A stretch of DNA of 64,000 nucleotides from an uncultured Gemmatimonadaceae bacterium (lineage in GTDB: Bacteria > Gemmatimonadota > Gemmatimonadetes > Gemmatimonadales > Gemmatimonadaceae): positions 504,696 through 568,695 of the forward strand of contig CAWHHI010000012.1 of the NCBI GenBank assembly GCA_963829055.1, written 5' to 3'. Under the pieces are notes generated by a model. It saw only the letters and a list, made by a program, of their open reading frames with translations. It did not search any database and was not told where the DNA came from. The translations under genes were made by a program, and so were the position numbers. This document shows, in pieces, positions 1-64,000 of this stretch (positions are counted from its first letter, which is position 1; each line of letters begins with the position of its first letter).

Positions 1-517
1 TGCCCTTCCCCTCGTAGCGGATGGAGATGTTGTTCGAGGCGTCGAACTCGCGCTGGGTGTCGTAGTCGACGTCCACGTGGACACGGTCGGCGACCGTACC
101 CCGCGTGAGCAGGTTGAACTGAAAGTCGAACGTCGGTTGGAAGCTGCCCTGGCAGCTGAACGCGGTCGCGAACAGTTGCGTGGAGCCACACCGGTCGTTC
201 TTGACCTGCTCGCCCTTGACCTCGAGCCGGGAGTTCAGCCGCAGGTCCAGCTTCTCGAAGCCTGGCGGCAGCGACCCGGCCAGGTTTCCAGCGCTGTCAG
301 TCTTGGCGCGCGCTGTGTCCCGGGTCGCGCGGCCGGCGGATCGTGTCGCCGGGCTGGCGGATCGTGTCCCGCGGAGCGCTCCGTCCAGTGGTGTCTCGAC
401 GGACCGTGTCCTGGACCGCGCTGACACCATCGGCGCGTCTCCGTCCCCACTCGCCCACGCGACCGACGGCAGGCACGCGAGGACGGCGACCAGACCAACC
501 GAGAGGACGCGCACCAA
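1..517 (-). CDS. sprA: SprA/Sov-like outer-membrane protein (T9SS translocon family), N-terminal part, runs off the window
   Basis: Manual translation (not in ORF track): signal peptide VRVLSVGLVAVLACLPSVAWA, then ...FDFQFNLLTRGTVADRVHVDVDYDTQREFDASNNISIRYEGKG, resembling the SprA N-terminal motif. Confidence 0.6.
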   Translation of the reverse strand, partial: MVRVLSVGLVAVLACLPSVAWASGDGDAPMVSARSRTRSVETPLDGALRGTRSASPATRSAGRATRDTARAKTDSAGNLAGSLPPGFEKLDLRLNSRLEVKGEQVKNDRCGSTQLFATAFSCQGSFQPTFDFQFNLLTRGTVADRVHVDVDYDTQREFDASNNISIRYEGKG

Positions 518-734
518 ATGACGAGAGGAGGGTAGCAGCTAAGGCGTGCGAGATTGGAGGGAGGTCGGGACGCGGCACACGAAGCCTCACGCGGACCTTG
601 AATTCACCCTCTGGGCGGGTGGAATATTCTGGCTGCCCTACGCCCTTCTACGACAGGGGCTGAGCCAGGTTCCCGTGAGTGTCCGACGTAACCTTCGCCA
701 GCTACCCTGACGGCCCGAGCGAGCTGATCGTCGC

Positions 735-2590
735 GTGAAGATAATCAACAAGTATGTGCTGCAAGAGCACGTCGGGCCGCTCGTGTTCGCCCTGACGGCG
801 CTCACGTCGCTGCTGCTGCTCAACTACATCGCCAAGCGATTCGGTGACCTCGTGGGCAAGGGCCTCGGCTGGTGCGTCATCGGCGAGTTCTTCCTGCTCT
901 CGGTCCCGTTCACCGTCGCCATGACGCTGCCGATGGCGGTGCTCGTGTCGACGCTGTACGCGTTCAGCCGCCTGGCGGCCGAGAACGAGATCACGGCGCT
1001 CAAGGCGAGCGGCGTCGGCATGACGCGCGTGCTCGTGCCCGGTGCTCGTTGCGGCGCCACGGTCATGGCCGTGTTCATGCTCTTCTTCAACGATCAGGTG
1101 CTGCCGCGCGCGAACCATCGGCTCAGCACGCTCCAGCAGGACATTGCCCGCAAGAAGCCGACGTTCGCGCTCAAGTCGCAGGTGCTCAACGAGGTGTCGC
1201 CGGGCAAGCTGTTCGCTCAAGGCCGACTACATCGATCAGTCCACGAGCTGGCTCCAGGTCGTCACGATCTACGACTTCTCCGACCCGTCCGGCGCCGGAC
1301 GATCTATGCGGACAGCGGCAAGATGGAGCTGGTCGGCGACGATCTCCTGCTGACGCTGCTACAGCGGCAACATGCAGGAAGTGCCGAAGAACGATCCGAC
1401 GCAGCTGCAGCGCCTGTTCTACGACATCGACCGCGTTCGCGTCGCGGAACGTCGTGAACTCGCTGACGCGCTCGGACAGCGACGAACACGTACAAGGGCG
1501 ACCGCGAGATGTCCGTCTGCGAGATGCAGAAGGAGTTCGCGTCGCACGAGCTGGACTTCGCAGGTGGCGCAGCTACTCGCTGGAGCACGCGCTGGTGTCT
1601 GCCGTACGCGAGCTGACGACGGGCACGCCCGCCGTTGCGCTCGAGCCGACGTCGTCGATGCCGCCGTCCGCCGGCATCGAGACGAGGCGAGCTCGCAGGC
1701 CGGGCACACGCTCGCTCCCGCGCGGCTTCAAGCCGCAGCTGTCACGCACGCATTGGCGGCGCGTACTGCAGCCTCATGCGCGAAGTTCGAGAAGGCGAAG
1801 CTGCCGCCGCTCGTGAAGTCGGCGAGTGCGGCCGAGCCTCCGCGCACAACAGCCAGCGCAGGATACGGCGCAAGCAGCACGACTCGGCGCCACAGCGCGC
1901 ATACTCATGGGCGGGGCCAGCACCGGAGCCGTCACCGACGCGCGCCCGTTCGAAGTCCGCCACGTGGGCGCGCCTAACGGTGCCAGCCGCCGGGGTCGCG
2001 GTCGTACCGGGCGCCGCCGATCGCGCCAGCCGCGCGCCGGTGCCCGCGCGACTGCCGGTTCCACCGCGCTGTCGTGCCAGGCGTTCATCCCTGTCGTACC
2101 GCGGGAGCCGACGTCAGCCGCCGCCGTGCTCGACGTCGACTGCGGCGATCGAGACGGCTCGCGGCCGCATGCTCGAGAACCGGACGACGATGAACCGCTA
2201 CGACGTCGAGATTCAGAAGAAGTTCGCGCTCTCGGCGGCGTGCATCGTGTTCGTGCTCATCGGCGCGCCGATCGCGCTGCGGTTCCCGCGCGGCGGCGTC
2301 GGTCTCGTGATCGGCGTGAGCCTCGGCGTCTTCGCGATCTACTACGTCGGCCTCATCGCGGGCGAATCGCTCGCGGACCGCGCGTTCCTCACTCCGTTCT
2401 GGGCCATGTGGGCCGCCAACGTGATTCTCACGATCGTCGGGCTCGTTGCTCCTGGCGCGCATGGGACGCGAGGGCGCGACGTCGCGCGGCGGAGACCTGT
2501 CGGAGCTGATCGACGCGCATACGTGCCAACCTCGCGAAGCTCGGGCGCCGGATTGGCTTCCCCGCCGAACGCCGCCACCGGACTGCCTGA
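735..2590 (+). CDS. lptF: LPS export permease LptF (several apparent frameshifts)
   Basis: MKIINKYVLQEH..., RLAAENEITALKASG, EIQKKFALSAACIVFVLIGAPI spread over ORFs 735, 1042, 1372, 1635; TGATG junction with the next gene at 2588-2592. Confidence 0.85.
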
Positions 2591-3690
2591 TGCGACGACG
2601 GACTCATTCGACCACTCGACCGATACGTCTTCTCGGAGTTCTGGAAGATCTTCATGATGACGGCGTTGGGATTCCCACTGCTGATCATCATCATCGATCT
2701 CACGGACAACCTCGACAAGTATCTCAACCGCCAGTTGCCGCGGTCGATCAGATCGCGCTGAGCTACCTGTATTTCATCCCCGATTCGATGTTCCTCGTGA
2801 TGCCGGCCGCGGTGCTGTTCGCGACCGTCTTCTCGATCGGCGCCCTAACGCGGCACTCCGAGATCACCGCGGCGAAGGCGTCAGGCATCAGCTTCTACCG
2901 CCTGACGCTGCCGATCTACCTCGGCGCGATCTTCGCGGCCGGCGCTGGCCCTCGCGCTCGGCGAGCTCGTGCCGATCACGAACTCCAAGCGCGCCGATCT
3001 GCTCGAGGAGAAGAAGTTCCGGCCGGGAAGCGATCGCTACAACTTCGCGTTCGCGGCCGAGCGCGGGCGCGTGTACAAGATCAGCTCCCTGAACGCCGAG
3101 AAGGGCAAGCTCGAGGGGCATCGAGATCGAGCGCAAAGGGCAAGGGGCTCGACTATCCGACGTACGTGCTCACTGCCGATCAGGGCGACTGGAACGCGAA
3201 GCGTGGCTGGGCGCTGACGAAGGGCGCGATCCATGTGATTCCCTCCGATACGCTCGCGGACGTCACGTTCGCGTTCGACTCGCTCCACGATCAGTGCAAT
3301 GCGTGAGGCACCGACCGGAGCTGATCGCGACGCCGAAGGCCCCGCAGGAGATGGGGTATCGCGCGCTGAGTCGCTACATTGCGTCGCTCGAGCGGTCGGG
3401 GGGCGACGCGAACGAGCTGCGCGTGGAGCGCGCGCTCAAGATCGCGATTCCCATCACCTGCATCATCATCGCGCTGTTCGGCGCGCCCCTTGCCACGAGC
3501 ACGCAGCGCGGCGGTGCCGCGTACGGCATCGGCATCAGCCTCGCGACGACGGTCATCTTCCTGATGCTGATCCAGCTCACGAAGGCGGTCGGCGGAAAGG
3601 GTCTCATCCCGCCGGAGGTCGCGGCGTGGATGCCGAACGCGGTGTTCGCGATGATCGGCACTGGTGATGCTGGCGAGGGTGAGAACGTGA
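2590..3690 (+). CDS. lptG: LPS export permease LptG (frameshifted)
   Basis: PLDRYVFSEFWKIF; RHSEITAAKASGISFYRL; KIAIPITCIIIALFGAPL; AAWMPN; split over ORFs 2446, 2969, 3294. Confidence 0.85.
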
Positions 3691-3692
3691 TC

Positions 3693-3813
3693 ATCGGGAA
3701 TGGGGAATCGGGAATCGGGAATCGAAAACCGCACGTGGCTACACGCGCGAGACACCGCGCAGCCGCGCGGTCTGCGCTAGCCGATTCCCGATTCCCCATT
3801 CCCGATTCCCGAT
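3693..3813. repeat. Inverted pair of heptamer arrays (GGGAATC)n ... (GATTCCC)n
   Basis: atcgggaatggggaatcgggaatcgggaatcg at 3693-3724 and cgattcccgattccccattcccgattcccgat at 3782-3813. Confidence 0.9.
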
Positions 3814-4662
3814 GACATTCGGCGCGCATTACGAGCACCGCCCAACCGAAGCGTTCCCCGTCATGCAGCGGACGGGGATCAAGTTCTTCCGGAAGGTCAC
3901 CCAGGGCGGGGCGCGGCATCTTCGCCGGCATCGGCCAGCGCGGCTACTTCATCCGCGACATCTTCCGCGCGTTCTCCGAGCCCGCCACGTGGGGCCGCGA
4001 GACGCTCGGGCAAATGCGGAACATCGGCGTCGACTCGGTGCCGCTCGTTATGATCGTGGCCGGGTTCCTCGGCGCGGTGACCGCGTTCCAGGCGTTCTAT
4101 CAACTCTTCGCGGGTGTCCAGCTTTCCGTGCTCGGTCTCCTCGTGCGCGGCAGCATCGTGCTCGAGCTCGGGCCGCTGCTCACGGCACTCGTGCTCACGG
4201 GCCGCGTCGGCGCGCGCATGACCGCGGAGATCGGCACGATGCGCGTCACCGAGCAGATCGATGCGCTCGAGACGCTCGCCTACGATCCGATCGCGTACCT
4301 CGTGGTGCCGCGCTTGTTGGCGGCGCTGCTCATGCTGCCCGTCCTCACGATCATTGCGAACGCGACGGCGATCGTGCAGCGCGTGGCTGACGCTCATCAT
4401 CGCCACGACCGCGACGACGAACGACTACGTGACCGGCTTGCGTCTCAGCTTCGCGCCGTTCCAGGTCGTCTACAGCGTGATCAAGGCGGTGTGCTTCGGT
4501 GGCGCGATCGCCATCGTCTGCTCGTACGAGGGCTACGTGACGGGTGCGGGCGCCGAGGGTGTGGGGCGGTCGACGGCGAAGGCGGTCGTCATCGCGTCGA
4601 CGTCGATCCTGGTGCTCGACGCGATCGTCGCGGCGGTATTTGCCCAGTTCATCGCCGCCTAA
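3812..4662 (+). CDS. mlaE: MlaE-family ABC permease (frameshifted)
   Basis: ELGPLLTALVLTGRVGARMTAEIGTMRVTEQIDALE; GAEGVGRSTAKAVV. Confidence 0.88.
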
Positions 4663-4690
4663 CGAACGTGTCGTTTCGATACGTCGCCAG

Positions 4691-4843
4691 TGTCATTCCG
4701 AGCGCGGTCTTGTCATTCCGAGCACAGCGCTCGCGACATGGGGCGTCGCGCCCGACCCGCTAAAACCGCCCGACACGGTTTCGGCCTGACGATTCCGGAA
4801 CGACACCTGCTAGGATTCGTCAGGCAATGGTCCCGGAATGACG
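4691..4843. repeat. REP/MITE-like palindromic element with GTCATTCCG...CGGAATGAC ends (degenerate copy)
   Basis: Two tandem tgtcattccgagc starts (4691, 4711), inner cctgacgattcc/ggattcgtcagg stem, end cggaatgac; same ends as the element at 42553. Confidence 0.65.
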
Positions 4844-4862
4844 TAGTTCCAACCAATCCACT

Positions 4863-5744
4863 ATGAAACGACGAGACGAAGTTCTCGTCGGCATCCTGCT
4901 CACGGTCGGCGTTGTCATCGGCGTGCTCGGCACGATCTGGCTCGTGCGCGGCGGCTTCTCGAGAGGCTACCCACTCTACTCCCGCTTCAAGTGGGGCGCC
5001 GGTGTGAAGCAGGGACAGCCCGTGCGGCTGGCCGGCGTGCAGGTGGGCGTGGTGTCGGACGTCGAGCTCGACCCCAAGGGCACGATTCTCGTCACGATGA
5101 GCATCGAGAAGGTGTACTCGGTGCCGCGGAATTCGGTCGCCGCGGTGGTACCGGTCGGCATCTTCGGCGATCAGGAGATCGCGCTGACGCCGGCGGAGCC
5201 GAGCCCGATCTTCCTTCAACAAGGGTGACAGCGTTCCGCCAGCACTGCCAAAGGCAGGGCTTCCCGAGCTGACGGCGCGCGCCGATACGATATCGCAGCG
5301 GCTCGATGACGTCGCGAAAGCGGTACAGGTCGAGCTCGTCGCGGGCGGCGGCATCGCGGACCTCCGGAAGACGCTCGCATCGACCAACGACCTCGCGCGC
5401 TCCCTGAGCGTGATCGCCACCGAGCAGTCGCGACAGCTCTCGCTCACGCTGACGCGCTTTCGGAACACCGCGGCCGCGCTCGATTCGACGCAGCTCGATT
5501 CGACGCTGCGCAATCTGCAGCTGACGTCGCACAATCTCGCGGCGTTCACGGACTCGTTGCGCGGTACGGCGCAGCAGCTCAACCGGTGCTCGCGAAGGCG
5601 AACACGGGTGATGGAACGTTAGGCAAGCTGCTGAACGATCCGGGCCTCTACCACGACCTCCGCCGCCTGACGACTCGCCTCGACTCGCTGACGCTGGACT
5701 TCAAGAAGCACCCGAGGCGGTACATCAATCTCGAGATCTTCTAG
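4863..5744 (+). CDS. mlaD: MlaD/MCE-family protein (frameshifted)
   Basis: N-terminal TM, GVKQGQPVRLAGVQVGVV MCE motif, helical tail GTLGKLLNDPGLYHDL...KHPRRYINLEIF. Confidence 0.85.
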
Positions 5745-5812
5745 TCGCCAACCGAACGGCTTTCACTGCGGCGGACGTCGACGGACTGGTCGACCGCCGA
5801 TCGAAGTCGAAC

Positions 5813-5929
5813 GGCGAACGGATACCTCGGATCGAGCTGATTGATTCCGCAGTGGCGGGACGGATGCTGGCGCAACGGGCTGTTCGGCCATTCGGAGTCA
5901 GATCCGTAGATCCGGCAGATCCGTTCGCC
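5813..5929. repeat. REP-like inverted repeat built from gatccg units
   Basis: ggcgaacggatacctcggatc ... gatccgtagatccggcagatccgttcgcc. Confidence 0.55.
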
Positions 5930-6007
5930 CCCTTCGTCTGAGGGGCCGGCTGAAGTAGTCCTCCGGCGGTGAATTGGCAGTGCGCCGCAGTGGACCATAG
6001 CACCGAG

Positions 6008-6048
6008 ACCCCTCGCGGCGCGCTCGAATCGAGCGCGCCGCGAGGGGT
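6008..6048. terminator. 20-bp-arm palindrome between convergent genes, likely bidirectional terminator
   Basis: acccctcgcggcgcgctcga-a-tcgagcgcgccgcgaggggt. Confidence 0.7.
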
Positions 6049-6098
6049 TCCAACATCAGGCGAGTAGCGCCTAACGGTGCCCCACGTCCACCGCTCCG

Positions 6099-9000
6099 TT
6101 AGAAGCTGTACCGCATTGACACCTGCGTGCGCCAGAAGTTGCTGACCGTCGCGCCCGGGGCATACTCACCGCCAGCCGGCGGCGTGAACTGCACCACCGG
6201 AATCGCCGAGTTCGCGTTCACGTTGCCTGTGACCACGCCACCCGTGCCGACGTAGCCGACGTGCGTCACGAGCGGGACGTTGCTGTTCGTCGTCGTCGGG
6301 GTGACGAATGCGCGACCCCACTGCTTGTTCAGCAGATTGCCGAAGTTGAAGATGTCGAGCTGAATGGAAAGCCGCTGGTCGGCGATCAAGGGCAGATTCT
6401 GGCGGATTGCCAGGTCGACCTGACTCACGAACGGCTGACGGCAGGAGTTGCGCTGCAGGATCTCGCCGCGGTGATCCTTGAGACACTCGGAGCTGTTGAT
6501 GAATGCGTCGAAGAGCGATGCCTGCTGCGCCGCCGAGCTCAGAACCGTCGTCACACCACCCGTCGTGCGCGTGATGTCCCGGAAACGGATCTCGTTCTGA
6601 TCGCCGACGTTCCTCGGAATGTAGATCAGATCGTTGCCCTGTACGCCATCACCGTTCAGGTCACCGGCACCACCGCTGCCGCCGTAGATGTAATCGTGCG
6701 GCGGGCCCGACGCGCCCTGGTAGAAGACAGAGAAGTCCGTCGCGAGCTTCTTCAGCCAGTTGAGCGTGTACGTGCCGCTCGCGAGAATCTTGTGCGGCTG
6801 ATCGAAGAGACTGATGCCGGTGAACGCATCTGCCTGCGGCCCGGAGAGCGTACGACCGAACTGCCAGTTCGAGATCGCCGTGCTCGACGTGAAGCTCTGG
6901 ACGTCGCGAGCGCGTGAGTACGTATACGCCAGCATCCCCTCCCAGTTGTCCGAATACCGCTTCCGCAACTGGGCGGTGAGGTTGTACGCGAAATCCTTGC
7001 TCTGATTCCGAAGATCGATCGCCGTGGTGAACCGCGCCGTACCACCATTCGCCGCGACAGCCGGCGGGAGGATCAGCGTCCGGTTTCCGTTCGCGGCGGC
7101 GACGGTCGTGATGTAGAGCGTGCGCCCGCCCTGCCCCGTGCCCTGCGGCGCGGTGACGTTCTCGCTCACCGTGAACAGCTGGTTCAGCGTGCGCGAATAG
7201 AGGCCCTCGAGCGTACCCACGAGGTTCCACGGCAGACGGCGGTCGTACGCGAGCGACACGCGCAGCGGCTGCGGGAACTTCAGATCCTTCGCCAGGAAGT
7301 TCACGTCGCCAATGGGCTTCGCGCCCGACCCGTTCCGGCACGTGTTGATGTTGGTCGGATCGACCTGGAACGCCGGTGCTGGCGTCGTCGCCGTGTTGCA
7401 GTTGAGGAACGTGATGATGTTGCCCGAGTTCACGTATGCGTTCTCGAGCCACACGTACGGCGGCGTGCCGACGAAGAGCCCGGCGCCACCGCGGAGCTGA
7501 TTCGCCTGATTGCCCGTGATGTCCCAGTTGAAGCCGAGACGCGGGGAGAACTGCAGCGACGTCCCCGGAATGTCATCCGTGCGACGGCCATACGCGGAGT
7601 CGATCGGGGCGTTGTACGCGACGTCCTTGAGGAACGTGCTGAAGTCGAAGCGCATCCCGGCCGTGACGGCGAAGCGCGGCGAGACCTGCCACTGATCCTG
7701 CGCGTACACCGCGTTCTGCAGCGCCGAGAAGTAGACGTTGCCGTCGTCCGAAAGCACGATCGCCTTGCGGAAGGTATTTGGATTGCCGGCAGCGAGACTG
7801 TCGAGGTTACGGAAGCTCCACACGCCTAACGAGCTCTGCGTGAACAGGTTCCGAAGCCAGACGTACTCGTTGCGCGACCCGACGGTGATCGTGTGGTTGC
7901 CCTTCGGGGCGAACGTGTAGTTCTCCGTCAGCTCCATCGTCTCCGTATCGAGCTGATTGCCCTGCGAGAACTGATCGGCCCCGGAGATGATCGTGGCGTT
8001 CCCGTTAGGCCCGACGACGCCGCCGCTGTTGATCGTGACCTGCGGGAAGGTGCTCTGGGGATCGCGTCGGTTGTACCACTTGTTGTAGCCGAGGAACAAT
8101 TCGTTCGACGCGCCATTCTTGAAGTTCGAGAACAGCTGGAGCACCGGCGCGAGCTTCGTGTTCGTGAAGTCGTGGAAGTTGCTCGAGTACACCGCCGTCG
8201 TCGGGCTGCGGTTGTTCTGCTGACGTAGCCGCTCGCCCTTCGCGTAGTTGAAGCGGAACACGAGACGGTTCACGTCGTTTACGCGATAGTCGAGCCGCGC
8301 GAACGCGTTCGACAGCGGGTTGTCGATGTTGGTGTAGCCGGCCGTCCCGAGGCTCGTCGCGCCAAGTCCCGCCATGATCGTCTCGAAGCGCTGGCGATCC
8401 GCGTCGTTGACCGGAAACGCCTGGGGCGATCCGGCAGGCTGACCAGCGTACGGACCTGTGACCGGCGACTGCTCCTTCTGAAATTCCGGCGCGATGAAGA
8501 AGTGCAGCCTGTCCTTGATGATCGGGCCGCCGAGCGAGAACCCATACTGTGTTCGCTCGAACGGCGTCGCACGGAGAATGTTCGTATCGGCGCCGAACTT
8601 CTCGTTGCGATAGAACCAGTAGGCCGAGCCCTGCAGGGTGTTCGTCCCGCTCTTGGTGACGGCGTTGAGCAGCAGACCGCCGAAGTTGCCCTGCCGAACA
8701 TCGAACGGTGCGAGCAGCACCTGAAACTCCTTCACCGCTTCGATCGACACGTTCTTCGCATTCACCTCGGCGCCCGGCGCACCGGTGGAACCGAGACCGA
8801 ACACGTCACGCTCGCTCGCGCCATCGATCTGCACGTTGTTCATGCGGTTCGACATGCCACCGCCGGAGTAGCCTGGTCCCGACGCGGACACCTGCGGCGT
8901 CAGCCGGATGAAGTCCGTGAGGTTGCGGGTGAGCGTCGGGAGACGCTGAATGGCCGTGTCCGAGACGATGGCCTTCGTGCCCGTGTTCGTGGGCGAGAAG

Positions 9001-9401
9001 TCCGCCGCCGTCGAGGCGACAACGGTCACGCCGGAGAGTGTGGTCGCGGTCTGTCCGAGTTTGAAGTCGAGGCGCAGGGCCTGACTGAGGGCGATGTACT
9101 GGTTGTCGCGGAGGTCCTGCTGGAAACCAATGCGCCGCGCAACGACCTCGTACGGCCCACCGACCTCGAGACCCTGGATGAAGTAGCGACCGTCCTCGCG
9201 ACTCAACGCGCCCGTCACGAATCCGGTCGCCTTGTTCCGCACTCGGATCTGCACGGCGTCCAGAGGGCGCCCGCCACTGTCGGTGACGAACCCGGTCACG
9301 GCTCCGGTCGTGATTCCCTGCGCACCGGCACGAGACATCAACGCGCCGGCCGGCAGCATCGCAGCTGCGGCGAGCACCGAGATCAAACGATGAATACGCA
9401 T
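6099..9401 (-). CDS. Oar-like TonB-dependent receptor with N-terminal carboxypeptidase-regulatory-like domain
   Basis: Signal peptide MRIHRLISV...; GGPYEV; EAVKEFQVLLAPFDVRQGNFGG..NAVTKSGTN; SPRLGFNWD; C-terminal RYSF. Confidence 0.9.
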   Translation of the reverse strand: MRIHRLISVLAAAAMLPAGALMSRAGAQGITTGAVTGFVTDSGGRPLDAVQIRVRNKATGFVTGALSREDGRYFIQGLEVGGPYEVVARRIGFQQDLRDNQYIALSQALRLDFKLGQTATTLSGVTVVASTAADFSPTNTGTKAIVSDTAIQRLPTLTRNLTDFIRLTPQVSASGPGYSGGGMSNRMNNVQIDGASERDVFGLGSTGAPGAEVNAKNVSIEAVKEFQVLLAPFDVRQGNFGGLLLNAVTKSGTNTLQGSAYWFYRNEKFGADTNILRATPFERTQYGFSLGGPIIKDRLHFFIAPEFQKEQSPVTGPYAGQPAGSPQAFPVNDADRQRFETIMAGLGATSLGTAGYTNIDNPLSNAFARLDYRVNDVNRLVFRFNYAKGERLRQQNNRSPTTAVYSSNFHDFTNTKLAPVLQLFSNFKNGASNELFLGYNKWYNRRDPQSTFPQVTINSGGVVGPNGNATIISGADQFSQGNQLDTETMELTENYTFAPKGNHTITVGSRNEYVWLRNLFTQSSLGVWSFRNLDSLAAGNPNTFRKAIVLSDDGNVYFSALQNAVYAQDQWQVSPRFAVTAGMRFDFSTFLKDVAYNAPIDSAYGRRTDDIPGTSLQFSPRLGFNWDITGNQANQLRGGAGLFVGTPPYVWLENAYVNSGNIITFLNCNTATTPAPAFQVDPTNINTCRNGSGAKPIGDVNFLAKDLKFPQPLRVSLAYDRRLPWNLVGTLEGLYSRTLNQLFTVSENVTAPQGTGQGGRTLYITTVAAANGNRTLILPPAVAANGGTARFTTAIDLRNQSKDFAYNLTAQLRKRYSDNWEGMLAYTYSRARDVQSFTSSTAISNWQFGRTLSGPQADAFTGISLFDQPHKILASGTYTLNWLKKLATDFSVFYQGASGPPHDYIYGGSGGAGDLNGDGVQGNDLIYIPRNVGDQNEIRFRDITRTTGGVTTVLSSAAQQASLFDAFINSSECLKDHRGEILQRNSCRQPFVSQVDLAIRQNLPLIADQRLSIQLDIFNFGNLLNKQWGRAFVTPTTTNSNVPLVTHVGYVGTGGVVTGNVNANSAIPVVQFTPPAGGEYAPGATVSNFWRTQVSMRYSF

Positions 9402-9686
9402 GTGTGATGGAGAAGAGTTTGATTCCGATCCCGCGGAGCAACCGCCAGTTGCTGACGTCGGGAGATGACGCGTACTGAGGGAGGGCCACGCCTGACCCAT
9501 CGCTTCGGGGATAGGCGGATTCGTCTGCGGCGTTTCGGCCTGTAGTAGCGGCGCGGCGGGCCCGTCGTAGGGCACGTCCGCCCTTTGTAACGAACGCGGG
9601 CAAGCTAGGTGTCCACAACCCGCGTGGTCAAGGTAAAAATGTGATCGAGCGCACTCGTGACCGGGCCGAGACGCTGCACGGGATGA

Positions 9687-12600
9687 TCAGAAGCCGTAGC
9701 GCACTCCAAGCTGCATTTGGTACGCCGAGCCGACGTGCCGGCGGTCATACTTCTCCGTCGCCGGATCGAAGGTGAAGATCCCCTGCGATCCGTTCGAGCC
9801 GACCAACGCGCCGTTCGTCTGACCAACGTGGCTCAACAGCGGAACCGAGCCGCCACCCGCGGGCGGGAGCGGCTGCTGACCCCAGTCCGGATTCAGCAGG
9901 TTGAGGAAGTTGAAGACGTCGAGCTGCACGGCGAACGATTGGCCGAGTATCGCCGGCAACGATTGGCGGAACGACAAATTCACGGTGTTCGTCCACGGCG
10001 ACCGGCAGCTGTTTCGTGTCATGATCCGGCCACGCTGCCGCGTGAGGCAATCCGTGCTCGTGATGAACCGCTCGAGCGCCGAGCGCTGCTCGGCAATCCG
10101 TTGTTCCTGCGCTGCCGGGGAGTTGTCCGCGCCCGCAACTGGAGAGACCCCGCTGAACCGGATCTCGGCGTCCCTGGCGACATCGGCCGGGATGTAGATC
10201 AGATCGTTGCCCTGTGCGCCGTCGGCGTTCAGGTCGCCGAGACCGCCGCTGCCGGCGTATACGAAGTCGTAGTTCGACCCCGACCGTCCGAGATAGATCA
10301 CCGACACGTCGGTGCGCGTGGTGAACGAGAACGTGCCGAACGCCACCACGCGATGCGGCAGCTCGAAGCGCGAGCGATCGAGATTCTGCGAATACTGGTC
10401 GCCGGCGAGCGCGCGACCGAACCGCCAGTTCGACGTCGCGGTGCTCGACGTTAGGCTCTGGATGTCGCGCGCCTGCTCGTACGTGTACGACGCGTGCGCC
10501 TCGAACCAGTTCGTGAAGCGTCGGTTGAGCGAGGCCGTGACACTGTACGAGTAGTCCTTGCTCGCGTTCTGCACGTCGATGACGTTCCGCCGTTCGGCGA
10601 CGAGGACCGGCTCGGAGACGCCGGTCGTCGCGATCGTGCCGTACACCACGCGCCCGTTCCGGTCGAGGCCCTGCTGCCCCGCCAACGCGAGGTTCGTGTA
10701 GAAGAACGTCGACATCGAGCGCGTATACATCCCCTCGACCGACGCCACCCACGCGTCGCCGATGCGACGGTCGTAGGCGAGCGACGCACGCGCATACTGA
10801 GGAAATCGCAGGTCGCTGCTGAGGAGCGCGATGTCTCCGCTCGTGGCCGCCGTCGTGCCGTTCGCGCACGTGGAGGGCGGCGCGGCCGCATTCTCGGTGG
10901 TGAACCGAGGGACCGAGCCGGCCGAGACACACGTCAGCTGCGCGAGGCCCGTCCCCGCGTTCTGGAACGCGTTGCCTAACCACACGAAGGCGGGCCGTCC
11001 AACGAAGACGCCCACCCCGCCGCGGATCTGCTCGCGACGGTCGCCGAGACGGTCCCAGTTGAAGCCGATGCGCGGCGAGAACTGCAGGTTGCCTGACGGG
11101 ACCTCTTCCGTGTTCCGGCCATAATCCGCGAGCACCGACGGATTCGCCGCCGGCTTGTCGAACAGATACGGCACGTCGACGCGGAGGCCCGCTGTGACGA
11201 CGAACCGGTCCGTCGCCTGCCAGCGATCCTGCGCGTACAGTCCGAACTGCGCCGCGTCGAACCGCGCGTCGAGCGGCCCGCCGAGACTGACGCCCGCCTG
11301 ATAGCGGCTGGCGTCGCCACGCGCGAGCGAGTCGAGGCTCCCGAACTCCCACACGCCGTACGAGTTCTGCGCGAAGAGATTGCGGATCCGGTAGAACTCG
11401 TTCTTCGTGCCGGCGGTGATGCGGTGCCTGCCTAACGGGAACGTCAGGTTGTCCGTGAGCTCCACGACGTCCTGATCCACTTCCGTTCCCTGCGAGGAAT
11501 TCTCTGCGCCGGCGCGTAGCCGCGCAGTCCCGCCCGTCAGGGTGGGCGCATCGACCTGCACCTGCGGCGCGAGCACCGCGGCGTCGCGGCGATCGCGAAT
11601 GCGACTGTAGCCGACGATCAGCTCGTTGCCCGCCCCACCCTCGAAGCTCGTGAAGAGTTGCGCGACGGCGCTCCCCTTGACCGAGTTGAATTCGTGCGCG
11701 TTGGACGTGAATCGAATGAGCGTCGGATCGCGCGCCAGCACCTCGTCCTCCGCCCGGCCGTAGTTGTAGCGCAGCACGAGCCGGTTGTTCACGCTCGGCG
11801 AAATGTCCACGCGCGCGAAGATGTTCTGCAGCGGATTCGCGTTGCGCACCGGCCCCGCGGAACCGGCATTGATACCATACCCGCTGAGCAGGCTGCTGAA
11901 GCGGTCGATGTCGCTGGTCGTGACCGGAAACGGCTCCCCGGTCTGGCCGAGATACGGGCCGGTCGCGGGCTCATAGCGCTCCTGGAACTCCGGCGCGATG
12001 AAGAAGTGCACGCGGTCGCGAATGATCGGGCCACCGAGCGAGAATCCGAATTGCGACTGCCGGTATTCCTGGTCGCGCACGTAGTCGACGTTTCGCGCGA
12101 GCCCTTCGCTACGCGTCGAGAGGAACGCGGTCCCGTGCAGGTCGTTCGTGCCGCCGCGCGTCACAGCGTTCAGGAGAAGTCCCGCGAAATTCCCCTGCCG
12201 TACATCGAACGGTGCGAGGAGAACCTGATACTCGCGGACAGCCTCGAGGCCGATCGACTTGCCACGCGCCTGGCCGCCCGGCTGTCCCGTCTCGCCAAGC
12301 CCGAACAGATCGTTCTCGCTCGCACCGTCGATCTGAATGTTGTTGAGGCGATTGTTGACGCCGGCGCCGGAAATGCCCGGCCCCGCGTCAGACACTTCGG
12401 GCGTGAGGACGGCGAAATCCGTGAACGTCCGGTTGAGTGACGGGAGCCGACGCAGAACCGAGTCGGAAACGATGGTCGCGGCCCCGGTGCGGTCCGACGA
12501 CATGATCGGGTCAGTCTCGGTCGTGACGGTGACCGTGCTGAGGATGAACGTCTGACGCTGGAGGATGAAGTCCAGCGTTAGGTTCTGGCTCAGGGTGAGC

Positions 12601-12899
12601 ATCTGGCCGTCGCGCATCTGCGGCGCGAAGCCCGGATGACGCGCCGTCACGGAATACGGACCGCCGACCTCGAGTCCCTGCACGAGGTAGCGTCCATCCC
12701 GGGCGGTGGTCGCGCGCGATGCGGCGCCGGTGGCCGTATTGACGACCGCGATCGACGCTCCCGCGACCGGAGCACCAGCGTCATCGACTACCCGCCCGCT
12801 CACCGCACCCGTTGTCACTCCCTGTGCTCGAGCCGCCATGAGCGGGGTGAGCGCGACGCAGAGCGCGGCAACAGCTACGACGAAGGCACGGGGCTTCAC
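9687..12899 (-). CDS. Oar-like TonB-dependent receptor (paralog of the gene at 6099-9401)
   Basis: Same motifs (EAVREYQVLLAPFDVRQGNF, SPRIGFNWD, GDLNADGAQGNDLIYIP); C-terminal RYGF. Confidence 0.9.
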   Translation of the reverse strand: MKPRAFVVAVAALCVALTPLMAARAQGVTTGAVSGRVVDDAGAPVAGASIAVVNTATGAASRATTARDGRYLVQGLEVGGPYSVTARHPGFAPQMRDGQMLTLSQNLTLDFILQRQTFILSTVTVTTETDPIMSSDRTGAATIVSDSVLRRLPSLNRTFTDFAVLTPEVSDAGPGISGAGVNNRLNNIQIDGASENDLFGLGETGQPGGQARGKSIGLEAVREYQVLLAPFDVRQGNFAGLLLNAVTRGGTNDLHGTAFLSTRSEGLARNVDYVRDQEYRQSQFGFSLGGPIIRDRVHFFIAPEFQERYEPATGPYLGQTGEPFPVTTSDIDRFSSLLSGYGINAGSAGPVRNANPLQNIFARVDISPSVNNRLVLRYNYGRAEDEVLARDPTLIRFTSNAHEFNSVKGSAVAQLFTSFEGGAGNELIVGYSRIRDRRDAAVLAPQVQVDAPTLTGGTARLRAGAENSSQGTEVDQDVVELTDNLTFPLGRHRITAGTKNEFYRIRNLFAQNSYGVWEFGSLDSLARGDASRYQAGVSLGGPLDARFDAAQFGLYAQDRWQATDRFVVTAGLRVDVPYLFDKPAANPSVLADYGRNTEEVPSGNLQFSPRIGFNWDRLGDRREQIRGGVGVFVGRPAFVWLGNAFQNAGTGLAQLTCVSAGSVPRFTTENAAAPPSTCANGTTAATSGDIALLSSDLRFPQYARASLAYDRRIGDAWVASVEGMYTRSMSTFFYTNLALAGQQGLDRNGRVVYGTIATTGVSEPVLVAERRNVIDVQNASKDYSYSVTASLNRRFTNWFEAHASYTYEQARDIQSLTSSTATSNWRFGRALAGDQYSQNLDRSRFELPHRVVAFGTFSFTTRTDVSVIYLGRSGSNYDFVYAGSGGLGDLNADGAQGNDLIYIPADVARDAEIRFSGVSPVAGADNSPAAQEQRIAEQRSALERFITSTDCLTRQRGRIMTRNSCRSPWTNTVNLSFRQSLPAILGQSFAVQLDVFNFLNLLNPDWGQQPLPPAGGGSVPLLSHVGQTNGALVGSNGSQGIFTFDPATEKYDRRHVGSAYQMQLGVRYGF

Positions 12900-14299
12900 G
12901 CCGTTTCGCCCGCCGCGCTCCGAGAGCCGTCTGGAGGTGCGAGCCTTCTGCCGACGGTCGCGTAATAGACCGGAATGCCCACCGCGATCACGGCGAACAC
13001 CGCGATCGTCGGCCAGCGCGTGCCGGGGTCGATGACCGCGTTCACCAGCAGGTACAGCGTCGCGAGAATGAACAGGATCGGAACCAGTGGATACCCGGGC
13101 GTCCGGAATGCCGGTGAGTATCCCGGGCGTCGGCGGAGCACGAAGATCGCCGCGACGCCTAACACGTAGAACGGCAGGATCGCCGTCACGAACGCGTCGG
13201 CGAGGTCCTCGAACTTTCGCAGCAGCACGAACGTCACGCCGAGCACCGCCGCGAGCGCGATCGCGTTGACCGGCGTCCTGAATCGCGGATGCACCGCCGC
13301 CATCGGCTTGAAGAACAATCCATCCTCGGCCATCGCGAAGAACACGCGCGGGTTCGCCAGCATCGTGGAGTTGAGCGAGCCGAACGTGGAGAGCATCACG
13401 GTGATCGCGACGAACGCAACGCCGATCGGACCCATCACGCGCTGACCCACATCCGCCGCGACGAGCTTCGACGTCCGGATCTGCTCGATCGGGAGGACCG
13501 AGAGATACGCGAGATTCGCCAACAGGTAGATGAACAACACCGCCAGCGAGCCGAGAATGATGGCGCGCGGCAGATTGCGCTCACCGTCCTTGACCTCGCC
13601 ACCGGCGAACGTGAGATCCGCCCACCCGTCGAATGCCCAGAGCACCGAGACGAGCGCGAGCCCGAATGGCGCAAGCGAGAAGCTTCCCGGAGGGAAGAAC
13701 GGTGTGAAGTGGCCGCCCGTCTTCGGCAGCTCGATCGAGAACGCGAGCAGAATCACGAACAGCAGGCCACCGTACTTCGCGAGGGTGGTTGCCGCCGTCA
13801 CCATCGCGCTCCAGCGAATCCCCACGATGTTGAATATCGACGTCAGTACGATCGCGGCCGCCGCGGTGTAGCGCGCATACGAGTCGTACGGCGCAACGAG
13901 CGGGTCGTAACCGAGGACTCTGAGGAAATACTCGGCGAACGTGATGGCGATGGCACCAATGGCGGCAGCGCGAATGATCACGAGCTCTGCCCAGCCGAAC
14001 AGGAACGCGGGGAGCCTTCCCCAGCCTTCGCGCAGAAAGACGTAGATGCCGCCGGTTTTCGGCAGGGCGCTCGCGACTTCAGCGAGCGAGAGCGCACCGC
14101 ACATCGCGAGCATTCCGCCGACGACCCACACCGCGAGCATGGCACCGGGCCCCGGCAACCTGTTCGCGATGCCTGCCGGTGACCGGAAGATTCCTGAGCC
14201 GATGGTGATACCGACGACGATCGAGACGGCGCTCCACAGTCCGAGCCGTCTCGGCAGTCCGTCGGATGGTCCTTCGCTTGCCGCTGGAGAGGGTGACAT
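12896..14299 (-). CDS. APC-family amino acid permease
   Basis: LPRRLGLWSAVSIVVGITIGSGIF; GGIYVFLREGWG; WAFDGW; GEVKD. Confidence 0.92.
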   Translation of the reverse strand: MSPSPAASEGPSDGLPRRLGLWSAVSIVVGITIGSGIFRSPAGIANRLPGPGAMLAVWVVGGMLAMCGALSLAEVASALPKTGGIYVFLREGWGRLPAFLFGWAELVIIRAAAIGAIAITFAEYFLRVLGYDPLVAPYDSYARYTAAAAIVLTSIFNIVGIRWSAMVTAATTLAKYGGLLFVILLAFSIELPKTGGHFTPFFPPGSFSLAPFGLALVSVLWAFDGWADLTFAGGEVKDGERNLPRAIILGSLAVLFIYLLANLAYLSVLPIEQIRTSKLVAADVGQRVMGPIGVAFVAITVMLSTFGSLNSTMLANPRVFFAMAEDGLFFKPMAAVHPRFRTPVNAIALAAVLGVTFVLLRKFEDLADAFVTAILPFYVLGVAAIFVLRRRPGYSPAFRTPGYPLVPILFILATLYLLVNAVIDPGTRWPTIAVFAVIAVGIPVYYATVGRRLAPPDGSRSAAGETA

Positions 14300-14501
14300 G
14301 CGCCTATGGTACAGCAGGAAACCTTGCGGCGCGAGCCATGCGCTGCGTTGGTCCAGGCAGCGGCTGTCAGATCGGAGTCAATGTCGCGATACGTTGGTGG
14401 AAAGGTTGAATCGAGCGCCGCCGGCGTACACCTTTCTGCGTGCTACTCACCTCTATCTCACGCGGTCGGATGCTCGGCCAGCGGTGCACCGGTTCGCCTG
14501 A

Positions 14502-14783
14502 ATGACCATTCGTTCCGCATTGTTCTGGGTTGCCAGCGCGTGCTGCGTTGTCGCCGAGCTCGCCATCCTTCGCTCGTTGTTGTTCGGGCGAGCCCGCGCG
14601 GCCGAGGTCAAAGACACCATGGGCGCGTCGCGAACCGCGCATGCCAGCCGTCCAGCGGACATCGCGTGGGCGATCCTGCCTGCGGTCGGCCTCGCGCTCG
14701 TTCTCTATCTGACCTGGCGCGCAGTCGATGCGCCGGAACCCACCGCCGACGTCAGCCGCAGCGGCGTGACGATCGGAGCCTGA
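14502..14783 (+). CDS. Small two-TM protein resembling the cytochrome c oxidase subunit II TM region
   Basis: Two hydrophobic helices, DIAWAILPAVGL motif; first gene of the ctaA-ctaB run. Confidence 0.6.
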   Translation: MTIRSALFWVASACCVVAELAILRSLLFGRARAAEVKDTMGASRTAHASRPADIAWAILPAVGLALVLYLTWRAVDAPEPTADVSRSGVTIGA

Positions 14784-14790
14784 TAACATC

Positions 14791-15759
14791 ATGACCGCCT
14801 TGCGGCGTCTTTCGGTTCTTTCGTTGCTCCTCGGCATCGGACAGGTCGTGTTCGGCGCGATCGTGCGCATCACCGGATCCGGCATGGGCTGTGGCGACCA
14901 CTGGCCCAAGTGCCAGGGACATTGGTTCCCGCCGCTCGCCCGAACCGATCTCGTCATCGAGGTCACGCATCGCTACATCGCGGCGACGCTCTCGGTCGCG
15001 ATCATCGCCCTGCTCGTCACCGCCTTGCTGCGACGCGCCACGCCCGGGGTGAGTGGCCGAGGTGGCGTGTTGCGAGCCGCGGGGTTGGCGACGTCGCTGG
15101 TAGTGGCGGCGGCGCTGTTCGGCGCCGTGACCGTGAAGCTCGAGCTCGGGAACAAGTTCGTCATCGTCACGCATCTCGCCATCGCGATGACGTTACTCGC
15201 CGTGCTCGTTTCCGCCGTGATGCGCGCCGGCGGGCTCGGCGCGTCCAGCGCGAGCGTGGGCTCCGCATCGCAGAAGACGTGGCGTGGCGCACGAGCGGCG
15301 CTCGGCCTCGCGTTCGCCGTTCTCGTCCTCGGCGCGTTTACCGCGCACGTGCCGGGCGCGAACTCATCGTGCATTGGCTTCCCACTCTGTCGCGGCTCGT
15401 TGCTGCCTGACGGGACCCAGCACATTCAGTTCACGCATCGCATTCTCGCGTTCCTGCTGTTCTTCCACCTGCTCGGCCTCGCGATCGCGGTTCGTCGTCG
15501 CGGCGAAGCACGGTTGATCATTCGCGCCGCTGCGGTCGCGTTCGGTGCCGTGCTCGCGCAACTGATCGTCGCCGCGATGCTCGTGGAAATGCAGTTGCCG
15601 CCGCTACTCCGCTCGTTGCACCAGGCGGCCGGCACACTCGTGTGGGTTGCCGTCGTGGTGCTCGCGCTGCTGAGCCGTCGCGGCGCACTCGGCGTCGGTG
15701 TCCCGGCTACGAAGACATCGCCGCGACCGACGCTGCGTGCGGCAGAGGTCGCGACGTGA
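14791..15759 (+). CDS. ctaA: Heme A synthase (COX15/CtaA)
   Basis: VRITGSGMGCGDHWPKCQG, EVTHR, QFTHR, LHQ. Confidence 0.9.
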   Translation: MTALRRLSVLSLLLGIGQVVFGAIVRITGSGMGCGDHWPKCQGHWFPPLARTDLVIEVTHRYIAATLSVAIIALLVTALLRRATPGVSGRGGVLRAAGLATSLVVAAALFGAVTVKLELGNKFVIVTHLAIAMTLLAVLVSAVMRAGGLGASSASVGSASQKTWRGARAALGLAFAVLVLGAFTAHVPGANSSCIGFPLCRGSLLPDGTQHIQFTHRILAFLLFFHLLGLAIAVRRRGEARLIIRAAAVAFGAVLAQLIVAAMLVEMQLPPLLRSLHQAAGTLVWVAVVVLALLSRRGALGVGVPATKTSPRPTLRAAEVAT

Positions 15760-16643
15760 CACACACGACGATCGAACGCGCTCGTGAGGCGAGCCTCGTC
15801 CGCGACCTGATCTCGCTGACCAAGCCGCGCATCATCTCGCTCCTGCTCGTCACGACGATCGCCCCGATGTTCGTCGCGGGCACGCCTTCCATCGGGCTGG
15901 TGCTGCTCGTCGCGATCGGCGGCTACCTCATGGCGGGCGGCGCGAACGCGGTGAACATGTACCTCGACCGCGACATCGACGACCGCATGGCGCGTACACG
16001 CCTGCGTCCCATTCCGAGCGGGCGCATGGCACCGCCCGCCGTGCTCGCGTTCGGCGTCGCGCTCTCGTGCGCGGCGACGTACATGCTCGCGCATTTCGTG
16101 AACGTGCTCACGGCCGCGCTCGCACTCGCCGGCTTCTACTTCTACGTGTTCATCTACACGCGCTGGCTCAAGCGCTCCACGCCGCACAACATCGTGATCG
16201 GCGGCGCAGCCGGCGCATTTCCGCCGCTCGTTGGCTGGGCGGCCATGACGAATCGCGTGGATCTCGCGGCGATCTATCTGTTCCTGATCGTGTTCTACTG
16301 GACGCCGCCACATTTCTGGGCGCTGGCGCTGCTCAAGCAGCGCGACTACGGCAACGCTGGTGTGCCGATGGCGCCACTCGTGTGGGGCGAGCAGGAGACG
16401 AAGGATCAGATGTTGTGGTACACGCTGATCCTCATTCCGCTCACGCTGCTGCCGGTAGCGTTCGGGGCGTTCGGCTGGTTCTACTTCGCGTCCGCGCTCG
16501 CGCTGGGCGTCACACTGCTCGTCGGCGTCCTCCGCGTTCGCTCGGCGCCGCAGTGGAATAAGATCGCGTGGAAGGTCTACAAGTTCTCGCTGCTGTATCT
16601 CGCGCTGCTGTTCGTTGCGATGGTGATCGACCAGCACGTCTGA
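15756..16643 (+). CDS. ctaB: Protoheme IX farnesyltransferase (heme O synthase)
   Basis: LTKPRII; NMYLDRDIDDRMARTRLRPIPSG; WTPPHFWAL; GTGA overlap with ctaA. Confidence 0.95.
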   Translation: MTHTTIERAREASLVRDLISLTKPRIISLLLVTTIAPMFVAGTPSIGLVLLVAIGGYLMAGGANAVNMYLDRDIDDRMARTRLRPIPSGRMAPPAVLAFGVALSCAATYMLAHFVNVLTAALALAGFYFYVFIYTRWLKRSTPHNIVIGGAAGAFPPLVGWAAMTNRVDLAAIYLFLIVFYWTPPHFWALALLKQRDYGNAGVPMAPLVWGEQETKDQMLWYTLILIPLTLLPVAFGAFGWFYFASALALGVTLLVGVLRVRSAPQWNKIAWKVYKFSLLYLALLFVAMVIDQHV

Positions 16644-16670
16644 CGCAGTTGTCTTCGCGAGCCCTGCGTA

Positions 16671-17573
16671 CTAGGGCTCCGCGCGTGCGCGCAGGGTGAG
16701 CGTGGCGGCCTTACCCGCCTCGATCGTCAAGCTCTCTTCCATCGCGCCGAGTCGTGGGTGCCACGCATGGACCTTGTAGCGACCGGGTGGCACCGAGTCG
16801 ATCACGAACGAGCCGTCGGTTCCCGTGAGCGCGAAGTACGGATGATCGAACACCGCGATCCACGCGTGCGTCCAGGGATGCGCGGCGCAGGTCAGCTCGA
16901 GCACTCCGGCCTTCGTGAGCACGTGTTCGTTGGGAACCACCTGTCCCTCGTCCGTCTCACGAATGGTCGCCAGCAGCTCGCCGGTCGCACGCCGCGTTAT
17001 GCGCGTGCGATGCTCGACGGCATCGAGGTTCTGCACGTTGAGCGTCCCTCCGGCGATCGCGGCCTGCAACTCGGGCGCGATGAGGCAGTGCTCGTTCGCG
17101 ATCTCGAACCGACGCTCGAGAGGCAACGGCTTGCCGCTTCGGATGCCGTCGATCCAGACGACCACGCCAACCGCGCGGTTGCCGCGACGTTCGAGACTCC
17201 GATGTGTGATGGACACGCCGCAGACGGCCTGATCAGAGGTCGGCTGTACGACTGAATCGGCGGGCGGCGCGCCTTCGATCTCGACGGTGCCCGTCGCGCG
17301 CCCGATGGAGTCGAGCGTGCGCGCCGTGTACGGCGCGGACTGACGCGCGAAGCCGGGCGTCGCGGCGAGCGCTTCACTCGTCGCGGCTGTGCCTGCGCGT
17401 TGCTTCTCACCGTTGTCGCGACCGCAACCGGCGAGTGACAGCACCAACACGCCCACCGCGACGATACGCGGCCCTGGAATTCGGATTTCGCGTTGTGGGA
17501 CTCGCCGCGCGAGTCGCCGTTCGTTCGCAGCTATCAACGTTCGATTCGAATCATGGAGAAGGAGATCGACCAT
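16671..17573 (-). CDS. Lipoprotein with cupredoxin-like and carboxypeptidase-regulatory-like domains (start uncertain)
   Basis: Lipobox LSLAGC; CAAHPWTHAWIAVFDHPYFALTGTDGSFVIDSVPPGRYKVHAWH. Confidence 0.7.
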   Translation of the reverse strand: MVDLLLHDSNRTLIAANERRLARRVPQREIRIPGPRIVAVGVLVLSLAGCGRDNGEKQRAGTAATSEALAATPGFARQSAPYTARTLDSIGRATGTVEIEGAPPADSVVQPTSDQAVCGVSITHRSLERRGNRAVGVVVWIDGIRSGKPLPLERRFEIANEHCLIAPELQAAIAGGTLNVQNLDAVEHRTRITRRATGELLATIRETDEGQVVPNEHVLTKAGVLELTCAAHPWTHAWIAVFDHPYFALTGTDGSFVIDSVPPGRYKVHAWHPRLGAMEESLTIEAGKAATLTLRARAEP

Positions 17574-17840
17574 CCCGCGTAGGACGCGAGAACGCCGTGT
17601 CACGGCACACTCGCTGACGTGCCGCTCGGGCAAACGCCACGCCACGCGGGCGGGTTGCTGACTCGCGCGCGGGATCGTCCTGACGTCGAAGGGCGAGCGG
17701 ATTTTCGAGGTGCAACCTAACCGCTCGTGGCCCTTTCGACTGTCTTCCACTTCCGCGGTTCTTCGACGTCGCATGCTCGCGCCACTCGCGCTCCTCCTCG
17801 CTCTCGCGTCGCCGCCGCATCGCGCCGTTGCCGAATACGC

Positions 17841-18180
17841 CTTTGCATTGAGGCATCATCGCGCCGGGCCGGTGGGAACTACGATTTCGCGGATGACACG
17901 GAAAACGGCCGGATAAGGCTTTGCACTTACGCTGGCTCTCGCCGGACTCTTAGCAAATGGGAACGGCCGCTCGGGAGGCTCCTGCGTCCCGAGCGGCCGT
18001 TCCCAAAAATTCACGGCTCGTTGCGAGCGGAGCCGACCCCCACGGCGCGGTATCCGGCTTCTTCCGCGTCATCCGCAAAATCGCAGTTCCCACCGACCGC
18101 GGCGCGATGGAGCGTGGATGCAAAGTCGGAATCCGGCTGTTTTGCAGTTCATCCGCCCAATCGCAGTTCCCACCGAGCCC
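17841..18180. repeat. Composite REP/BIME-like element: ~75-bp inverted arms, central hairpin and a third partial copy
   Basis: 17841-17915 is an imperfect reverse complement of 18051-18125; hairpin gggaacggccgctcggga/tcccgagcggccgttccc at ~17959-18004; partial copy at 18131-18180. Confidence 0.8.
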
Positions 18181-18194
18181 CGCCGCGAAGAACT

Positions 18195-19565
18195 CTACGC
18201 CATGATACCGCGAGCCAGCGCGCGACGCTTCGTCCAGTAGTACACCACCACTCCGACGACCAGGATCGCCGTGCCTAACAACGACGTTCGGAGCGATGAC
18301 ACGTAGGCGCTGACGATCCCGATGATCGCCGCGACCACGAAAAAGCCGGGGACGATCGGGTAGCCCCACGCGCGATACGGACGCGGAGCATCCGGCCTCG
18401 ATCGCCGTAACGCGAAAACACTCGCCGCTCCCAACCCGAAGAAGATCCAGTCCGCGAACACCACGCCGCTCAACAACGCGCCGATCTCGCCGCCCGTGAT
18501 CAGGAGCAGTGCGATCGCCCACACGCCCATGATGATCACCGAGATGTGCGGCGACCCGAATCGCGGATGCACGCGAGCCGCGGCCTGCAGGAACACGCCA
18601 TCGCGCGCCATCGCGAAAAAGATCCGTGGCGTCGCCAGGATCACGACATTCACGAATCCGAGAATCGAGAGCATCGCCGCGACCGTGATGAAGGTCGCCC
18701 CGGTCGGCCCGACGAGCCGCGTCGCCGTGTCCGCTGCGACCGCGCTGCTCGCCGCGAGACCATCCCGACCTAACGCGTGCAGGTACACGGCGTTCGCGCC
18801 GAGATAACACGCGATCACGATGCCGATCCCGAGCGCCAGCGCGCGCGGGATCGTCCGCGCCGGATCCTTGATCTCGCCCGCCACCATGTTCATCTGCTGC
18901 CAGCCGCCGATCGTGAACAGCACCGCGACGAACGCCGTCGCCAACCCTGACGCGAGCGACGCGCGCGGCGGCGGCGCGTTCGGCACCGGCAGCGGAGCGC
19001 CGAGCTTCGTCCATAACGCGAAGCCGCCCACGATCAGTGCGGCGAGTGCCGCGATCTTCGCCACCGCGAAGACGTTCTGCAGGAAAGCCCCGGGCTTGAT
19101 GCCGAAATAGTTCGTCGCCGTGAGAACAGCGATCGTCGCCGCCGCCACGCCGAGGGGCCCGCCAAACGGGGCCAGGTCCATGAACCGCCCGGCGTAGCCC
19201 GCGAAGCCTAACGCGACCGCGGCGAGGGCACCGGTCCCGATGCTCAGCAGCGCCATCCACCCATACAGAAACGCCGGCAGACCGCCGAACCCTTCGCGGA
19301 TGTAGACGTACGCGCCACCGGCGTCAGGCATCATGGCACCGAGCTCCGCGTACGTCAGCGCTCCCGCGAGCGCGACCACGCCGCCCACCGCCCACACCAG
19401 GAACACGAGCCCCGCACTCGGCAGCGCCCGTGCCGTCTCCGCCGGCGTGAAGAAGATGCCGCTCCCAATGATCCCGCCGACGACGAGCAGCGCCGCGGAA
19501 AAGAGCCCGAGCTCTCGGCGGAGTGACGACTGTGAACTGGGGACCGCTCGCTCGGGGTTTGGCAG
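18195..19565 (-). CDS. APC-family amino acid permease (start uncertain, possibly CTG at 19565)
   Basis: Frame continues upstream of the ORF call: LRRELGLFSAALLVVGGIIGSGIF; GGAYVYIREGFG; GEIKDP. Confidence 0.88.
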   Translation of the reverse strand: MPNPERAVPSSQSSLRRELGLFSAALLVVGGIIGSGIFFTPAETARALPSAGLVFLVWAVGGVVALAGALTYAELGAMMPDAGGAYVYIREGFGGLPAFLYGWMALLSIGTGALAAVALGFAGYAGRFMDLAPFGGPLGVAAATIAVLTATNYFGIKPGAFLQNVFAVAKIAALAALIVGGFALWTKLGAPLPVPNAPPPRASLASGLATAFVAVLFTIGGWQQMNMVAGEIKDPARTIPRALALGIGIVIACYLGANAVYLHALGRDGLAASSAVAADTATRLVGPTGATFITVAAMLSILGFVNVVILATPRIFFAMARDGVFLQAAARVHPRFGSPHISVIIMGVWAIALLLITGGEIGALLSGVVFADWIFFGLGAASVFALRRSRPDAPRPYRAWGYPIVPGFFVVAAIIGIVSAYVSSLRTSLLGTAILVVGVVVYYWTKRRALARGIMA

Positions 19566-19607
19566 TTAGCAGTTAGCTGATAGCTGTTAGCTGTTAGCTG
19601 ATAGCTG
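19563..19607. repeat. Heptamer tandem repeat (WGWTAGC)n
   Basis: agttagc agttagc tgatagc tgttagc tgttagc tgatagc. Confidence 0.85.
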
Positions 19608-19610
19608 GCG

Positions 19611-20792
19611 TCACACGATCATCATGTCGCGTTGGTACTCGACCGGCGTGACGACCAACTCACCGTCGCCGACGTACGCGTTGACCTCGGAGCGGATCCC
19701 GATCTCGCCCGGAATGTAGACGCCAGGCTCGATCGAGAACGCGACGCCCGGCACGAGCAACCGCTCCTCCCGCGTCTCGAGATTGTCGAGGTGCGGCCCC
19801 GACCCATGCAGGTCGCGCGAGTCGATCGAGTGCCCCGTGCAATGCACGAAGCGATCGCCAAAGCCCGCGGTCTTGATGACGTTCCGCGCCGCATCGTCTG
19901 CTTCACCGCCGCGTATCGTCGCGCGACCATTCACGCGCTCACGAAGCAGCGCGATCGCCGCGTCGCGTGCATCGCGCACCGCGGTCCACACCTGCACGGC
20001 GCGCGGTGACGGCTCGCCGATCGACGCCATCCACGTCTGATCCGCCCAGATGCCTCCCGGCTCGTGCGCGAACAGATCCACGAGCAGCAGATCGCCGACG
20101 CCGATGTTGACCGGCTTGGTCGCGCTCGGCGAGTAGTGCGGATTCGCCGCGTTAGGCCCGATGGCGACGATCGGCGGGTGATCCGTCTCGAGCCCCGCCT
20201 TCGTGAACTCGGATACGATGTGCTGCTGTAGCGAGTACTCGGTCATCGGACGGCCCGCGCGCGCTTCGGCGCCCGCGTGGCGCATCGCCTGCCGCGCGAT
20301 CTCGGCGACGCGCTCGGCGGTACGCCGATGCACCACGAGCTCGTCCGCCGTCCACGTCGCGTAGAACGTCGTCACCAGCTCGGCTGACGTCACGACGGTG
20401 GCTCCGGTGGCTCGCACCATCTCGAGCACGCCCGCGGGCACGCGATCGAGATACGGCACCGCGTCGCCCGGCGAGTACTCCATCGCGACGCGCTTGCCGC
20501 CCACGAGTGCCGCGAGTTGCTCCTCGAGCGACCGCCACGAGCTGTAGACCTTCTTGTTCCAGGCCGACGGCCAATGCTCCCACGGCCCCTGCTCTATCGC
20601 ATGCGTGATCGCCGTCGGAACGCCGGTCGCGGGAATGAGCGCGAAGATGCGGCGCGTCATGAGCCCACCGGTGAGACCGAGCATTGCCGGCGCGACGGGA
20701 TTCAGCCCGTGAAAGTCGTAGATCAGCCAGCCGTCGAGACCAGCGTCGGCCAGGGCGCGTTGAACGCGCGGAAGCATGCGATCGTCGAGCAT
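19611..20792 (-). CDS. M24-family Xaa-Pro aminopeptidase
   Basis: NAANPHY, LLVD, ADQT, H.TGH, FSIEPGVY, IRSE metal-binding motifs. Confidence 0.9.
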   Translation of the reverse strand: MLDDRMLPRVQRALADAGLDGWLIYDFHGLNPVAPAMLGLTGGLMTRRIFALIPATGVPTAITHAIEQGPWEHWPSAWNKKVYSSWRSLEEQLAALVGGKRVAMEYSPGDAVPYLDRVPAGVLEMVRATGATVVTSAELVTTFYATWTADELVVHRRTAERVAEIARQAMRHAGAEARAGRPMTEYSLQQHIVSEFTKAGLETDHPPIVAIGPNAANPHYSPSATKPVNIGVGDLLLVDLFAHEPGGIWADQTWMASIGEPSPRAVQVWTAVRDARDAAIALLRERVNGRATIRGGEADDAARNVIKTAGFGDRFVHCTGHSIDSRDLHGSGPHLDNLETREERLLVPGVAFSIEPGVYIPGEIGIRSEVNAYVGDGELVVTPVEYQRDMMIV

Positions 20793-20802
20793 TCGGAGGG
20801 GA

Positions 20803-21423
20803 TCAGGAGAGCGGGCGCCACTCGGCGCGCCAACTACAGGAACCTTCACCGCGCGCGATGCAGCGGACGTGTTCGACGGCGCCACCGCCGTTGATGAGCA
20901 ATCGCAGCAGCTCCGCGAGTCCCGCCTCGTAATACGCGCACCCGATGGACTTGGGCGCCGAATCGATCGTGACGGATGCCGGAACGTCGAGTACGACCGA
21001 CGAGCCGACGCGCGAGACGCTGCCGTTGAAATAGCGAGTGACGATACGGCTCGCGTGGCGCAGCGCTATGGGCCGTGCGATGAACGACGGCAGCGTGAGT
21101 ATGATGCGCCGAGTCATTGGCGAGATGCTCTGATACGCCTCGTTCGCGAGGTAGCGACCGGCTGCACGAAAGACCGCCTCAGCGTCGGGACGACGCCCGA
21201 TCAGACGAGCCAACGCCACTGCTTCGTCGCGAACGGTCCGCTGACTACGTTTCACCGCGTCGGAATAACGGCGGATCTGCGCGTAGACGGTGTCGCTCAA
21301 TCCGAGCCGCTTGTTGCGCAACTCGGCGACGAGTTCAGTGTCGGGGTCGTCGTCAGGCGTGTCGACGTTGCGGACGGCTTCCAGAAAACTGAGCGGGAGA
21401 AGCGAGTCGACCGTCGGTGACAT
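20803..21423 (-). CDS. Hypothetical protein with C-terminal V4R-like motif
   Basis: GCAYYEAGL...VEHVRCIARGEGSCSW. Confidence 0.65.
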   Translation of the reverse strand: MSPTVDSLLPLSFLEAVRNVDTPDDDPDTELVAELRNKRLGLSDTVYAQIRRYSDAVKRSQRTVRDEAVALARLIGRRPDAEAVFRAAGRYLANEAYQSISPMTRRIILTLPSFIARPIALRHASRIVTRYFNGSVSRVGSSVVLDVPASVTIDSAPKSIGCAYYEAGLAELLRLLINGGGAVEHVRCIARGEGSCSWRAEWRPLS

Positions 21424-21514
21424 GGATCACTAGAAACGTGGAAGCGAAAGTAACGGCGCGCAGAACGGCGTTCAAGCGGCTTGCGCCGGGCGCGATTCGC
21501 ACAGGGCCCAACGA

Positions 21515-22300
21515 ATGATGACCCGCGCGCTCGCTGGATTCATCCTGGCGAGCGCAATCGCCCTTGGCGGACATCGTGCCCGATCGCTCTCGATGGGCGG
21601 CGCGATCACTGCGGTCGCCGTCGGGACGGCGGCGGCCATCGCTGGCTGGACTTGGGCGGCGGTTCTCATCGTCTTCTTCGTCACGTCGAGCGCCCTCTCC
21701 CGATTCCGCCGAGCTGCGCGCGAGGCGCGCATAGCGGGAATCGTCGAAAAGGGTGACGAGCGGGACACCTGGCAGGTGCTCGCGAACGGAGGCGTGTTCG
21801 CCGTCGCTGCGCTATTCGCGGCAAGCGGGCGCGCACCCGGGTGGGACTGGGCCGTGGTGGCGTTCGGCGCGCTGGCCGCCGCGACGTCTGATACGTGGGC
21901 AACAGAGATCGGCACGCTAGCCGCCCGTCCTCCCCGGTCGATAGTTTCCCTGAAGGTGCTACCGCCGGGAACGTCGGGTGGGATCACCTTTCCCGGGCTC
22001 GCGGCTTCGGTTGTCGGCGCGGGGTTCATTGCACTCGTGAGCTCTTCGCTCGGAGCTATTGGCAATCCAGCGGCTATCGTGGCCGGCGGTGTCGCCGGGT
22101 CGCTCGCCGATTCGATCGTAGGGGCCACGGTGCAGGAGCGACGGTGGTGCGACCGTTGCTCCCAGTCCACCGAACGGCGCGTTCACAGCTGCGGGGAGCA
22201 AACCCGCATCGTCGGTGGAGTGCCGGGAGCTCGGAACGACTTCGTGAACGTGGTATGTACGATGGTGGGCGGGATCGTTGCCGTGCTCGTCGCGCGATAG
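21515..22300 (+). CDS. DUF92/TMEM19-family membrane protein
   Basis: RDTWQVLANGG; DTWATEIG; GTSGGIT; DSIVGATVQ; NDFVN. Confidence 0.9.
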   Translation: MMTRALAGFILASAIALGGHRARSLSMGGAITAVAVGTAAAIAGWTWAAVLIVFFVTSSALSRFRRAAREARIAGIVEKGDERDTWQVLANGGVFAVAALFAASGRAPGWDWAVVAFGALAAATSDTWATEIGTLAARPPRSIVSLKVLPPGTSGGITFPGLAASVVGAGFIALVSSSLGAIGNPAAIVAGGVAGSLADSIVGATVQERRWCDRCSQSTERRVHSCGEQTRIVGGVPGARNDFVNVVCTMVGGIVAVLVAR

Positions 22301-22327
22301 GGCGACAGCCGCGCGGGAGGTGGTCGG

Positions 22328-22753
22328 GTGATGCGTCGGTGCTGGACCGTTGTCGTGCTGGTAGCGCTTGCCGCTTGCGATAGCGGGCGATTGGGCGCGC
22401 CGCTCGGGACCATGGGCGGCACCGCGGGCACGGGCGGGACTTCGATTGCGGCCGGCCTCGTAGGCACCTGGCGACGCATTCTCTACTTCCTCGCCGAGGA
22501 CGGCTCCGCGAGCTCGAGCGAGACCACGTGGCGCTTCAACGCGAACGGCACCGCCAGCCGGCTCTCGGTCACTCGCAACTACACCGCCGGCCTCGCGGAC
22601 GCGCAGACCGTCGACGCGCGATGGGAAGCGCTCACACAGTCGATTCGCATCACCTACCTCCCGCCGAGCTCGGGAACCTTCGAGTTCTCCTATCGCATCA
22701 ACCAGGACACGCTGTACTTGGCCTCCCAAGGGTACGTGCGGGTCGCGCCGTGA
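22328..22753 (+). CDS. Hypothetical lipoprotein
   Basis: Lipobox LAAC; LVGTW beta-rich domain. Confidence 0.7.
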   Translation: MMRRCWTVVVLVALAACDSGRLGAPLGTMGGTAGTGGTSIAAGLVGTWRRILYFLAEDGSASSSETTWRFNANGTASRLSVTRNYTAGLADAQTVDARWEALTQSIRITYLPPSSGTFEFSYRINQDTLYLASQGYVRVAP

Positions 22754-24048
22754 GCCCCGTGAGTGCAGTGCGTAGTCGCCGCGCGCAGGTCGTGATCGTC
22801 GGCGGGGGGCCGGCCGGCGCCGCCAGCGCGTATTTTCTGGCGCGCGCCGGCGTCGACGTGATGATCCTGGATCGCGCGCGGTTTCCGCGCGATAAGCCGT
22901 GCTCGGAGTACATGAGCCCGCAGGCATCGCGCATCCTCAACGACATGGGGCTGCTCTCGCGCGTCGAGAGCGCGGGGGCCGCGCATCTCGCGGGCATGCG
23001 TGTTCGCGCTCCCGACGGCACGACCTTCCACGGTCGCTTCGCCGACGTCGACGGCTATCGCGGCTTTCGCGATCGCGGGCTCGCGCTTCGTCGCACGGTT
23101 CTCGACACCCTTCTCCTCGCACGCGCGCGCGAGGCAGGCGCGCACGTCGTCGAGGGGGCGCGCGTCACTTCCCTCGCGCGCGACCAGAGCGGTCGCGTCA
23201 TCGGCGTTGACGTCGTGGACCGCGGTGACTCGCAATCCACCGTGCTGGCCGCGATCGTCATCGGCGCCGACGGACTCCGCTCGATCGTGAGTCGCCGGCT
23301 CGGGCTCGCTGCGACGCGACGCGCGCAGCGCCGCCTCGCGCTCGTCACACACTTCGTAGGCGTCGACGGCATCGGCGATAGCGGTGAGATGCACGTCGAG
23401 CATGATGGCTACGTCGGGTTGGCTGACGTGGGAGGCGGCGTATCGAACGTTGCCGTCGTTGTCCCGACGTCGCGCGCGCGCCGTGCCGCTGGCGACCCGG
23501 CCTCGTTCATGGACGACTGGATCCGCCGCCGACCGCACATCGCGCCGCGCTTCGCCAGAGCCATGCGTGTCTCGCCCGTGCTCGCGACGGGACCGTTCGC
23601 GTCCGCATCCCGGCGCGCGTGGGCACCGGGCGCGGCACTCGTCGGCGACGCGGCCGATTTCTTCGATCCGTTTACCGGCGAAGGGATCTACGCCGCGCTC
23701 CGAGGCGCCGAGCTCCTCGCGCCGCACGTCGCGCGTGCGCTCTCGGCGACGTCCGCCATCGACGCCGACGCGGCTCTCAAAGCGTACGATCGCGAGCGTG
23801 TTCACGAGTTCAGCGGGAAGTGGGCGGTGGAGCGCCTCATCGGCGCCGCGGTTAGCTTCCCTCCCCTCATGAACATCGCCGCCCACTCTCTCGCGCTACG
23901 CCCGGCCATGGCCCACACGATGGTCGGCGTCACCGGAGACTTCGTTCCGGCGCGCGAAGTGCTTCGCCCCGGATATCTGTTGCGGCTGGTCGCGCCGTGG
24001 CTCCTGCGCGCGACCACCGCCACGCCAGCTCTCACCAACACCGATTAG
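22750..24048 (+). CDS. FAD-dependent oxidoreductase (geranylgeranyl reductase/monooxygenase family)
   Basis: VIVGGGPAG; FPRDKPCSE; IGADG; LVGDAADFFDPFTGEGI. Confidence 0.9.
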   Translation: MSPVSAVRSRRAQVVIVGGGPAGAASAYFLARAGVDVMILDRARFPRDKPCSEYMSPQASRILNDMGLLSRVESAGAAHLAGMRVRAPDGTTFHGRFADVDGYRGFRDRGLALRRTVLDTLLLARAREAGAHVVEGARVTSLARDQSGRVIGVDVVDRGDSQSTVLAAIVIGADGLRSIVSRRLGLAATRRAQRRLALVTHFVGVDGIGDSGEMHVEHDGYVGLADVGGGVSNVAVVVPTSRARRAAGDPASFMDDWIRRRPHIAPRFARAMRVSPVLATGPFASASRRAWAPGAALVGDAADFFDPFTGEGIYAALRGAELLAPHVARALSATSAIDADAALKAYDRERVHEFSGKWAVERLIGAAVSFPPLMNIAAHSLALRPAMAHTMVGVTGDFVPAREVLRPGYLLRLVAPWLLRATTATPALTNTD

Positions 24049-24050
24049 TC

Positions 24051-24530
24051 GTGGCGATCGATCCTGACACATTCCGCAGCGTGCTCGGTCGGTTCGCGTC
24101 AGGCATCACCGTCGTCACCACGCGAGATGGCGAAGGCGGACACTGCGGCATGACCGTCAGTGCGTTCTGCTCGGTGAGCCTCGCTCCGCCGCTCGTCCTC
24201 GTCTGCATCGACCTCGCGGCGTCCATGCATAACGCGATACTCGGCGCGTCGCATTTCGCCGTGAACATTCTGTCGGCCGAGCAGGAAGCGATCTCGCGCC
24301 GCTTCTCGAGGCTCGACGAGCACCACCGCTTCGACGGTCTGGGATACGCGCCGGGCGTATCGGGAGCGGCGTTGCTCGACGACGCGCTCGCGCATATCGA
24401 GTGTCGGCGCGTCGCGCAGCATCGCGCTGGCGATCACACCATCGTCATCGGCGAAGTGGAGGCGGCGACCGCTCACGCCGAGCAGCCCCTCCTGTACTAT
24501 CGCGGCGGCTACGCTCAGATCGATCGCTGA
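24051..24530 (+). CDS. Flavin reductase-like protein
   Basis: FRSVLGRFASGITVVT; SVSLAPPLVL; GDHTIVIGEV; PLLYYRGGY. Confidence 0.92.
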   Translation: MAIDPDTFRSVLGRFASGITVVTTRDGEGGHCGMTVSAFCSVSLAPPLVLVCIDLAASMHNAILGASHFAVNILSAEQEAISRRFSRLDEHHRFDGLGYAPGVSGAALLDDALAHIECRRVAQHRAGDHTIVIGEVEAATAHAEQPLLYYRGGYAQIDR

Positions 24531-24536
24531 ACCAGC

Positions 24537-25247
24537 GTGACCACACTCATCACGCCGCCGCGCCGGCGCAGCTTCGAGTACCTCGACGCACCGAACGTCG
24601 ATCCCAAGCTCGTTCGCCGATCGCTGGCGGACGTCGCGCTCGCGAATGCGCTGTTCGGCGGCACGCGCGCCGTGCTCCTCGAAATCGAAGACCTGCTGCC
24701 CGAATTGAACGGCAGTGCGACGCTGCTCGACGTCGGCAGTGGCGTCGGCGACATCGCGGCTCGCGCCCGCGCGCTCGCGCGTACTCGTGACATCGACCTC
24801 TCGCTCATCACGATCGACATGGCGGAGACGCTCGCCCTCGCCAGTCGCGCGCGCGCCGGCAACGCGGTGCGCGGAGACGCGACCGCGCTTCCGTTCGCCG
24901 ACAAGTCCGTGGACATCGTGATGTGCTCGCAGACGCTGCATCACTTCGACGATGCGAGCGCAGCGAGCGTCCTCCGGGAGCTCGACCGCGTTGCGCGCGT
25001 GCGTGTCATCATCGCCGACCTGCGGCGAAGCTGGCTCGCTGCGGCAGGACTCTGGCTCGCGTCCTTCCCGCTCGGCTTTCATCCCGTGAGCCGGCATGAC
25101 GGCATCGTCTCCATCATGCGCGGCTACACGAACGATGAGCTGCGCCGCCTCGTGACGTCGTCCATCGGACGAACGCCGGTCGTTAGGCGCCGCATCGGCT
25201 GGCGCGTGACGGCGACGTGGCGGCCCGGAACGGCCGTCGCAACGTGA
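24537..25247 (+). CDS. SAM-dependent methyltransferase
   Basis: LLDVGSGVGD; SQTLHHF; DLRRS; HDGIVSIMRGY. Confidence 0.88.
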   Translation: MTTLITPPRRRSFEYLDAPNVDPKLVRRSLADVALANALFGGTRAVLLEIEDLLPELNGSATLLDVGSGVGDIAARARALARTRDIDLSLITIDMAETLALASRARAGNAVRGDATALPFADKSVDIVMCSQTLHHFDDASAASVLRELDRVARVRVIIADLRRSWLAAAGLWLASFPLGFHPVSRHDGIVSIMRGYTNDELRRLVTSSIGRTPVVRRRIGWRVTATWRPGTAVAT

Positions 25248-25258
25248 GTCGGCCATCG

Positions 25259-25789
25259 ATGCGGCCACCCTACCAGCTCGGCCCCATGCCGACCGGCCGC
25301 CGAATGGAAACAATCGACCGGCAGCTCGTACGGGCCGATGTGCGCGCGATGTTCGACGTCGCCCGGCGGGTCGAGGAATGGCCGGCGCACCTGTCGCACT
25401 ACCGGTACGTGCGCGTCCGCGAAGCGGCGACCGACGGTGGCGGACTCGTCGAGATGTCGGCCGACCGGCCCTTCGGGCCGCTCGCCTGGCCCACGTGGTG
25501 GTTGTCGGAGATGGAAGTCGATCACGCCACGCCGGCGATCCGATTCCGCCATATCGAGGGTATTACCAGTGGCATGGAAGTCGAATGGAGCTTCACGCCG
25601 GCGGACGGCGGGACGCTCGTTCGCATCTTGCACGTGTGGGATGGGCCGGCCTGGCCACTGATCGGGAATTTTTCAGCCACGACAGTGATCGGGCCTGTAT
25701 TCATTCACGGAATCGCGTCGCGCACGCTCGCCGGCCTGGCTCGCGTTGCGGAGCGTCAGGGTAGTCCCACTCGTCCCCCTCGACGCTGA
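25259..25789 (+). CDS. SRPBCC/polyketide cyclase-family protein
   Basis: VEEWPAHLSHY; WWLSEM; IRFRHIEGITSGMEVEWSF. Confidence 0.8.
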   Translation: MRPPYQLGPMPTGRRMETIDRQLVRADVRAMFDVARRVEEWPAHLSHYRYVRVREAATDGGGLVEMSADRPFGPLAWPTWWLSEMEVDHATPAIRFRHIEGITSGMEVEWSFTPADGGTLVRILHVWDGPAWPLIGNFSATTVIGPVFIHGIASRTLAGLARVAERQGSPTRPPRR

Positions 25790-25816
25790 ACGCCCACTGT
25801 TCGGTCTCTCTCAGCT

Positions 25817-27058
25817 ATGCGTCGTCGTCGAGTCGTCGTCACGGGAATAGGCGCCATCACCCCAATCGGCATCACCGCTCCGACCATGTGGGACGGCGTG
25901 CGCGCCGAGCGCTCGGCGGTGCGATCTCTGACCCGCTTCGATCCGTCGATCTTTCGAAGCCACAACGCCGCCGAAGTCGATGACTTCGTCGCGACGGACC
26001 ATCTGGAAGCGAAGCGCGCCAAGCGCCTCGATCGGTTCGGGCAGTTCTCGGTCGTCGCCGCGCGGCAGGCGCTGGAGGACGCGCACCTGGATCTGGCCGT
26101 CGAAGATCGCGATCGCATCGGCTCGATGATGGGCACGGCGCTCGGTGGCGTGGGCTACGCGGAGGAACAGCTCGCGCTCTTTCTCACGCAGGGACTTCGC
26201 GGCGTAGAGCCGAATCTCGCGCTCACCGTGTTCGGCGGCGCTTCGAGCTGCAACATCGCGATCGAGTTCGGCGTTCGTGGTCCCAACTCGACGAACGCGA
26301 TGAGCTGCGCGTCAGGCACCATCGCGATCGGCGAAGGGTTTCGTCAGATCCGCGATGGCTATGCAGACGTGATGATCAGCGGCGGCGCCGAAGCACCGCT
26401 CGCGCCGCTGTGTTTCGGCGCGTTCGCGCTCATCAGAGCAATGTCGACGCGCAACGATGATCCGACGTCCGCGTCGCGGCCGTTCGACCGCGATCGCGAT
26501 GGGTTCGTGATGGGCGAAGGGTCAGCCGTGTTGATCCTCGAGGAGCGGACGCGCGCGATCGCGCGCGGCGCACCGATCTACGCCGAGATACTCGGCTATG
26601 GCACCACGAACGACGCGCATCACATGACGGCCCCGCTCCCCGACGGGTCGCAGGCGGCTCGCTCCATCTCGCTCGCGCTCACCGACGCCGACATTGCGCC
26701 CACTGACGTTGCCTACGTGAACGCGCACGGCAGCTCGACACCGCTCAACGACGCGACCGAAACCCTCGCCATCAAGCGTGTGTTCGGCGAGCACGCGTAT
26801 CGGATGCCAGTGAGCAGCACGAAGGGCTACTACGGCCACGCGCTCGGCGCGTCGGGCGCGATCGAGGCCGCGATCTGCTCGCTCGCCCTGCGCAACCGCT
26901 GGATCCCGCCCACCGTGAATCTCCAGACGCCGGACGCCGCGTGTGATCTCGACTACGTGCCGGCTACGGGTCGTGCCGCCGACCTGGACGTCATTTTGAG
27001 CAACTCGTTCGGCTTCGGCGGGATCAACGCCGCACTCGTGATGCGCAGCGACAACTAG
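25817..27058 (+). CDS. Beta-ketoacyl synthase (FabF/KS-alpha-like)
   Basis: RRVVVTGIG; SCASG (Cys); HGSST and GHALGA (His-His); SNSFGFGG. Confidence 0.9.
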   Translation: MRRRRVVVTGIGAITPIGITAPTMWDGVRAERSAVRSLTRFDPSIFRSHNAAEVDDFVATDHLEAKRAKRLDRFGQFSVVAARQALEDAHLDLAVEDRDRIGSMMGTALGGVGYAEEQLALFLTQGLRGVEPNLALTVFGGASSCNIAIEFGVRGPNSTNAMSCASGTIAIGEGFRQIRDGYADVMISGGAEAPLAPLCFGAFALIRAMSTRNDDPTSASRPFDRDRDGFVMGEGSAVLILEERTRAIARGAPIYAEILGYGTTNDAHHMTAPLPDGSQAARSISLALTDADIAPTDVAYVNAHGSSTPLNDATETLAIKRVFGEHAYRMPVSSTKGYYGHALGASGAIEAAICSLALRNRWIPPTVNLQTPDAACDLDYVPATGRAADLDVILSNSFGFGGINAALVMRSDN

Positions 27059-27133
27059 CGCGCTGGAGGGGTGGCGGCGGCCGAGCGGAATACCTAGCTT
27101 CGCCGCGCCAACCAACCGTCCTGGAGCCGTGTC

Positions 27134-27893
27134 ATGAGAGATGCCATTCGGCATTTCACCGCCGAGTTCATCGGGATCTTCGCACTGGTGTTCGTCGGGA
27201 GCGGCGCCATCGATGATGGCGCGCCATACGAACTCCGCGACGCCGCTGATTCTGGCGGCCACCGCGCATGGATTGATTCTGGCCGTGATGGTGACGGCGA
27301 CGATGCGGATCTCCGGCCACCTCAACCCGGCCGTCACGATCGGTTTTCTCGTCACTCGCCGCATCGAGCCCATGATGGCGGCGATCTACATCTGTGCCCA
27401 GGTGCTCGGTGCCATCGCCGCCGCGTACGCACTGAAAGCGACCGTTCCCGCCGAGTTGTTCGCGGCGGCGCGCGGCGGCGGCCAATCGATCTCGCTCGAT
27501 GTCACCGCCGCTCAGGGATTTTTCCTCGAGCTCATCGCGACGTTCTTCCTCACGTTCGTCGTCTTCGGCACGGCGGTCGACCCGAGCGCGCCGAAAGTCG
27601 GTGGCTTCGCGATCGGCCTGACGGTGGCGGCCGACATTCTCGCCATCGGGCCGCTCACCGGCGCGTCCATGAATCCTGCCCGCTCGTTAGGACCGGCGGT
27701 TGCCACCGGCGTGTTCGAGGGACAGGTCGTGTACTGGACTGGCCCGTTCGTCGGCGCGATGCTCGCCGCAGCGATCTACGACGCGCTCTTCCTGCGGCGC
27801 TCGCCCGAGCTGCCGTTGCATGGTGCCGTGCGCCCCGAGGAACCGATAACGGCAACACCGCTGCCGCCGCCGAAGGGACGCAGAAAACATTGA
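27134..27893 (+). CDS. MIP-family aquaporin (frameshift near 27210)
   Basis: AEFIGIFALVFVG, then GHLNPAVT and SMNPARSLGP in another frame. Confidence 0.9.
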
Positions 27894-27927
27894 GCATCGG
27901 ACGCACAGCGTCCAATGCTCGCCGTGT

Positions 27928-28470
27928 CTACGGACCGACGCGCAGGTACTCGGCGGCGTAGCGCTCCATCAATGTCGAGATGACGCGCATGGCAGAATCG
28001 CTCTTCTCCCAGCCCGCGATCTCCATGCGCTTTCCTTCCAGATCCTTGTAGATCAGGAAGAAGTGCTCGACCTCCTTGAGGTAATGCGAGGGGAGGTCTG
28101 CGATGTCGAAGTACTCGTTATGCTGCGGGTCGTGGCTCGGCACGGCGAGGATCTTGTCGTCCGGCTCTCCGCGATCGAGCATCTTCAGCACGCCGATCGG
28201 CCGCACGTCAATCAGACATCCGGGGAACGTCGGCTCACCGATGCGCACGAGGATGTCGAGCGGGTCTCCATCCTCGTGCAGCGTGCGCGGGATGAAGCCG
28301 TAGTCGCCCGGGTAGTGCACGGCCGAGTACAGCACTCGATCGAGCTTGAACATCCCGTGTTCTTTATCGAGCTCGTACTTGTTCCGGCTACCACGCGGAA
28401 TTTCGATCACCGCGGTGACTTCTTCAGGCGGGTGTCGACCCGGTGGAAGGTCGCGCCACGGATGAATCAT
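27928..28470 (-). CDS. ppa: Inorganic pyrophosphatase
   Basis: EIPRGSRNKYE; YPGDYGFIPRT; DGDPLD; DDKI. Confidence 0.95.
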   Translation of the reverse strand: MIHPWRDLPPGRHPPEEVTAVIEIPRGSRNKYELDKEHGMFKLDRVLYSAVHYPGDYGFIPRTLHEDGDPLDILVRIGEPTFPGCLIDVRPIGVLKMLDRGEPDDKILAVPSHDPQHNEYFDIADLPSHYLKEVEHFFLIYKDLEGKRMEIAGWEKSDSAMRVISTLMERYAAEYLRVGP

Positions 28471-28551
28471 GGTCGTCGGTCGGGAGGAGGACGGTAAGGT
28501 CTACTGCGCGGCGATAATTCTACTCGACGCACAACGTCGGCTGCAGCGCAA

Positions 28552-28601
28552 GAATGCGATCGGGCGCGGCGCCAACGTTGGCGCCGCGCCCGATCGCATT
28601 C
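28552..28601. terminator. Perfect 50-bp palindrome, putative terminator hairpin
   Basis: gaatgcgatcgggcgcggcgccaac|gttggcgccgcgcccgatcgcattc. Confidence 0.6.
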
Positions 28602-28655
28602 ATCCAGAGGTTTTCGAGCACCGCGTGATCCGCGGTGAAAAGCAACTACCTCCTG

Positions 28656-28832
28656 CTAGACGGCCACGCCGGACAGCGCGAGCTCGCGCCGGTTCAGCCG
28701 GCGCTCGAGCGCCCGGCGTTCCATAACGTGTGGCTGCGTACGCTCGATCTCTGCCTCGATGGCGGCCAACTCCTCCCGGGAGCCAGCACCGTCAATGCGG
28801 TCCGTCAGTCGGAAATAGATGCTTGCGTCCAT
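28656..28832 (-). CDS. 58-aa helical hypothetical protein (not in ORF track)
   Basis: MDASIYFRLTDRIDGAGSREELAAIEAEIERTQPHVMERRALERRLNRRELALSGVAV; hairpin downstream. Confidence 0.55.
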   Translation of the reverse strand: MDASIYFRLTDRIDGAGSREELAAIEAEIERTQPHVMERRALERRLNRRELALSGVAV

Positions 28833-29004
28833 GGCGTATTTGGGCTGTCGGCGAACGAAGACGTCAGCGGCGATTGCCGCTCGTGCCTACAATCGAGGCA
28901 AAGATCGCGCCCAGTCGGGCCCCCTTCAATTGCCTTTACGGCGTATTCGCGCGGTTCACGTGTGGCGACGCCGCCGCACCCTGCAACACAATCTCAGCAT
29001 AAGA

Positions 29005-29157
29005 TCACCGCGCAACCCCCGAGTGCCCACCATTTTCACGACGACGCTCGCGGTCGCGCGCACGCCGGGTGCGGATCACGAGCGAGACGATGTAGCCGCC
29101 GTAGATGACCGCTGCCGCGATGTACGCGGCGTGGTAGTAGACCGCATTGTCGGGCAT
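29005..29157 (-). CDS. ccmD: CcmD-like heme exporter small subunit (not in ORF track)
   Basis: MPDNAVYYHAAYIAAAVIYGGYIVSLVIRTRRARDRERRR...: one TM plus basic tail; TGATG-coupled to ccmC. Confidence 0.7.
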   Translation of the reverse strand: MPDNAVYYHAAYIAAAVIYGGYIVSLVIRTRRARDRERRRENGGHSGVAR

Positions 29158-29891
29158 CAGCGCACCGACTCGGCGCGAAGCGACGCAACCGGAGACTCCG
29201 CCATGTCCTCGTCCTCGAGTGCGTCCAGCGTTTCAGCAAGTCGGTAGCGGGCGCGGACCAGTGCCACGAACAACAGTAACAACGATACCAGCGACATGAG
29301 GAACGTCGTCAGCATGTTCCCCGGCAACGAAGGCGTACCCGGTTTGAGAATGATCGGCATCGGGTGCAGCGTGCGAAACAGATAGACGCTCAGGTGAATG
29401 AACGGCACCAGCAACGCACCGAGAACGCCCAGCACCGCCGAGTAGCGCGCGCGCACCGCCGGATCCTCGATAGCGCCTCGAAGAATGAGATACCCGACGA
29501 ACACGAACCAGATGAACAGCGTCAGCGTCAGACGCGCATCCCACGTCCACCATGTTCCCCAGATCGGCTTCCCCCACATCGGGCCGGTGACGAGCACGAC
29601 GGTCATGAACACTACCCCGACTTCAGCGGCCGACGCGGCGATGCGATCGAGGCGTTCGTCGCGAAGCCACAGGTACAGACCTCCCGCGACAGCGACGATG
29701 CCGAATGCGACGTACAACCCGATGAACGCGGACGGTACGTGTACGTAGAAGATCTTCTGCGCCGCGCCCTGCTTCGCCTCCGGGGGCGTGAAGTAGATCG
29801 CACGCACGAACGTGGCAATGAGCGCGAGGATGGCGACGGGGAGCAACCAGTCAGAGCCGCGGCGCTCTCTTGCCGGCGGTGATCCAGTCAT
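29157..29891 (-). CDS. ccmC: Cytochrome c biogenesis protein CcmC
   Basis: IFYVHVP; WGKPIWGTWWTWDARLT (WWD motif); TLHP. Confidence 0.95.
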   Translation of the reverse strand: MTGSPPARERRGSDWLLPVAILALIATFVRAIYFTPPEAKQGAAQKIFYVHVPSAFIGLYVAFGIVAVAGGLYLWLRDERLDRIAASAAEVGVVFMTVVLVTGPMWGKPIWGTWWTWDARLTLTLFIWFVFVGYLILRGAIEDPAVRARYSAVLGVLGALLVPFIHLSVYLFRTLHPMPIILKPGTPSLPGNMLTTFLMSLVSLLLLFVALVRARYRLAETLDALEDEDMAESPVASLRAESVR

Positions 29892-29911
29892 TGGATGGCG
29901 GTAGGCGGGAT

Positions 29912-30607
29912 TCAGTCTTCGAGCGTGAACGGAAACGCGAGCGCGCACGCGACGACGAACACGATGTCGAACGCGATCAGGATTCTCAACCAACTCATCG
30001 CTTCCGACACTGGTCGCCCTGCGAGCAAACGCGCGGTCGATTGCGCGGCGGGGAGAACAACCGGAACGAAGAACGGCAACGCGAGCACGGGCAACAATAG
30101 CTCCGACAGTCGAGTGTTCGCGGTCATCGCGCTGAACAGCGTCCCTATGCTGACGAGGCCAATGGCCGCGAGCACCGCGATCGCGATGAGCGGTCCGAGG
30201 ACGCGCGTCAGCGGAAGGTTGTAGAACAGCGCGACAGCGGGAATCGCCAGCGCCTGTACACCGAGCACGAACACGAGGTTCGCGAACGCCTTGCCGAGGA
30301 ACACGGCTTCGCGCTCGATCGGTGATGCGAGAAGCGCGTCGATCGCCCGATCAGCCTCTTCGACACCGAACGATCGGTGTAGACCCAACAGGCCTGAGAA
30401 CGTGAAGATGACCCACAGAACACCAGGCGCGAGATCGATCGCGCTCACCGCCGTCGCATCCCACGCGAAATAGAAAATCACGATCGCGAGGAGAGCAAAC
30501 ACGAGTGCGGCGAGGAACGCGCTACGCGTGCGGAACTCGATCGCGAGATCTTTTCGCGCGATGAGCGCGGCGGCCGCGAACGTGCCCGGGGGAATGCGAG
30601 CGCTCAT
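29912..30607 (-). CDS. ccmB: Heme exporter permease CcmB
   Basis: KDLAIEFR; APGVLWV; ELLLPVLALP. Confidence 0.92.
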   Translation of the reverse strand: MSARIPPGTFAAAALIARKDLAIEFRTRSAFLAALVFALLAIVIFYFAWDATAVSAIDLAPGVLWVIFTFSGLLGLHRSFGVEEADRAIDALLASPIEREAVFLGKAFANLVFVLGVQALAIPAVALFYNLPLTRVLGPLIAIAVLAAIGLVSIGTLFSAMTANTRLSELLLPVLALPFFVPVVLPAAQSTARLLAGRPVSEAMSWLRILIAFDIVFVVACALAFPFTLED

Positions 30608-31308
30608 CGCGTCACTGCCTCGCGATATGCCTCGCGATACGTCTCGAGCTCCACATCGCCGCGCGGTTCGTGGGTGAGGAATCGGCCGTCGCGCATGATC
30701 GCGGTGTGAGACGCGAGCGCGAGTCCTTCGCCGAGGTGATGTGTCACCAGCACGAGCGAAGCCCCACTGGCCTTGAGCGATCGAAGCGCGTCGCTCAGTG
30801 CCGACGCGCCGCCTTCGTCGAGGCCCGTGTACGGCTCATCGAGCAGCACCACCCGAGGATCGTGCACGATGGCTCGCGCGATCGACACTCGTTGCTGCAT
30901 TCCTCGGCTGAGCGAGCGGACCGGCGAGTCGGCCCGATCCTGCAGCCGCATGCGCTGGAGCGCACGAAGCGCCGCGTCGCGCGGTGCGAGGACGCCATAC
31001 ATGCGCGCCGTGAACTCGACGTTCTCGAGCGCGGTGAGCGCCGAGTACAACATGCTCTGATGCGAGATCAACCCCACGACGGATCGCGCGGCGGCGCCCC
31101 CGGGTAACGCGACGCCATCGATGCGTGCGTTTCCGCTCGTGGGACGCAGGAGGCCAGCGAGGACGCGTAGCAGCGTGGTCTTGCCGGCACCGTTAGGCCC
31201 GAAGAGCGCCAGGCATTCGCCTCGATGCACAGCAAACGTCAGCGCTCGCACCGCGACGCGACGTCCGAAGCTTCTGGTGAGCCCGCTGGCCTCGATCGTC
31301 GGAGGCAT
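30604..31308 (-). CDS. ccmA: Heme exporter ATPase CcmA
   Basis: GPNGAGKTT; LSRGMQQR; LLDEPYTGLD; adjacent to ccmB. Confidence 0.9.
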   Translation of the reverse strand: MPPTIEASGLTRSFGRRVAVRALTFAVHRGECLALFGPNGAGKTTLLRVLAGLLRPTSGNARIDGVALPGGAAARSVVGLISHQSMLYSALTALENVEFTARMYGVLAPRDAALRALQRMRLQDRADSPVRSLSRGMQQRVSIARAIVHDPRVVLLDEPYTGLDEGGASALSDALRSLKASGASLVLVTHHLGEGLALASHTAIMRDGRFLTHEPRGDVELETYREAYREAVTR

Positions 31309-31516
31309 ATTCCCCGACGTACGAGCCTGCGCTAGCGAGGCCGTGTGTGAGGGTTCGGTCGGCGTGGCGGCGTGAGGCACGACCGAACGTTAGCCGCAGG
31401 AGGTAGGCGGTGGGTAGGATACGAAACGGCGACCGCGTTGCCGCGGCCGCCGTACGTGAGGGATCGAGGTGCGTGCACATCGAAGGGGGCCACGACATGC
31501 ACGCCTCTCGAACCAC

Positions 31517-31828
31517 TCAGTCGATCAACTCGAAGAGAAAATCGAGCATTGTGAGTTTGAGCAAATTGCGGACCCGCTCGGGTGCACGACGCAAGGAAGT
31601 CGACAACCCACGCTCCTTCGCGCGTTTCTGGAGCAGTACGAGGATGCCCAGCCCGCTCGCATCGAGCTCCACCGTCTGCCCCATGTCGATGGCGAGTGCC
31701 CCGTCCGCAGGCTGCAGGCGCTCGAGGTGCGCCAATGCTGCCGTGCGAAAATCGGCCCGTGTGGACGCGACGAGCCTTTCAGGGGCGACCAATACGTTCC
31801 CCGTTGTGTTGTCAATTGCGGCGCACAT
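31517..31828 (-). CDS. STAS-domain anti-sigma factor antagonist
   Basis: IDMGQTVELDASGLGILV; RVRNLLKLTMLDFLF. Confidence 0.85.
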   Translation of the reverse strand: MCAAIDNTTGNVLVAPERLVASTRADFRTAALAHLERLQPADGALAIDMGQTVELDASGLGILVLLQKRAKERGLSTSLRRAPERVRNLLKLTMLDFLFELID

Positions 31829-31904
31829 AAACAGAACCCTCCGATCGGCGACGAGCACACACCGCGGACCAGGAGGAGTCAGATGCCGAGCTTCCCGGCG
31901 GACA

Positions 31905-31993
31905 CCTTCGGCAGCCGGACGATCTCACCACGTTGTGTGGGGCGAGACTCCTGGCTTTGCGGCCCCGCCTCGCGGCGGGTGTGCTCTTGTCGA
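31905..31993 (-). ncRNA. GEMM-I (c-di-GMP-I class) riboswitch with A at position 20 (cGAMP-type)
   Basis: UCGACAAGAGCACACCCGCC-GCGA-GGCGGGGCCGCAAAGCC-AGGAGUCUC...GAGAUCGUCCGGCUGCCGA: P2 with GNRA loop, GCAAAGC junction, P3, GCCGA end; in the leader of the STAS gene. Confidence 0.85.
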
Positions 31994-32028
31994 GTGACGC
32001 TTGCCCTTCGATTTGCCATCGGTCAGAA

Positions 32029-32043
32029 GCGACTACCATGCCA
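32029..32043 (-). promoter_or_regulatory. Putative sigma-54 -24/-12 promoter upstream of the riboswitch
   Basis: TGGCATGGTAGTCGC (GG-N10-GC). Confidence 0.4.
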
Positions 32044-32308
32044 GCGTGGGCATGAACCGTCACGACGTTGACGTTGAAGCACTTAACATTTTGCGCTCCG
32101 ACCAAGCACCCTGTTGCGGCACCGCACTGTGCCGCAGCATCCGAACAACGCGACGGTGTCCGATTCCTCGACGGGCACCTCGACCGAGTGTCCGATCCGG
32201 ATGTCTTCTTGCTCGACTACCGGCCGTTAAGCTATCAGCTATCAATTACCAGCGACCAGCGCGAGCAGCCAGCCACCAGCGCATTCCCAAGATCCGTCTC
32301 CCAAGGCC

Positions 32309-34309
32309 ATGTCCGAAGACATTGACGTCCTTCTTCATGAGCATCGCAAGTTCGAGCCGCCCGAAGCGTTCCGGCGCGACGCGCACGTATCGTCAACGGA
32401 GCTGTATCGCGAGGCTGAGCGTGACCCGGAACGCTTCTGGGCTCACATGGCGGGCGCCCTCGAGTGGTCGCGACCATGGGACACGGTGCTCGAATGGACG
32501 CCGCCTCACGCGAAGTGGTTCGTGGGCGGAAAGCTCAATGCGTCCGTCAACTGTCTCGATCGTCACATTCGGACCGCGCGCCGCAACAAGGCTGCGCTGA
32601 TCTTCGAGGGCGAGCCCGGCGATCGGCGCACGCTCACGTACTGGGACCTCTACGTCGAGGTCAACAAGTTCGCGAACGTGCTCAAACGACTTGGCGTTAG
32701 GCGCGGGGATCGCGTCGGCATCTACATGCCGCTCATCCCCGAAGTCGTGATCGCGATGCTCGCCTGTGCGCGCATCGGCGCCATCCACTCCGTGGTGTTC
32801 GGCGGCTTCTCCTCCGAGTCGCTGCGCGACCGCATGAACGACGCGAAGGCGAAGGTCGTCATCACGGCGGACGGCGGCTATCGGCGCGGGCAGATCGTCC
32901 CGCTCAAGCGCAACACCGATAAGGCGCTCGAAGGAGCACCGACCGTGGAGCACGTGATCGTCGTCATGCGCCGCCCGGGCGCGGGAGGCGACGAGGCGTT
33001 CGCCCACATGCAGGAAGGGCGCGATCACTGGTGGCACCGACTCATGGCCGACGCACCAGCGTTCTGCGAGCCCGAAGCGATGGACGCCGAGGACGTGCTG
33101 TACATCCTCTACACGTCCGGCACGACGGGCAAGCCGAAGGGCATCGTCCACACCACTGGCGGCTACCTCACCGGCGTCACAGCGACGGCGAAGCTCGTTT
33201 TCGACCTCCGCGACGACGACGTGTTCTGGTGTACCGCCGACGTAGGCTGGGTGACCGGTCACTCGTATGTCGTGTACGGCCCGCTCGCCAATGGCGCGAC
33301 GTGCGTGATGTACGAAGGCGCGCCCGATTGGCCGGACAAGGACCGATTCTGGGAGATCTGCGCGCGCCACGGCGTGACCATCCTGTATACCGCACCGACC
33401 GCCATTCGCGCATTCATGAAGTGGGGCAACCAGTACCCCGCCCGCCATGATCTCAGCCGGCTGCGCTTGTTAGGCAGCGTCGGGGAGCCGATCAATCCCG
33501 AAGCCTGGATGTGGTATCACGAGCACATAGGCGGACGACGTTGCCCCATCGTGGACACGTGGTGGCAGACGGAGACCGGAGCCATTGCCATCTCCCCGCT
33601 TCCGGGTGTCACCGCCACGAAGCCCGGCAGCGCGACGACCGCGCTGCCCGGATTCTCCGCCGAGCTGCTCGACGCGCAAGCGAATCCGATTCCGGTGGGC
33701 GGCGGACTGCTCGCCATCACACGGCCGTGGCCGTCGATGCTGCGCACCATCTGGGAAGACGACGCCCGGTATGTGCAGACCTACTTCTCGAAATGGCCCG
33801 GGCGCCCAGACCTCTACTTCCCAGGCGACGGCGCCAAGCGCGACGCGGATGGCTACTTCTGGATCCTCGGCCGCGTGGACGACGTGTTGAACGTCGCCGG
33901 GCATCGCATCGGAACGATGGAGGTGGAGTCGGCGCTGGTCGAGCATCCTGCGGTCGCCGAAGCCGCCGTGGTCGGAAAGACGCACGCGATCAAGGGCCAG
34001 GCGATCGCCGCGTTCGTCACGTTGCGCGAAGGCCAGAACCCGACGTCCGAGCTGCGTGACGAGCTCCGGCAGTTCGTCGCCGACAAGATCGGCGCGCTCG
34101 CGCGGCCAGATGATATTCTTTTTTCCGCCGATCTGCCGAAGACACGCTCCGGGAAGATCATGCGTCGCCTGCTTCGCGACATTGCGGAAAATCGCATGCT
34201 CGGCGACACGACCACGCTCGCCGATCCGAATGTCGTCGCAAACCTCGCGGGGGAATGGCAGTCGGGGCAGTCGCCTATCGCGCGCGAGGGGATCGAAGAG
34301 GAGGAATGA
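32309..34309 (+). CDS. acs: Acetyl-CoA synthetase
   Basis: [32 protein letters not shown]. Confidence 0.97.
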
Positions 34310-34443
34310 CGCGTGCGAGGCCAACGAAGGGCCTTAGCTCAAATCTGTTTGAGATTGAACCGATAGTGGCGTATTGTTGAGTGAGGCGTCTACGGGGCGT
34401 CACGCGTGACGCCCGACCGTTTCTCGCCGAGGCTTGAGCCCGT

Positions 34444-34818
34444 ATGCTCGGACGGCTGTTCCCAGAATCGTTGTTTCCGCGCAAGCTCGACCCGACGGCC
34501 GAACGCCGCATTCGGTTGGCACAGGCGCGCGCCGAGGAATCGGTCATCCGCGCGCACGTGGACAACGCGCTGATGTTCGTCGACACGCTCGCCGAAGACC
34601 TCGCGTTCGATCGCGCGATCGACACGTATATCCGCGTGATGGGCATCCCCGAGCCGCTCGCGAGTACGGTTGCGACGCGCACGCTCGTTGTCCTTGGCCA
34701 GGACCTCGTTCCATTTCGCCGACGAGCGCGCGATGGCGATCCGGGTGAAGACGACTCACGCCCGAAGCTCCGCCTGGACGACGCGTCCGACAGCCGCTCG
34801 CGAATCCGCAGAGCCTAG
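34444..34818 (+). CDS. Hypothetical protein
   Basis: Clean ORF with protein-like composition (EESVIRAHVDNALMFV). Confidence 0.7.
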   Translation: MLGRLFPESLFPRKLDPTAERRIRLAQARAEESVIRAHVDNALMFVDTLAEDLAFDRAIDTYIRVMGIPEPLASTVATRTLVVLGQDLVPFRRRARDGDPGEDDSRPKLRLDDASDSRSRIRRA

Positions 34819-34998
34819 CTGACCCTTCGCGATCCGTCCCGCTGCTCGCTGCGCGCAGCGCGTGGTGTGCCGACCACTAATAGCAGCGACGAGCAGGCGC
34901 GTGGTGTACCTGGCGCTAATAGCACCAGCGGGCAGCGTGCGGCCGCAGCATGCAGCCGTCGGCAAGGCAGCGTGCAGCCCAGCGGCTCGGGGCCGGTT

Positions 34999-35430
34999 CT
35001 AGGCTGCCTCGGGTCGAAAATCCCGTAGCTCGGCGATGCTCACAAGAAACATCACGAGAACTATGCAAGCGCTTATCACACACCACATACAGATCGCGTG
35101 TATGACAAACAACTCGAGGTAGGTGAGCCAGCCCGAGAACAAGGTTCCCCACCCCGTGAGCACCGCGAGCGCGACCGCCATCTTTCGCGAATCTGCGTAG
35201 CGCTCCTGAATGCTCGTGAACGCAAGCGCGAGCGACACCACGTAGAAGCCCAGCCCCCACGCGGCGACCGGCATGCCAAGGAACGTGGCCCATCGGCTCG
35301 TGTTGACTGTCTCACACGAGCCGACCGCGCACTGCAGCGTTCCGATATAGCCAAGCTTGTACAGCGTGAGATAGGTCGACACGAACACGCCAATGAGCGC
35401 GAGCGTGCCGACGATCATCCGCTTCGTCAT
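34999..35430 (-). CDS. VKOR-family disulfide bond formation protein (in frame with upstream DsbA in this assembly)
   Basis: CAVGSCETVNTSRWA; GMPVAAWG; CMWC. Confidence 0.9.
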   Translation of the reverse strand: MTKRMIVGTLALIGVFVSTYLTLYKLGYIGTLQCAVGSCETVNTSRWATFLGMPVAAWGLGFYVVSLALAFTSIQERYADSRKMAVALAVLTGWGTLFSGWLTYLELFVIHAICMWCVISACIVLVMFLVSIAELRDFRPEAA

Positions 35431-36189
35431 CTGACCGCCCGGGCCCTTCGCGGGAACAGAGACCGAGCGCCCGGTGTCGCCACCCGATGCCGGTTTTGTC
35501 GAATCGCTCTTCGCGAGCGCGAGGGCCGAGTCCACCAGCGCCTTGAAGTGGTCGTAGCTGATTGCCCCGCCCACCATCTTGTTTCCGATGACGAACGTGG
35601 GCGTCTGGCTGGCGCCACGTTTGGTCGCCATCTGCTCGTTGGCCTTGATGCGCGGTTCGTACTTCTTCGCGTCGAAGCACGCCTCCCACTTGTTGGCGTC
35701 CATTCCAAGCGCCTTCGCGTACTCCAGGAACTTGGACTTCGGACGGCTCGTCGCCTGGCCGTTCCACTGGTCCTGGGCGTTGAAGAGCTGGTCGTGCATC
35801 TCCCAGAACTTGCCCTGCTCATCGGCGCACGCCGCGGCGTTGGATGCCGCCCACGTGTTCTTGTGCATGGGCAGCGGGTAGTCGTAGAAGCGGTAGCTGA
35901 TCGTGCCCGGCTCGATCAAGCGCTTTCTGATATCCGGCTCGGCGAGCGTCGCGAACTGGCCGCACGCGGGACACTCGAAGTCCGCGAACTCGATCACCTG
36001 GACCGGCGCGTCCACCTTGCCGAGCAGGTAACCTTGCGCCTCGCCCGCTGCAATGGCGGGCGCGTCCACGGTCGTCGCGACGTTCTTCGGCCGGCTGGCG
36101 ACGTACGCCAGTGCGCCAATGCCTGCGACGGCGATGACCGCGATTGCTGCGTAGAACGGCGTCTTCGATTTGGCCTTTGATTTCCTCAC
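35431..36189 (-). CDS. DsbA-family thioredoxin-fold protein
   Basis: N-terminal TM; EFADFECPAC; TPTF; GTG start overlapping the upstream stop. Confidence 0.88.
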
Positions 36190-36485
36190 CACTTCGGCTC
36201 GTCGTCCTCGTCCGGCTTCCAGTCTGTCTTTTGCCATGTGTTGTCCTGGTTGTCCGCCGCCTCAGCGACGATCCGACGATTCTCCGCGACCTCGGGGGTG
36301 TCGTAAGTCGCACGAACTTCGTAGTGAAATAGCTCGCTTCTCACGTCGCCAATAAGGCGCATGAGCTCCCCGGCCTGCTGCAACAATTCTCCGCGCGCAT
36401 CCATCTCGACAATGCGTGCCGCCAGATTGCGAAGCAGCGCCTCGAGCTTTCGCGCCCGCTCCTCGCCGTACGTCTCGTCCGCCAT
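36186..36485 (-). CDS. Hypothetical protein (99 aa)
   Basis: MADETYGEERARKLEALL...; GTGA-coupled to the DsbA gene. Confidence 0.7.
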   Translation of the reverse strand: MADETYGEERARKLEALLRNLAARIVEMDARGELLQQAGELMRLIGDVRSELFHYEVRATYDTPEVAENRRIVAEAADNQDNTWQKTDWKPDEDDEPKW

Positions 36486-36764
36486 GCTGCCAGATCGCGT
36501 GGAGTGGTGGATCAGTTGGGTTGCGAAAACTAGGGAGCCGCCAGAGGAGCGGCAACGCCGTGCGTCGCGCGCCCGGGTGCTGGAAGTGTCAATCGTCGGC
36601 GCTGTGGCGCGCGGGCTCGCGGAGCGTCGAGGTGCTGGCCCCATCGGCCCCGGTACGACTAGCTTACCCCGCGATTCGGCACGCCGTTTCGCTCGACGAC
36701 ACTCGACCCCGGGTTTTCTCCCATCGACGCCGATCTCCTCCGCATTCCCGTCGGACCTGGCGCC

Positions 36765-37661
36765 ATGCACGTCGAGCGCTACGGACACGGCGGAGCGCCG
36801 GTGGTGCTGATTCACGGCTTCGGCACCTGCAGCTTCCTGTGGCGGAACGTGGCGCCCGCGCTCGCCGTCACGCAGCACACGGCCTACGCGGTCGACCTGC
36901 TCGGCTACGGGGAGTCCGACCGTCCCTTCGATGCCGACTTCGGCCTCGCGGCTCAGGCGGACTATCTCGAGCGGGCTCTCACGGCGCTCCGCGTCGCGCG
37001 TGCGGCCGTCGTCGGGGTGGACATCGGTGCTGCCATAGCGCTCCGGCTGGCCGCGCTCAGGCCGGAGAGAGTCGCTCGGCTGGTGCTGATCAATCCGGTC
37101 CCCCTGGAGGATCTCCCGGCGGGCGACGTCCGCGCAATGCAGCGCAACACCGCCCGATTCGCCCTTCGCGTCTCGCGCGGACTGTTCGGCGCATCGCCGC
37201 TCCTGACGCCGATCCTCACGGAAAGCGTCGCAACGCCTGAGCACATGCCGCCGGCACTGGTTGGCCGGTATCTGGCGCCGTTCATCGGCCAGGAGGGCGT
37301 GACGCACTTGTTGGCGCTCGCCCGCGCAATCCGTACGGACGACACCGACGACATCGACCTCAGCCAGGTTCGCGCGCACTCGCTCATCGTCCGAGGCGAG
37401 AAGGACGTATGGGTCGAGCCGACCGTGGCCGAGAAGCTCGCGACCGAGCTCCCCGGGTGTCGTGTCGTGAACTTTCCGGACGCTGCGCGATTAGTCCCGG
37501 AGGAAGCGCCGGACGAACTCGCGGACCTTATTGCGTCGTTCGTATCGCCCCATGTCAGCCGAGGTGGCGACGCCCCGGAATCGCTCGGAGGATCGCTCGC
37601 CGAACCCTTTGCTGAGCATTCGCCGACGGATAGTGGAACGACTGGGGGTGAAACGGCGTAA
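36765..37661 (+). CDS. Alpha/beta-fold hydrolase (atypical nucleophile elbow)
   Basis: LIHGFG; DLLGYGESD; GVDIG in place of GxSxG; ARLVPEE in place of the catalytic His. Confidence 0.8.
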   Translation: MHVERYGHGGAPVVLIHGFGTCSFLWRNVAPALAVTQHTAYAVDLLGYGESDRPFDADFGLAAQADYLERALTALRVARAAVVGVDIGAAIALRLAALRPERVARLVLINPVPLEDLPAGDVRAMQRNTARFALRVSRGLFGASPLLTPILTESVATPEHMPPALVGRYLAPFIGQEGVTHLLALARAIRTDDTDDIDLSQVRAHSLIVRGEKDVWVEPTVAEKLATELPGCRVVNFPDAARLVPEEAPDELADLIASFVSPHVSRGGDAPESLGGSLAEPFAEHSPTDSGTTGGETA

Positions 37662-37756
37662 ATGTTGACGTCACGCGAACGTGTGCAGCCAAACAAACGG
37701 CTTTCGATGCGTCGTCGGTTTGCGTTAGATTTGTGTTACCCCTACTCAAGGAATTC

Positions 37757-38035
37757 ATGGCCAAACAGAAGGCACGTCGTCGCAGAGAGGTTGCGGAGCC
37801 AACAGTGTTCGAGCAGGCCCGCGACGAGATGTTCCAGCACGTGATGCGTTGCGGTGTTATCGGCGCTGACCCGGAACACCAGGTCGAGTGGTTCGACGAA
37901 ACCATGCGGTACCTCGGCGAGCGGTACCATGAGCTGTCCGATGGCGAGCTCAAGGATCTCCGCACGCTCGGTGAACGGTTCGCGGCACCTCCAAAAGCGA
38001 AGACTCCGGAAGTCGATGCCGCTTCGGCGGCGTAG
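37757..38035 (+). CDS. Hypothetical protein
   Basis: AAGGA RBS; MAKQKARRR...; followed by a hairpin. Confidence 0.75.
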   Translation: MAKQKARRRREVAEPTVFEQARDEMFQHVMRCGVIGADPEHQVEWFDETMRYLGERYHELSDGELKDLRTLGERFAAPPKAKTPEVDAASAA

Positions 38036-38052
38036 ACCTCAGTTGCGATAGA

Positions 38053-38080
38053 AACGCCCCGCTCTCGGGGCGTTCTTGTT
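38053..38080 (+). terminator. Intrinsic terminator
   Basis: aacgcccc-gctctc-ggggcgtt followed by cttgtt. Confidence 0.65.
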
Positions 38081-38162
38081 ATCGCTCGCGGTGGCGCGAG
38101 CCGTGACCCGTAGTGCCTCGAGGCAGGCGAGGCGAGTCCGGACCTGTGCGCCCTAACGACGC

Positions 38163-38682
38163 TCAGCGGCGACCGGGCATCGCGCGGCGGACGACGACCC
38201 CGAAGCGCGCGCCGCCACCGAACCCTACCTCGAACGCCGGCATCATCCGCCCGACCGCCGGACCCTCGATGCCTAACGCGCCGATCAGCACGCCGCGCCA
38301 GTGTTCGTCGCCGTCGTAGATCGCGCCCAGGCCGCCGCTGCCATATGGTGCCCAGCGGAATTCCCGGAGCGGATCCACCACGAATCGCACGAGTCCGTCG
38401 ACACGCCCCGCAGCCATCGCGTTTCCGTTCGACCACGCCTGACCCGCGGCGGCGACGAGTCCCAGCCGCACGTACGTGCTCGCTGGTACGCTGAACCCGA
38501 CACCGACATGCGCGGCGGGCGCGCGCGCGCCCACGAAATCTGCGCGCGCTTCCGGTTGCACTCGCGCACTTCCGGGACCTGCCGTTCCGCTGCGCGTGAA
38601 CGTCTCGCGCGGCGCCGGAAATGATGGCGATGGTTGCGATCCGAAGTACCAGCGGCCAGCCCGGAGTGGCGATGCGCCTCAC
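38163..38682 (-). CDS. Hypothetical secreted/small beta-barrel protein (probable frameshift near 38570)
   Basis: Signal-like N-terminus in one frame; Gly/aromatic beta-strands (EVGFGGGARFGVVV) in ORF 38163-38561. Confidence 0.55.
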
Positions 38683-39203
38683 GTCGTGCGCTCGCGCCAG
38701 AGCGTGAGCGTGTAGTCCGCAATCGACGCGGCCGACGCCGCACCGACCACAATGACGAGCATCGGCACCGCGGGGGTCGCGATGAGGACGGCGACGAGCG
38801 TGAGCAATTGGAGCGCCGTCACGAGCTTGCCCAGCCAGCGCGCGCGAAACTCGACCGCGCGCAGCCACGGCACCGATCGCGCGACGAAATAGCCGATCAG
38901 CGTCGCGATGTCGCGTGACAACAGCGTGAAGAACGCCGCGGTGGAGATCGCGCCTTCGACCAGAAACGCGCACATCGCCGTGAACACGAACACGCGATCG
39001 GCGATCGGGTCGATCAGCGCCCCGGATCGACTCGTCGCATGCTGGCGGCGGGCCAGCCAGCCATCGAGGAAGTCGGTTCCCGACGCGACTGCGACGAGCG
39101 TGAACCGCGCGATCGGGTCGCGCGCAGCGACGAATACCGCCGCGAGCACGAGGCGCGACATCGATACGGCGTTCGGTAGCGTCACCAGGCGCTCGCGGTT
39201 CAT
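38679..39203 (-). CDS. CDP-alcohol phosphatidyltransferase
   Basis: TLPNAVSMSR; TDFLDGWLARR...GALIDPIADR. Confidence 0.92.
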   Translation of the reverse strand: MNRERLVTLPNAVSMSRLVLAAVFVAARDPIARFTLVAVASGTDFLDGWLARRQHATSRSGALIDPIADRVFVFTAMCAFLVEGAISTAAFFTLLSRDIATLIGYFVARSVPWLRAVEFRARWLGKLVTALQLLTLVAVLIATPAVPMLVIVVGAASAASIADYTLTLWRERTT

Positions 39204-39346
39204 GTCCCCAAAGTAACGGCGCGCGTCGGCGCGCGGCCAGCGTGTGACGCCGTTCCTTGTGTTCGTCTGTGAGCGCGGGTATCCTGACCCGTGCCGCTGC
39301 TCGAGCGGCATTCGTCGCCCTGGAGGCTCGAACCCGCGTGCCGCCG

Positions 39347-39679
39347 ATGTTCAGTCACCTCAGCGCCGATTTCATCGGTGCTCTGCCCTCGCAACTCGGC
39401 GACTCGGCGTTGATCAGCGGGCTGTTGATCGCGAGCGCTGGCGCCGCCGGATTCACGGCCGTCGGAGCTCCCATCGCGCGCAAGCATCCGGGCGACGCGG
39501 TGAGTGCCGTGCTGCTGCTCGATGATTGCCACATGTCGGCGCACACGTTCCCCGCGCGACAGCTCATGCTGCTCGACATCCTGACGCGCTCCGACCATGA
39601 CTCGCAGAAAGCGCTGGATGTCTTCACGCGCCGTGTGACGGCGCGCGAGGTGCGATGCGAGAAGCGAGCGCGCGGGTGA
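39347..39679 (+). CDS. S-adenosylmethionine decarboxylase-like protein (SpeD/SpeH class 1b fold), degenerate
   Basis: AVSAVLLLDDCHMSAHTFP...LLDILT aligns by eye to G.S..LL.ESH.S.HT.PE...D.FTC. Confidence 0.65.
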   Translation: MFSHLSADFIGALPSQLGDSALISGLLIASAGAAGFTAVGAPIARKHPGDAVSAVLLLDDCHMSAHTFPARQLMLLDILTRSDHDSQKALDVFTRRVTAREVRCEKRARG

Positions 39680-39707
39680 CGCGCGAGTCGCCACGAAGGA
39701 CCGTGCC

Positions 39708-41231
39708 GTGCGCCTGAGAGACGTGCTGCCGTACGCGTTCTACGCGGCATCGCTTCTCGTGATGCTGTGGGACGTGTTTCTCGCCGGACAGATCGGGCAG
39801 CTGCGTCGCGCACCACGCTTCTTTCGTGGCGTGACGGCGCTCGCCGGGCTGCTCATCGCACCCGCCGCGCTCGTCGTCGTCACATCGGCATCGATTCTGA
39901 ACGGCCGGGCGATTCATGTCATCGCGTGGGTCTGGCCATTCACGCTCGGCGTCTTCGCGGTGCAGGCGCTGTACGCCGTCGGCAAACGACTCGTGACGCC
40001 GTTCATCGGTATTCCGATCGCGGCCTACGACGTCATCGTTGCCGTCGCTGCATTCGTGCGCTACCAGGCGTACAGCGGCAGCGATCCGTCCGCGGCGTCA
40101 CTCGCGGTCGTCGCGGCGCAATCGAGCGCGTTAGGCTTGATGCTCGGTCGTGCAGCCCTCTTCTCGCCGTTCGCCGTTCCGCTGCCGCTGCTGGCTCCGG
40201 CCTATCCGGCGCGATGGCGTATCAGCGCGACCGTTCGAGGCACGCTCGCCGTGATCGCCATGGCGTATGCGGTGGTGTTCGTCGCTGAGTTGCCGAGCGC
40301 GGTGGTCGCCGTGCGCAGTTACGGGATGTACGCGCAGGACCGGCTGCAGGAGCGACCGCGCGGCGACTTCACGATCGGGCTCCGCGTCTTTCCGTATCTC
40401 GACGATGCGCCACCGCCGCTCGCGCTCCGGAACGATCTCGCGCTCGTCGACTCGGTTCGCGTTGGCGCCATCGCTGTGGTGATCGATCCCGCGGGCGCGC
40501 GCCTCGCCGCGCTGGATTCCCTGGCCCACGCTGTCGAGGAACAGCGACGCGACAGCGTGTTGCTGATTGTCTCCGTCGGCTACGACAGCAACGCCGAGGA
40601 AATGTTCCGACGATCTCCCGCTGCACACATGCGCGCGAGACTCGCGGCGGTCGATCGGATCGTCCGTCGACTGCGGCCCGACATCATCCTGCCCGCACGC
40701 GATCCCTACACCGAAGGCGCGCGCGCAATGGGACGCGTCCCGCTCGCATGGTGGCAGGAGTATCTACGGCTCGCCGCTCTCGACGCGCACCGCGTCAGCA
40801 ATCGCGTCCGCGTCGGCGTTGCGGCGTCCGCGTTCGTCGGAGCGGATAGCTCACTGTATGCCTGGGCGAGCGCGGCTTCATCACCGATCGACGTCGTCGG
40901 CTTCTCCTTCTATCCGTCGTACGATGGGGGCGGCTCGCTCAGTGCCCGGCTTCACGTCGCCGACCGCTGGATGCGACGCTCGACGAAGAACCACTGGGTG
41001 TTCTCGGCCGGAGGATTCCCGGTGACGCACGGTGAGTCGAGCCAGGCACGCGCGTTATGGGGTACGCTGTCGTGGGCCACGAGTCACGCGCTCATCAAGG
41101 GCATCGTCGTGGAGAGTGCCGGCGACTACGACGTCGTCACGGGTTTGCGTGCGCCAGGCGGGCGCATCCGGCCAGCGCTGGCGACGCTCGAGCGGGCGGT
41201 CGCCGCAATGGCGGAGACGGCACCGCAGTAG
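39708..41231 (+). CDS. Membrane protein with N-terminal TM bundle and C-terminal glycoside-hydrolase-like domain
   Basis: About 5 TM helices, then DVVGFSFYP and K.HWVFSAGG. Confidence 0.65.
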   Translation: MRLRDVLPYAFYAASLLVMLWDVFLAGQIGQLRRAPRFFRGVTALAGLLIAPAALVVVTSASILNGRAIHVIAWVWPFTLGVFAVQALYAVGKRLVTPFIGIPIAAYDVIVAVAAFVRYQAYSGSDPSAASLAVVAAQSSALGLMLGRAALFSPFAVPLPLLAPAYPARWRISATVRGTLAVIAMAYAVVFVAELPSAVVAVRSYGMYAQDRLQERPRGDFTIGLRVFPYLDDAPPPLALRNDLALVDSVRVGAIAVVIDPAGARLAALDSLAHAVEEQRRDSVLLIVSVGYDSNAEEMFRRSPAAHMRARLAAVDRIVRRLRPDIILPARDPYTEGARAMGRVPLAWWQEYLRLAALDAHRVSNRVRVGVAASAFVGADSSLYAWASAASSPIDVVGFSFYPSYDGGGSLSARLHVADRWMRRSTKNHWVFSAGGFPVTHGESSQARALWGTLSWATSHALIKGIVVESAGDYDVVTGLRAPGGRIRPALATLERAVAAMAETAPQ

Positions 41232-41302
41232 CCCGAGTGTCACTCGTGTGACGCACCGCAACGCGCGTGGGTTAGGCCGACATATCAACTCCCGGAGAGC
41301 TC

Positions 41303-42547
41303 ATGCGCTCGAGAGGTTTGCTCGCTCTCGCTGCTGTCGTCGTCGCCGCCTGCAGCGATCCTAACGCGCCCTCGGGCCGTGCCAAACCCATCACCGCACT
41401 TCCGCGAACGCTCACGACGGGCGAACAGGCCATCATCGCGAGCAGCAACGCATTCGGCTTCGGTCTTCTCAGAGAGCTCGACCGCACGCGGGCGGACTCG
41501 AACATTTTCATGTCCCCGCTCAGCGCGTCCATGGCGCTCGGGATGACGATGAACGGCGCTGCCGGGCAGACGTTCGATGAGATGCGGACCGCGCTGGCGT
41601 TCGGCACGCGGCCGGTGGCGGAGATCAACGCGTCGTATCGTTCGCTGATCGACCTGCTGCGCGGTCTCGACGGAACGGTCGACTTCCGCATCGCGAACTC
41701 CATCTGGTACCGTGCAGGCTTTCCGTTCGAGCAGACGTTCCTCGACGAGTCACGCCAGTTCTTCGATGCGAAGGTGTCGGGACTCGACTTCGCCGCGCCT
41801 TCCGCGGTGCCGGCGATCAACGCGTGGGTCGACCAGAGCACCAACGGGAAGATCGCCAAGATCGTCGACGGGCCGATCGCTGATGACGTCGTCATGTACC
41901 TCATCAACGCGATCTACTTCAACGGCTCGTGGACGACCCGCTTCGACAAGAGCCTCACGCGGGCCGATCAGTTCACGACCATCGGCGGCACGACCGCGCC
42001 GATCGCGATGATGCGCCGCACCGACACCGTGCGCGTCGCGGAGACGGCGGACGCCCAGGTCGTCGACCTTCCGTACGGTGGCGGCGCATACTCCATGACG
42101 ATCCTGCTGCCGAAGCAGGGCACGTCCGTCAGCCAGCTGGTGTCATCACTCACCGCGGACTCATGGCAGGCCATGGTAGGCAGCACGTCGCCGCGGTCCG
42201 TCGAACTGCAGATGCCGAAGTTCTCGCTGCGGTGGGAAGCGCTCCTCAACGACCCACTGCAGGCGTTAGGCATGCGTCAGGCGTTCCAGGGCGGGCGGGC
42301 CGACTTCTCGCGCATGTCCAGCGCGGCCGGCGACCGGCTCTACATCAGCCGCGTGAAGCAGAAGTCGTTCGTGGACGTGCACGAGGAAGGCACGGAGGCC
42401 GCGGCGGTGACGTCCGTCGAGATCCGGGTGACCTGTACCTGCGGGCCGCAGGTGGTTCGCATCGATCGGCCATTTGTGTTCGCGATCCGCGAACGACTCT
42501 CGGGAACGGTCCTGTTCCTGGGCAAGATCGTTAGGCCGCCAGCGTAG
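41303..42547 (+). CDS. Serpin-family lipoprotein
   Basis: Lipobox VAAC; NIFMSPLS; NAIYFNGSW; EEGTEAAAVT hinge; DRPFVFAIRE. Confidence 0.95.
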   Translation: MRSRGLLALAAVVVAACSDPNAPSGRAKPITALPRTLTTGEQAIIASSNAFGFGLLRELDRTRADSNIFMSPLSASMALGMTMNGAAGQTFDEMRTALAFGTRPVAEINASYRSLIDLLRGLDGTVDFRIANSIWYRAGFPFEQTFLDESRQFFDAKVSGLDFAAPSAVPAINAWVDQSTNGKIAKIVDGPIADDVVMYLINAIYFNGSWTTRFDKSLTRADQFTTIGGTTAPIAMMRRTDTVRVAETADAQVVDLPYGGGAYSMTILLPKQGTSVSQLVSSLTADSWQAMVGSTSPRSVELQMPKFSLRWEALLNDPLQALGMRQAFQGGRADFSRMSSAAGDRLYISRVKQKSFVDVHEEGTEAAAVTSVEIRVTCTCGPQVVRIDRPFVFAIRERLSGTVLFLGKIVRPPA

Positions 42548-42552
42548 CACCC

Positions 42553-42693
42553 GTCATTCCGAGCGAGGCGGAGCCGGGAGCCCACGAGAACGTGGAGCAG
42601 ATGAGGAATCCTTGGCGTCCGCGTAGAGCGGCTCTCTACCCGGCAAGCCAAGGATTCCTCGACTGCGCGCCTGCGGCCTCCGCTCGGAATGAC
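42553..42693. repeat. REP/MITE-like palindromic element
   Basis: gtcattccgagcg...cgctcggaatgac terminal inverted repeat; inner gaggaatccttggc/gccaaggattcctc stem. Confidence 0.85.
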
Positions 42694-42710
42694 AGCCATC
42701 ACTCGAGGCG

Positions 42711-45353
42711 TCAGACGGTTTTCGGCGTCCCCCGCACGATGCCTTCGACGTGACGCTCCTCCACGAGGTACTTACGAGCCACGTCACGGACGTCGGCCGC
42801 GGTGACCGCGCGCACCCGCGCGTCCTGATCGACCAACTCGCCGAGCCCCGACCCGTACAGCCACGCGTCGATAATGTCTGCGAGTACCGCGGCGCCGCTT
42901 TCCTGACGGATCGCGCGGGTACCGATCGTGTACGTCTTGGCGCGCTCGAGCTCCTCCGCGGTCACTTCGGTGTCGCGGAGCTTCGCGAATTCGTTCAGCA
43001 ACCCTCGCCGCGCGACCTCTTCGCGATCCGGCGATGTCGCGATGTACGAGATGAACGTTCCGGCGAGACGCCGCTCGCTGGCGTACGCCTGAACGGTATA
43101 CGCCAGCGACTGACGGTCGCGTAGCTCATCGAAGAAGCGGCCGCCAAGGCCGCTCGCGATCGTCGCGATCAGTCCGGTCGCGAATCGATCCTCGCCGAGC
43201 CGAGCAGGGCCTTCGAACGCGACCACCAGTGCTGTCTGCGCCTTGTCGCGCGATTCCGCGAGCGACGCGGCGGCCACAGGCCACTGCGGCGGCGTGACTG
43301 GCTCCGGCTCCGTCGACGCAAGCTCCGAGAATGCGGCCGCCACCTGAGCGGCAATCTCATCGGGATCGAGATCGGCGACGATCGCGATCACCGTGGGTGC
43401 GCGGAGCACGCGGTCACGATGCCAGGCGCGGACTGCGCGCGCGTCGATCGCGCCTAACGTATCCTCCGTCCCGAGCACGGACCGCGCGTACGGATGCGTC
43501 CCGTACGCAGCCTGCATGGCGAGCCGAACCGGATACCGGTACATGTCGTCCCGTTGCTGCGCGACGTTCGCGAGCGCCACGGCACGCTCTGTCTCGAGGG
43601 CCTCCTCGGCGTACGTCGGATGCTGCACGATGTCGGCGAGGAGGTCGATCGCCGGCCCGACTCGGGGTGCTGGAACGGAGATCGTCCAGCCAACGCCGTC
43701 CGTCGTCGCGCTCGTCCCCATCACCGCGCCGAGCAGCTCGGACTCTTCGGCGATCGCGGTCGCGGAGCGACGCTCGGTTCCCTTGAGGGCTGTTCGCGTG
43801 AGGAGCGTGGTCAGCCCACCGAGCGATGGCGGCTCCACGGCCGCGCCGCCGATCGCGTAGACGCCCATGTGGACGATCGGTGCTCCCGGGCGTCGCTTGA
43901 CCAGCACGGGAATACCGCTTGGCGTACGATAGACGCGCACGCCAGCCTGTTCACGTTCGAGGGCCAGCCTTGGAGGAGACGCCAGCGCGGACGTGTCACT
44001 CACGTCGGGTGCGACCGGCAGCGGCGACGCCGGGGCTGACGTGAGCAGCGCGAGCGCGGCGTCAGGATCGTCAGCGATGGGAGCGGCGGCCGTCGGACGG
44101 TACATCACCCACCCAGCGCGATCCGGCGTCAGATATCGCTGCACGACAGCCGTGACGTCCGGCGCTGACGCGGTCGTCGTGCGCTCGAAGTACTGGTCGC
44201 CCAACCGCCAGTCGCCTAACGCTTCCCATTCCGCGAGGTGCGTTGCCTGCCCTTCCACGCTCTCGAGATGCCGCAGCCACCGCGACTCGAACATGCGCTG
44301 CGCCCGCACCAGCTCCTGAGGCAGCACGCCATCCTCGCGGAGCGCTCGGACCTGGTCCCAGATCGCACCCGCGGCCGGAACCGCGGACGCCGCCGGCATG
44401 TCGGCGTGAACGACGAACACGCCAAGGTCGGTGGGCGTGTAGTTGTACGCGCTCACTGACGCCGCAAGCTGCCGTTCGCGAACAGCACGATAGAGTCGCG
44501 ACGCGCGGCCCGACCCGAGCACGCCCGCGGCGAGATCGAGCAATGGCGTGTCCTCGTGCATCGTAGGCTGGGTGCGCCACCCGAATACCAACTCGGCTTG
44601 CGCAATGTCGCCGGCGAGCTCGCGGTATCGGAAGTGGTCGGCGCTGTTCTCGTCGGGTCCGGGATTGCGTTGGACGGGCGCATTTTCGAGCCCGCCGTAC
44701 AGTCGCTCGACGTGCCGCGTCGTCTCGGCAACATCGATATCCCCGACGATCGACAGGATCGTCGACGACGGCCGATAGAAGTTCCGGTAGAAGCGAACGA
44801 GATCGTCTCTCGTCAGGCGTCGAAGCCCTGCCTCACGGCCAATGCGCCAGCGACGCATTCGGTGGCGATCATGCAGCAGCTCGAACAGCGTCTCGGTAGT
44901 GACCGCGCCCGGGTTGTCCGACTTGCGCTTCGCCTCCTGGATGATCACCTCGAGCTCACGTGCGAGCTCGCCTGCATCGATCACGGAGTTCGCGTACGCG
45001 TCAGCCTGGATCTCGAGACCGGCGACGAGCCCCGAGGACGGCAGCACCGTGTAGTAGACGGTGTGATCGTAGATCGTGCTCGCGTTCAGGTACCCGCCGC
45101 TCGCTTTCGTCTGCTTCGCGATCTCGCCGACGCCGCGCGTCGGCGTGCCCTTGAAGAACATGTGCTCGAGCACGTGCGCGATGCCGACGACGTCATCGGT
45201 CTCGTCGAAGTATCCCGCCTTCACGTGCGTGACGACGGCGACAACGGGTGCCGTGTCGTCCCGCCGCATCAGCACCGTGAGCCCGTTAGGCAGCACCAAC
45301 CGCTCGACCAATGCGGGATCGACGGACACGGGGCGGGACGCGAGGGAGGTCAT
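42711..45353 (-). CDS. M16-family zinc protease (pitrilysin/PqqL-like, two-module)
   Basis: GIAHVLEHMFFKGT (HxxEH); NAST; second module lacks the motif. Confidence 0.92.
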   Translation of the reverse strand: MTSLASRPVSVDPALVERLVLPNGLTVLMRRDDTAPVVAVVTHVKAGYFDETDDVVGIAHVLEHMFFKGTPTRGVGEIAKQTKASGGYLNASTIYDHTVYYTVLPSSGLVAGLEIQADAYANSVIDAGELARELEVIIQEAKRKSDNPGAVTTETLFELLHDRHRMRRWRIGREAGLRRLTRDDLVRFYRNFYRPSSTILSIVGDIDVAETTRHVERLYGGLENAPVQRNPGPDENSADHFRYRELAGDIAQAELVFGWRTQPTMHEDTPLLDLAAGVLGSGRASRLYRAVRERQLAASVSAYNYTPTDLGVFVVHADMPAASAVPAAGAIWDQVRALREDGVLPQELVRAQRMFESRWLRHLESVEGQATHLAEWEALGDWRLGDQYFERTTTASAPDVTAVVQRYLTPDRAGWVMYRPTAAAPIADDPDAALALLTSAPASPLPVAPDVSDTSALASPPRLALEREQAGVRVYRTPSGIPVLVKRRPGAPIVHMGVYAIGGAAVEPPSLGGLTTLLTRTALKGTERRSATAIAEESELLGAVMGTSATTDGVGWTISVPAPRVGPAIDLLADIVQHPTYAEEALETERAVALANVAQQRDDMYRYPVRLAMQAAYGTHPYARSVLGTEDTLGAIDARAVRAWHRDRVLRAPTVIAIVADLDPDEIAAQVAAAFSELASTEPEPVTPPQWPVAAASLAESRDKAQTALVVAFEGPARLGEDRFATGLIATIASGLGGRFFDELRDRQSLAYTVQAYASERRLAGTFISYIATSPDREEVARRGLLNEFAKLRDTEVTAEELERAKTYTIGTRAIRQESGAAVLADIIDAWLYGSGLGELVDQDARVRAVTAADVRDVARKYLVEERHVEGIVRGTPKTV

Positions 45354-46105
45354 GTTCCGAAAGGTCTCCGGCGAAGCAGCAGGAGTGCAGCGACGATACA
45401 AATGGCGCCGAACGCGACTGGCCACGCCAATGCGCGTGGATCAATGGACGCACCGCGTGCGAACGATCCGCTCAATGACGCGACGACGTGCCCAGGCGGC
45501 AGTACGTATTGGGCGACGTCGAGCGCCAGGCTTCCGCCGCCTGACGCGCGGAGACCCGAAACGTAGCGGTCGAACGCCAGATCGCCCGCAATGATCGCCA
45601 GCAGCAGCGGCGCGTGAAACACCGTGAGCGTGGACAGCAGGAACGCGAGTCCACCGATGCTCAGCCAGCCAAGCGCGACGTACCCCGCCACGCCAATGAC
45701 GGACACCGGATACACCGCGACCGCATAGAACGCGGCCGCCATGCTCCCGAGCGCGACCGCACCGAGCCCGGCTATGAAGAAGCCTTGCGCGTAGTAGCGC
45801 ATCGGGCTGAGCGGACGCGAGAAGATCACGCGGTCGTAGCCTCGTCGCCGATGCTTTGCCACCAGTCCATGCGCAGCGAACGCCGCGGCGAGGAACGCGA
45901 ACGACGCGAGCACGAAGTCGAACGCCTGTTGCAGCTGAACCCGGGCGTCGATGCCGCCGGTCGCATCGAACGCAGACCACGTCAGCCCATGCGTGTACAC
46001 GTACGCCCACGCGGCGAGTCCTGTCGCAGCCGCCGTCAGCGGCACCCGACCGACGAGGTAGTCCCTGAGCTGCGCTCCGGCGTACGCCGACACGCGCGCT
46101 CTCAC
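45350..46105 (-). CDS. ABC-2-type permease-like membrane protein
   Basis: About 6 TM; IFSRPLSP; coupled to the ATPase gene. Confidence 0.65.
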   Translation of the reverse strand: MRARVSAYAGAQLRDYLVGRVPLTAAATGLAAWAYVYTHGLTWSAFDATGGIDARVQLQQAFDFVLASFAFLAAAFAAHGLVAKHRRRGYDRVIFSRPLSPMRYYAQGFFIAGLGAVALGSMAAAFYAVAVYPVSVIGVAGYVALGWLSIGGLAFLLSTLTVFHAPLLLAIIAGDLAFDRYVSGLRASGGGSLALDVAQYVLPPGHVVASLSGSFARGASIDPRALAWPVAFGAICIVAALLLLRRRPFGT

Positions 46106-47017
46106 GACGCCGCCTCGGCCATCGGCGACAACGCGTTAGGCTCGACCCGCGCGTTCGCCGGCGCGAGCGACGCGATGAGCGCGCCGCGCTCGAGCAGCTC
46201 CCGCAAACCGAGGTTGAGCACCGCGAGTCCACTCACGCGCACGGCGAACACGCCCTTGCCGAGTGCGATCGCCGTCGGAAAGACGGCCAGCACGTGCTCG
46301 GCCCCGTGGTGCACGGCGAGATGAAAGACAGCCTCGATGGCTACCGGCGTCGTCGGACGAGCGGCACCGATACGCCGCACGCGGCCGCGATCGATGGGCG
46401 TGACACGGTCGGCGATGCGATGCAGCTCGGCCGCGTCCCGCGACGCGATCAGAATGGCTCGGTCGAACGCTCGCAGCGTGATGAACAGATCTCGAAGACG
46501 GTCGAGGGAGTCGTCACTCAGCCCATCGAGTGGCTCGTCGAGCACGATGACGCGACGGTCGGCGAGAATTGCCTGGGCGACGCCGAAGCGCACGCGCGCG
46601 TCACGACTCAGCGATCGCAGGCGGCGACGTCGCGCATCCTCGAGACCGAGGTCTTTGACGACCGCGTCGACACGCGCGACGAGTCTGCGTCGCGTGTACG
46701 CCCGCGAGGACCGCGAGCCGCGCGAGCGCGTCGGTTACGCGCCAACCGCCCGGAAGCGCGAACGGCTGCGGCAGATATCCAATGCCCTCGCGCTCGACGA
46801 ACCGCCGCGGCTCGATACCATCGACGCGCACCGTGCCGCTGGTGGGCCGCTCGTGACCCAGGATGAGCGCGAGTAGCGTGCTCTTCCCGGCGCCCTCCGG
46901 CCCGGCGAGGCCGACGATCTCTCCGGCCCCGACCCGCAGCGAAACGTCATCGACTGCGCGTGACGGGCGTCCGAACGTCGGCGCGTACGTCTTCGAGACG
47001 TGACTGAGCTCGATCAC
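46102..47017 (-). CDS. ABC transporter ATP-binding protein (frameshift near 46680)
   Basis: GPEGAGKST in ORF 46601-47017; VLDEPLDGL in ORF 46102-46593; signature motif degenerate. Confidence 0.8.
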
Positions 47018-48066
47018 CGCACCGGCGCTTGCGCGCCGGGCGCCTGCGGGGCGAGCGTCGGAAGCGGAGTGCAGCTCGTCCAGGCACCAGGGCCCGCGCG
47101 CTGCATGAAGTTGTTCGCCTCCTGTACGCGACCGAGGCGCATGAGCACACAGCCAAGGTAGCCCTGCGCTTGCTTGTCGCTTGGGCTGAGCTGCACCGCG
47201 CGCACGTAGAAGCTGCGCGCGAGATTGAGTGATTGCAGCGCACCGGGCAGGTTGCCGCCGTTGATCTGCGCCGTCGCCTGCGCGAGCAGATGGTTGCCCA
47301 TCTCCCGCTGTGCGATCTCGTTCTGCGGGTCGAGCTGAATGGCGGTCTGCAGCTCGCGCACGGCGTTTGTCGCGTCGCCTTCCTCACGCGCCATGCGCGC
47401 GAGATAGACATGCGGTGTCGCGTCCTTGGGATCGTCCTTCACCGCCTGCGCGAACGCGTTTCTCGCGGCCGTCTTGTTGTTCGCCGAATAGGCCGCAATG
47501 CCCTGCTGCAGGGCACCGCCCGATCGCGCCGTCGTGAAGTAGTAGATGCCCCACCCGATGGCGCCTAACAACACGAGCAGGCCGATGAGCGCGATCAGTG
47601 GAAATCCGCGACGTCGTCCGGCGCCCGGAAATGCAGGCGCGTCGGGCGCGACGGCTACTGGCGCCGGCGTCGCCAATGCTGCTGCGGCAGCGGACGCCGT
47701 CGGGGCAGCACGTTCCTGACGCAGCGCCGCCTCGAGTTGCTGGAAGCCAGTCCGCGCTGCACCAATGTCGGCGGCGGACGGTCGATAGTCGGTGCGCTGC
47801 GCTCGCTCGTGCGCCGCACTGAACTCGACGAGCGCGTGCGCCTGGTCGAGCGTCAGCAACTCGCGCTGGCGGACTTCCCGGATGAGCGGTTGGCTGGACA
47901 GCGAGGCCGACCCGATGAGCGCGCGCATCGACGTCTCCGCGGCCTGCCACCCCTCGATGATATCGGCCGCGAGGTCTTCAGGGTCGCGCGCGAGGTCGAG
48001 GCGGCCGATTGCCGGCCTCGCCTGGTCGAGCGCGGCGAGGGCGGCTCTCTGTTGCGATGTTGTCAC
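47014..48066 (-). CDS. Membrane-anchored TPR protein
   Basis: Central TM, then TPR-like repeats (AVKDDPKDA, AIQLDPQNE, AVQLSPSD). Confidence 0.8.
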   Translation of the reverse strand: MTTSQQRAALAALDQARPAIGRLDLARDPEDLAADIIEGWQAAETSMRALIGSASLSSQPLIREVRQRELLTLDQAHALVEFSAAHERAQRTDYRPSAADIGAARTGFQQLEAALRQERAAPTASAAAAALATPAPVAVAPDAPAFPGAGRRRGFPLIALIGLLVLLGAIGWGIYYFTTARSGGALQQGIAAYSANNKTAARNAFAQAVKDDPKDATPHVYLARMAREEGDATNAVRELQTAIQLDPQNEIAQREMGNHLLAQATAQINGGNLPGALQSLNLARSFYVRAVQLSPSDKQAQGYLGCVLMRLGRVQEANNFMQRAGPGAWTSCTPLPTLAPQAPGAQAPVR

Positions 48067-48098
48067 GTCTGGGGCGGCTTGCGGGCTTACGGGGCGGT

Positions 48099-49226
48099 TT
48101 ACTTGACAATGCGCAACAGTCCCGCGTCAGCGCTGCCGCGGATGAAGCTCTCCGCATCGCGTGTCGGGATCGTGACTCCGGTGAGGGAGTAGCCGCGCCG
48201 TGCTTCGGTCGCCATGAACTCCTGCATCGAGCGGCCGACGAACGCCGTGTTCGAGTCGCGCATCAGGCGCACGATGTCATCCCAGCTCCCGCGAAACGGC
48301 TTGCCTTCGCGCGTCAGGACTTCGTGCGACGGCTCGGCGCGAGGTGCTGGCTCGATCTTCTGGTCGGCGAGGCTGGTCAGCAGACCGCCGAACAACTCCA
48401 GCTGCCCCTTCGCCTCTTCCGCAGCCTGATCGGCGGCCGCCTGCTCGATCTCGGCAAGCATCTCATCAATGTCGTCCGGTTCGCCTGCGAGCTCGTTCAG
48501 CCGATCTTCCCACGGCTTGAGCTCGGGATCGTCGTCCTTGAGGCGGTAGATCGTTTTCTTGAGCTCGACGAGCCGCCAGATCCCCAGTTCGTCCCAGTGA
48601 TCCGATGGCGACGTGCGATCGAGGTGGTACAGCGCCGCCTCGTAGTCGCCGCGATCGTACAGGATGTTGCCGAGGTAGATGCGTGCTTCGGCGTGATCGT
48701 TGTCGAGCTGCAGCGCGCGTCGGAGCGTCGAGATCGCGGCGTTGTCGTCGCCGAGACGATGCTGCGCATAGCCTACCAGCGCGACGGCCTCCGCGGATTC
48801 GGGCGCCTGTTCGACGGCAATGTCGAAGAACTCCTTCGCTTCTTCGATCATGCCTTCACGGAACAGCGCGCGGCCGACCTGCAGCATCAGATCGACGTCG
48901 TCCTGATAACCGAGCTCGAGCACGCGCCGGAAACTCTTCACGGCGGCTTCGGCGCGACCGAATTTCAGCAGCGTCTCACCGAGCCCGGCGAGCGCATCTT
49001 CGTGCTCGGGGTCGAGGATGAGGGCCTCCTCGAAGCTGCGCCGCGCCCACGCGAACTCGTCGCGGGCAAGTCGAGCGTACCCAACCCCGATGTGCAGCTC
49101 TACCGCGTTGGGATAGAGCGCGAGTCCCTCCCGAAGTACGTCGAGCGCTTCGTCGTATTGCCCCTCGTTGTACAGCTGATGGGCGCGCTCATCATACTCT
49201 TCGGAACTCAGAAATGGGGTCGGCAT
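48099..49226 (-). CDS. TPR repeat protein
   Basis: Multiple TPR motifs (ALYPNAVE, ILDPEHED, ALQLDNDH). Confidence 0.88.
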   Translation of the reverse strand: MPTPFLSSEEYDERAHQLYNEGQYDEALDVLREGLALYPNAVELHIGVGYARLARDEFAWARRSFEEALILDPEHEDALAGLGETLLKFGRAEAAVKSFRRVLELGYQDDVDLMLQVGRALFREGMIEEAKEFFDIAVEQAPESAEAVALVGYAQHRLGDDNAAISTLRRALQLDNDHAEARIYLGNILYDRGDYEAALYHLDRTSPSDHWDELGIWRLVELKKTIYRLKDDDPELKPWEDRLNELAGEPDDIDEMLAEIEQAAADQAAEEAKGQLELFGGLLTSLADQKIEPAPRAEPSHEVLTREGKPFRGSWDDIVRLMRDSNTAFVGRSMQEFMATEARRGYSLTGVTIPTRDAESFIRGSADAGLLRIVK

Positions 49227-49507
49227 ATCTCGGTTAACCTCCAGCTCATGAGTGTATGCCTATTGTACTACTCGCACGGCCCGGAGTTCAACACCTGGTA
49301 TAGCGCTCCGGCGCGAGCGAAAACACGCTTCGTCACGGTGGAAATGTACAGCCCCGCAACAGACGAATCGGACCTGTCCAGCAGCAACGAGTTTGCAGAA
49401 CTCGCACCGCTGCGTCAGGCAACCCGCAACGTCCGAAAGGTACGCGGCCAACACGGCTGCATCACGCCTGTTGACGCGCGGAGCGACCGGTCGGGCACAC
49501 TGCAGAT

Positions 49508-50470
49508 TCAGCCTTTTTGTCCGTGCATAACCTCGGCGCTCGGCGGGAGTCGTGGCGGCGAATCCGCTTCGAGTCGCGCGCATGCGACAGCGATCTCGCC
49601 CGCAAGGGTGGCATTCGCCTCGAGAAGCGCAATGTTCGCGGCCAGCGTGCGCCCCTCGGTTGCTCGCTCGACTGCCGTCAGTAGATAAGGCGTGACCGCT
49701 CCACCTCGCACGCCGTGGTTCTTCGCATCCTCCAGCGCCGTGTCCAGTGCGCGTTCGATCGTCGCTTTGCGCACCGCGTGCTCCGGTGGCGGTGGCTGCA
49801 TGACCACGATCGCCTGTGATCGACCGAGTGATCGGTGCACCGCGAACAGCCGCGCGATTTCTTCCGGCTCGGTGACCGTTGTGCCGAGCGGAATCGCCGT
49901 GTCGGCGAAGAAGAATCCCGGCATCTCCTTCGTCCTGTACCCGACGACGAGCACCCCGAGCGATTCGAGCCGCTCGGAAGTCGCGGACAGATCGAGGATC
50001 GACTTCGCGCCCGCGCACACGACGATGACCGGAGTGCGCGCGAGCTCGGCGAGATCGGCGGACTCGTCGAACTGTGCCTCGCGGTGCACGCCGCCAATTC
50101 CGCCCGTGGCGAACACGCGGATGGGAGACAGCGCCATCAACGACAGCGTCCCAGCAACGGTCGTCGCGCCGTCTCGACCGTTGAGCATCGCGACCGGGAT
50201 GTCGCGAGCACTCACTTTCATGACGCCGTCGCGCGCGAGGAAGCGGGCCATCACCTCATCACTGAGCCCGAACGTGGCGACGCCTGCGGCGACCGCCGAA
50301 ATCGCGGGGACCGCGCCGGCGCGCTCGACAGCCGCCGTCATTCGACGAGCGGCTTCTGCGTTGGCGGGAATGGGCAGCCCCTGCGCGAAGACGGAGCTTT
50401 CGAGCGCGACGATCGGTCGGCTCTGCGCGATGGCTTCGGCCACCACAGGCGAGAAGCGGACTGCCTGCAC
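49508..50470 (-). CDS. psuG: Pseudouridine-5'-phosphate glycosidase
   Basis: VALESS; GATTVAGT; FATGGIGGVHR; ESADL; GAKSILD; VTPYLL. Confidence 0.93.
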   Translation of the reverse strand: MQAVRFSPVVAEAIAQSRPIVALESSVFAQGLPIPANAEAARRMTAAVERAGAVPAISAVAAGVATFGLSDEVMARFLARDGVMKVSARDIPVAMLNGRDGATTVAGTLSLMALSPIRVFATGGIGGVHREAQFDESADLAELARTPVIVVCAGAKSILDLSATSERLESLGVLVVGYRTKEMPGFFFADTAIPLGTTVTEPEEIARLFAVHRSLGRSQAIVVMQPPPPEHAVRKATIERALDTALEDAKNHGVRGGAVTPYLLTAVERATEGRTLAANIALLEANATLAGEIAVACARLEADSPPRLPPSAEVMHGQKG

Positions 50471-50586
50471 GGGATGTGGGATTCGAGGAGACCGGAAAAC
50501 CCGAGTGACGCAACCAGCACCAAACGCGACGACCGAGTCGTTATCTCCCCTGCGTGCTCCTACGTCAAGTCACATCGCAGGCGCCG

Positions 50587-51204
50587 CTACTTCGAGGCAT
50601 CTATCCGTGTGGCTTCGACGATCAACCGCTCGGGCGCCGGACCGAAATATCGAATAGGCCAGCACGTCGTGAGCGTCAGCAGCGGCGTCGTGCTCGTGTG
50701 CAGAGCCGCCGCCTCAGCGTCGACCACCCGGAGCTTCGCGACGGTCCACGTTACAGTTCCCCGGTCGCTCTCCGTGATGATCGTGTCGCCGACGACGATC
50801 CGCCCAAGCGGATAGAAATGGCGGTCTCGATGAGCCGAGATCACGGCGTTGCCGGAGTCTCCGGGTAGAGCGCTGCCGGTCATGTGACCTGGGCCAGCAC
50901 GCAGGTCGTCGTCGCTCACGCCCTCTACGACGACTTCGTCGAGCCGGAGGCGCGGGATGACGATTCGCGCGACGGGTGTGCCGCGTGCGGTAGACCAGCC
51001 GCCCGCGCCGTCGACTCGCGCGCGCGCGGCCGTCACGGCTCTTCCTGCTTCCATTTCCTCCCAGCGGGACCGTGCCGCATCACGGGCGATCGCGGCACGC
51101 GCGATCGACGCCGCCGAACCAACAAGCACCAGCGCCCCACCCGCGATGAGCAGTGTGCTGGCTGCTCGTCGCGAGCGAAGTCGCGCTCGCCCGCCTTCGA
51201 TCAT
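50587..51204 (-). CDS. Sortase (class D-like)
   Basis: N-terminal TM; PGDSGNAVISAHRD (His); LTLTTCWP (Cys); PERL (Arg). Confidence 0.92.
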   Translation of the reverse strand: MIEGGRARLRSRRAASTLLIAGGALVLVGSAASIARAAIARDAARSRWEEMEAGRAVTAARARVDGAGGWSTARGTPVARIVIPRLRLDEVVVEGVSDDDLRAGPGHMTGSALPGDSGNAVISAHRDRHFYPLGRIVVGDTIITESDRGTVTWTVAKLRVVDAEAAALHTSTTPLLTLTTCWPIRYFGPAPERLIVEATRIDASK

Positions 51205-51693
51205 CGACGTGAGCGTCGAGCCGCCGCCGGTGTGGGCCGACGCCGCAGCAGCGCGCCTGCGAGCACCATGAGGGCGCCGAGGAAAGCGAGAGTCGGAACA
51301 GGTGTGCCCGTGTCAGGCGCACGCGCCCCATCGCGGAACTCTGTCGCCGTGACCGGCGAACGGCCCGACGTCGCTGTCGCAGAATCGCTCCGCTGCGTGC
51401 GCGGGTTGCGTCGACCGACGGGTCGCGGCTGCAGTATCGCTCGCCGGCACCGTACCAGTGTCCGGACGGATGGCGAGCGATGCCGCCGCGGAGTCCACCC
51501 ACTCCTTCATGCCGGTCATTGTGATGCGCGCGATGCTGTCCTGCGCGACTTCCTCGCGGCGTGCAGCCGCCTGCTGCGCAGCCACGGTCGTGCGCTTCGG
51601 CGTCTCGATGACGGTCGTGATCTGCGCTTCAGCCGTCGCTGCTCCAAAAACCACAATCGCGGCAAACGTCCCGCGTCCAAGCCATGTCCTCAC
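51201..51693 (-). CDS. Putative sortase substrate: signal peptide plus C-terminal APDTG sorting signal (one frameshift near 51400)
   Basis: N-terminus MRTWLGRGTFAAIVVFGAATAEA; other frame ends ...DGARAPDTGTPVPTLAFLGALMVLAGALLRRRPTPAAARRSRR*; ATGA-coupled to the sortase. Confidence 0.75.
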
Positions 51694-51745
51694 GGTGCCT
51701 CCCGGATACCCTTCCTACCCCTAGGCGCACGACGCGTGCCCGTGG

Positions 51746-52230
51746 TCAGACCCGGCCTTTACTCGCCAAAGCCGCGGCGCCCACAGCCGCCTCACACACC
51801 TGCCGCACCACGTCCGCCCTGGTCATGAGTCCGGCGACCTTGGACCGGGCGCCACTGACCAGCAAACGGTAGCTGACGGCCTGCTCCGTGACGAGCCCTT
51901 CGATGGCGATCGACTCGCGTCCCTCGCGGTCTATCAGGAACGGCGCACGATACTCCGCTCGTTGCGTAGCGTCACTGGCACGCGCGAGCGACAGCAACCG
52001 GGCCGTGCCGCCGGCCCAGGCCGCCAGCGCATTGGGGTCGACGACGTAGATGTCCCGGCTGCCGTCCGCCGCGACGACGAGCCTCGCGGCGCCGGGCGCG
52101 GCGGTAAGCTCGATCTGCAGAGCACCGATGATGAAGCAGGCGGTCTGCGGTTGCGCGCCCGCAGGAACCGCGGCTGGCGGCGGGTGCACGTGGGATCCGG
52201 AGCGTGAGCGATCGTCATCGACCACGGGTC
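51746..52230 (-). CDS. Hypothetical protein (start uncertain)
   Basis: ORF 51746-52285 with protein-like C-terminal two-thirds. Confidence 0.5.
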
Positions 52231-52248
52231 GTTCTCCAGGGCAGCGGG

Positions 52249-52520
52249 TCAGGGCGTCGATCTGGGAGCCGGCGCTGGCCCCCATGCCTTGACGATTGCT
52301 TCTCCCATTCGTGCCATCGTGACCTGCGGCTCGGTATCGATCACCCAGCGTTGGTCGACGTTCTCCTGGAGCATCTGCATGTCTTCGTTGTGCTCGAGGA
52401 TCGCGAGCATCGACGAGTCGGCGGCTGGACTCACGGCGCGTCCGCGCGCGAGAAGCTCGAACAGCCCGGCCATCTCGTTAGGCGTCGTGACGCCGAGCCC
52501 GTAGCCAGTCGATGCCCGAT
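52249..52520 (-). pseudogene. Remnant of a class A beta-lactamase-like serine hydrolase
   Basis: YGLGVTTPNEMAGLFELLARGRAVSPAADSSMLAIL... only; no SxxK region and no KTG segment. Confidence 0.55.
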
Positions 52521-52530
52521 CATCGACCGC

Positions 52531-52764
52531 TCATCCGGTCGCGTCTTCGAACTGCTCCGCGCGTAGCGTGTCGATTTTCTCCCATTCCTTCGCCGTCGGA
52601 TCGTAGACGACGAGAATCTTGATGCGCTCACCGACATAGCAGTCGAACGACTTCGTCTGCCCCTTGTCGAGGTGAATCTCGTGGCCGTCCTCGAAACGCA
52701 GAACGACGCGCGGGTACTCCTTGTTCGAGTACTGCTTGCGGACCTTCTCGGCTTTTGGCGGCAT
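52531..52764 (-). CDS. Small hypothetical protein
   Basis: MPPKAEKVRKQYSNKEYPRVVLRFEDG...; typical codon usage. Confidence 0.7.
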   Translation of the reverse strand: MPPKAEKVRKQYSNKEYPRVVLRFEDGHEIHLDKGQTKSFDCYVGERIKILVVYDPTAKEWEKIDTLRAEQFEDATG

Positions 52765-52834
52765 CGGGAATGGTGTTCGGGTGATCAGGGAGTCGAGGCC
52801 GAAACGGCGGTCAAAACGCAGGTCCAATCGAGCT

Positions 52835-54025
52835 TCACGTCACGACCGATCTTCGCTCGCCGAACTGCTGCCAGGCATTCGTCGCCAGCGCTTCATCGAC
52901 GGCGGCAACGGCGCGTTCGAGCTCGGCATCGCTCGTGTAGAAGTGCGGCGCAATGCGAATGCCCGCGTTCGGTCGATAGTCCACAATGATATCGCGAGAG
53001 AGCAAGAACTGCGCGACCTCGTACGCGTGAGGCACATCGAACGCGACTGTACCGCCACGCCGTGCCGCGTCCCGCGGCGCATTGACCGGGTAGCCGCGCT
53101 CGTCGGCCAGCTCGATGAGTCGCGTCGTCTGTCGCATGCTCTTGGCGCGAATAGCGTCGATGCCTGCGCGTCGCACCAGCTTCGGGCCCTCGGTCGCCGC
53201 GTACAACGCCGGGATCACGGGCGTGCCCGACAGCCAACGCGCCACGCCATCGGCGTAGTCCATCTCGCCTTCGAAGCCGAACGGGCGACGATGCGCCTGC
53301 CAGCCCGTGAGCGCCGGCGCGTACCGCGCGCTCGCGTCAGGCGACGCGTACAGAAAACAGCCGCCAGGACCACCGCATAGCCACTTCAGCACGCCACCCG
53401 TGAGGAAATCCACGCCGCTCTGTTTCACGTCGACGGGAATGACCCCGACGGAGTGGAACGCATCGAGCGACACGAGCGCGCCGACGTCGTGCGCGTGACG
53501 ACAGATGCGATCGACGTCCATGATGTACGCCGACCGAAAGAGCACGTGCGAGATCGCCACGAGCGCCGTACGCTCATCGACGGCCGCGAGCAATCGATCC
53601 TCGTCGATCGACACGCCGTCGTCCGATGGTACGACGATGACCTTCGCACCGAGCCTCGGCGCGAGCTGATCATACACGTAGCGCACCGAAGGAAAGTCGA
53701 GGTCCGTCATCACAATGCGATCGCGCGGCGCGGAATAGTCGAGCGCCGAGATGACCGCGGCCTGTCCGAGCGAGACGTTCGGCACCATCGCGACTTCACC
53801 GCGTGAGGCACCGAGGAGCGGCGCGATCTCGCCCGCCACATCGATCGGCATCTCCCACCACCCATTGGCCCACGCACGCACGCCGAGCTCCGCCCACGTG
53901 TCGACATACTCGGCGAGCCGGTCCGCAACGGTGCGCGGCATCGCACCGAGCGAATGCGACACGAGGTAGGTCGTTCGCTCGAGGATGGGAAACTCGGACC
54001 GAAAGGCGAGCAGTGGATCGGTCAC
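52835..54025 (-). CDS. kynU: PLP-dependent class V aminotransferase, kynureninase-like
   Basis: YLVSHSLGAMP; FPS; LDAFHSVG; GGVLKWLCGGPG. Confidence 0.7.
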   Translation of the reverse strand: MTDPLLAFRSEFPILERTTYLVSHSLGAMPRTVADRLAEYVDTWAELGVRAWANGWWEMPIDVAGEIAPLLGASRGEVAMVPNVSLGQAAVISALDYSAPRDRIVMTDLDFPSVRYVYDQLAPRLGAKVIVVPSDDGVSIDEDRLLAAVDERTALVAISHVLFRSAYIMDVDRICRHAHDVGALVSLDAFHSVGVIPVDVKQSGVDFLTGGVLKWLCGGPGGCFLYASPDASARYAPALTGWQAHRRPFGFEGEMDYADGVARWLSGTPVIPALYAATEGPKLVRRAGIDAIRAKSMRQTTRLIELADERGYPVNAPRDAARRGGTVAFDVPHAYEVAQFLLSRDIIVDYRPNAGIRIAPHFYTSDAELERAVAAVDEALATNAWQQFGERRSVVT

Positions 54026-54051
54026 GGATATCGCTCGGTGATCCTCGGTGA

Positions 54052-55374
54052 TCAGGAGACGGGGCTGGCGATCGCGGCGCGACGTCGCCGCGTGACGACA
54101 AATACCGCCGACGCGATGACGAGCACGATGACGAGCACGCGCCATTCCGGGAGCGTGATGGACGACAGCAGTCCAATGATCATGGCGCACGAGAGCAGCG
54201 GCACCACACCCGCTCCGGGTACACGAAATGGAATGCCGCCAGCGCGCACATCGCGGCGGCGAAGCTGCCACGCCGCCAACGAGCAGCCGAGGTAGACGAG
54301 CAACGCGGCCACGTTGGCGATGATCGCGAGTGGACCGAACGCGCTCGTGATGGCAAGCGTGCAGGCGATCGCCGTCTGCACCGCGATGGAGATGTGCGGC
54401 GTGCGGAATCGCGGATGCACCGACGCGATCGCGGCCGGAAGGAATCCGTCTCGGCCGAACGCGTACAGGGCGCGGGGAATCGCCAGCGTCATTCCGCTCA
54501 GATAGCCGAACGTCGAGATGACGACAGCGCTGAGCAGGAGAATGCGTCCCCACGGTCCGAGCACCGCGCCCGCCGCATCGGCGAGCGGCGTGGTCGATGT
54601 CGCGAGCGCCGATCCGAGCACGCCCTGCGCCACCAGCTGGATCGCGATGTAGAGGAACGTGATGGTCAGCATCGCGACGAATATCGCGCGCGGGACCGTG
54701 CGCGCCGGATCCTTCACCTCCCCACTCGGCACGAGCGCGCTCTCGACACCACTGAACGCGAAGATGAGCACGATCGACGCGCGGGTGACATCGCCTATCG
54801 CAGGGGCCGTCGCGATTGCCAGATTCGATCGGTCGACGAAGAACACGCCGCAGACGACGAGCAGTATGAGCGGCAGGAGCTTCGCGACCGTGGCGATGCC
54901 GTTGAGCCGACTGCCCTGCTTCACGCCCAGAATGTTGACGGTGGCGACGGTCGCGAACGTCGCGATGAGCAGGAGCGCGCGCATTGTCGGCTGCTCGAAC
55001 ACCGGGAACAGCTTTGCGGCGTTCGTCGCGTACACCGTGCTCACCGCCGCGACGGCGGTCGTTCCGAGCAACCAGATCAGCACGCCGGTGAGAAAGCCTA
55101 CATACGGCCCGAACGCCAACTCGACGTAGGCGTAGGGCCCACCGGTCAGCGAGACTCGACTGCCGGCCTCGGCAAAGCAGAGCACGATGAGACCCATCGC
55201 GATCGCGCAGACGACGTACGCGAGCGGTGCGGCAGCGCCGAGCGCGCCTGCGACGTCGGCGGGGAGGCGGAAGATGCCGCCGCCCACTGTGACGTTGATG
55301 ACGCCGGCAGCGAGGGCCCAGGTGCCGATGGCGCGGACGAGCGATCGCTCGGACGCAGGAGCGGGAGCCGTCAT
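54052..55374 (-). CDS. APC-family amino acid permease
   Basis: VGGGIF; GGPYAYV; FAFSGVE; GEVKDP. Confidence 0.92.
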   Translation of the reverse strand: MTAPAPASERSLVRAIGTWALAAGVINVTVGGGIFRLPADVAGALGAAAPLAYVVCAIAMGLIVLCFAEAGSRVSLTGGPYAYVELAFGPYVGFLTGVLIWLLGTTAVAAVSTVYATNAAKLFPVFEQPTMRALLLIATFATVATVNILGVKQGSRLNGIATVAKLLPLILLVVCGVFFVDRSNLAIATAPAIGDVTRASIVLIFAFSGVESALVPSGEVKDPARTVPRAIFVAMLTITFLYIAIQLVAQGVLGSALATSTTPLADAAGAVLGPWGRILLLSAVVISTFGYLSGMTLAIPRALYAFGRDGFLPAAIASVHPRFRTPHISIAVQTAIACTLAITSAFGPLAIIANVAALLVYLGCSLAAWQLRRRDVRAGGIPFRVPGAGVVPLLSCAMIIGLLSSITLPEWRVLVIVLVIASAVFVVTRRRRAAIASPVS

Positions 55375-55627
55375 TGCGCGAGCGTGTGCCAGCCCGAGGG
55401 GCACTCGGCTGGGAACGGTAAACGCGTTCGAAGCATCACGATGTCTGAAGGGGCTGCCGCCGGACGCGCCGAGGTCCGCGTCTCGTGTAGCGGCGGCGAG
55501 AAACCTATCATGCCATCGGGAGTCCCCACTAGGGACGTGCCACGCGGTTTATCAGCCGGATAGCTCGTGGCCCAATTCTTCCCTCGTGCAGCGATACCAC
55601 CTACTTCTACGCCCTGGAGGCAAGTCG

Positions 55628-56078
55628 ATGAACGTGCATCATGTGCGGTTCTGTGCTGCGGCGGTGTTTGCCGCGCTCGTGTCGGGTGCAGCCCCACTCG
55701 CCGCGCAATCGGCGACGCAGGCTGACGCACGCGACGCGTTGCCTGCGCTTACCGCCATCGGCATAGTGCCAACTTCACTCGACTCCGTGACCGCGGTGGC
55801 CGCGCAGCCGGCGGCGGACGCATCAAGCGCTTCGACCGCGGTCGTCGCTCGTGGGCCCAGCGTCGCGAGTGCGCGCGTCGCGTCGCACGCGATCAGCACA
55901 TCGCGTGGCGCGCCGCCGGTCATTCAGAACAAGTCCAACAAGAACTCGGTCGCGCTCATGATCGTCGGTGGCGCCGCACTCGTGGTCGGCGCGGTCATCG
56001 GCGGCGACCCGGGAACGCTCGTGATGCTCGGGGGCGCTGGAGATCGGTCTGTACGGCCTGTATCTCTTCCTGACGTGA
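55628..56078 (+). CDS. Hypothetical secreted/membrane protein (C-terminal frameshift)
   Basis: GGAGG RBS, signal peptide, Gly-rich C-terminal TM hairpin (ALMIVGGAALVVGAVIGG...IGLYGLYLFLT). Confidence 0.65.
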
Positions 56079-56106
56079 TGCTCGGCACCGCGTGACTGTG
56101 GTGTAT

Positions 56107-56140
56107 AGCCGGGCGACCTGGTCGCCCGGCTTTTTCTTTG
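56107..56140 (+). terminator. Intrinsic terminator
   Basis: agccgggcgacc-t-ggtcgcccggct followed by ttttcttt. Confidence 0.8.
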
Positions 56141-56235
56141 CGTTTGGTCACGGTAGCGGTGACGGCGGACGCGACATGCCGGTCTTTCTGCAAGGAATCA
56201 CCGCGAGCATTTGGGGTACAATGCAATGCGGCCTG

Positions 56236-57374
56236 TGACCCACGGCATCAGGCACGACGCGACGCGTAGCGGAGACAAGCCTTTGGAGCAGCATCGGCGC
56301 ATCGCCCTCGTTCTCGGGGGCGGCGGCATGAAGGGATTCGCGCACATCGGAGTGTTGCGTGCGCTCGAGGAGGCCGGCGTGAGACCCACGTGCTTCGCCG
56401 GCACCAGCATCGGCGCATTGATCGCGGCCGCGTTCGTCGGCGGCATGTCGCTCGATGAGATGGAGCGGCGCGCACTCTCGCTTCGTCGACGCGACCTGTT
56501 CCGGATCAACCACGTCGGCATGCTGCTCGAGCGCATGCGGTCTCCGTCCATCTATCTCGAGGAACCGTTGCGCGCGTTGTGCTCGAACGCCATTCCGACG
56601 GGAACGTTCGATGAATTGTCGACTCCACTCCTCGTCAACACCGTTGATGTCGAGCGAGGCACGCAGGTCGTCTGGGGGTTGCCGGGACTTCGTGACGTGC
56701 GCGTCGACGATGCGGTGTACGCGTCATGCGCGCTGCCAGGCTTCTTCCCGCCGGGGCGGGTGGATGGTCGGCTGTGCATCGATGGCGGCACGATCGACAA
56801 CCTGCCCGTCGGCATCGCGGCGCGACACGCCGACGCGGTCATCGCCGTGGACGTTGGGTCGAGCGACCTCTCGCACAACTCCGACTCCGCGGCCCAGGGC
56901 TTCGCCGCGACCTACATGCGCGCTGCCACCACGATGATGCACGCGCTGCAGTTGGCGCCGCTGCGCGAGTGGAGTGGCCCGCCGATGTTTCTCATCCGGC
57001 CGCGCCTCGGTCACGTCGGATGGCTCAGCTTCTCGCACACGCCCGACGTCATCGCAGAGGGATACCGGGCGGCGCGCGAGGCGCTCAAGGAGCTGCCGGA
57101 GTGCCTGGCCGCAAAGGGCGGCGTTTTCCCTCGTGCACCGTATCGGCTCGCGGTCGATCGCGACCTGTGCACGGGCTGCGGCTTCTGCGCCGCGATCGCG
57201 CCGGAGGCGATGGCGATGGATGCCCGCGGCAAGGCGTACCCGAAATCGGAGATCGTCGACTGGTGTTCGGCGGACGGCGACTTCGTGCGTCACTGTCCGA
57301 CGGACGCGATCAGTGCGACGCGCCTAACGACTGCAGTCGACGAGCAGCCCATCCCGCAGAAAGAAGTAGCGTAG
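56236..57374 (+). CDS. Patatin-like phospholipase with C-terminal ferredoxin domain
   Basis: GGGGMKG, GTSIG, DGG; C-terminal CTGCGFC...HCPTDAI. Confidence 0.88.
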
Positions 57375-57379
57375 AGCCA

Positions 57380-58447
57380 TCAGCCATCAGCCATCACCGC
57401 TGACGGCGCGCTCATGGCCCGCTCGATCAGCTCTCTGCCGATCCGCTCGTACGTGTCGACGGCGTTATGCAGCTCGGCGATGTCGATGAACTCGTCGTCC
57501 GTGTGTGCGACGTGGATCGAGCCGGGGCCGAACAGGTACGGCGTGCCCCACGCCGGCAGCGCCGGAATGTCCGTCGCGAACGCGACGACCGACGTCTCGA
57601 TGCCCGGAATGGTCCCGAGGCGCACCGACGGAATGCTCACGCCCACGTCGACCGCCGCACGATCGCCGATCCATCGACGCACCGCCGTCACCACATCCTC
57701 CACTGGCCCGACCAGGCGCGCCATCAGTCGCGCCTCGGCTGCGGGGGCGACAACGTTGTCGGCCACACCGCCCGACAGCATGCCGATGTTGATCGTCGTG
57801 TTCCCGAGCACCGGATCGATTGGCAGGTCGACGCTCTCAATCTCCGCGAGCAGCCGTACGAGGCCCAGCGTCGCCGACTGACCGAGATGCGGGTAGGCCG
57901 AGTGCGCGGCGCGTCCCGCGGTGCGGACGGTCATGCGAACGGCGCCCTTGGTTCCAAGCGCGAGCGTGCTCTCGGTTGGTTCGCCGTTGATGAGCGCACG
58001 GCTCGTCGCGGGCACGAGCCCGCGCTTGTACGCATCGTTCGCGGCGTGCGCGCCGTCGTGACACGTTTCTTCGCCCACCACGAACAACAGCGCCACTGGC
58101 AGCTTCGCGTCTCGCAACCGCTCGGCCGCGCAGATCATCGCCGCCGCGATGCCCTTCGCGTCGCAGGCGCCTCGGCCCGTGATGCGGTCGGCGGTCCGAC
58201 CCGGCGCGATGTAGGGCGGCACCGTATCGAGATGGGTCGACAGCGTGACGAGCGGAGCATCGCTCGCCGTCGCGAGGATGTCGTCTCGCCCGGGTGAGAC
58301 CGGAATGCGCTGCGTGGTCCAGCCGCGGCCGGCGAGCAGCTGCTCGACGAACGTGATGACCTCGCCCTCATGGCCACTCGTGGACTCGATCCGCATGAGA
58401 TCGAGCGTGATCTCGACGACGTCGGGAGGCGTCTGCATGGGGTGCAA
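57380..58447 (-). CDS. M20-family metallohydrolase (ArgE/DapE-like)
   Basis: THLDTVP; GRGACDAKG; GEE; GEPT; AHTDDE. Confidence 0.9.
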   Translation of the reverse strand: MHPMQTPPDVVEITLDLMRIESTSGHEGEVITFVEQLLAGRGWTTQRIPVSPGRDDILATASDAPLVTLSTHLDTVPPYIAPGRTADRITGRGACDAKGIAAAMICAAERLRDAKLPVALLFVVGEETCHDGAHAANDAYKRGLVPATSRALINGEPTESTLALGTKGAVRMTVRTAGRAAHSAYPHLGQSATLGLVRLLAEIESVDLPIDPVLGNTTINIGMLSGGVADNVVAPAAEARLMARLVGPVEDVVTAVRRWIGDRAAVDVGVSIPSVRLGTIPGIETSVVAFATDIPALPAWGTPYLFGPGSIHVAHTDDEFIDIAELHNAVDTYERIGRELIERAMSAPSAVMADG

Positions 58448-58612
58448 AGCTAGCCGCGCGGAGGCGCGGCACGCGAGTCGGCCGCCAGGGCCTGTGTCGC
58501 AGACGGCTGCGCGACGGTGACCCTGCTCACGCCGTTAGGCAGTCGGGCACCGCTCGCCGTCGGTAGGGCACGTGCGTCGTGACGCAGAAGCGGGCGCAGC
58601 GGTCCTTGGGCA

Positions 58613-59515
58613 ATGCTGCGATTCCCGCGCCACTTGGCCCATGCGCTCAGCCTCGTTCTCACGATCGTGGCAGTGCGGCCGGCATCGGCGCAGGGGCTCG
58701 AGCGCGACCAAGCTGCTCATGTTCGGTACCTCGCGCTGAACGTCGCCATCGGGACGACCGCGTCGATCGCACGCGCGGTCGTCTCAGGCCGGCCGCTACG
58801 CTCGGCTCTCGTGACCGGAGTGTTCGGCGGCTCGTTGATGAGCGCCGGCATGGAGCTCATCGGCACCGAATCACCGCCAGTCCGCTTCGCCGGACTTCAG
58901 CTCACGGCGGTGGGGGCAAGCGTGGCGCGTAACGCCGCCAGCGGGGCGCCGATGCTGTCCGACATCACACTACCGATCTACCCGTTGTACGTGCGCGTGC
59001 GGCCGGGCACGTCGACACCCATCACCGCGCGCGTGTCCGTGATGACAGCGACGCGCCTCGCCACGCTGCTCACCGCCGGCGGGCATCCGACCGTCGACTG
59101 GCGCGCCACGGTGGCGACAGGCGCGCCTGTTCTGCGGTCCCCGCGCTGGCGATTGCCATCCGAGAGCTGTCCCCCGCCCTGCGAAGGATCATTCGCGCAG
59201 CATAACGCCGGCGTCATCGTCTATTCGTCGAGCGCGGGCACGGACTACGATCTGCGTCGCACCCTCGCGCACGAAAGCCTTCATCTCGCACAGCAGACGC
59301 GCGACGCGCTGCTCGACGCGATCCCGGCGAGCGACGCGGCGCTCGGCCGCCTGGGTACGAGCGGTCGATTCGTCTCGCGCTTCTTCGTCCTTGACGTCCT
59401 CATGCCACTGCGCGCTGTGGACGAGGGTGAAGCACGCATTCGAGGTGCGCCGCGCCGCAATTCGTGGTATGAGACCGAAGCCAGGGCATTCGCGCCCGGC
59501 GGCGCGCTCCGCTGA
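58613..59515 (+). CDS. Hypothetical secreted/membrane protein with HExxH
   Basis: Signal peptide ASA; LAHESLHLAQ...WYETEA. Confidence 0.6.
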   Translation: MLRFPRHLAHALSLVLTIVAVRPASAQGLERDQAAHVRYLALNVAIGTTASIARAVVSGRPLRSALVTGVFGGSLMSAGMELIGTESPPVRFAGLQLTAVGASVARNAASGAPMLSDITLPIYPLYVRVRPGTSTPITARVSVMTATRLATLLTAGGHPTVDWRATVATGAPVLRSPRWRLPSESCPPPCEGSFAQHNAGVIVYSSSAGTDYDLRRTLAHESLHLAQQTRDALLDAIPASDAALGRLGTSGRFVSRFFVLDVLMPLRAVDEGEARIRGAPRRNSWYETEARAFAPGGALR

Positions 59516-59695
59516 TGCCAGTTCGTCGAAGCTCAGCGTTCGGATAGCAAACACGGTGTCCGCGCCCGCTCCCGACACCACATCGACATTGTAGATTGGG
59601 GTAGCCTGTCGCGGCCGAGTTGCCTGCGGCAGTGGCTCCGTGATCCCTCGCGCCCGCGATCCTAGACGACCGGGCGCACAGCGAGAGACGATCCC

Positions 59696-62490
59696 ATGAC
59701 ACATCCGAACACCTTCGGCAGCCGCGCGACGCTCGATGTCGCGGGGCGGCAGTTCACCATCTACCGCCTCGGCAGCGTCGCATCGCTCCAGGGCAGCACC
59801 GTGGATCGACTGCCGTTCAGCCTGAAGATCCTGCTCGAGAACCTGCTCCGAAACGAGGACGACGCGTTCGTCAAGCGAGCCGATGTCGAGGCGCTCGCGC
59901 GGTGGGATGTGAAGGCGAAGGTCGAGAAGGAAATCGCGTTCCGCACGAGCCGGGTGCTGCTGCAGGATTTCACCGGCGTCCCCTGCGTGGTGGACCTCGC
60001 CGCGATGCGCGACGCGATGGTCAAGCTCGGCGGCGATCCGAAACGCATCAACCCGCTCCAACCCGTCGATCTCGTGATCGACCACTCCGTCCAGGTGGAC
60101 GAGTATGGCAGCGAGGCTGCGTTCCTGCTGAACACCGAGAAGGAATTCGAGCGCAATCGCGAGCGCTACGTGTTTCTCCGATGGGGTCAGAACGCGCTCG
60201 ATAACTTCCGCGTCGTGCCGCCCGGCACCGGCATCTGCCATCAAGTCAACCTCGAGTACCTCGGACGCGTGGTGTTCACGCGAGAGCAGGACGGCGCGAC
60301 GGTCGCCTACCCCGACTCGCTCGTCGGCACCGACTCGCACACAACGATGATCAACGGACTCGGCGTGTTGGGCTGGGGCGTCGGTGGCATCGAAGCGGAA
60401 GCAGCCATGCTCGGCCAGCCGGTCTCGATGCTCATTCCCGAGGTCATCGGCTTCAAGGTCCACGGGAAGCTGCCGCCGGGTGCAACGGCCACGGATCTCG
60501 TGCTGACCGTCACCGAGATGCTTCGCAAGAAGAAGGTCGTCGGCAAGTTCGTCGAGTTCTACGGCAGCGGGCTGTCCACGCTCCCGCTCGCGGATCGCGC
60601 GACGATCGGCAACATGGCGCCCGAGTACGGCGCGACGATGGGCTTCTTCCCCGTCGACGCGCAGACGCTCGAGTACCTGCGCCTAACGGGACGCGGCGGC
60701 GACCACGCGCAAGCTGGTCGAGGCGTATTGCAGGGAACAGGGGTTATTCCGGACCGATGACATGCCGGACCCGATCTTCACCGACACGATCGAGCTCGAT
60801 CTCACGACGGTGGAGCCGAGCATCGCGGGACCGAAGCGGCCACAGGATCGCGTCCCGCTTCGCGAGACGAAGCCGATGTTCCGCGACGCGCTCAAGGCCG
60901 ATCTCGAGCGCCTTGCGGCTGGCGGTGGTAAGGCAACGGTGAAGCGTGCGACCGCGGTCTCGGCGGCGCCGGAGCTCGCGCCCTCGGTGGTGGCACTCGC
61001 ACCAGAGCAAGTGACTCCGGACGACGCCGGTGTGCCCGTGGAAATGAACGGCGCGACGCTTCACGCTGCGACACGGCTCTGTCGTGATCGCGGCGATCAC
61101 GAGCTGCACGAACACGTCCAATCCCTCGGTGATGCTCGGCGCGGGATTGCTCGCGCGCAACGCCGTGGCGAAGGGGCTGGAAACGAAGCCGTGGGTGAAG
61201 ACGAGCTGTGCACCTGGCTCGAAAGTGGTGCGAGACTACTACGAAGCCGCCGGTGTCATGCAGCCGCTCGAGAAGCTCGGCTTCCACATCGTAGGCTATG
61301 GCTGCACGACATGCATCGGGAACTCGGGACCGCTGCCCGAACCGGTCGCGCAGGCTGTCGAGGATAACAAGCTGGTGGTCGCGGCCGTGCTGTCGGGCAA
61401 TCGGAACTTCGAGGGCCGCGTCAACCCGCTCACGCGCTTCAACTATCTCATGTCCCCGCCGCTCGTCGTCGCGTTCGCGCTCGCCGGACGCATGGACATC
61501 GACTTCAACACCGAGCCGTTAGGCGTGGGCACCGACGGCCCGGTGTTCCTTCGTGACATCTGGCCGGCGCCGGCCGATGTGGACGCCGAGATCATGCGGT
61601 CCGTCAAGTCGGAGCAGTTCGTGCGTCAGTACGCGAACGTGTTCGAGGGTGACGAGGAGTGGCGCGCGATCGACGTGCCGACGGGCGCTCTGTACGCGTG
61701 GAGCGACGACTCGACATACGTGAAGAACCCGCCCTACTTCGAGGGCATGACGATGCAGCCGCCGGGTGTCCGGCCCATCACCGGCGCGCGGGCGTTAGGC
61801 ATGTTCGGCGACTCCATCACCACCGACCACATCTCACCGGCCGGCAACATTGCGGCGGCGAGCCCCGCCGGGAAATGGCTCATCGCGCAGGGTGTGCCGA
61901 CCAAGGACTTCAACTCGTACGGCGCGCGCCGCGGCAACCACGAAGTGATGATGCGCGGCACGTTCGCCAACATCCGTCTGCGGAACGAGCTCGCGGGCGG
62001 AAAGGAAGGCTGGTGGACCGCCACGGAACCGGGCGCGGAGCCGCGGCCGATCTTCGATGTGTCGATGGAGCTGCAGCAACAGGGGACGCCGCTCGTCATC
62101 ATCGCCGGCAAGGAGTACGGGACCGGATCGTCTCGCGATTGGGCCGCCAAGGGAACGGCGTTGCTCGGTGTGCGCGCGGTGATCGCGGAATCGTTCGAGC
62201 GCATTCACCGCTCGAATCTCGTGGGCATGGGCGTGCTTCCGCTCGAGCTCACGGGCGGCGACACGCGTCAGACGTTAGGCCTGACGGGATTCGAGACGTT
62301 CGACATCACCGGACTCGATGACTCGCTGCGTCCGCGCGCGACGTTGACGGTCACAGCACGCGCCGCCGGCGGCGAAGCGAAGACGTTCACGGCCCTCGCC
62401 CGGATCGACACGCCCGAGGAGCTCAGCTACTACAAACACGGCGGGATTCTGCCGTACGTCCTCAGACAGCTCGTCGGCGGTCGTGCCTAA
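59696..62490 (+). CDS. acnA: Aconitate hydratase A (frameshifts near 60700-60760 and 61065)
   Basis: [55 protein letters not shown]. Confidence 0.96.
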
Positions 62491-62510
62491 CGGCCGATAG
62501 ACACCGGCAC

Positions 62511-63170
62511 TCAGTCGCCCGAGCGAACGCCCTCGGGGTCCGTTTCTTCTGAAGCGGCGCCCCGAGGGTTTTCCTTTCGCGCGCGCCGCATTGCGGCCTT
62601 CGGCCGTCTCGCCTGCTCGATCTGCGCGATCAGGTCGCGCTCGATGCGATCGGGATCGAGCGGGCCGAGCATCTCGCGAAGCTCGCCGTCCTCGCCGACC
62701 TGGTAGCCGAGCCGCGCGTACAGTCCGGCCACGAGCTGGAGCGTCTTCGTGACTTCCTCCTCCATGCGGAGGATGACCTGCAGGCTGACCTCTTCACGGA
62801 GCTCCGCCACGGCGGACTCGCGTGACTGCGCCATCAGCACGAAGATCGAGAGCACGATCGCTTCGAGCGACACGATCATCGTCAGGAGTCCGAACGGAAA
62901 CGGGTCGAACGCGCGCATGCCCCGAAACCCGGTGTTCGCGAGCGTCCAGATGGCGAACCAGACAACATGGAACAGGAGGAACGGCGTCGACGCCGCAACG
63001 CGCGTCAGGCGGTCAGCAATGACTTCGATGCGCGATCGTTGATTGGCATGTTGCGCGGCGAGCGAGAGACGCGCCCGCGTCGTCCCGACTCGGCGCGACG
63101 GACTGTGCTCGCGCCGGTCGTCAGAAACGCCCTCGAGCTCGCTCCACGTGTCGTCGGTCGCATCAGTCAT
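62511..63170 (-). CDS. DUF1003 membrane protein
   Basis: FDPFPFGLLTMIVSLEAIVLSIFVLMAQSR. Confidence 0.88.
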   Translation of the reverse strand: MTDATDDTWSELEGVSDDRREHSPSRRVGTTRARLSLAAQHANQRSRIEVIADRLTRVAASTPFLLFHVVWFAIWTLANTGFRGMRAFDPFPFGLLTMIVSLEAIVLSIFVLMAQSRESAVAELREEVSLQVILRMEEEVTKTLQLVAGLYARLGYQVGEDGELREMLGPLDPDRIERDLIAQIEQARRPKAAMRRARKENPRGAASEETDPEGVRSGD

Positions 63171-63233
63171 GTCAGTCACGATGGTCGGGGAAGGCTAGAA
63201 GTATGCCCGAGTCAGCCATAACGCCGAATGAAC

Positions 63234-63264
63234 AACGCGGCGCCCGACCTTCGGGCGCCGCGTT
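63234..63264 (-). terminator. Hairpin terminator downstream of the lipoprotein gene
   Basis: aacgcggcgcccga-cct-tcgggcgccgcgtt. Confidence 0.65.
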
Positions 63265-63341
63265 TGATCGTTCGCGAACTCACGTGCTTCGTTGCTCTGC
63301 TGACGTGTTCCCGGTCCTGCGGTACCGCGGTACTAAGGTGC

Positions 63342-63834
63342 TTAGAACGGAATCTTCTTGAGGTCGACGTTGTTGCCGATGACAGCGCCGAGCACGCTGC
63401 CGGCCACGCCGCCAATGACGGCACCCTTGAGCTTGTCGCGCGTCGTCACGGCCCCGATCGCTGCACCGGCGACGCCGCCGATGATCGCGTCACGCTTCGT
63501 GTTCTTCACAACGCGGGTACCGGTCCCGGCTGCTGTGCCCGTCGAATACGTGCCGCTCGACCTGCTTGCCGGGGCGCGGTAGATCCGCCGCTGCGCGACA
63601 GGCTGCGGCGCGCTGGGGTAGTAGCCGGCTGGCTGCTGGGCGTACTGGCCGTACCCGTAGCCCGGCATAGCCCTGCTCCATCGGCGAAACGAACTGCTGC
63701 GGGGCATACGGCTGCATCGACGTGGCCAGCGACAGGTCGTTCTTGAGCGCGTCGTCCATGGGCGTGTCTTTCTGGCCACAGGCAGCCGCGAGCACCAGCG
63801 CAGGCACTACGAGCATCTTCACGGATCTATGCAT
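63342..63834 (-). CDS. Glycine-zipper lipoprotein (frameshift near 63660)
   Basis: MHRSVKMLVVPALVLAAAC lipobox with GAGGAGG RBS; RDAIIGGVAGAAIGA...KGAVIGGVAGSVLGAVIG. Confidence 0.8.
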
Positions 63835-64000
63835 GGTCGTTCCTCCTCGTTGAGCTGCGCCGCGATGGCCGCGGCGATCGGCCCCTGTAAGGGCAGCATG
63901 CGTACCCTCGGTTGGCCCGCGATTCACGCGCTCAACGCGCTTCGTTATCCACTGTAGAGGACACCATCTGTCCAAGGAAGCAGACCGGAGCTTACGAGGC

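Follow-up and report, generated by a model that had tools for sequence, protein, structure and literature searches.

A hyper-abundant, self-avoiding octamer in coding DNA of two bacterial phyla and of phages, and its possible reading by an intracellular DNA-binding protein

The window analysed here is a 64,000-nucleotide stretch of a Gemmatimonadaceae contig that includes a frameshifted lptF region, a frameshifted mlaE, an ABC ATPase (ccmA by context) and aconitase. It carries 29 exact copies of a non-palindromic octamer, 12 as GCCTAACG (+) and 17 as CGTTAGGC (-), and every coordinate listed for them in an earlier sequence-only reading proved exact. Predicted coding frames are overlapped by 26 of the 29; the exceptions are 1972..1979 (+) in the lptF region, 6069..6076 (+), which is intergenic and directly follows a stop, and the intergenic 58533..58540 (-). 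The usual in-frame readings are TTA-GGC, CCT-AAC, CTA-ACG and GTT-AGG, so that the proposed accommodation by rare codons (TTA-GGC, CCT-AAC, CTA) is seen in the window. TTA-GGC (Leu-Gly) occurs at 7824..7831, 11430..11437, 19206..19213, 38271..38278, 43452..43459 and 44214..44221 (all +), at 40129..40136 and 42264..42271 (both -), and three times in aconitase (61517..61524, 61793..61800 and 62273..62280, all -). CCT-AAC (Pro-Asn) is found at 8003..8010, 20150..20157, 31191..31198 in the ABC ATPase, 45284..45291, 46134..46141 and 52476..52483 (all -). CTA-ACG (Leu-Thr) is used at 10449..10456 (-), 57322..57329 (+) and, in aconitase, 60681..60688 (+), and GTT-AGG (Val-Arg) at 25181..25188, 32695..32702 and 42529..42536 (all -). 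The site at 5617..5624 (-) reads as a CGT-TAG stop or TTA-GGC. Two sites supply TAA stops, as had been claimed: 4657..4664 (+) ends the C-terminal piece of mlaE, and 62485..62492 (+) ends aconitase.

The window also contains 13 sites that keep the CCTAAC core with changed flanks, in line with the earlier estimate of about 13; two of those named then begin one nucleotide later than given (18768 and 33468, not 18767 and 33467). These are CCCTAACG at 2843..2850 and 38151..38158 (both +); GCCTAACC at 10974..10981 (+) and 41270..41277 (-); ACCTAACG at 12576..12583 (-) and 18768..18775 (+); GCCTAACA at 13157..13164, 18273..18280 and 47563..47570 (all +) and at 33468..33475 (-); TCCTAACG at 27685..27692 (-) and 41359..41366 (+); and the double variant ACCTAACC at 17715..17722 (+). 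Five further sites read GCATAACG, at 16995..17002, 28116..28123 and 57463..57470 (all -) and at 24227..24234 and 59200..59207 (both +).

The word is abundant well beyond chance. At a GC content of 66.3%, 100 dinucleotide shuffles of the window gave a mean of 1.08 copies and a maximum of five. The genome holds 5,004 copies in 7.78 Mb, or one per ~1.55 kb, 38-49 times the order-1/2 Markov expectation, and a genome-wide codon-aware comparison found 3,125 internal coding sites where codon usage predicts 93.7, a 33-fold excess. Both strands are over-represented and, as had been noted, orientation is nearly neutral (1,849 vs 1,654 sites relative to the coding strand). A systematic sequencing miscall, raised earlier as a possible refutation, is rejected: the word is carried by six congeners (350-680 per Mb in all six), by a plasmid of a named isolate and by independently sequenced contigs. 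Contigs from four other runs span eight octamer sites between 38000 and 47500 of the window, and among 40 listed differences (of 251) from those contigs none falls inside an octamer.

Sites arise by point substitution and are written with rare codons. Among five congeners compared across part of the window, the sites beginning at 32695, 40129 and 44214 are retained in all five, as are the identical letters of the variant at 33468; the site at 45284 is retained in four, that at 42264 is exact or a flank variant in four, and that at 42529 is kept in three. Sites at 31191, 38271 and 46134 are missing from all five. Absent sites are at times compensated by others nearby: 43452 is retained in three congeners and a site at 43848 is present in the remaining two, and three of those that lack 46134 have one at 46476. 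Four sites with rare codons are retained in six of six genomes at 75% identity.

Recognition of the word appears graded. Four variants are enriched 8-17 times (ACCTAACG 827, GCATAACG 583, GCCTAACA 435 and CCCTAACG 428 copies), whereas words with a changed core are rare (GCTTAACG 24, GTCTAACG 24, GCCTAATG 13). Sites also avoid one another. Pair density against distance fits 1-A*exp(-d/L), with A 1.03 and L 141+/-20 bp for pairs in the same orientation and A 1.05 and L 140+/-17 bp for opposite pairs; avoidance is thus independent of orientation, and two sites within ~150 bp are rare. This reach is 10 times below the mean site spacing (1,530 bp). Control words show no such short-range hole. In genome G014, 15 gaps under 50 bp were observed where 41 are expected, and 10 at 50-100 bp where 37 are expected; the deficit is present too in named loci of both phyla described below, and the enriched variants obey it (0.29-0.47 within 100 bp). 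The spacings show neither 10.5-bp helical phasing nor a 10-11 bp peak. Where neighbouring genes diverge, intergenic density is 0.37 per kb (23 sites in 62 kb), against 0.89 for co-directional and 1.41 for convergent neighbours; plain sequence constraint could also cause this depletion at promoters. The mutual avoidance, the scarcity between divergent genes and the graded variants with the same spacing are new here. On a larger scale, observed/expected climbs with native GC3 from 0.64 to 1.24, and very conserved genes carry fewer sites (21 vs 29.9). Two foreign-looking stretches of 42-50 kb and one rRNA operon have no copies, and the two stretches may be chimeric assembly instead of real acquisitions.

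The sequence-only reading had called the signal lineage-specific. It is restricted, being found in 15 of 350 genomes of the phylum, yet its distribution within Gemmatimonadales is patchy, and both another phylum and phages have it too. Some genomes of Chthoniobacterales (Verrucomicrobiota) are rich in it as the 9-mer GCCTAACGA, which adds an A at position 9. Plasmid 1 of Gemmatirosa kalamazoonensis has 778 copies. Relatives with low copy numbers have the word just a few times, and there it forms the 3' ends of attC hairpins within cassette arrays.

Several phage contigs carry the word, spelled as in one host group or the other. The added A is used by L108 (11/11), L374 (10/11) and L589 (16/20), and not by L111, G439, L355, L377 or L599; this spelling, together with one 40% protein match to genome G000, suggests putative host assignments. 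The viral loci were selected by patterns that contribute two sites each, and within them most motif-rich phages have host-like densities (0.5-1.3 per kb) and no higher. In one lineage the word reaches 3.3 per kb: L111, L130 and L145 have 3.0-3.4 CCTAACG per kb, roughly double the value of G014 (1.72), the host sample with the highest density. None of their 28 gaps is shorter than 95 bp, where 8.8 such gaps are expected; in 78 of 79 other loci sharing their virion protein the word is not enriched. The 44-kb G439, 98% complete, has 34 copies against seven of a control, and no integrase among its ORF calls. Two motif-rich phages are lambda- or Mu-like and thus probably temperate.

As the reader of the word we tentatively favour a protein that binds DNA sequence-specifically inside the cell and has an effect over ~150 bp. 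Such a protein, of nucleoid-associated type and bound to double-stranded DNA in the cytoplasm, would recognise the core C-(C>A)-TAAC with a graded preference of G>A>C>T in front of it and G>A behind it, in Chthoniobacterales would additionally want A at position 9, and would be indifferent to orientation. A bound site may bring a small benefit over +/-150 bp by bending, wrapping or shielding DNA, although the missing helical phasing, which a bending protein might leave, speaks against bending. Mutations creating a site would be weakly favoured despite codon preference, a second site nearby would add nothing, and promoter regions would be kept free. DNA replicating long enough in a host, such as plasmids and phages, would acquire sites in the host's spelling. 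The reader may have been gained several times or have moved between phyla. The search turned up no gene for it: neither m5C methylases nor the integron integrase nor topoisomerase IB follow the word, and nor do the pilins in the loci compared. A more elaborate and unlikely version is that a horizontally shared protein 'licenses' resident DNA through GCCTAACG(A) about every kb with a 140-bp reach, that phages forge this mark in the host dialect, some to saturation, and that a tyrosine-recombinase half-site (the integron core) may be the mark's ancestor. Apparently native DNA has gaps of 10-16 kb without the motif, so the word would be no essential licence.

A real though lesser prospect, by analogy with the DUS and USS of Neisseriaceae and Pasteurellaceae, is that a pilus-tip or periplasmic receptor prefers word-bearing DNA, which uptake and recombination would then spread. 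Those signals are described as short non-palindromic words, about one per kb on both strands and within genes, of point-mutation origin, with lineage dialects, and scarce in recently acquired DNA and rRNA (PMC7811141, PMC2397512, PMC2817400). The syndrome here matches in each respect, and the rise with native GC3, the deficit in very conserved genes and the motif-free foreign-looking stretches and rRNA operon fit as well. ComEC is present in 47 of 48 genomes and a type IV pilin locus in G000; competence machinery occurs in motif-poor genomes too. In Haemophilus, one study finds uptake of USS pairs within 100 bp not additive (PMC7811141), so redundant close pairs are compatible with uptake, but 23% of USS have a neighbour no more than 100 bp away, whereas our word strongly avoids itself at that range. 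With a reach of 140 bp, donor fragments would have to be very short, while DUS spacing in Neisseria corresponds to conversion tracts of 1.1-1.7 kb (PMC2397512). The word is unrelated to DUS and USS in sequence, uses rare codons where they use preferred ones, and lacks inverted terminator pairs (opposite-orientation neighbours under 20 bp, 0 of 1,197 and 3 of 1,198). Being patchy within a family and identical in two phyla, it makes a poor self tag, and phage saturation beyond host level is unexpected under uptake drive. Among pilins from 30 of 65 matched loci, in five genomes and G000, no family is restricted to motif-rich genomes and no ComP-like gene tracks the word; ComP is the sequence-specific receptor pilin of such systems, and ComN a predicted one.

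The other alternatives fare less well. GCCTAAC has a penultimate-A shape that we take to be MmeI-family-like, and Eco57I/MmeI-type genes occur in five of five genomes tested, yet methylation of a HIP1-, BREX- or MmeI-like target is hardly credible. The published methylome of motif-rich G. kalamazoonensis contains only RGATCY, ATGCAC and CCAGN7TCA (PMC3974934), and the word is missing from it despite the copies on plasmid 1. The shared Eco57I-type gene is order-wide (63/64) and missing from 16 Chthoniobacterales, and graded flanks are atypical of a methylase site. Because the method behind that methylome detects m5C poorly, we searched separately for the m5C family PF00145, which is present in 3 of 25 motif-rich against 9 of 23 motif-poor genomes. 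Methylation of the m6A or m4C type is largely refuted, and the methylation link proposed earlier is not supported; a real, lineage-restricted signal imposed on coding sequence is. As for a phosphorothioate (Dnd/Ssp) motif, the families PF08870 and PF13182 gave no match in five motif-rich genomes, but no control genome gave one either. Cyanobacterial HIP1 (GCGATCGC) is likewise a hyper-abundant octamer within genes, 15-300-fold enriched and of debated function (PMC5861425, PMC13756078), but it is palindromic, has matching methylation and shows a periodicity of tens of kb, whereas the spacing signal seen for our word is a 140-bp hole; CGATCG is not enriched here. A Chi- or KOPS-like signal would share the non-palindromic octamer enriched genome-wide and a slight leading-strand excess on contig C16 (368 vs 297, p 0.007), and a Chi-like shield could profit phages; even so it seems most improbable. 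The replichore polarity suggested for checking is not borne out, the 55:45 skew being comparable to the coding-strand bias and far from the 95 vs 11 of a KOPS control on C16, and exclusion equal in both orientations, though an indirect sign, is not what a directional reader would produce. More worth weighing, if still improbable, is a benefit-free repair ratchet, by analogy with an Elhai-type model without the methyl mark: a protein-bound or nicked site would serve as a strand signal, so that site-creating mismatches are fixed in its favour as long as the short repair tract contains no other site. This would account for the orientation-blind exponential exclusion, the action on plasmids and phages and the compensating turnover, and the four conserved rare-codon sites are compatible with drive and selection alike. 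We know of no sequence-directed, methyl-free repair system of this type. The known model, described for HIP1 (PMC5861425), requires methylation, and none is seen for the word. Also doubtful, to a greater degree, is an origin as the attC/attI core bound genome-wide by an integron integrase or derivative. Copies in low-copy relatives are attC ends, and G000 has an IntI-like gene without the Lys and His that we presume catalytic. The attC core consensus is RYYYAAC/GTTRRRY, the same letters, and the enriched variants resemble what we take to be attC end variants. Motif-rich copies, however, are single, in genes and without hairpins; in G000 they are unpaired, without the paired R and L boxes of cassette arrays, an attC pattern search gave one candidate, and the dif arms are unlike the word. 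The one query used recovered an IntI homolog from 18 of 23 motif-poor genomes but from 8 of 25 motif-rich ones it recovered none, and motif-poor G289 has a similar degenerate copy.

A protein reader of uptake-like or nucleoid type, as first suggested, is judged most likely, the intracellular DNA-binding protein being preferred. To our knowledge only three hyper-abundant words are well known (DUS, USS and HIP1), each in one lineage. The reading is directly testable, since the cultured G. kalamazoonensis KBS708 has the word, sister genomes lack it, and variant counts identify one-letter dead variants. Its spelling could link phages and plasmids to hosts and expose chimeric contigs. If licensing were true, this would be a methylation-free self-recognition or chromatin system, in two phyla, that accumulates a site instead of avoiding it. 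A single word has reshaped the use of codons in some members of two abundant soil phyla and in their viruses, and it would represent either a third uptake system, the first common to two phyla, or a new DNA-binding self mark copied by phages.

The word, a non-palindromic octamer with a CCTAAC core (GCCTAACG), had been described by the sequence-only reading as highly iterated, and this was borne out. All 29 listed sites in the window are exact, whereas dinucleotide shuffles gave a mean of 1.08 and a maximum of 5. The genome (G000) contains 5,004 copies, divided 2,457 to 2,547 between the strands and present on all 20 contigs at 0.48–0.80 per kb. No 8-mer ranks higher, with excesses of 38-, 49- and 19-fold over order-1, -2 and -3 Markov models, and our own gene calls (6,385 confident frames) hold 3,125 internal coding sites where codon usage predicts 93.7. 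The flanks show codon periodicity only, which indicates a word and not a mobile repeat. Systematic miscalling, the alternative named at the outset, is excluded because congeners, the plasmid of a named isolate and contigs from four other runs all carry the word. Frames for lptF/lptG, mlaE, mlaD and aconitase are split at window positions 735–5744 and 59696–62490, most likely by long-read frameshifts. A REP-like palindromic repeat (GTCATTCCGAGC...GCTCGGAATGAC) with hundreds of copies genome-wide lies at window positions 4690–4730 and 42550–42705, and positions 42565–42703 of that region are missing in some other strains.

In coding frames of G000 the word is carried at 862 of 1,463 chances for x-Pro-Asn-x, 1,258 of 5,573 for x-Leu-Gly, 589 of 2,873 for x-Leu-Thr and 416 of 3,667 for x-Val-Arg, and it contains 203 of 800 TAA stops and 175 of 1,666 TAG stops. 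The odds ratio of about 42 for the word spelling at Pro-Asn, by our own arithmetic, is that of a weak yet steady per-site force. Within the G000 proteome alone, Pro-Asn is followed by V/A/D/E/G at 1.18–1.44 times and by L/P/T/S/R at 0.68–0.89 times expectation, a neighbour bias that is only suggestive of a protein-level cost. Sites peak at stop codons and immediately 3' of them, and intergenic sites are densest between convergent genes (1.41 per kb), less frequent between co-directional ones (0.89) and rarest between divergent ones (0.37). Occupancy climbs with GC3 from 0.64 to 1.24, very conserved genes hold fewer sites (21 versus 29.9), and an rRNA operon holds none.

Four variants (ACCTAACG, CCCTAACG, GCCTAACA and GCATAACG) are enriched 8–17-fold in G000 and avoid consensus sites just as consensus sites avoid one another. 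Single core changes are almost absent, and no avoidance was seen for the preferred-codon look-alikes GCCGAACG, GCCTGACG and GCCTCACG; the putative reader of the word is graded. The frequency of site pairs at distance d follows 1-A*exp(-d/L), where A is close to 1 and L is 140 bp, alike for same and opposite orientations, and the spacing analysis of G000 revealed neither helical phasing nor inverted pairing. A dif-like site lies near position 560800 of contig C16, at the GC-skew switch, and a gene for a Xer-family recombinase is 20 kb away. When C16 is split there, the word divides 368:297 between leading and lagging strands, compared with 95:11 for the polar KOPS, in agreement with the earlier impression of no strong strand bias. 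A XerC/D half-site was rejected as an account of the word, since the G000 dif does not match it. A site that is graded, orientation-blind and short in reach most likely means a protein on double-stranded DNA with a local effect.

Comparison of orthologs in five congeners (about 75% identity to G000), as the sequence-only reading had proposed, revealed turnover entirely by substitution. Three of ten exact sites and one variant are retained in all five, three of ten occur in G000 only, and a lost site often has a counterpart a few hundred bp off. All six congeners surveyed are motif-rich (350–680 copies per Mb), as are three of the 24 other genomes in that survey. In a sample of 350 genomes of the phylum, 15 exceed 100 copies per Mb (11 of the 82 from the family and 4 of the 144 from a sister family, but none of the 4 from a third family or of the 120 from outside the order), and nearly all the rest fall below the reversed-word control. 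The unpublished genomes G013, G079, G118 and G199 count as motif-poor in these tallies, and no claim is made on them alone. Two genomes of one genus (G236 and G293) have about 950 copies per Mb while a third (G289) has 13, and none of 25 aligned sites is common to the two sides. A quick, preliminary tree with 32 rows, built from a gene found across the order, requires seven changes of the rich or poor label, at least three of them forced by strong branches. In 40-kb samples, Gemmatimonad lineages carry smaller dialects of the word, such as GCCTGACG in G030 (loci L024–L025; 15 versus 2.0 expected in 20 kb) and GCCCAAC in G293 (L016–L017; 33 versus 6.7 in 40 kb).

A three-site pattern, which detects dense genomes only, found 34 loci among 185,579 species genomes: 16 named Gemmatimonadaceae/Gemmatimonadota, 18 named Chthoniobacterales/Spartobacteria/Verrucomicrobiae, and no other taxa. 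The proposal of a lineage-specific signal has to be revised: the word is patchy within the order and is also dense in some Chthoniobacterales. Named loci of the first group (n = 15) align to G000 over 18–82% of their length at 65–80% identity, and the 18 of the second over 0–19%, so G000 probably belongs to Gemmatimonadaceae. Chthoniobacterales spell the word GCCTAACGA, with A in 87% of 442 sites, and their sites are also spaced apart. Five of their genomes have 640–1,430 copies per Mb, and nine of 120 further ones exceed 100. A search for shared genes between 580 kb of the genome G444 (15% of it) and G000 proteins returned ordinary shared genes only.

Mobile elements carry the word as well. 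Plasmid 1 of Gemmatirosa kalamazoonensis (NZ_CP007129.1) has 374+404 copies versus 20 controls. Paired-site viral scans listed 39, 80 of >120, 47, 2 and 18 loci, the majority chance matches. Contigs L111, L130 and L145 represent a single lineage with virion and lysozyme genes; CCTAACG occurs there at 3.0–3.4 per kb, on either strand, and is accommodated by rare codons and stops, with 0 of 28 gaps below 95 bp (8.8 expected). The same virion protein occurs at 79 other loci, 78 without enrichment, the 40 flankless loci of the scan listing 80 of >120 being omitted. Word versus control counts are 34 versus 7, 23 versus 7 and 9 versus 3 in the viral records G439, G442 and G441, and L374, L377, L589 and L599 also carry the word. 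The ninth letter sorts word-rich phages into two host spellings (two of the A's of L589 are fixed by the search pattern), from which putative hosts can be inferred. Loci L231, L228, L272 and L244 were rejected as motif-rich, their copies lying in local clusters or longer repeats; L253, L273, L376, L402 and L407 are unclear. Of 301 genomes from the order, three have a match to the L111 virion protein, and the best match (45–47%, in motif-poor G419) was rejected as a host link, being no better than matches to unrelated phages. Two of the 31 genomes searched for prophages contain a PF03237 terminase. The 44-kb motif-rich phage G439 (L352–L354) encodes RecT, an MT-A70 methylase, a P22-like portal and a beta-helix protein that matches one from G000 at 40%.

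The letters of the word match the integron attC core exactly, and each of the few copies fetched from motif-poor genomes forms the 3' end of an attC hairpin within a cassette array. An origin or terminus reading of clustered copies in motif-poor relatives was rejected, these clusters being attC arrays. Loci L001–L010 (G021, G019, G023 and G029) are long chromosomal cassette arrays of Gemmatimonadales with very uniform attC sites of 90–100 bp. Genes that resemble IntI but have neither the catalytic Lys nor the catalytic His occur in G000 (C20:208008-208943; L032, L052), with no accompanying array, and in G289 (L054).

None of the candidates tried proved to be the reader gene. The occurrence of IntI does not follow the word, ComEC occurs almost everywhere, and among pilins from 30 of 65 matching loci in five genomes, plus G000, no family is specific to motif-rich genomes. 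Topoisomerase IB (PF01028) is associated with the word (in Gemmatimonadales, 13 of 23 rich genomes and 9 of 23 poor ones; in Chthoniobacterales, 13 of 14 rich or intermediate genomes and 6 of 18 poor ones) but is not required. G000 has two such poxvirus-like enzymes (C4:50277-51404 and C19:84898-85953), a family present in 41 of 78 genomes tested. The suggested link to methylation found no support. The G. kalamazoonensis methylome comprises RGATCY, ATGCAC and CCAGN7TCA only (PMC3974934), so m6A or m4C on the word is unlikely. An m5C methylase family, rejected as reader, was found in three of the 25 rich and nine of the 23 poor genomes but not in G000. A methyltransferase-fold gene of Eco57I type (DPACGSG, NPPW; about 1,080 aa) is present in 63 of the 64 Gemmatimonadales tested but in none of the 16 Chthoniobacterales (G000:C8:73494-78314, L506; also L507, L508, L509 and L526–L555), mostly single-copy and syntenic. 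It was rejected because it is order-wide and no alignment column separates 18 rich from 12 poor genomes; it appears to be an order-wide orphan methylase with Dam/CcrM-like retention. Searches for DndE and DUF4007 were blank and uninformative, and no RNA was listed as holding the word.

We tentatively favour an intracellular nucleoid-type protein that would bind the word on double-stranded DNA and act locally. Such a binder would account for the phages, the plasmid, the promoter avoidance and the reach of 140 bp, which is close to the DNA persistence length of about 150 bp, but the reading is weakened by the lack of a named candidate protein and of a helical signal. That the word is instead read outside the cell, as a DNA-uptake signal, has strong precedent, the machinery is present, and USS pairs within 100 bp are redundant (PMC7811141). 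However, the reach of the word is a tenth of its spacing, whereas Neisseria spacing fits tracts of 1.1–1.7 kb (PMC2397512), and the word imposes rare codons where USS favour preferred ones (PMC2817400). Terminator pairs are absent, and phages hold the word at or above the host level in the putative host's spelling; uptake is somewhat less probable than an intracellular binder. A methyl-free repair ratchet, on a model taken from PMC5861425, also fits the spacing and is quite improbable.

Like DUS/USS and HIP1, the word is hyper-abundant; unlike DUS/USS it lacks terminator pairs, unlike HIP1 it is not palindromic and shows no matching methylation, and it fails the tested features of Chi/KOPS and of attC. 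We found no description of it in main-text open literature, including the abstract of PMC13756078 and the listed entries for PMC12616744 and bioRxiv 2024.09.10.611283, and the literature on these taxa yielded no report bearing on it. New here are the orientation-blind 140-bp law, the functional variants and the promoter avoidance, together with phage saturation, dialect matching and the excluded readers. The word is a real signal. It is also usable as a contamination detector: two word-free stretches of 42–50 kb (C6:5440-55037 and C11:1-42000 of G000), whose housekeeping genes look foreign, are probably chimeric assembly or mis-binned sequence.

Follow-up and report, generated by a model that had tools for sequence, protein, structure and literature searches.

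A conserved GEMM-I riboswitch with adenine at position 20 precedes a STAS-domain gene in Gemmatimonadota

The window analysed here is the whole 64-kb stretch of DNA from an uncultured Gemmatimonadaceae bacterium. It contains a riboswitch aptamer, a gene for a small STAS-domain protein and a run of ccm genes on the minus strand, with an acetyl-CoA synthetase gene (acs) as the divergent upstream neighbour:

32309-34309, plus strand: acetyl-CoA synthetase (PF00501, PF16177)
32029-32043, minus strand: predicted sigma-54-type promoter box (GG-N10-GC), a box conserved upstream of STAS-switch loci
31906-31994, minus strand: GEMM-I aptamer of the c-di-GMP-I clan, assigned from Rfam models and covariation
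31517-31828, minus strand: stand-alone STAS-domain protein of 103 aa (PF13466 and PF01740 above cut-off)
31387-31392, minus strand: predicted -10 hexamer at 6 nt from the start codon of ccmA, identical in sequence and spacing in 7/7 genus members
30604-31380, minus strand: ccmA-like ABC ATPase (PF00005), named ccmA by its position before ccmB and ccmC
29912-30607, minus strand: ccmB (PF03379)
29157-29891, minus strand: ccmC (PF01578; start codon inferred)

An earlier note on this DNA had placed the STAS gene directly before ccmABCD on the same strand. This order was confirmed for ccmA, ccmB and ccmC, but ccmD stands less firmly: a small hydrophobic ORF (29157-29005, minus strand) that overlaps the ccmC stop codon is ccmD-like by position, and the 39-residue part searched matched no NCBIfam model. 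Among homologous loci, acetyl-CoA synthetase adjoins 22 of 25 orthologous STAS loci, and of the 58 STAS loci for which 1 kb or more of downstream sequence was available, 51 have a detected ccmA there. In the sister family, the STAS gene and ccmA are usually separated by a response-regulator gene, and one genome (G012) has the switch and the STAS gene with no ccmA in the fetched locus. Loci of a third family (L038, L039 and L040) lack the switch, have a cold-shock gene with sub-threshold matches to the cspA model between acs and the STAS gene, and gave no sigma-54 box in the search. Elsewhere in the window (22528-27058, plus strand), ORFs resemble, from their translations, an FAD-dependent oxidoreductase, a flavin reductase, a methyltransferase, a cyclase-like protein and a ketosynthase.

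The aptamer is the only gathering-level Rfam match in the window (31906-31994, minus strand; RF03167, clan CL00126, 62.2 bits, E 2.7e-12). The top-scoring label, the c-di-GMP-I-GGC variant, was rejected because RF03167 has G20 and G47, whereas the aptamer has A at both positions. A covariance-model search with RF01051, one of the checks proposed in the earlier note, gave a match above cut-off (59.5 bits against 35; locus L002). Together with the covariation described below, this bears out the GEMM-I aptamer that the note had read on the minus strand. Its reading of adenine at the equivalent of Vc2 G20 was likewise correct, since the six-base J1/2 is ungapped in the Rfam alignment and thus places position 20 at nt 31985. 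Position 47 is A (31958), position 92 is C (31911) and the C44-G83 tertiary pair is formed by 31961 and 31920. The pocket therefore carries A20, A47 and C92, the sequence signature of GEMM-Ib, and not the G20 of the c-di-GMP-selective pocket, given the A at 31985.

Consistent with these assignments, the 33 distinct homologues picked from 56 extracted sequences have 99% of cells paired and nine pairs with changes on both sides, a number reached by 0 of 500 shuffles; slid controls pair at 26-43%, and related sequences inflate this statistic. A20, A47 and C92 are invariant in all 33 aligned homologues, which had been selected for A20, and so are the pocket bases and the C44-G83 pair. By itself, the aptamer is more stable than shuffled sequences (z -2.45). 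C24 (31981) and C43 (31962) depart from both Rfam models, which have A at these sites. Given that C24 with a pyrimidine at position 43 also occurs in 37 G20 copies from 29 genomes, this combination is a lineage feature of P2, and we rejected it as the mark of a new ligand class. The element is a genuine, conserved GEMM-I riboswitch with adenine at position 20.

The genome encodes seven GEMM-I copies. Six have G20 and mostly precede proteins with signal-peptide-like N-termini, and the STAS copy has A20. When STAS orthologues were collected by protein alone (25 loci), the switch was present in 13, always with A20 (13/13). Searched with a pattern for the A20 form, 101 of 401 genomes of the phylum gave matches; ten matches were dropped by eye (six chance-like or of another form, four with A24) and 91 kept. 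The first 30 matches fetched include 26 that precede a STAS gene. In 20 loci from multi-copy genomes, eight copies precede a STAS gene and most others lipoprotein-like genes; to judge from N-terminal sequences, these are of a kind that G20 copies also precede. The form with G20 and C24 gave 37 matches in 29 genomes, and one of the 30 fetched is an orthologous STAS switch (L293, genome G215). A pattern scan of metagenomes returned 13 matches, none of them a riboswitch by inspection. A second A20 type of GEMM-I (L120, L128, L131 and L217-L246; 49 of 53 matching genomes kept) has A24, G48 and a different P1, is often multi-copy or tandem, and precedes secreted-looking proteins in the loci inspected.

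Between the aptamer and the STAS gene, the leader contains the following elements:

31884-31890, minus strand: segment complementary to the 3' strand of P1 (duplex -9.5 kcal/mol)
31867-31880, minus strand: switching strand, with the 5' strand of P3 (-12.2 kcal/mol) and the Shine-Dalgarno arm (-13.5 kcal/mol) as alternative partners
31849-31860, minus strand: anti-aptamer strand, able to pair with the aptamer 5' arm including A20 (-16.6 kcal/mol)
31837-31842, minus strand: Shine-Dalgarno of the STAS gene, read from the sequence, with GGAGG invariant in 7/7 genus members

The aptamer lies 77 nt from the ATG, and mutually exclusive folds are predicted for the leader. The two pairings named in the earlier note both exist (-12.2 and -9.5 kcal/mol); the anti-aptamer strand at 31849-31860 was absent from its scheme. 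In 2000 structures sampled without ligand, 1888 had the anti-aptamer pairing and no Shine-Dalgarno hairpin, and 106 were in the Shine-Dalgarno-hairpin fold. Forcing P1 and P2 of the aptamer closed a hairpin over the Shine-Dalgarno in the folding prediction and made the ribosome site costlier to open, at 10.7 instead of 5.7 kcal/mol. Of the 35 homologues entered into this comparison (39 loci tried), 24 shifted towards a less open site by over 1 kcal/mol and three in the opposite direction; two homologues are predicted to be more open when bound. The UCCUC core of the switching strand is invariant in 7/7 genus members, and in a sister-family genus (g24) the Shine-Dalgarno immediately 3' of P1 fits the same OFF logic.

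Comparison with shuffled sequences gave a mixed picture. The anti-aptamer duplex was as strong in 4 of 300 shuffles here and in 45-64 of 300 in six congeners, and the duplex against the Shine-Dalgarno in 1-8 of 300 in three genus members and 51-73 of 300 in four. In most congeners, the individual platform pairings stand out poorly from shuffles, and the leader as a whole is no more stable than shuffled sequences (z -0.6). A scan for sigma-70 promoters and terminators found no promoter and five weak terminators, against 2.5 expected. The expression platform proposed earlier is thus supported by the mutually exclusive folds, with shuffle support divided, and a translational OFF switch on the STAS gene is a prediction of moderate strength. 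Without ligand, 31860-31849 would pair with the aptamer 5' arm and 31880-31867 with P3, so that the ribosome site would be more accessible. Once ligand binds, the aptamer would fold, and the freed 31880-31867 strand would pair with the Shine-Dalgarno arm and block initiation.

Upstream of the aptamer, the GG-N10-GC box was recognised by its fit to the sigma-54 consensus, and its spacing predicts a transcription start near 32017. Of 46 STAS-switch loci, 44 have such a box in the 120 nt upstream, compared with a genome background of 0.005 per 120 nt, and the genome encodes RpoN and 14 ORFs with a GAFTGA motif. The box was also found in 6 of 12 switch-less STAS orthologues and in 4 of 14 non-STAS switch copies. 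Its presence in STAS loci with and without the switch suggests that the promoter belongs to the STAS gene and that the switch is a layer added in some lineages.

Downstream, a -10-like hexamer lies 5-7 nt before the start of the gene after STAS in 20 of 56 loci, compared with 1.8 expected from shuffles. This suggests that ccmA has a separate leaderless transcript, with a start predicted at 31380, and that ccmABC is probably transcribed separately from the switch and the STAS gene. The closeness of such hexamers to start codons (31392-31380 in the window, and homologous loci) suggests leaderless transcription in Gemmatimonadota. In four soil metatranscriptomes, from runs chosen for words shared with the window, one or two contigs each, which show neither strand nor ends, match either the leader or the STAS gene (0-3 differences); no piece among those listed spans STAS and ccmA, and these matches were not counted as evidence. 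The switch-STAS-ccm neighbourhood is real, whereas the data do not support control of ccm by the switch. The echo of cytochrome control in Geobacter that the earlier note had seen here is correspondingly weakened: ccmA has its own predicted leaderless promoter, the Ccm genes mature cytochromes and are not cytochromes themselves, and the predicted translational OFF switch differs from transcription turned ON in Geobacter.

The STAS gene expected downstream of the aptamer was borne out by the matches to PF13466 and PF01740. Translation probably begins at the ATG at 31828, downstream of the Shine-Dalgarno at 31842-31837; a longer reading from a GTG at 31858 was discarded because the ATG has the Shine-Dalgarno and agrees with congeners. 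In this protein, Ala57 aligns with Ser59 of TM1442, the usual phospho-site. All 12 loci of the window's family have Ala or Gly at this position, and the other 48 loci have Ser. The protein scores 20.9 bits with the anti-anti-sigma model TIGR00377 (cut-off 53.45) and 22.8 bits with the MlaB model NF033618 (cut-off 90); its profile has seven PDB matches, MlaB structures among them, and a search of the ESM Atlas matched Gemmatimonadota STAS clusters only. No anti-sigma kinase gene adjoins the STAS gene. A canonical pair of STAS protein and HATPase anti-sigma kinase lies elsewhere in the genome (contig C16), and the genome has candidate anti-sigma kinases on contigs C14 and C16 and 41 matches to sigma-70 region 2.

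The alanine at the usual phospho-serine makes classic partner switching doubtful, and this, with the score far below the anti-anti-sigma cut-off, weakens the earlier proposal that the signal feeds into sigma-factor partner switching. Without a phospho-serine, the STAS protein would be controlled by the amount made rather than by phosphorylation. Given the STAS/kinase pair and the 41 sigma-70 matches elsewhere in the genome, a role as an antagonist controlled by its abundance is possible.

The question then is which signal the aptamer reads. The earlier note had proposed a cGAMP-type signal. An RxxQ HD-GYP protein described below keeps cGAMP plausible, but A20 does not fix the ligand. According to the accessible sections of PMC6140456, A20 is necessary for cGAMP binding and not selective for it: the Kd of Vc2 G20A is 53 nM for c-di-GMP and 120 nM for cGAMP, and that of the natural Cbe 1-2 aptamer 30 nM and 463 nM, respectively. 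In the available text of PMC7288161, the c-di-AMP-binding GEMM mutant is G20A/C92U, so the retained C92 argues against c-di-AMP. Further sources, likewise accessible in part, were PMC8835794, PMC5888326, PMC5473149 and bioRxiv 10.64898/2026.01.30.702909.

To identify potential producers of the signal, we inspected the cyclases. Position 348 is Ser or Thr in Hypr enzymes, which also have GGDE(F/Y), and Asp at this position gives a diguanylate cyclase (PMC6456294, available sections). The search for Hypr-type GGDEF proteins suggested in the earlier note was negative in the host genome and in five switch-bearing relatives. The host genome, which is 86% complete and has frameshifted stretches, contains 12 GGDEF matches (Asp at the selectivity site in ten, a degenerate Gln in one, and one fragment), including several canonical c-di-GMP synthases. 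No recognised cGAMP synthase, be it a Hypr enzyme with Ser/Thr and GGDEF or a CD-NTase, was found in this 86% complete genome. Across the host and the five relatives, three of these six genomes being 99-100% complete, no intact domain among 66 GGDEF matches has Ser or Thr at the selectivity site, the lone Ser being in a degenerate domain. A Hypr-signature query of 30 further switch-bearing genomes gave best matches of at most 48% identity, with Asp in 27 and Asn in three (top match per genome). SMODS CD-NTases were not found in any of six genomes, and the lone nucleotidyltransferase match of the host genome was dismissed as unlike a CD-NTase by inspection. The Ser/Thr cyclase pattern was likewise absent from all 14 switch-bearing genomes of the window's family listed from the 401-genome sample. 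Two host receiver-GGDDF proteins (L016 and L017) have Asp and counterparts in relatives, and L016 lacks the conserved Asn; the second cGAMP synthase of Geobacter shares the GGDDF with them but has Ser in place of Asp.

Elsewhere in the phylum, the Hypr pattern matched 61 of 401 genomes, of which about 51 were kept (unfetched ones judged from the matched codons), and 27 of 30 fetched loci are GGDEF proteins with Ser. In the sister family, MASE1-like membrane-sensor GGDEF fusions with the full Hypr signature (L164-L192, for example L184:364-1836, plus strand; the fusion was called from loci printed in full) are candidate cGAMP synthases. Among 166 sister-family genomes, the pattern was found in 6 of 76 with the STAS-type switch and 38 of 90 without it, and the second A20 type co-occurs with it in 24 of 38 sister-family genomes; these counts are confounded by kinship, and the exact-motif pattern can miss divergent enzymes. 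We consider the second A20 type a better candidate for sensing cGAMP than the STAS switch.

GGDEF proteins of an Asn variant (L055, L255, L262, L271 and L336-L351) have a cysteine-rich, Fe-S-like N-terminus. The Asn pattern is present in 76 of 90 sister-family genomes tested (46/52 with the switch, 30/38 without), and in the window's family in one of 21, plus one of 22 that resembles a chance match. Because the Asn-variant cyclase occurs throughout the sister family whether or not the switch is present, and hardly at all in the window's family, it was ruled out as the partner of the switch. The host protein related to it is without the GGDEF part. A literature search found no paper joining Gemmatimonadota with Hypr enzymes and none joining STAS genes with the GEMM-I class, although supplements of the founding papers may list such enzymes or sequences.

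In addition to the reader, the genome encodes a putative eraser. An HD-GYP gene on contig C16 (C16:435100-436600, L352) is frameshifted, and its shifted frame reads Tyr-Gln at the selectivity motif (tblastn); the several frameshifts in this region are probably sequencing errors. The RxxQ gene is intact in the congener G004 (94% identical over 112 residues). Its orthologues occur order-wide, and in 18 loci fetched from 22 genomes searched, the 17 that were parsed all have Gln (16) or Asn (1) at this site, compared with Arg, Lys or His in 19/19 parsed paralogues. In alignment, this Gln takes the place of the Lys with which PmGH reads the base, and the RxxQ signature is shared with PmxA. According to the accessible part of bioRxiv 10.1101/600031, five of six Rxx(Q/N) HD-GYP enzymes assayed degrade cGAMP, three of them selectively, and two of the five active ones degrade both signals. 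The RxxQ gene is paired with a HEAT-repeat gene and lies between trpB and trpA in three of four loci (L353-L356 and L368-L380 also carry the pair); no cyclase was found near it among the 35 of 93 candidate ORFs scanned in four loci. We regard the RxxQ HD-GYP protein as a candidate cGAMP phosphodiesterase. As judged by sequence, the window's family would thus have a reader and a candidate eraser of cGAMP, with no recognisable writer.

Taken together, the reading that we prefer, with a probability of about 0.5, is that the A20 GEMM-I switch is likely bispecific, is predicted to be OFF on a sigma-54-promoted STAS gene, and most likely responds to high c-di-GMP. As no known cGAMP-making enzyme was found in the genome, c-di-GMP is the somewhat likelier trigger. 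By analogy with Vc2 G20A, A20 would lower the affinity for c-di-GMP from picomolar to tens of nanomolar, and the STAS switch would therefore trip at higher c-di-GMP than the six G20 copies. A bispecific A20 pocket that serves as a higher-threshold c-di-GMP sensor would also explain the retention of A20. On the other hand, all 13 switches located by way of the STAS protein have A20, which is in keeping with selection for the recognition of adenine and speaks for a true cGAMP switch, in which A20 readers and the RxxQ eraser would be joined by a writer without a known Hypr or CD-NTase signature. Such a system deserves serious consideration, even if we hold it to be somewhat less likely. The uniform Gln or Asn of the HD-GYP orthologues, set against the basic residues of the paralogues, would suit it, as would the alignment of the Gln with the base-reading Lys of PmGH, the Hypr-signature and Asn-variant cyclases elsewhere in the order, and the coexistence of G20 and A20 switches in one genome, as two channels would need. 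Weighing against it are the cyclase patterns of the window's family (Ser/Thr in 0/14 genomes, Asn in 1/21), the lack of a cyclase in the ORFs scanned near the RxxQ gene, the one STAS-switch orthologue with G20 (L293), and the RxxQ proteins themselves, which also occur in genomes where the A20 switch was not found and whose assayed relatives include two that degrade both signals. More tentative still, and rather unlikely in our view, is a Gemmatimonadales-wide 3',3'-cGAMP pathway with a synthase of an unrecognised kind in the window's family. Its parts would be two separate A20 lineages, the conserved RxxQ phosphodiesterase and this new kind of synthase, with MASE1-fused Hypr cyclases as writers in some genera and the Fe-S-fused Asn-variant cyclase in one family.

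Two other explanations concern the target and the ligand. The switch might control the whole STAS-ccmABC(D) operon and thus connect the signal to cytochrome c maturation, with the STAS protein perhaps an MlaB-like subunit of CcmA. This would agree with ccmA downstream of most STAS loci, with a score for MlaB as good as that for anti-anti-sigma proteins (both far below cut-off) and with the MlaB structures among the PDB matches. It is nevertheless improbable: ccmA has its own predicted leaderless promoter, the sister family usually has a response-regulator gene in between, G012 has switch and STAS gene without ccmA in the fetched locus, and a translational switch, barring polarity, controls the first gene. 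Less likely again, and in our view a slim prospect, is an aptamer that senses another ligand, such as a different A-G type or a linear dinucleotide, or that is disabled by C24 and C43. In its favour, these two bases differ from the consensus of both Rfam models, and no known cGAMP synthase was found alongside the switch; but C24 with a pyrimidine at 43 is shared with G20 copies, and the pocket bases and C44-G83 are invariant throughout the homologues.

To our knowledge, housekeeping cGAMP signalling has been characterised in few groups only, for example Geobacter, Myxococcus and Bdellovibrio. While the riboswitch class and the A20 pocket are already known, the phylum and the gene context are new. 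Should the switch respond to cGAMP, the signal is in use in a soil phylum that is abundant but hardly studied, and the window's family needs an unrecognised synthase; if the cGAMP pathway is true, the STAS switch could serve directly as a reporter in the hunt for that synthase. If it reads c-di-GMP, as we prefer, it would be a natural, deeply conserved case of A20 setting a threshold, and a warning against annotating G20A as cGAMP from sequence alone.

To place the locus among known systems, we compared both the protein and the switch with characterised relatives. The STAS protein has the STAS family match and the D-x-x-G-L-G motif in common with TM1442, RsbV, SpoIIAA and MlaB; unlike anti-anti-sigma proteins of the TM1442 type, it has Ala57 in place of Ser59 and no adjacent kinase, and it scores below both NCBIfam cut-offs. 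Vc2 and the STAS switch share the three-way junction, a GNRA-capped P2, A47, C92 and C44-G83. Vc2 is also a translational OFF switch (PMC9262584, accessible part), as predicted here, and its G20A mutant, which has the same pocket as the STAS switch, is bispecific (PMC6140456, accessible sections). In contrast to Vc2, A20 of the STAS switch is natural and conserved, C24 and C43 replace consensus adenines, and the regulated gene encodes a STAS protein under a predicted sigma-54 promoter.

The GEMM-Ib switches of Geobacter (Gs1761, Gm0970 and pilM) have A20, A47 and C92, as does the STAS switch. However, Geobacter has the Hypr synthase GacA, whereas no Hypr enzyme was found in the host genome, and the Geobacter switches activate (ON) the transcription of genes for cytochromes and pili, whereas the STAS switch is predicted to turn translation OFF (PMC6456294, available sections). 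A further difference is that six of the seven GEMM-I copies of the host have G20. Cbe 1-2 of Clostridium beijerinckii resembles the STAS switch as a natural A20 aptamer outside Geobacter, a likeness drawn from A20 and not from sequence comparison, and it prefers c-di-GMP (PMC6140456, accessible sections). Unlike Cbe 1-2, the STAS switch is kept across two families, alongside an RxxQ HD-GYP protein.
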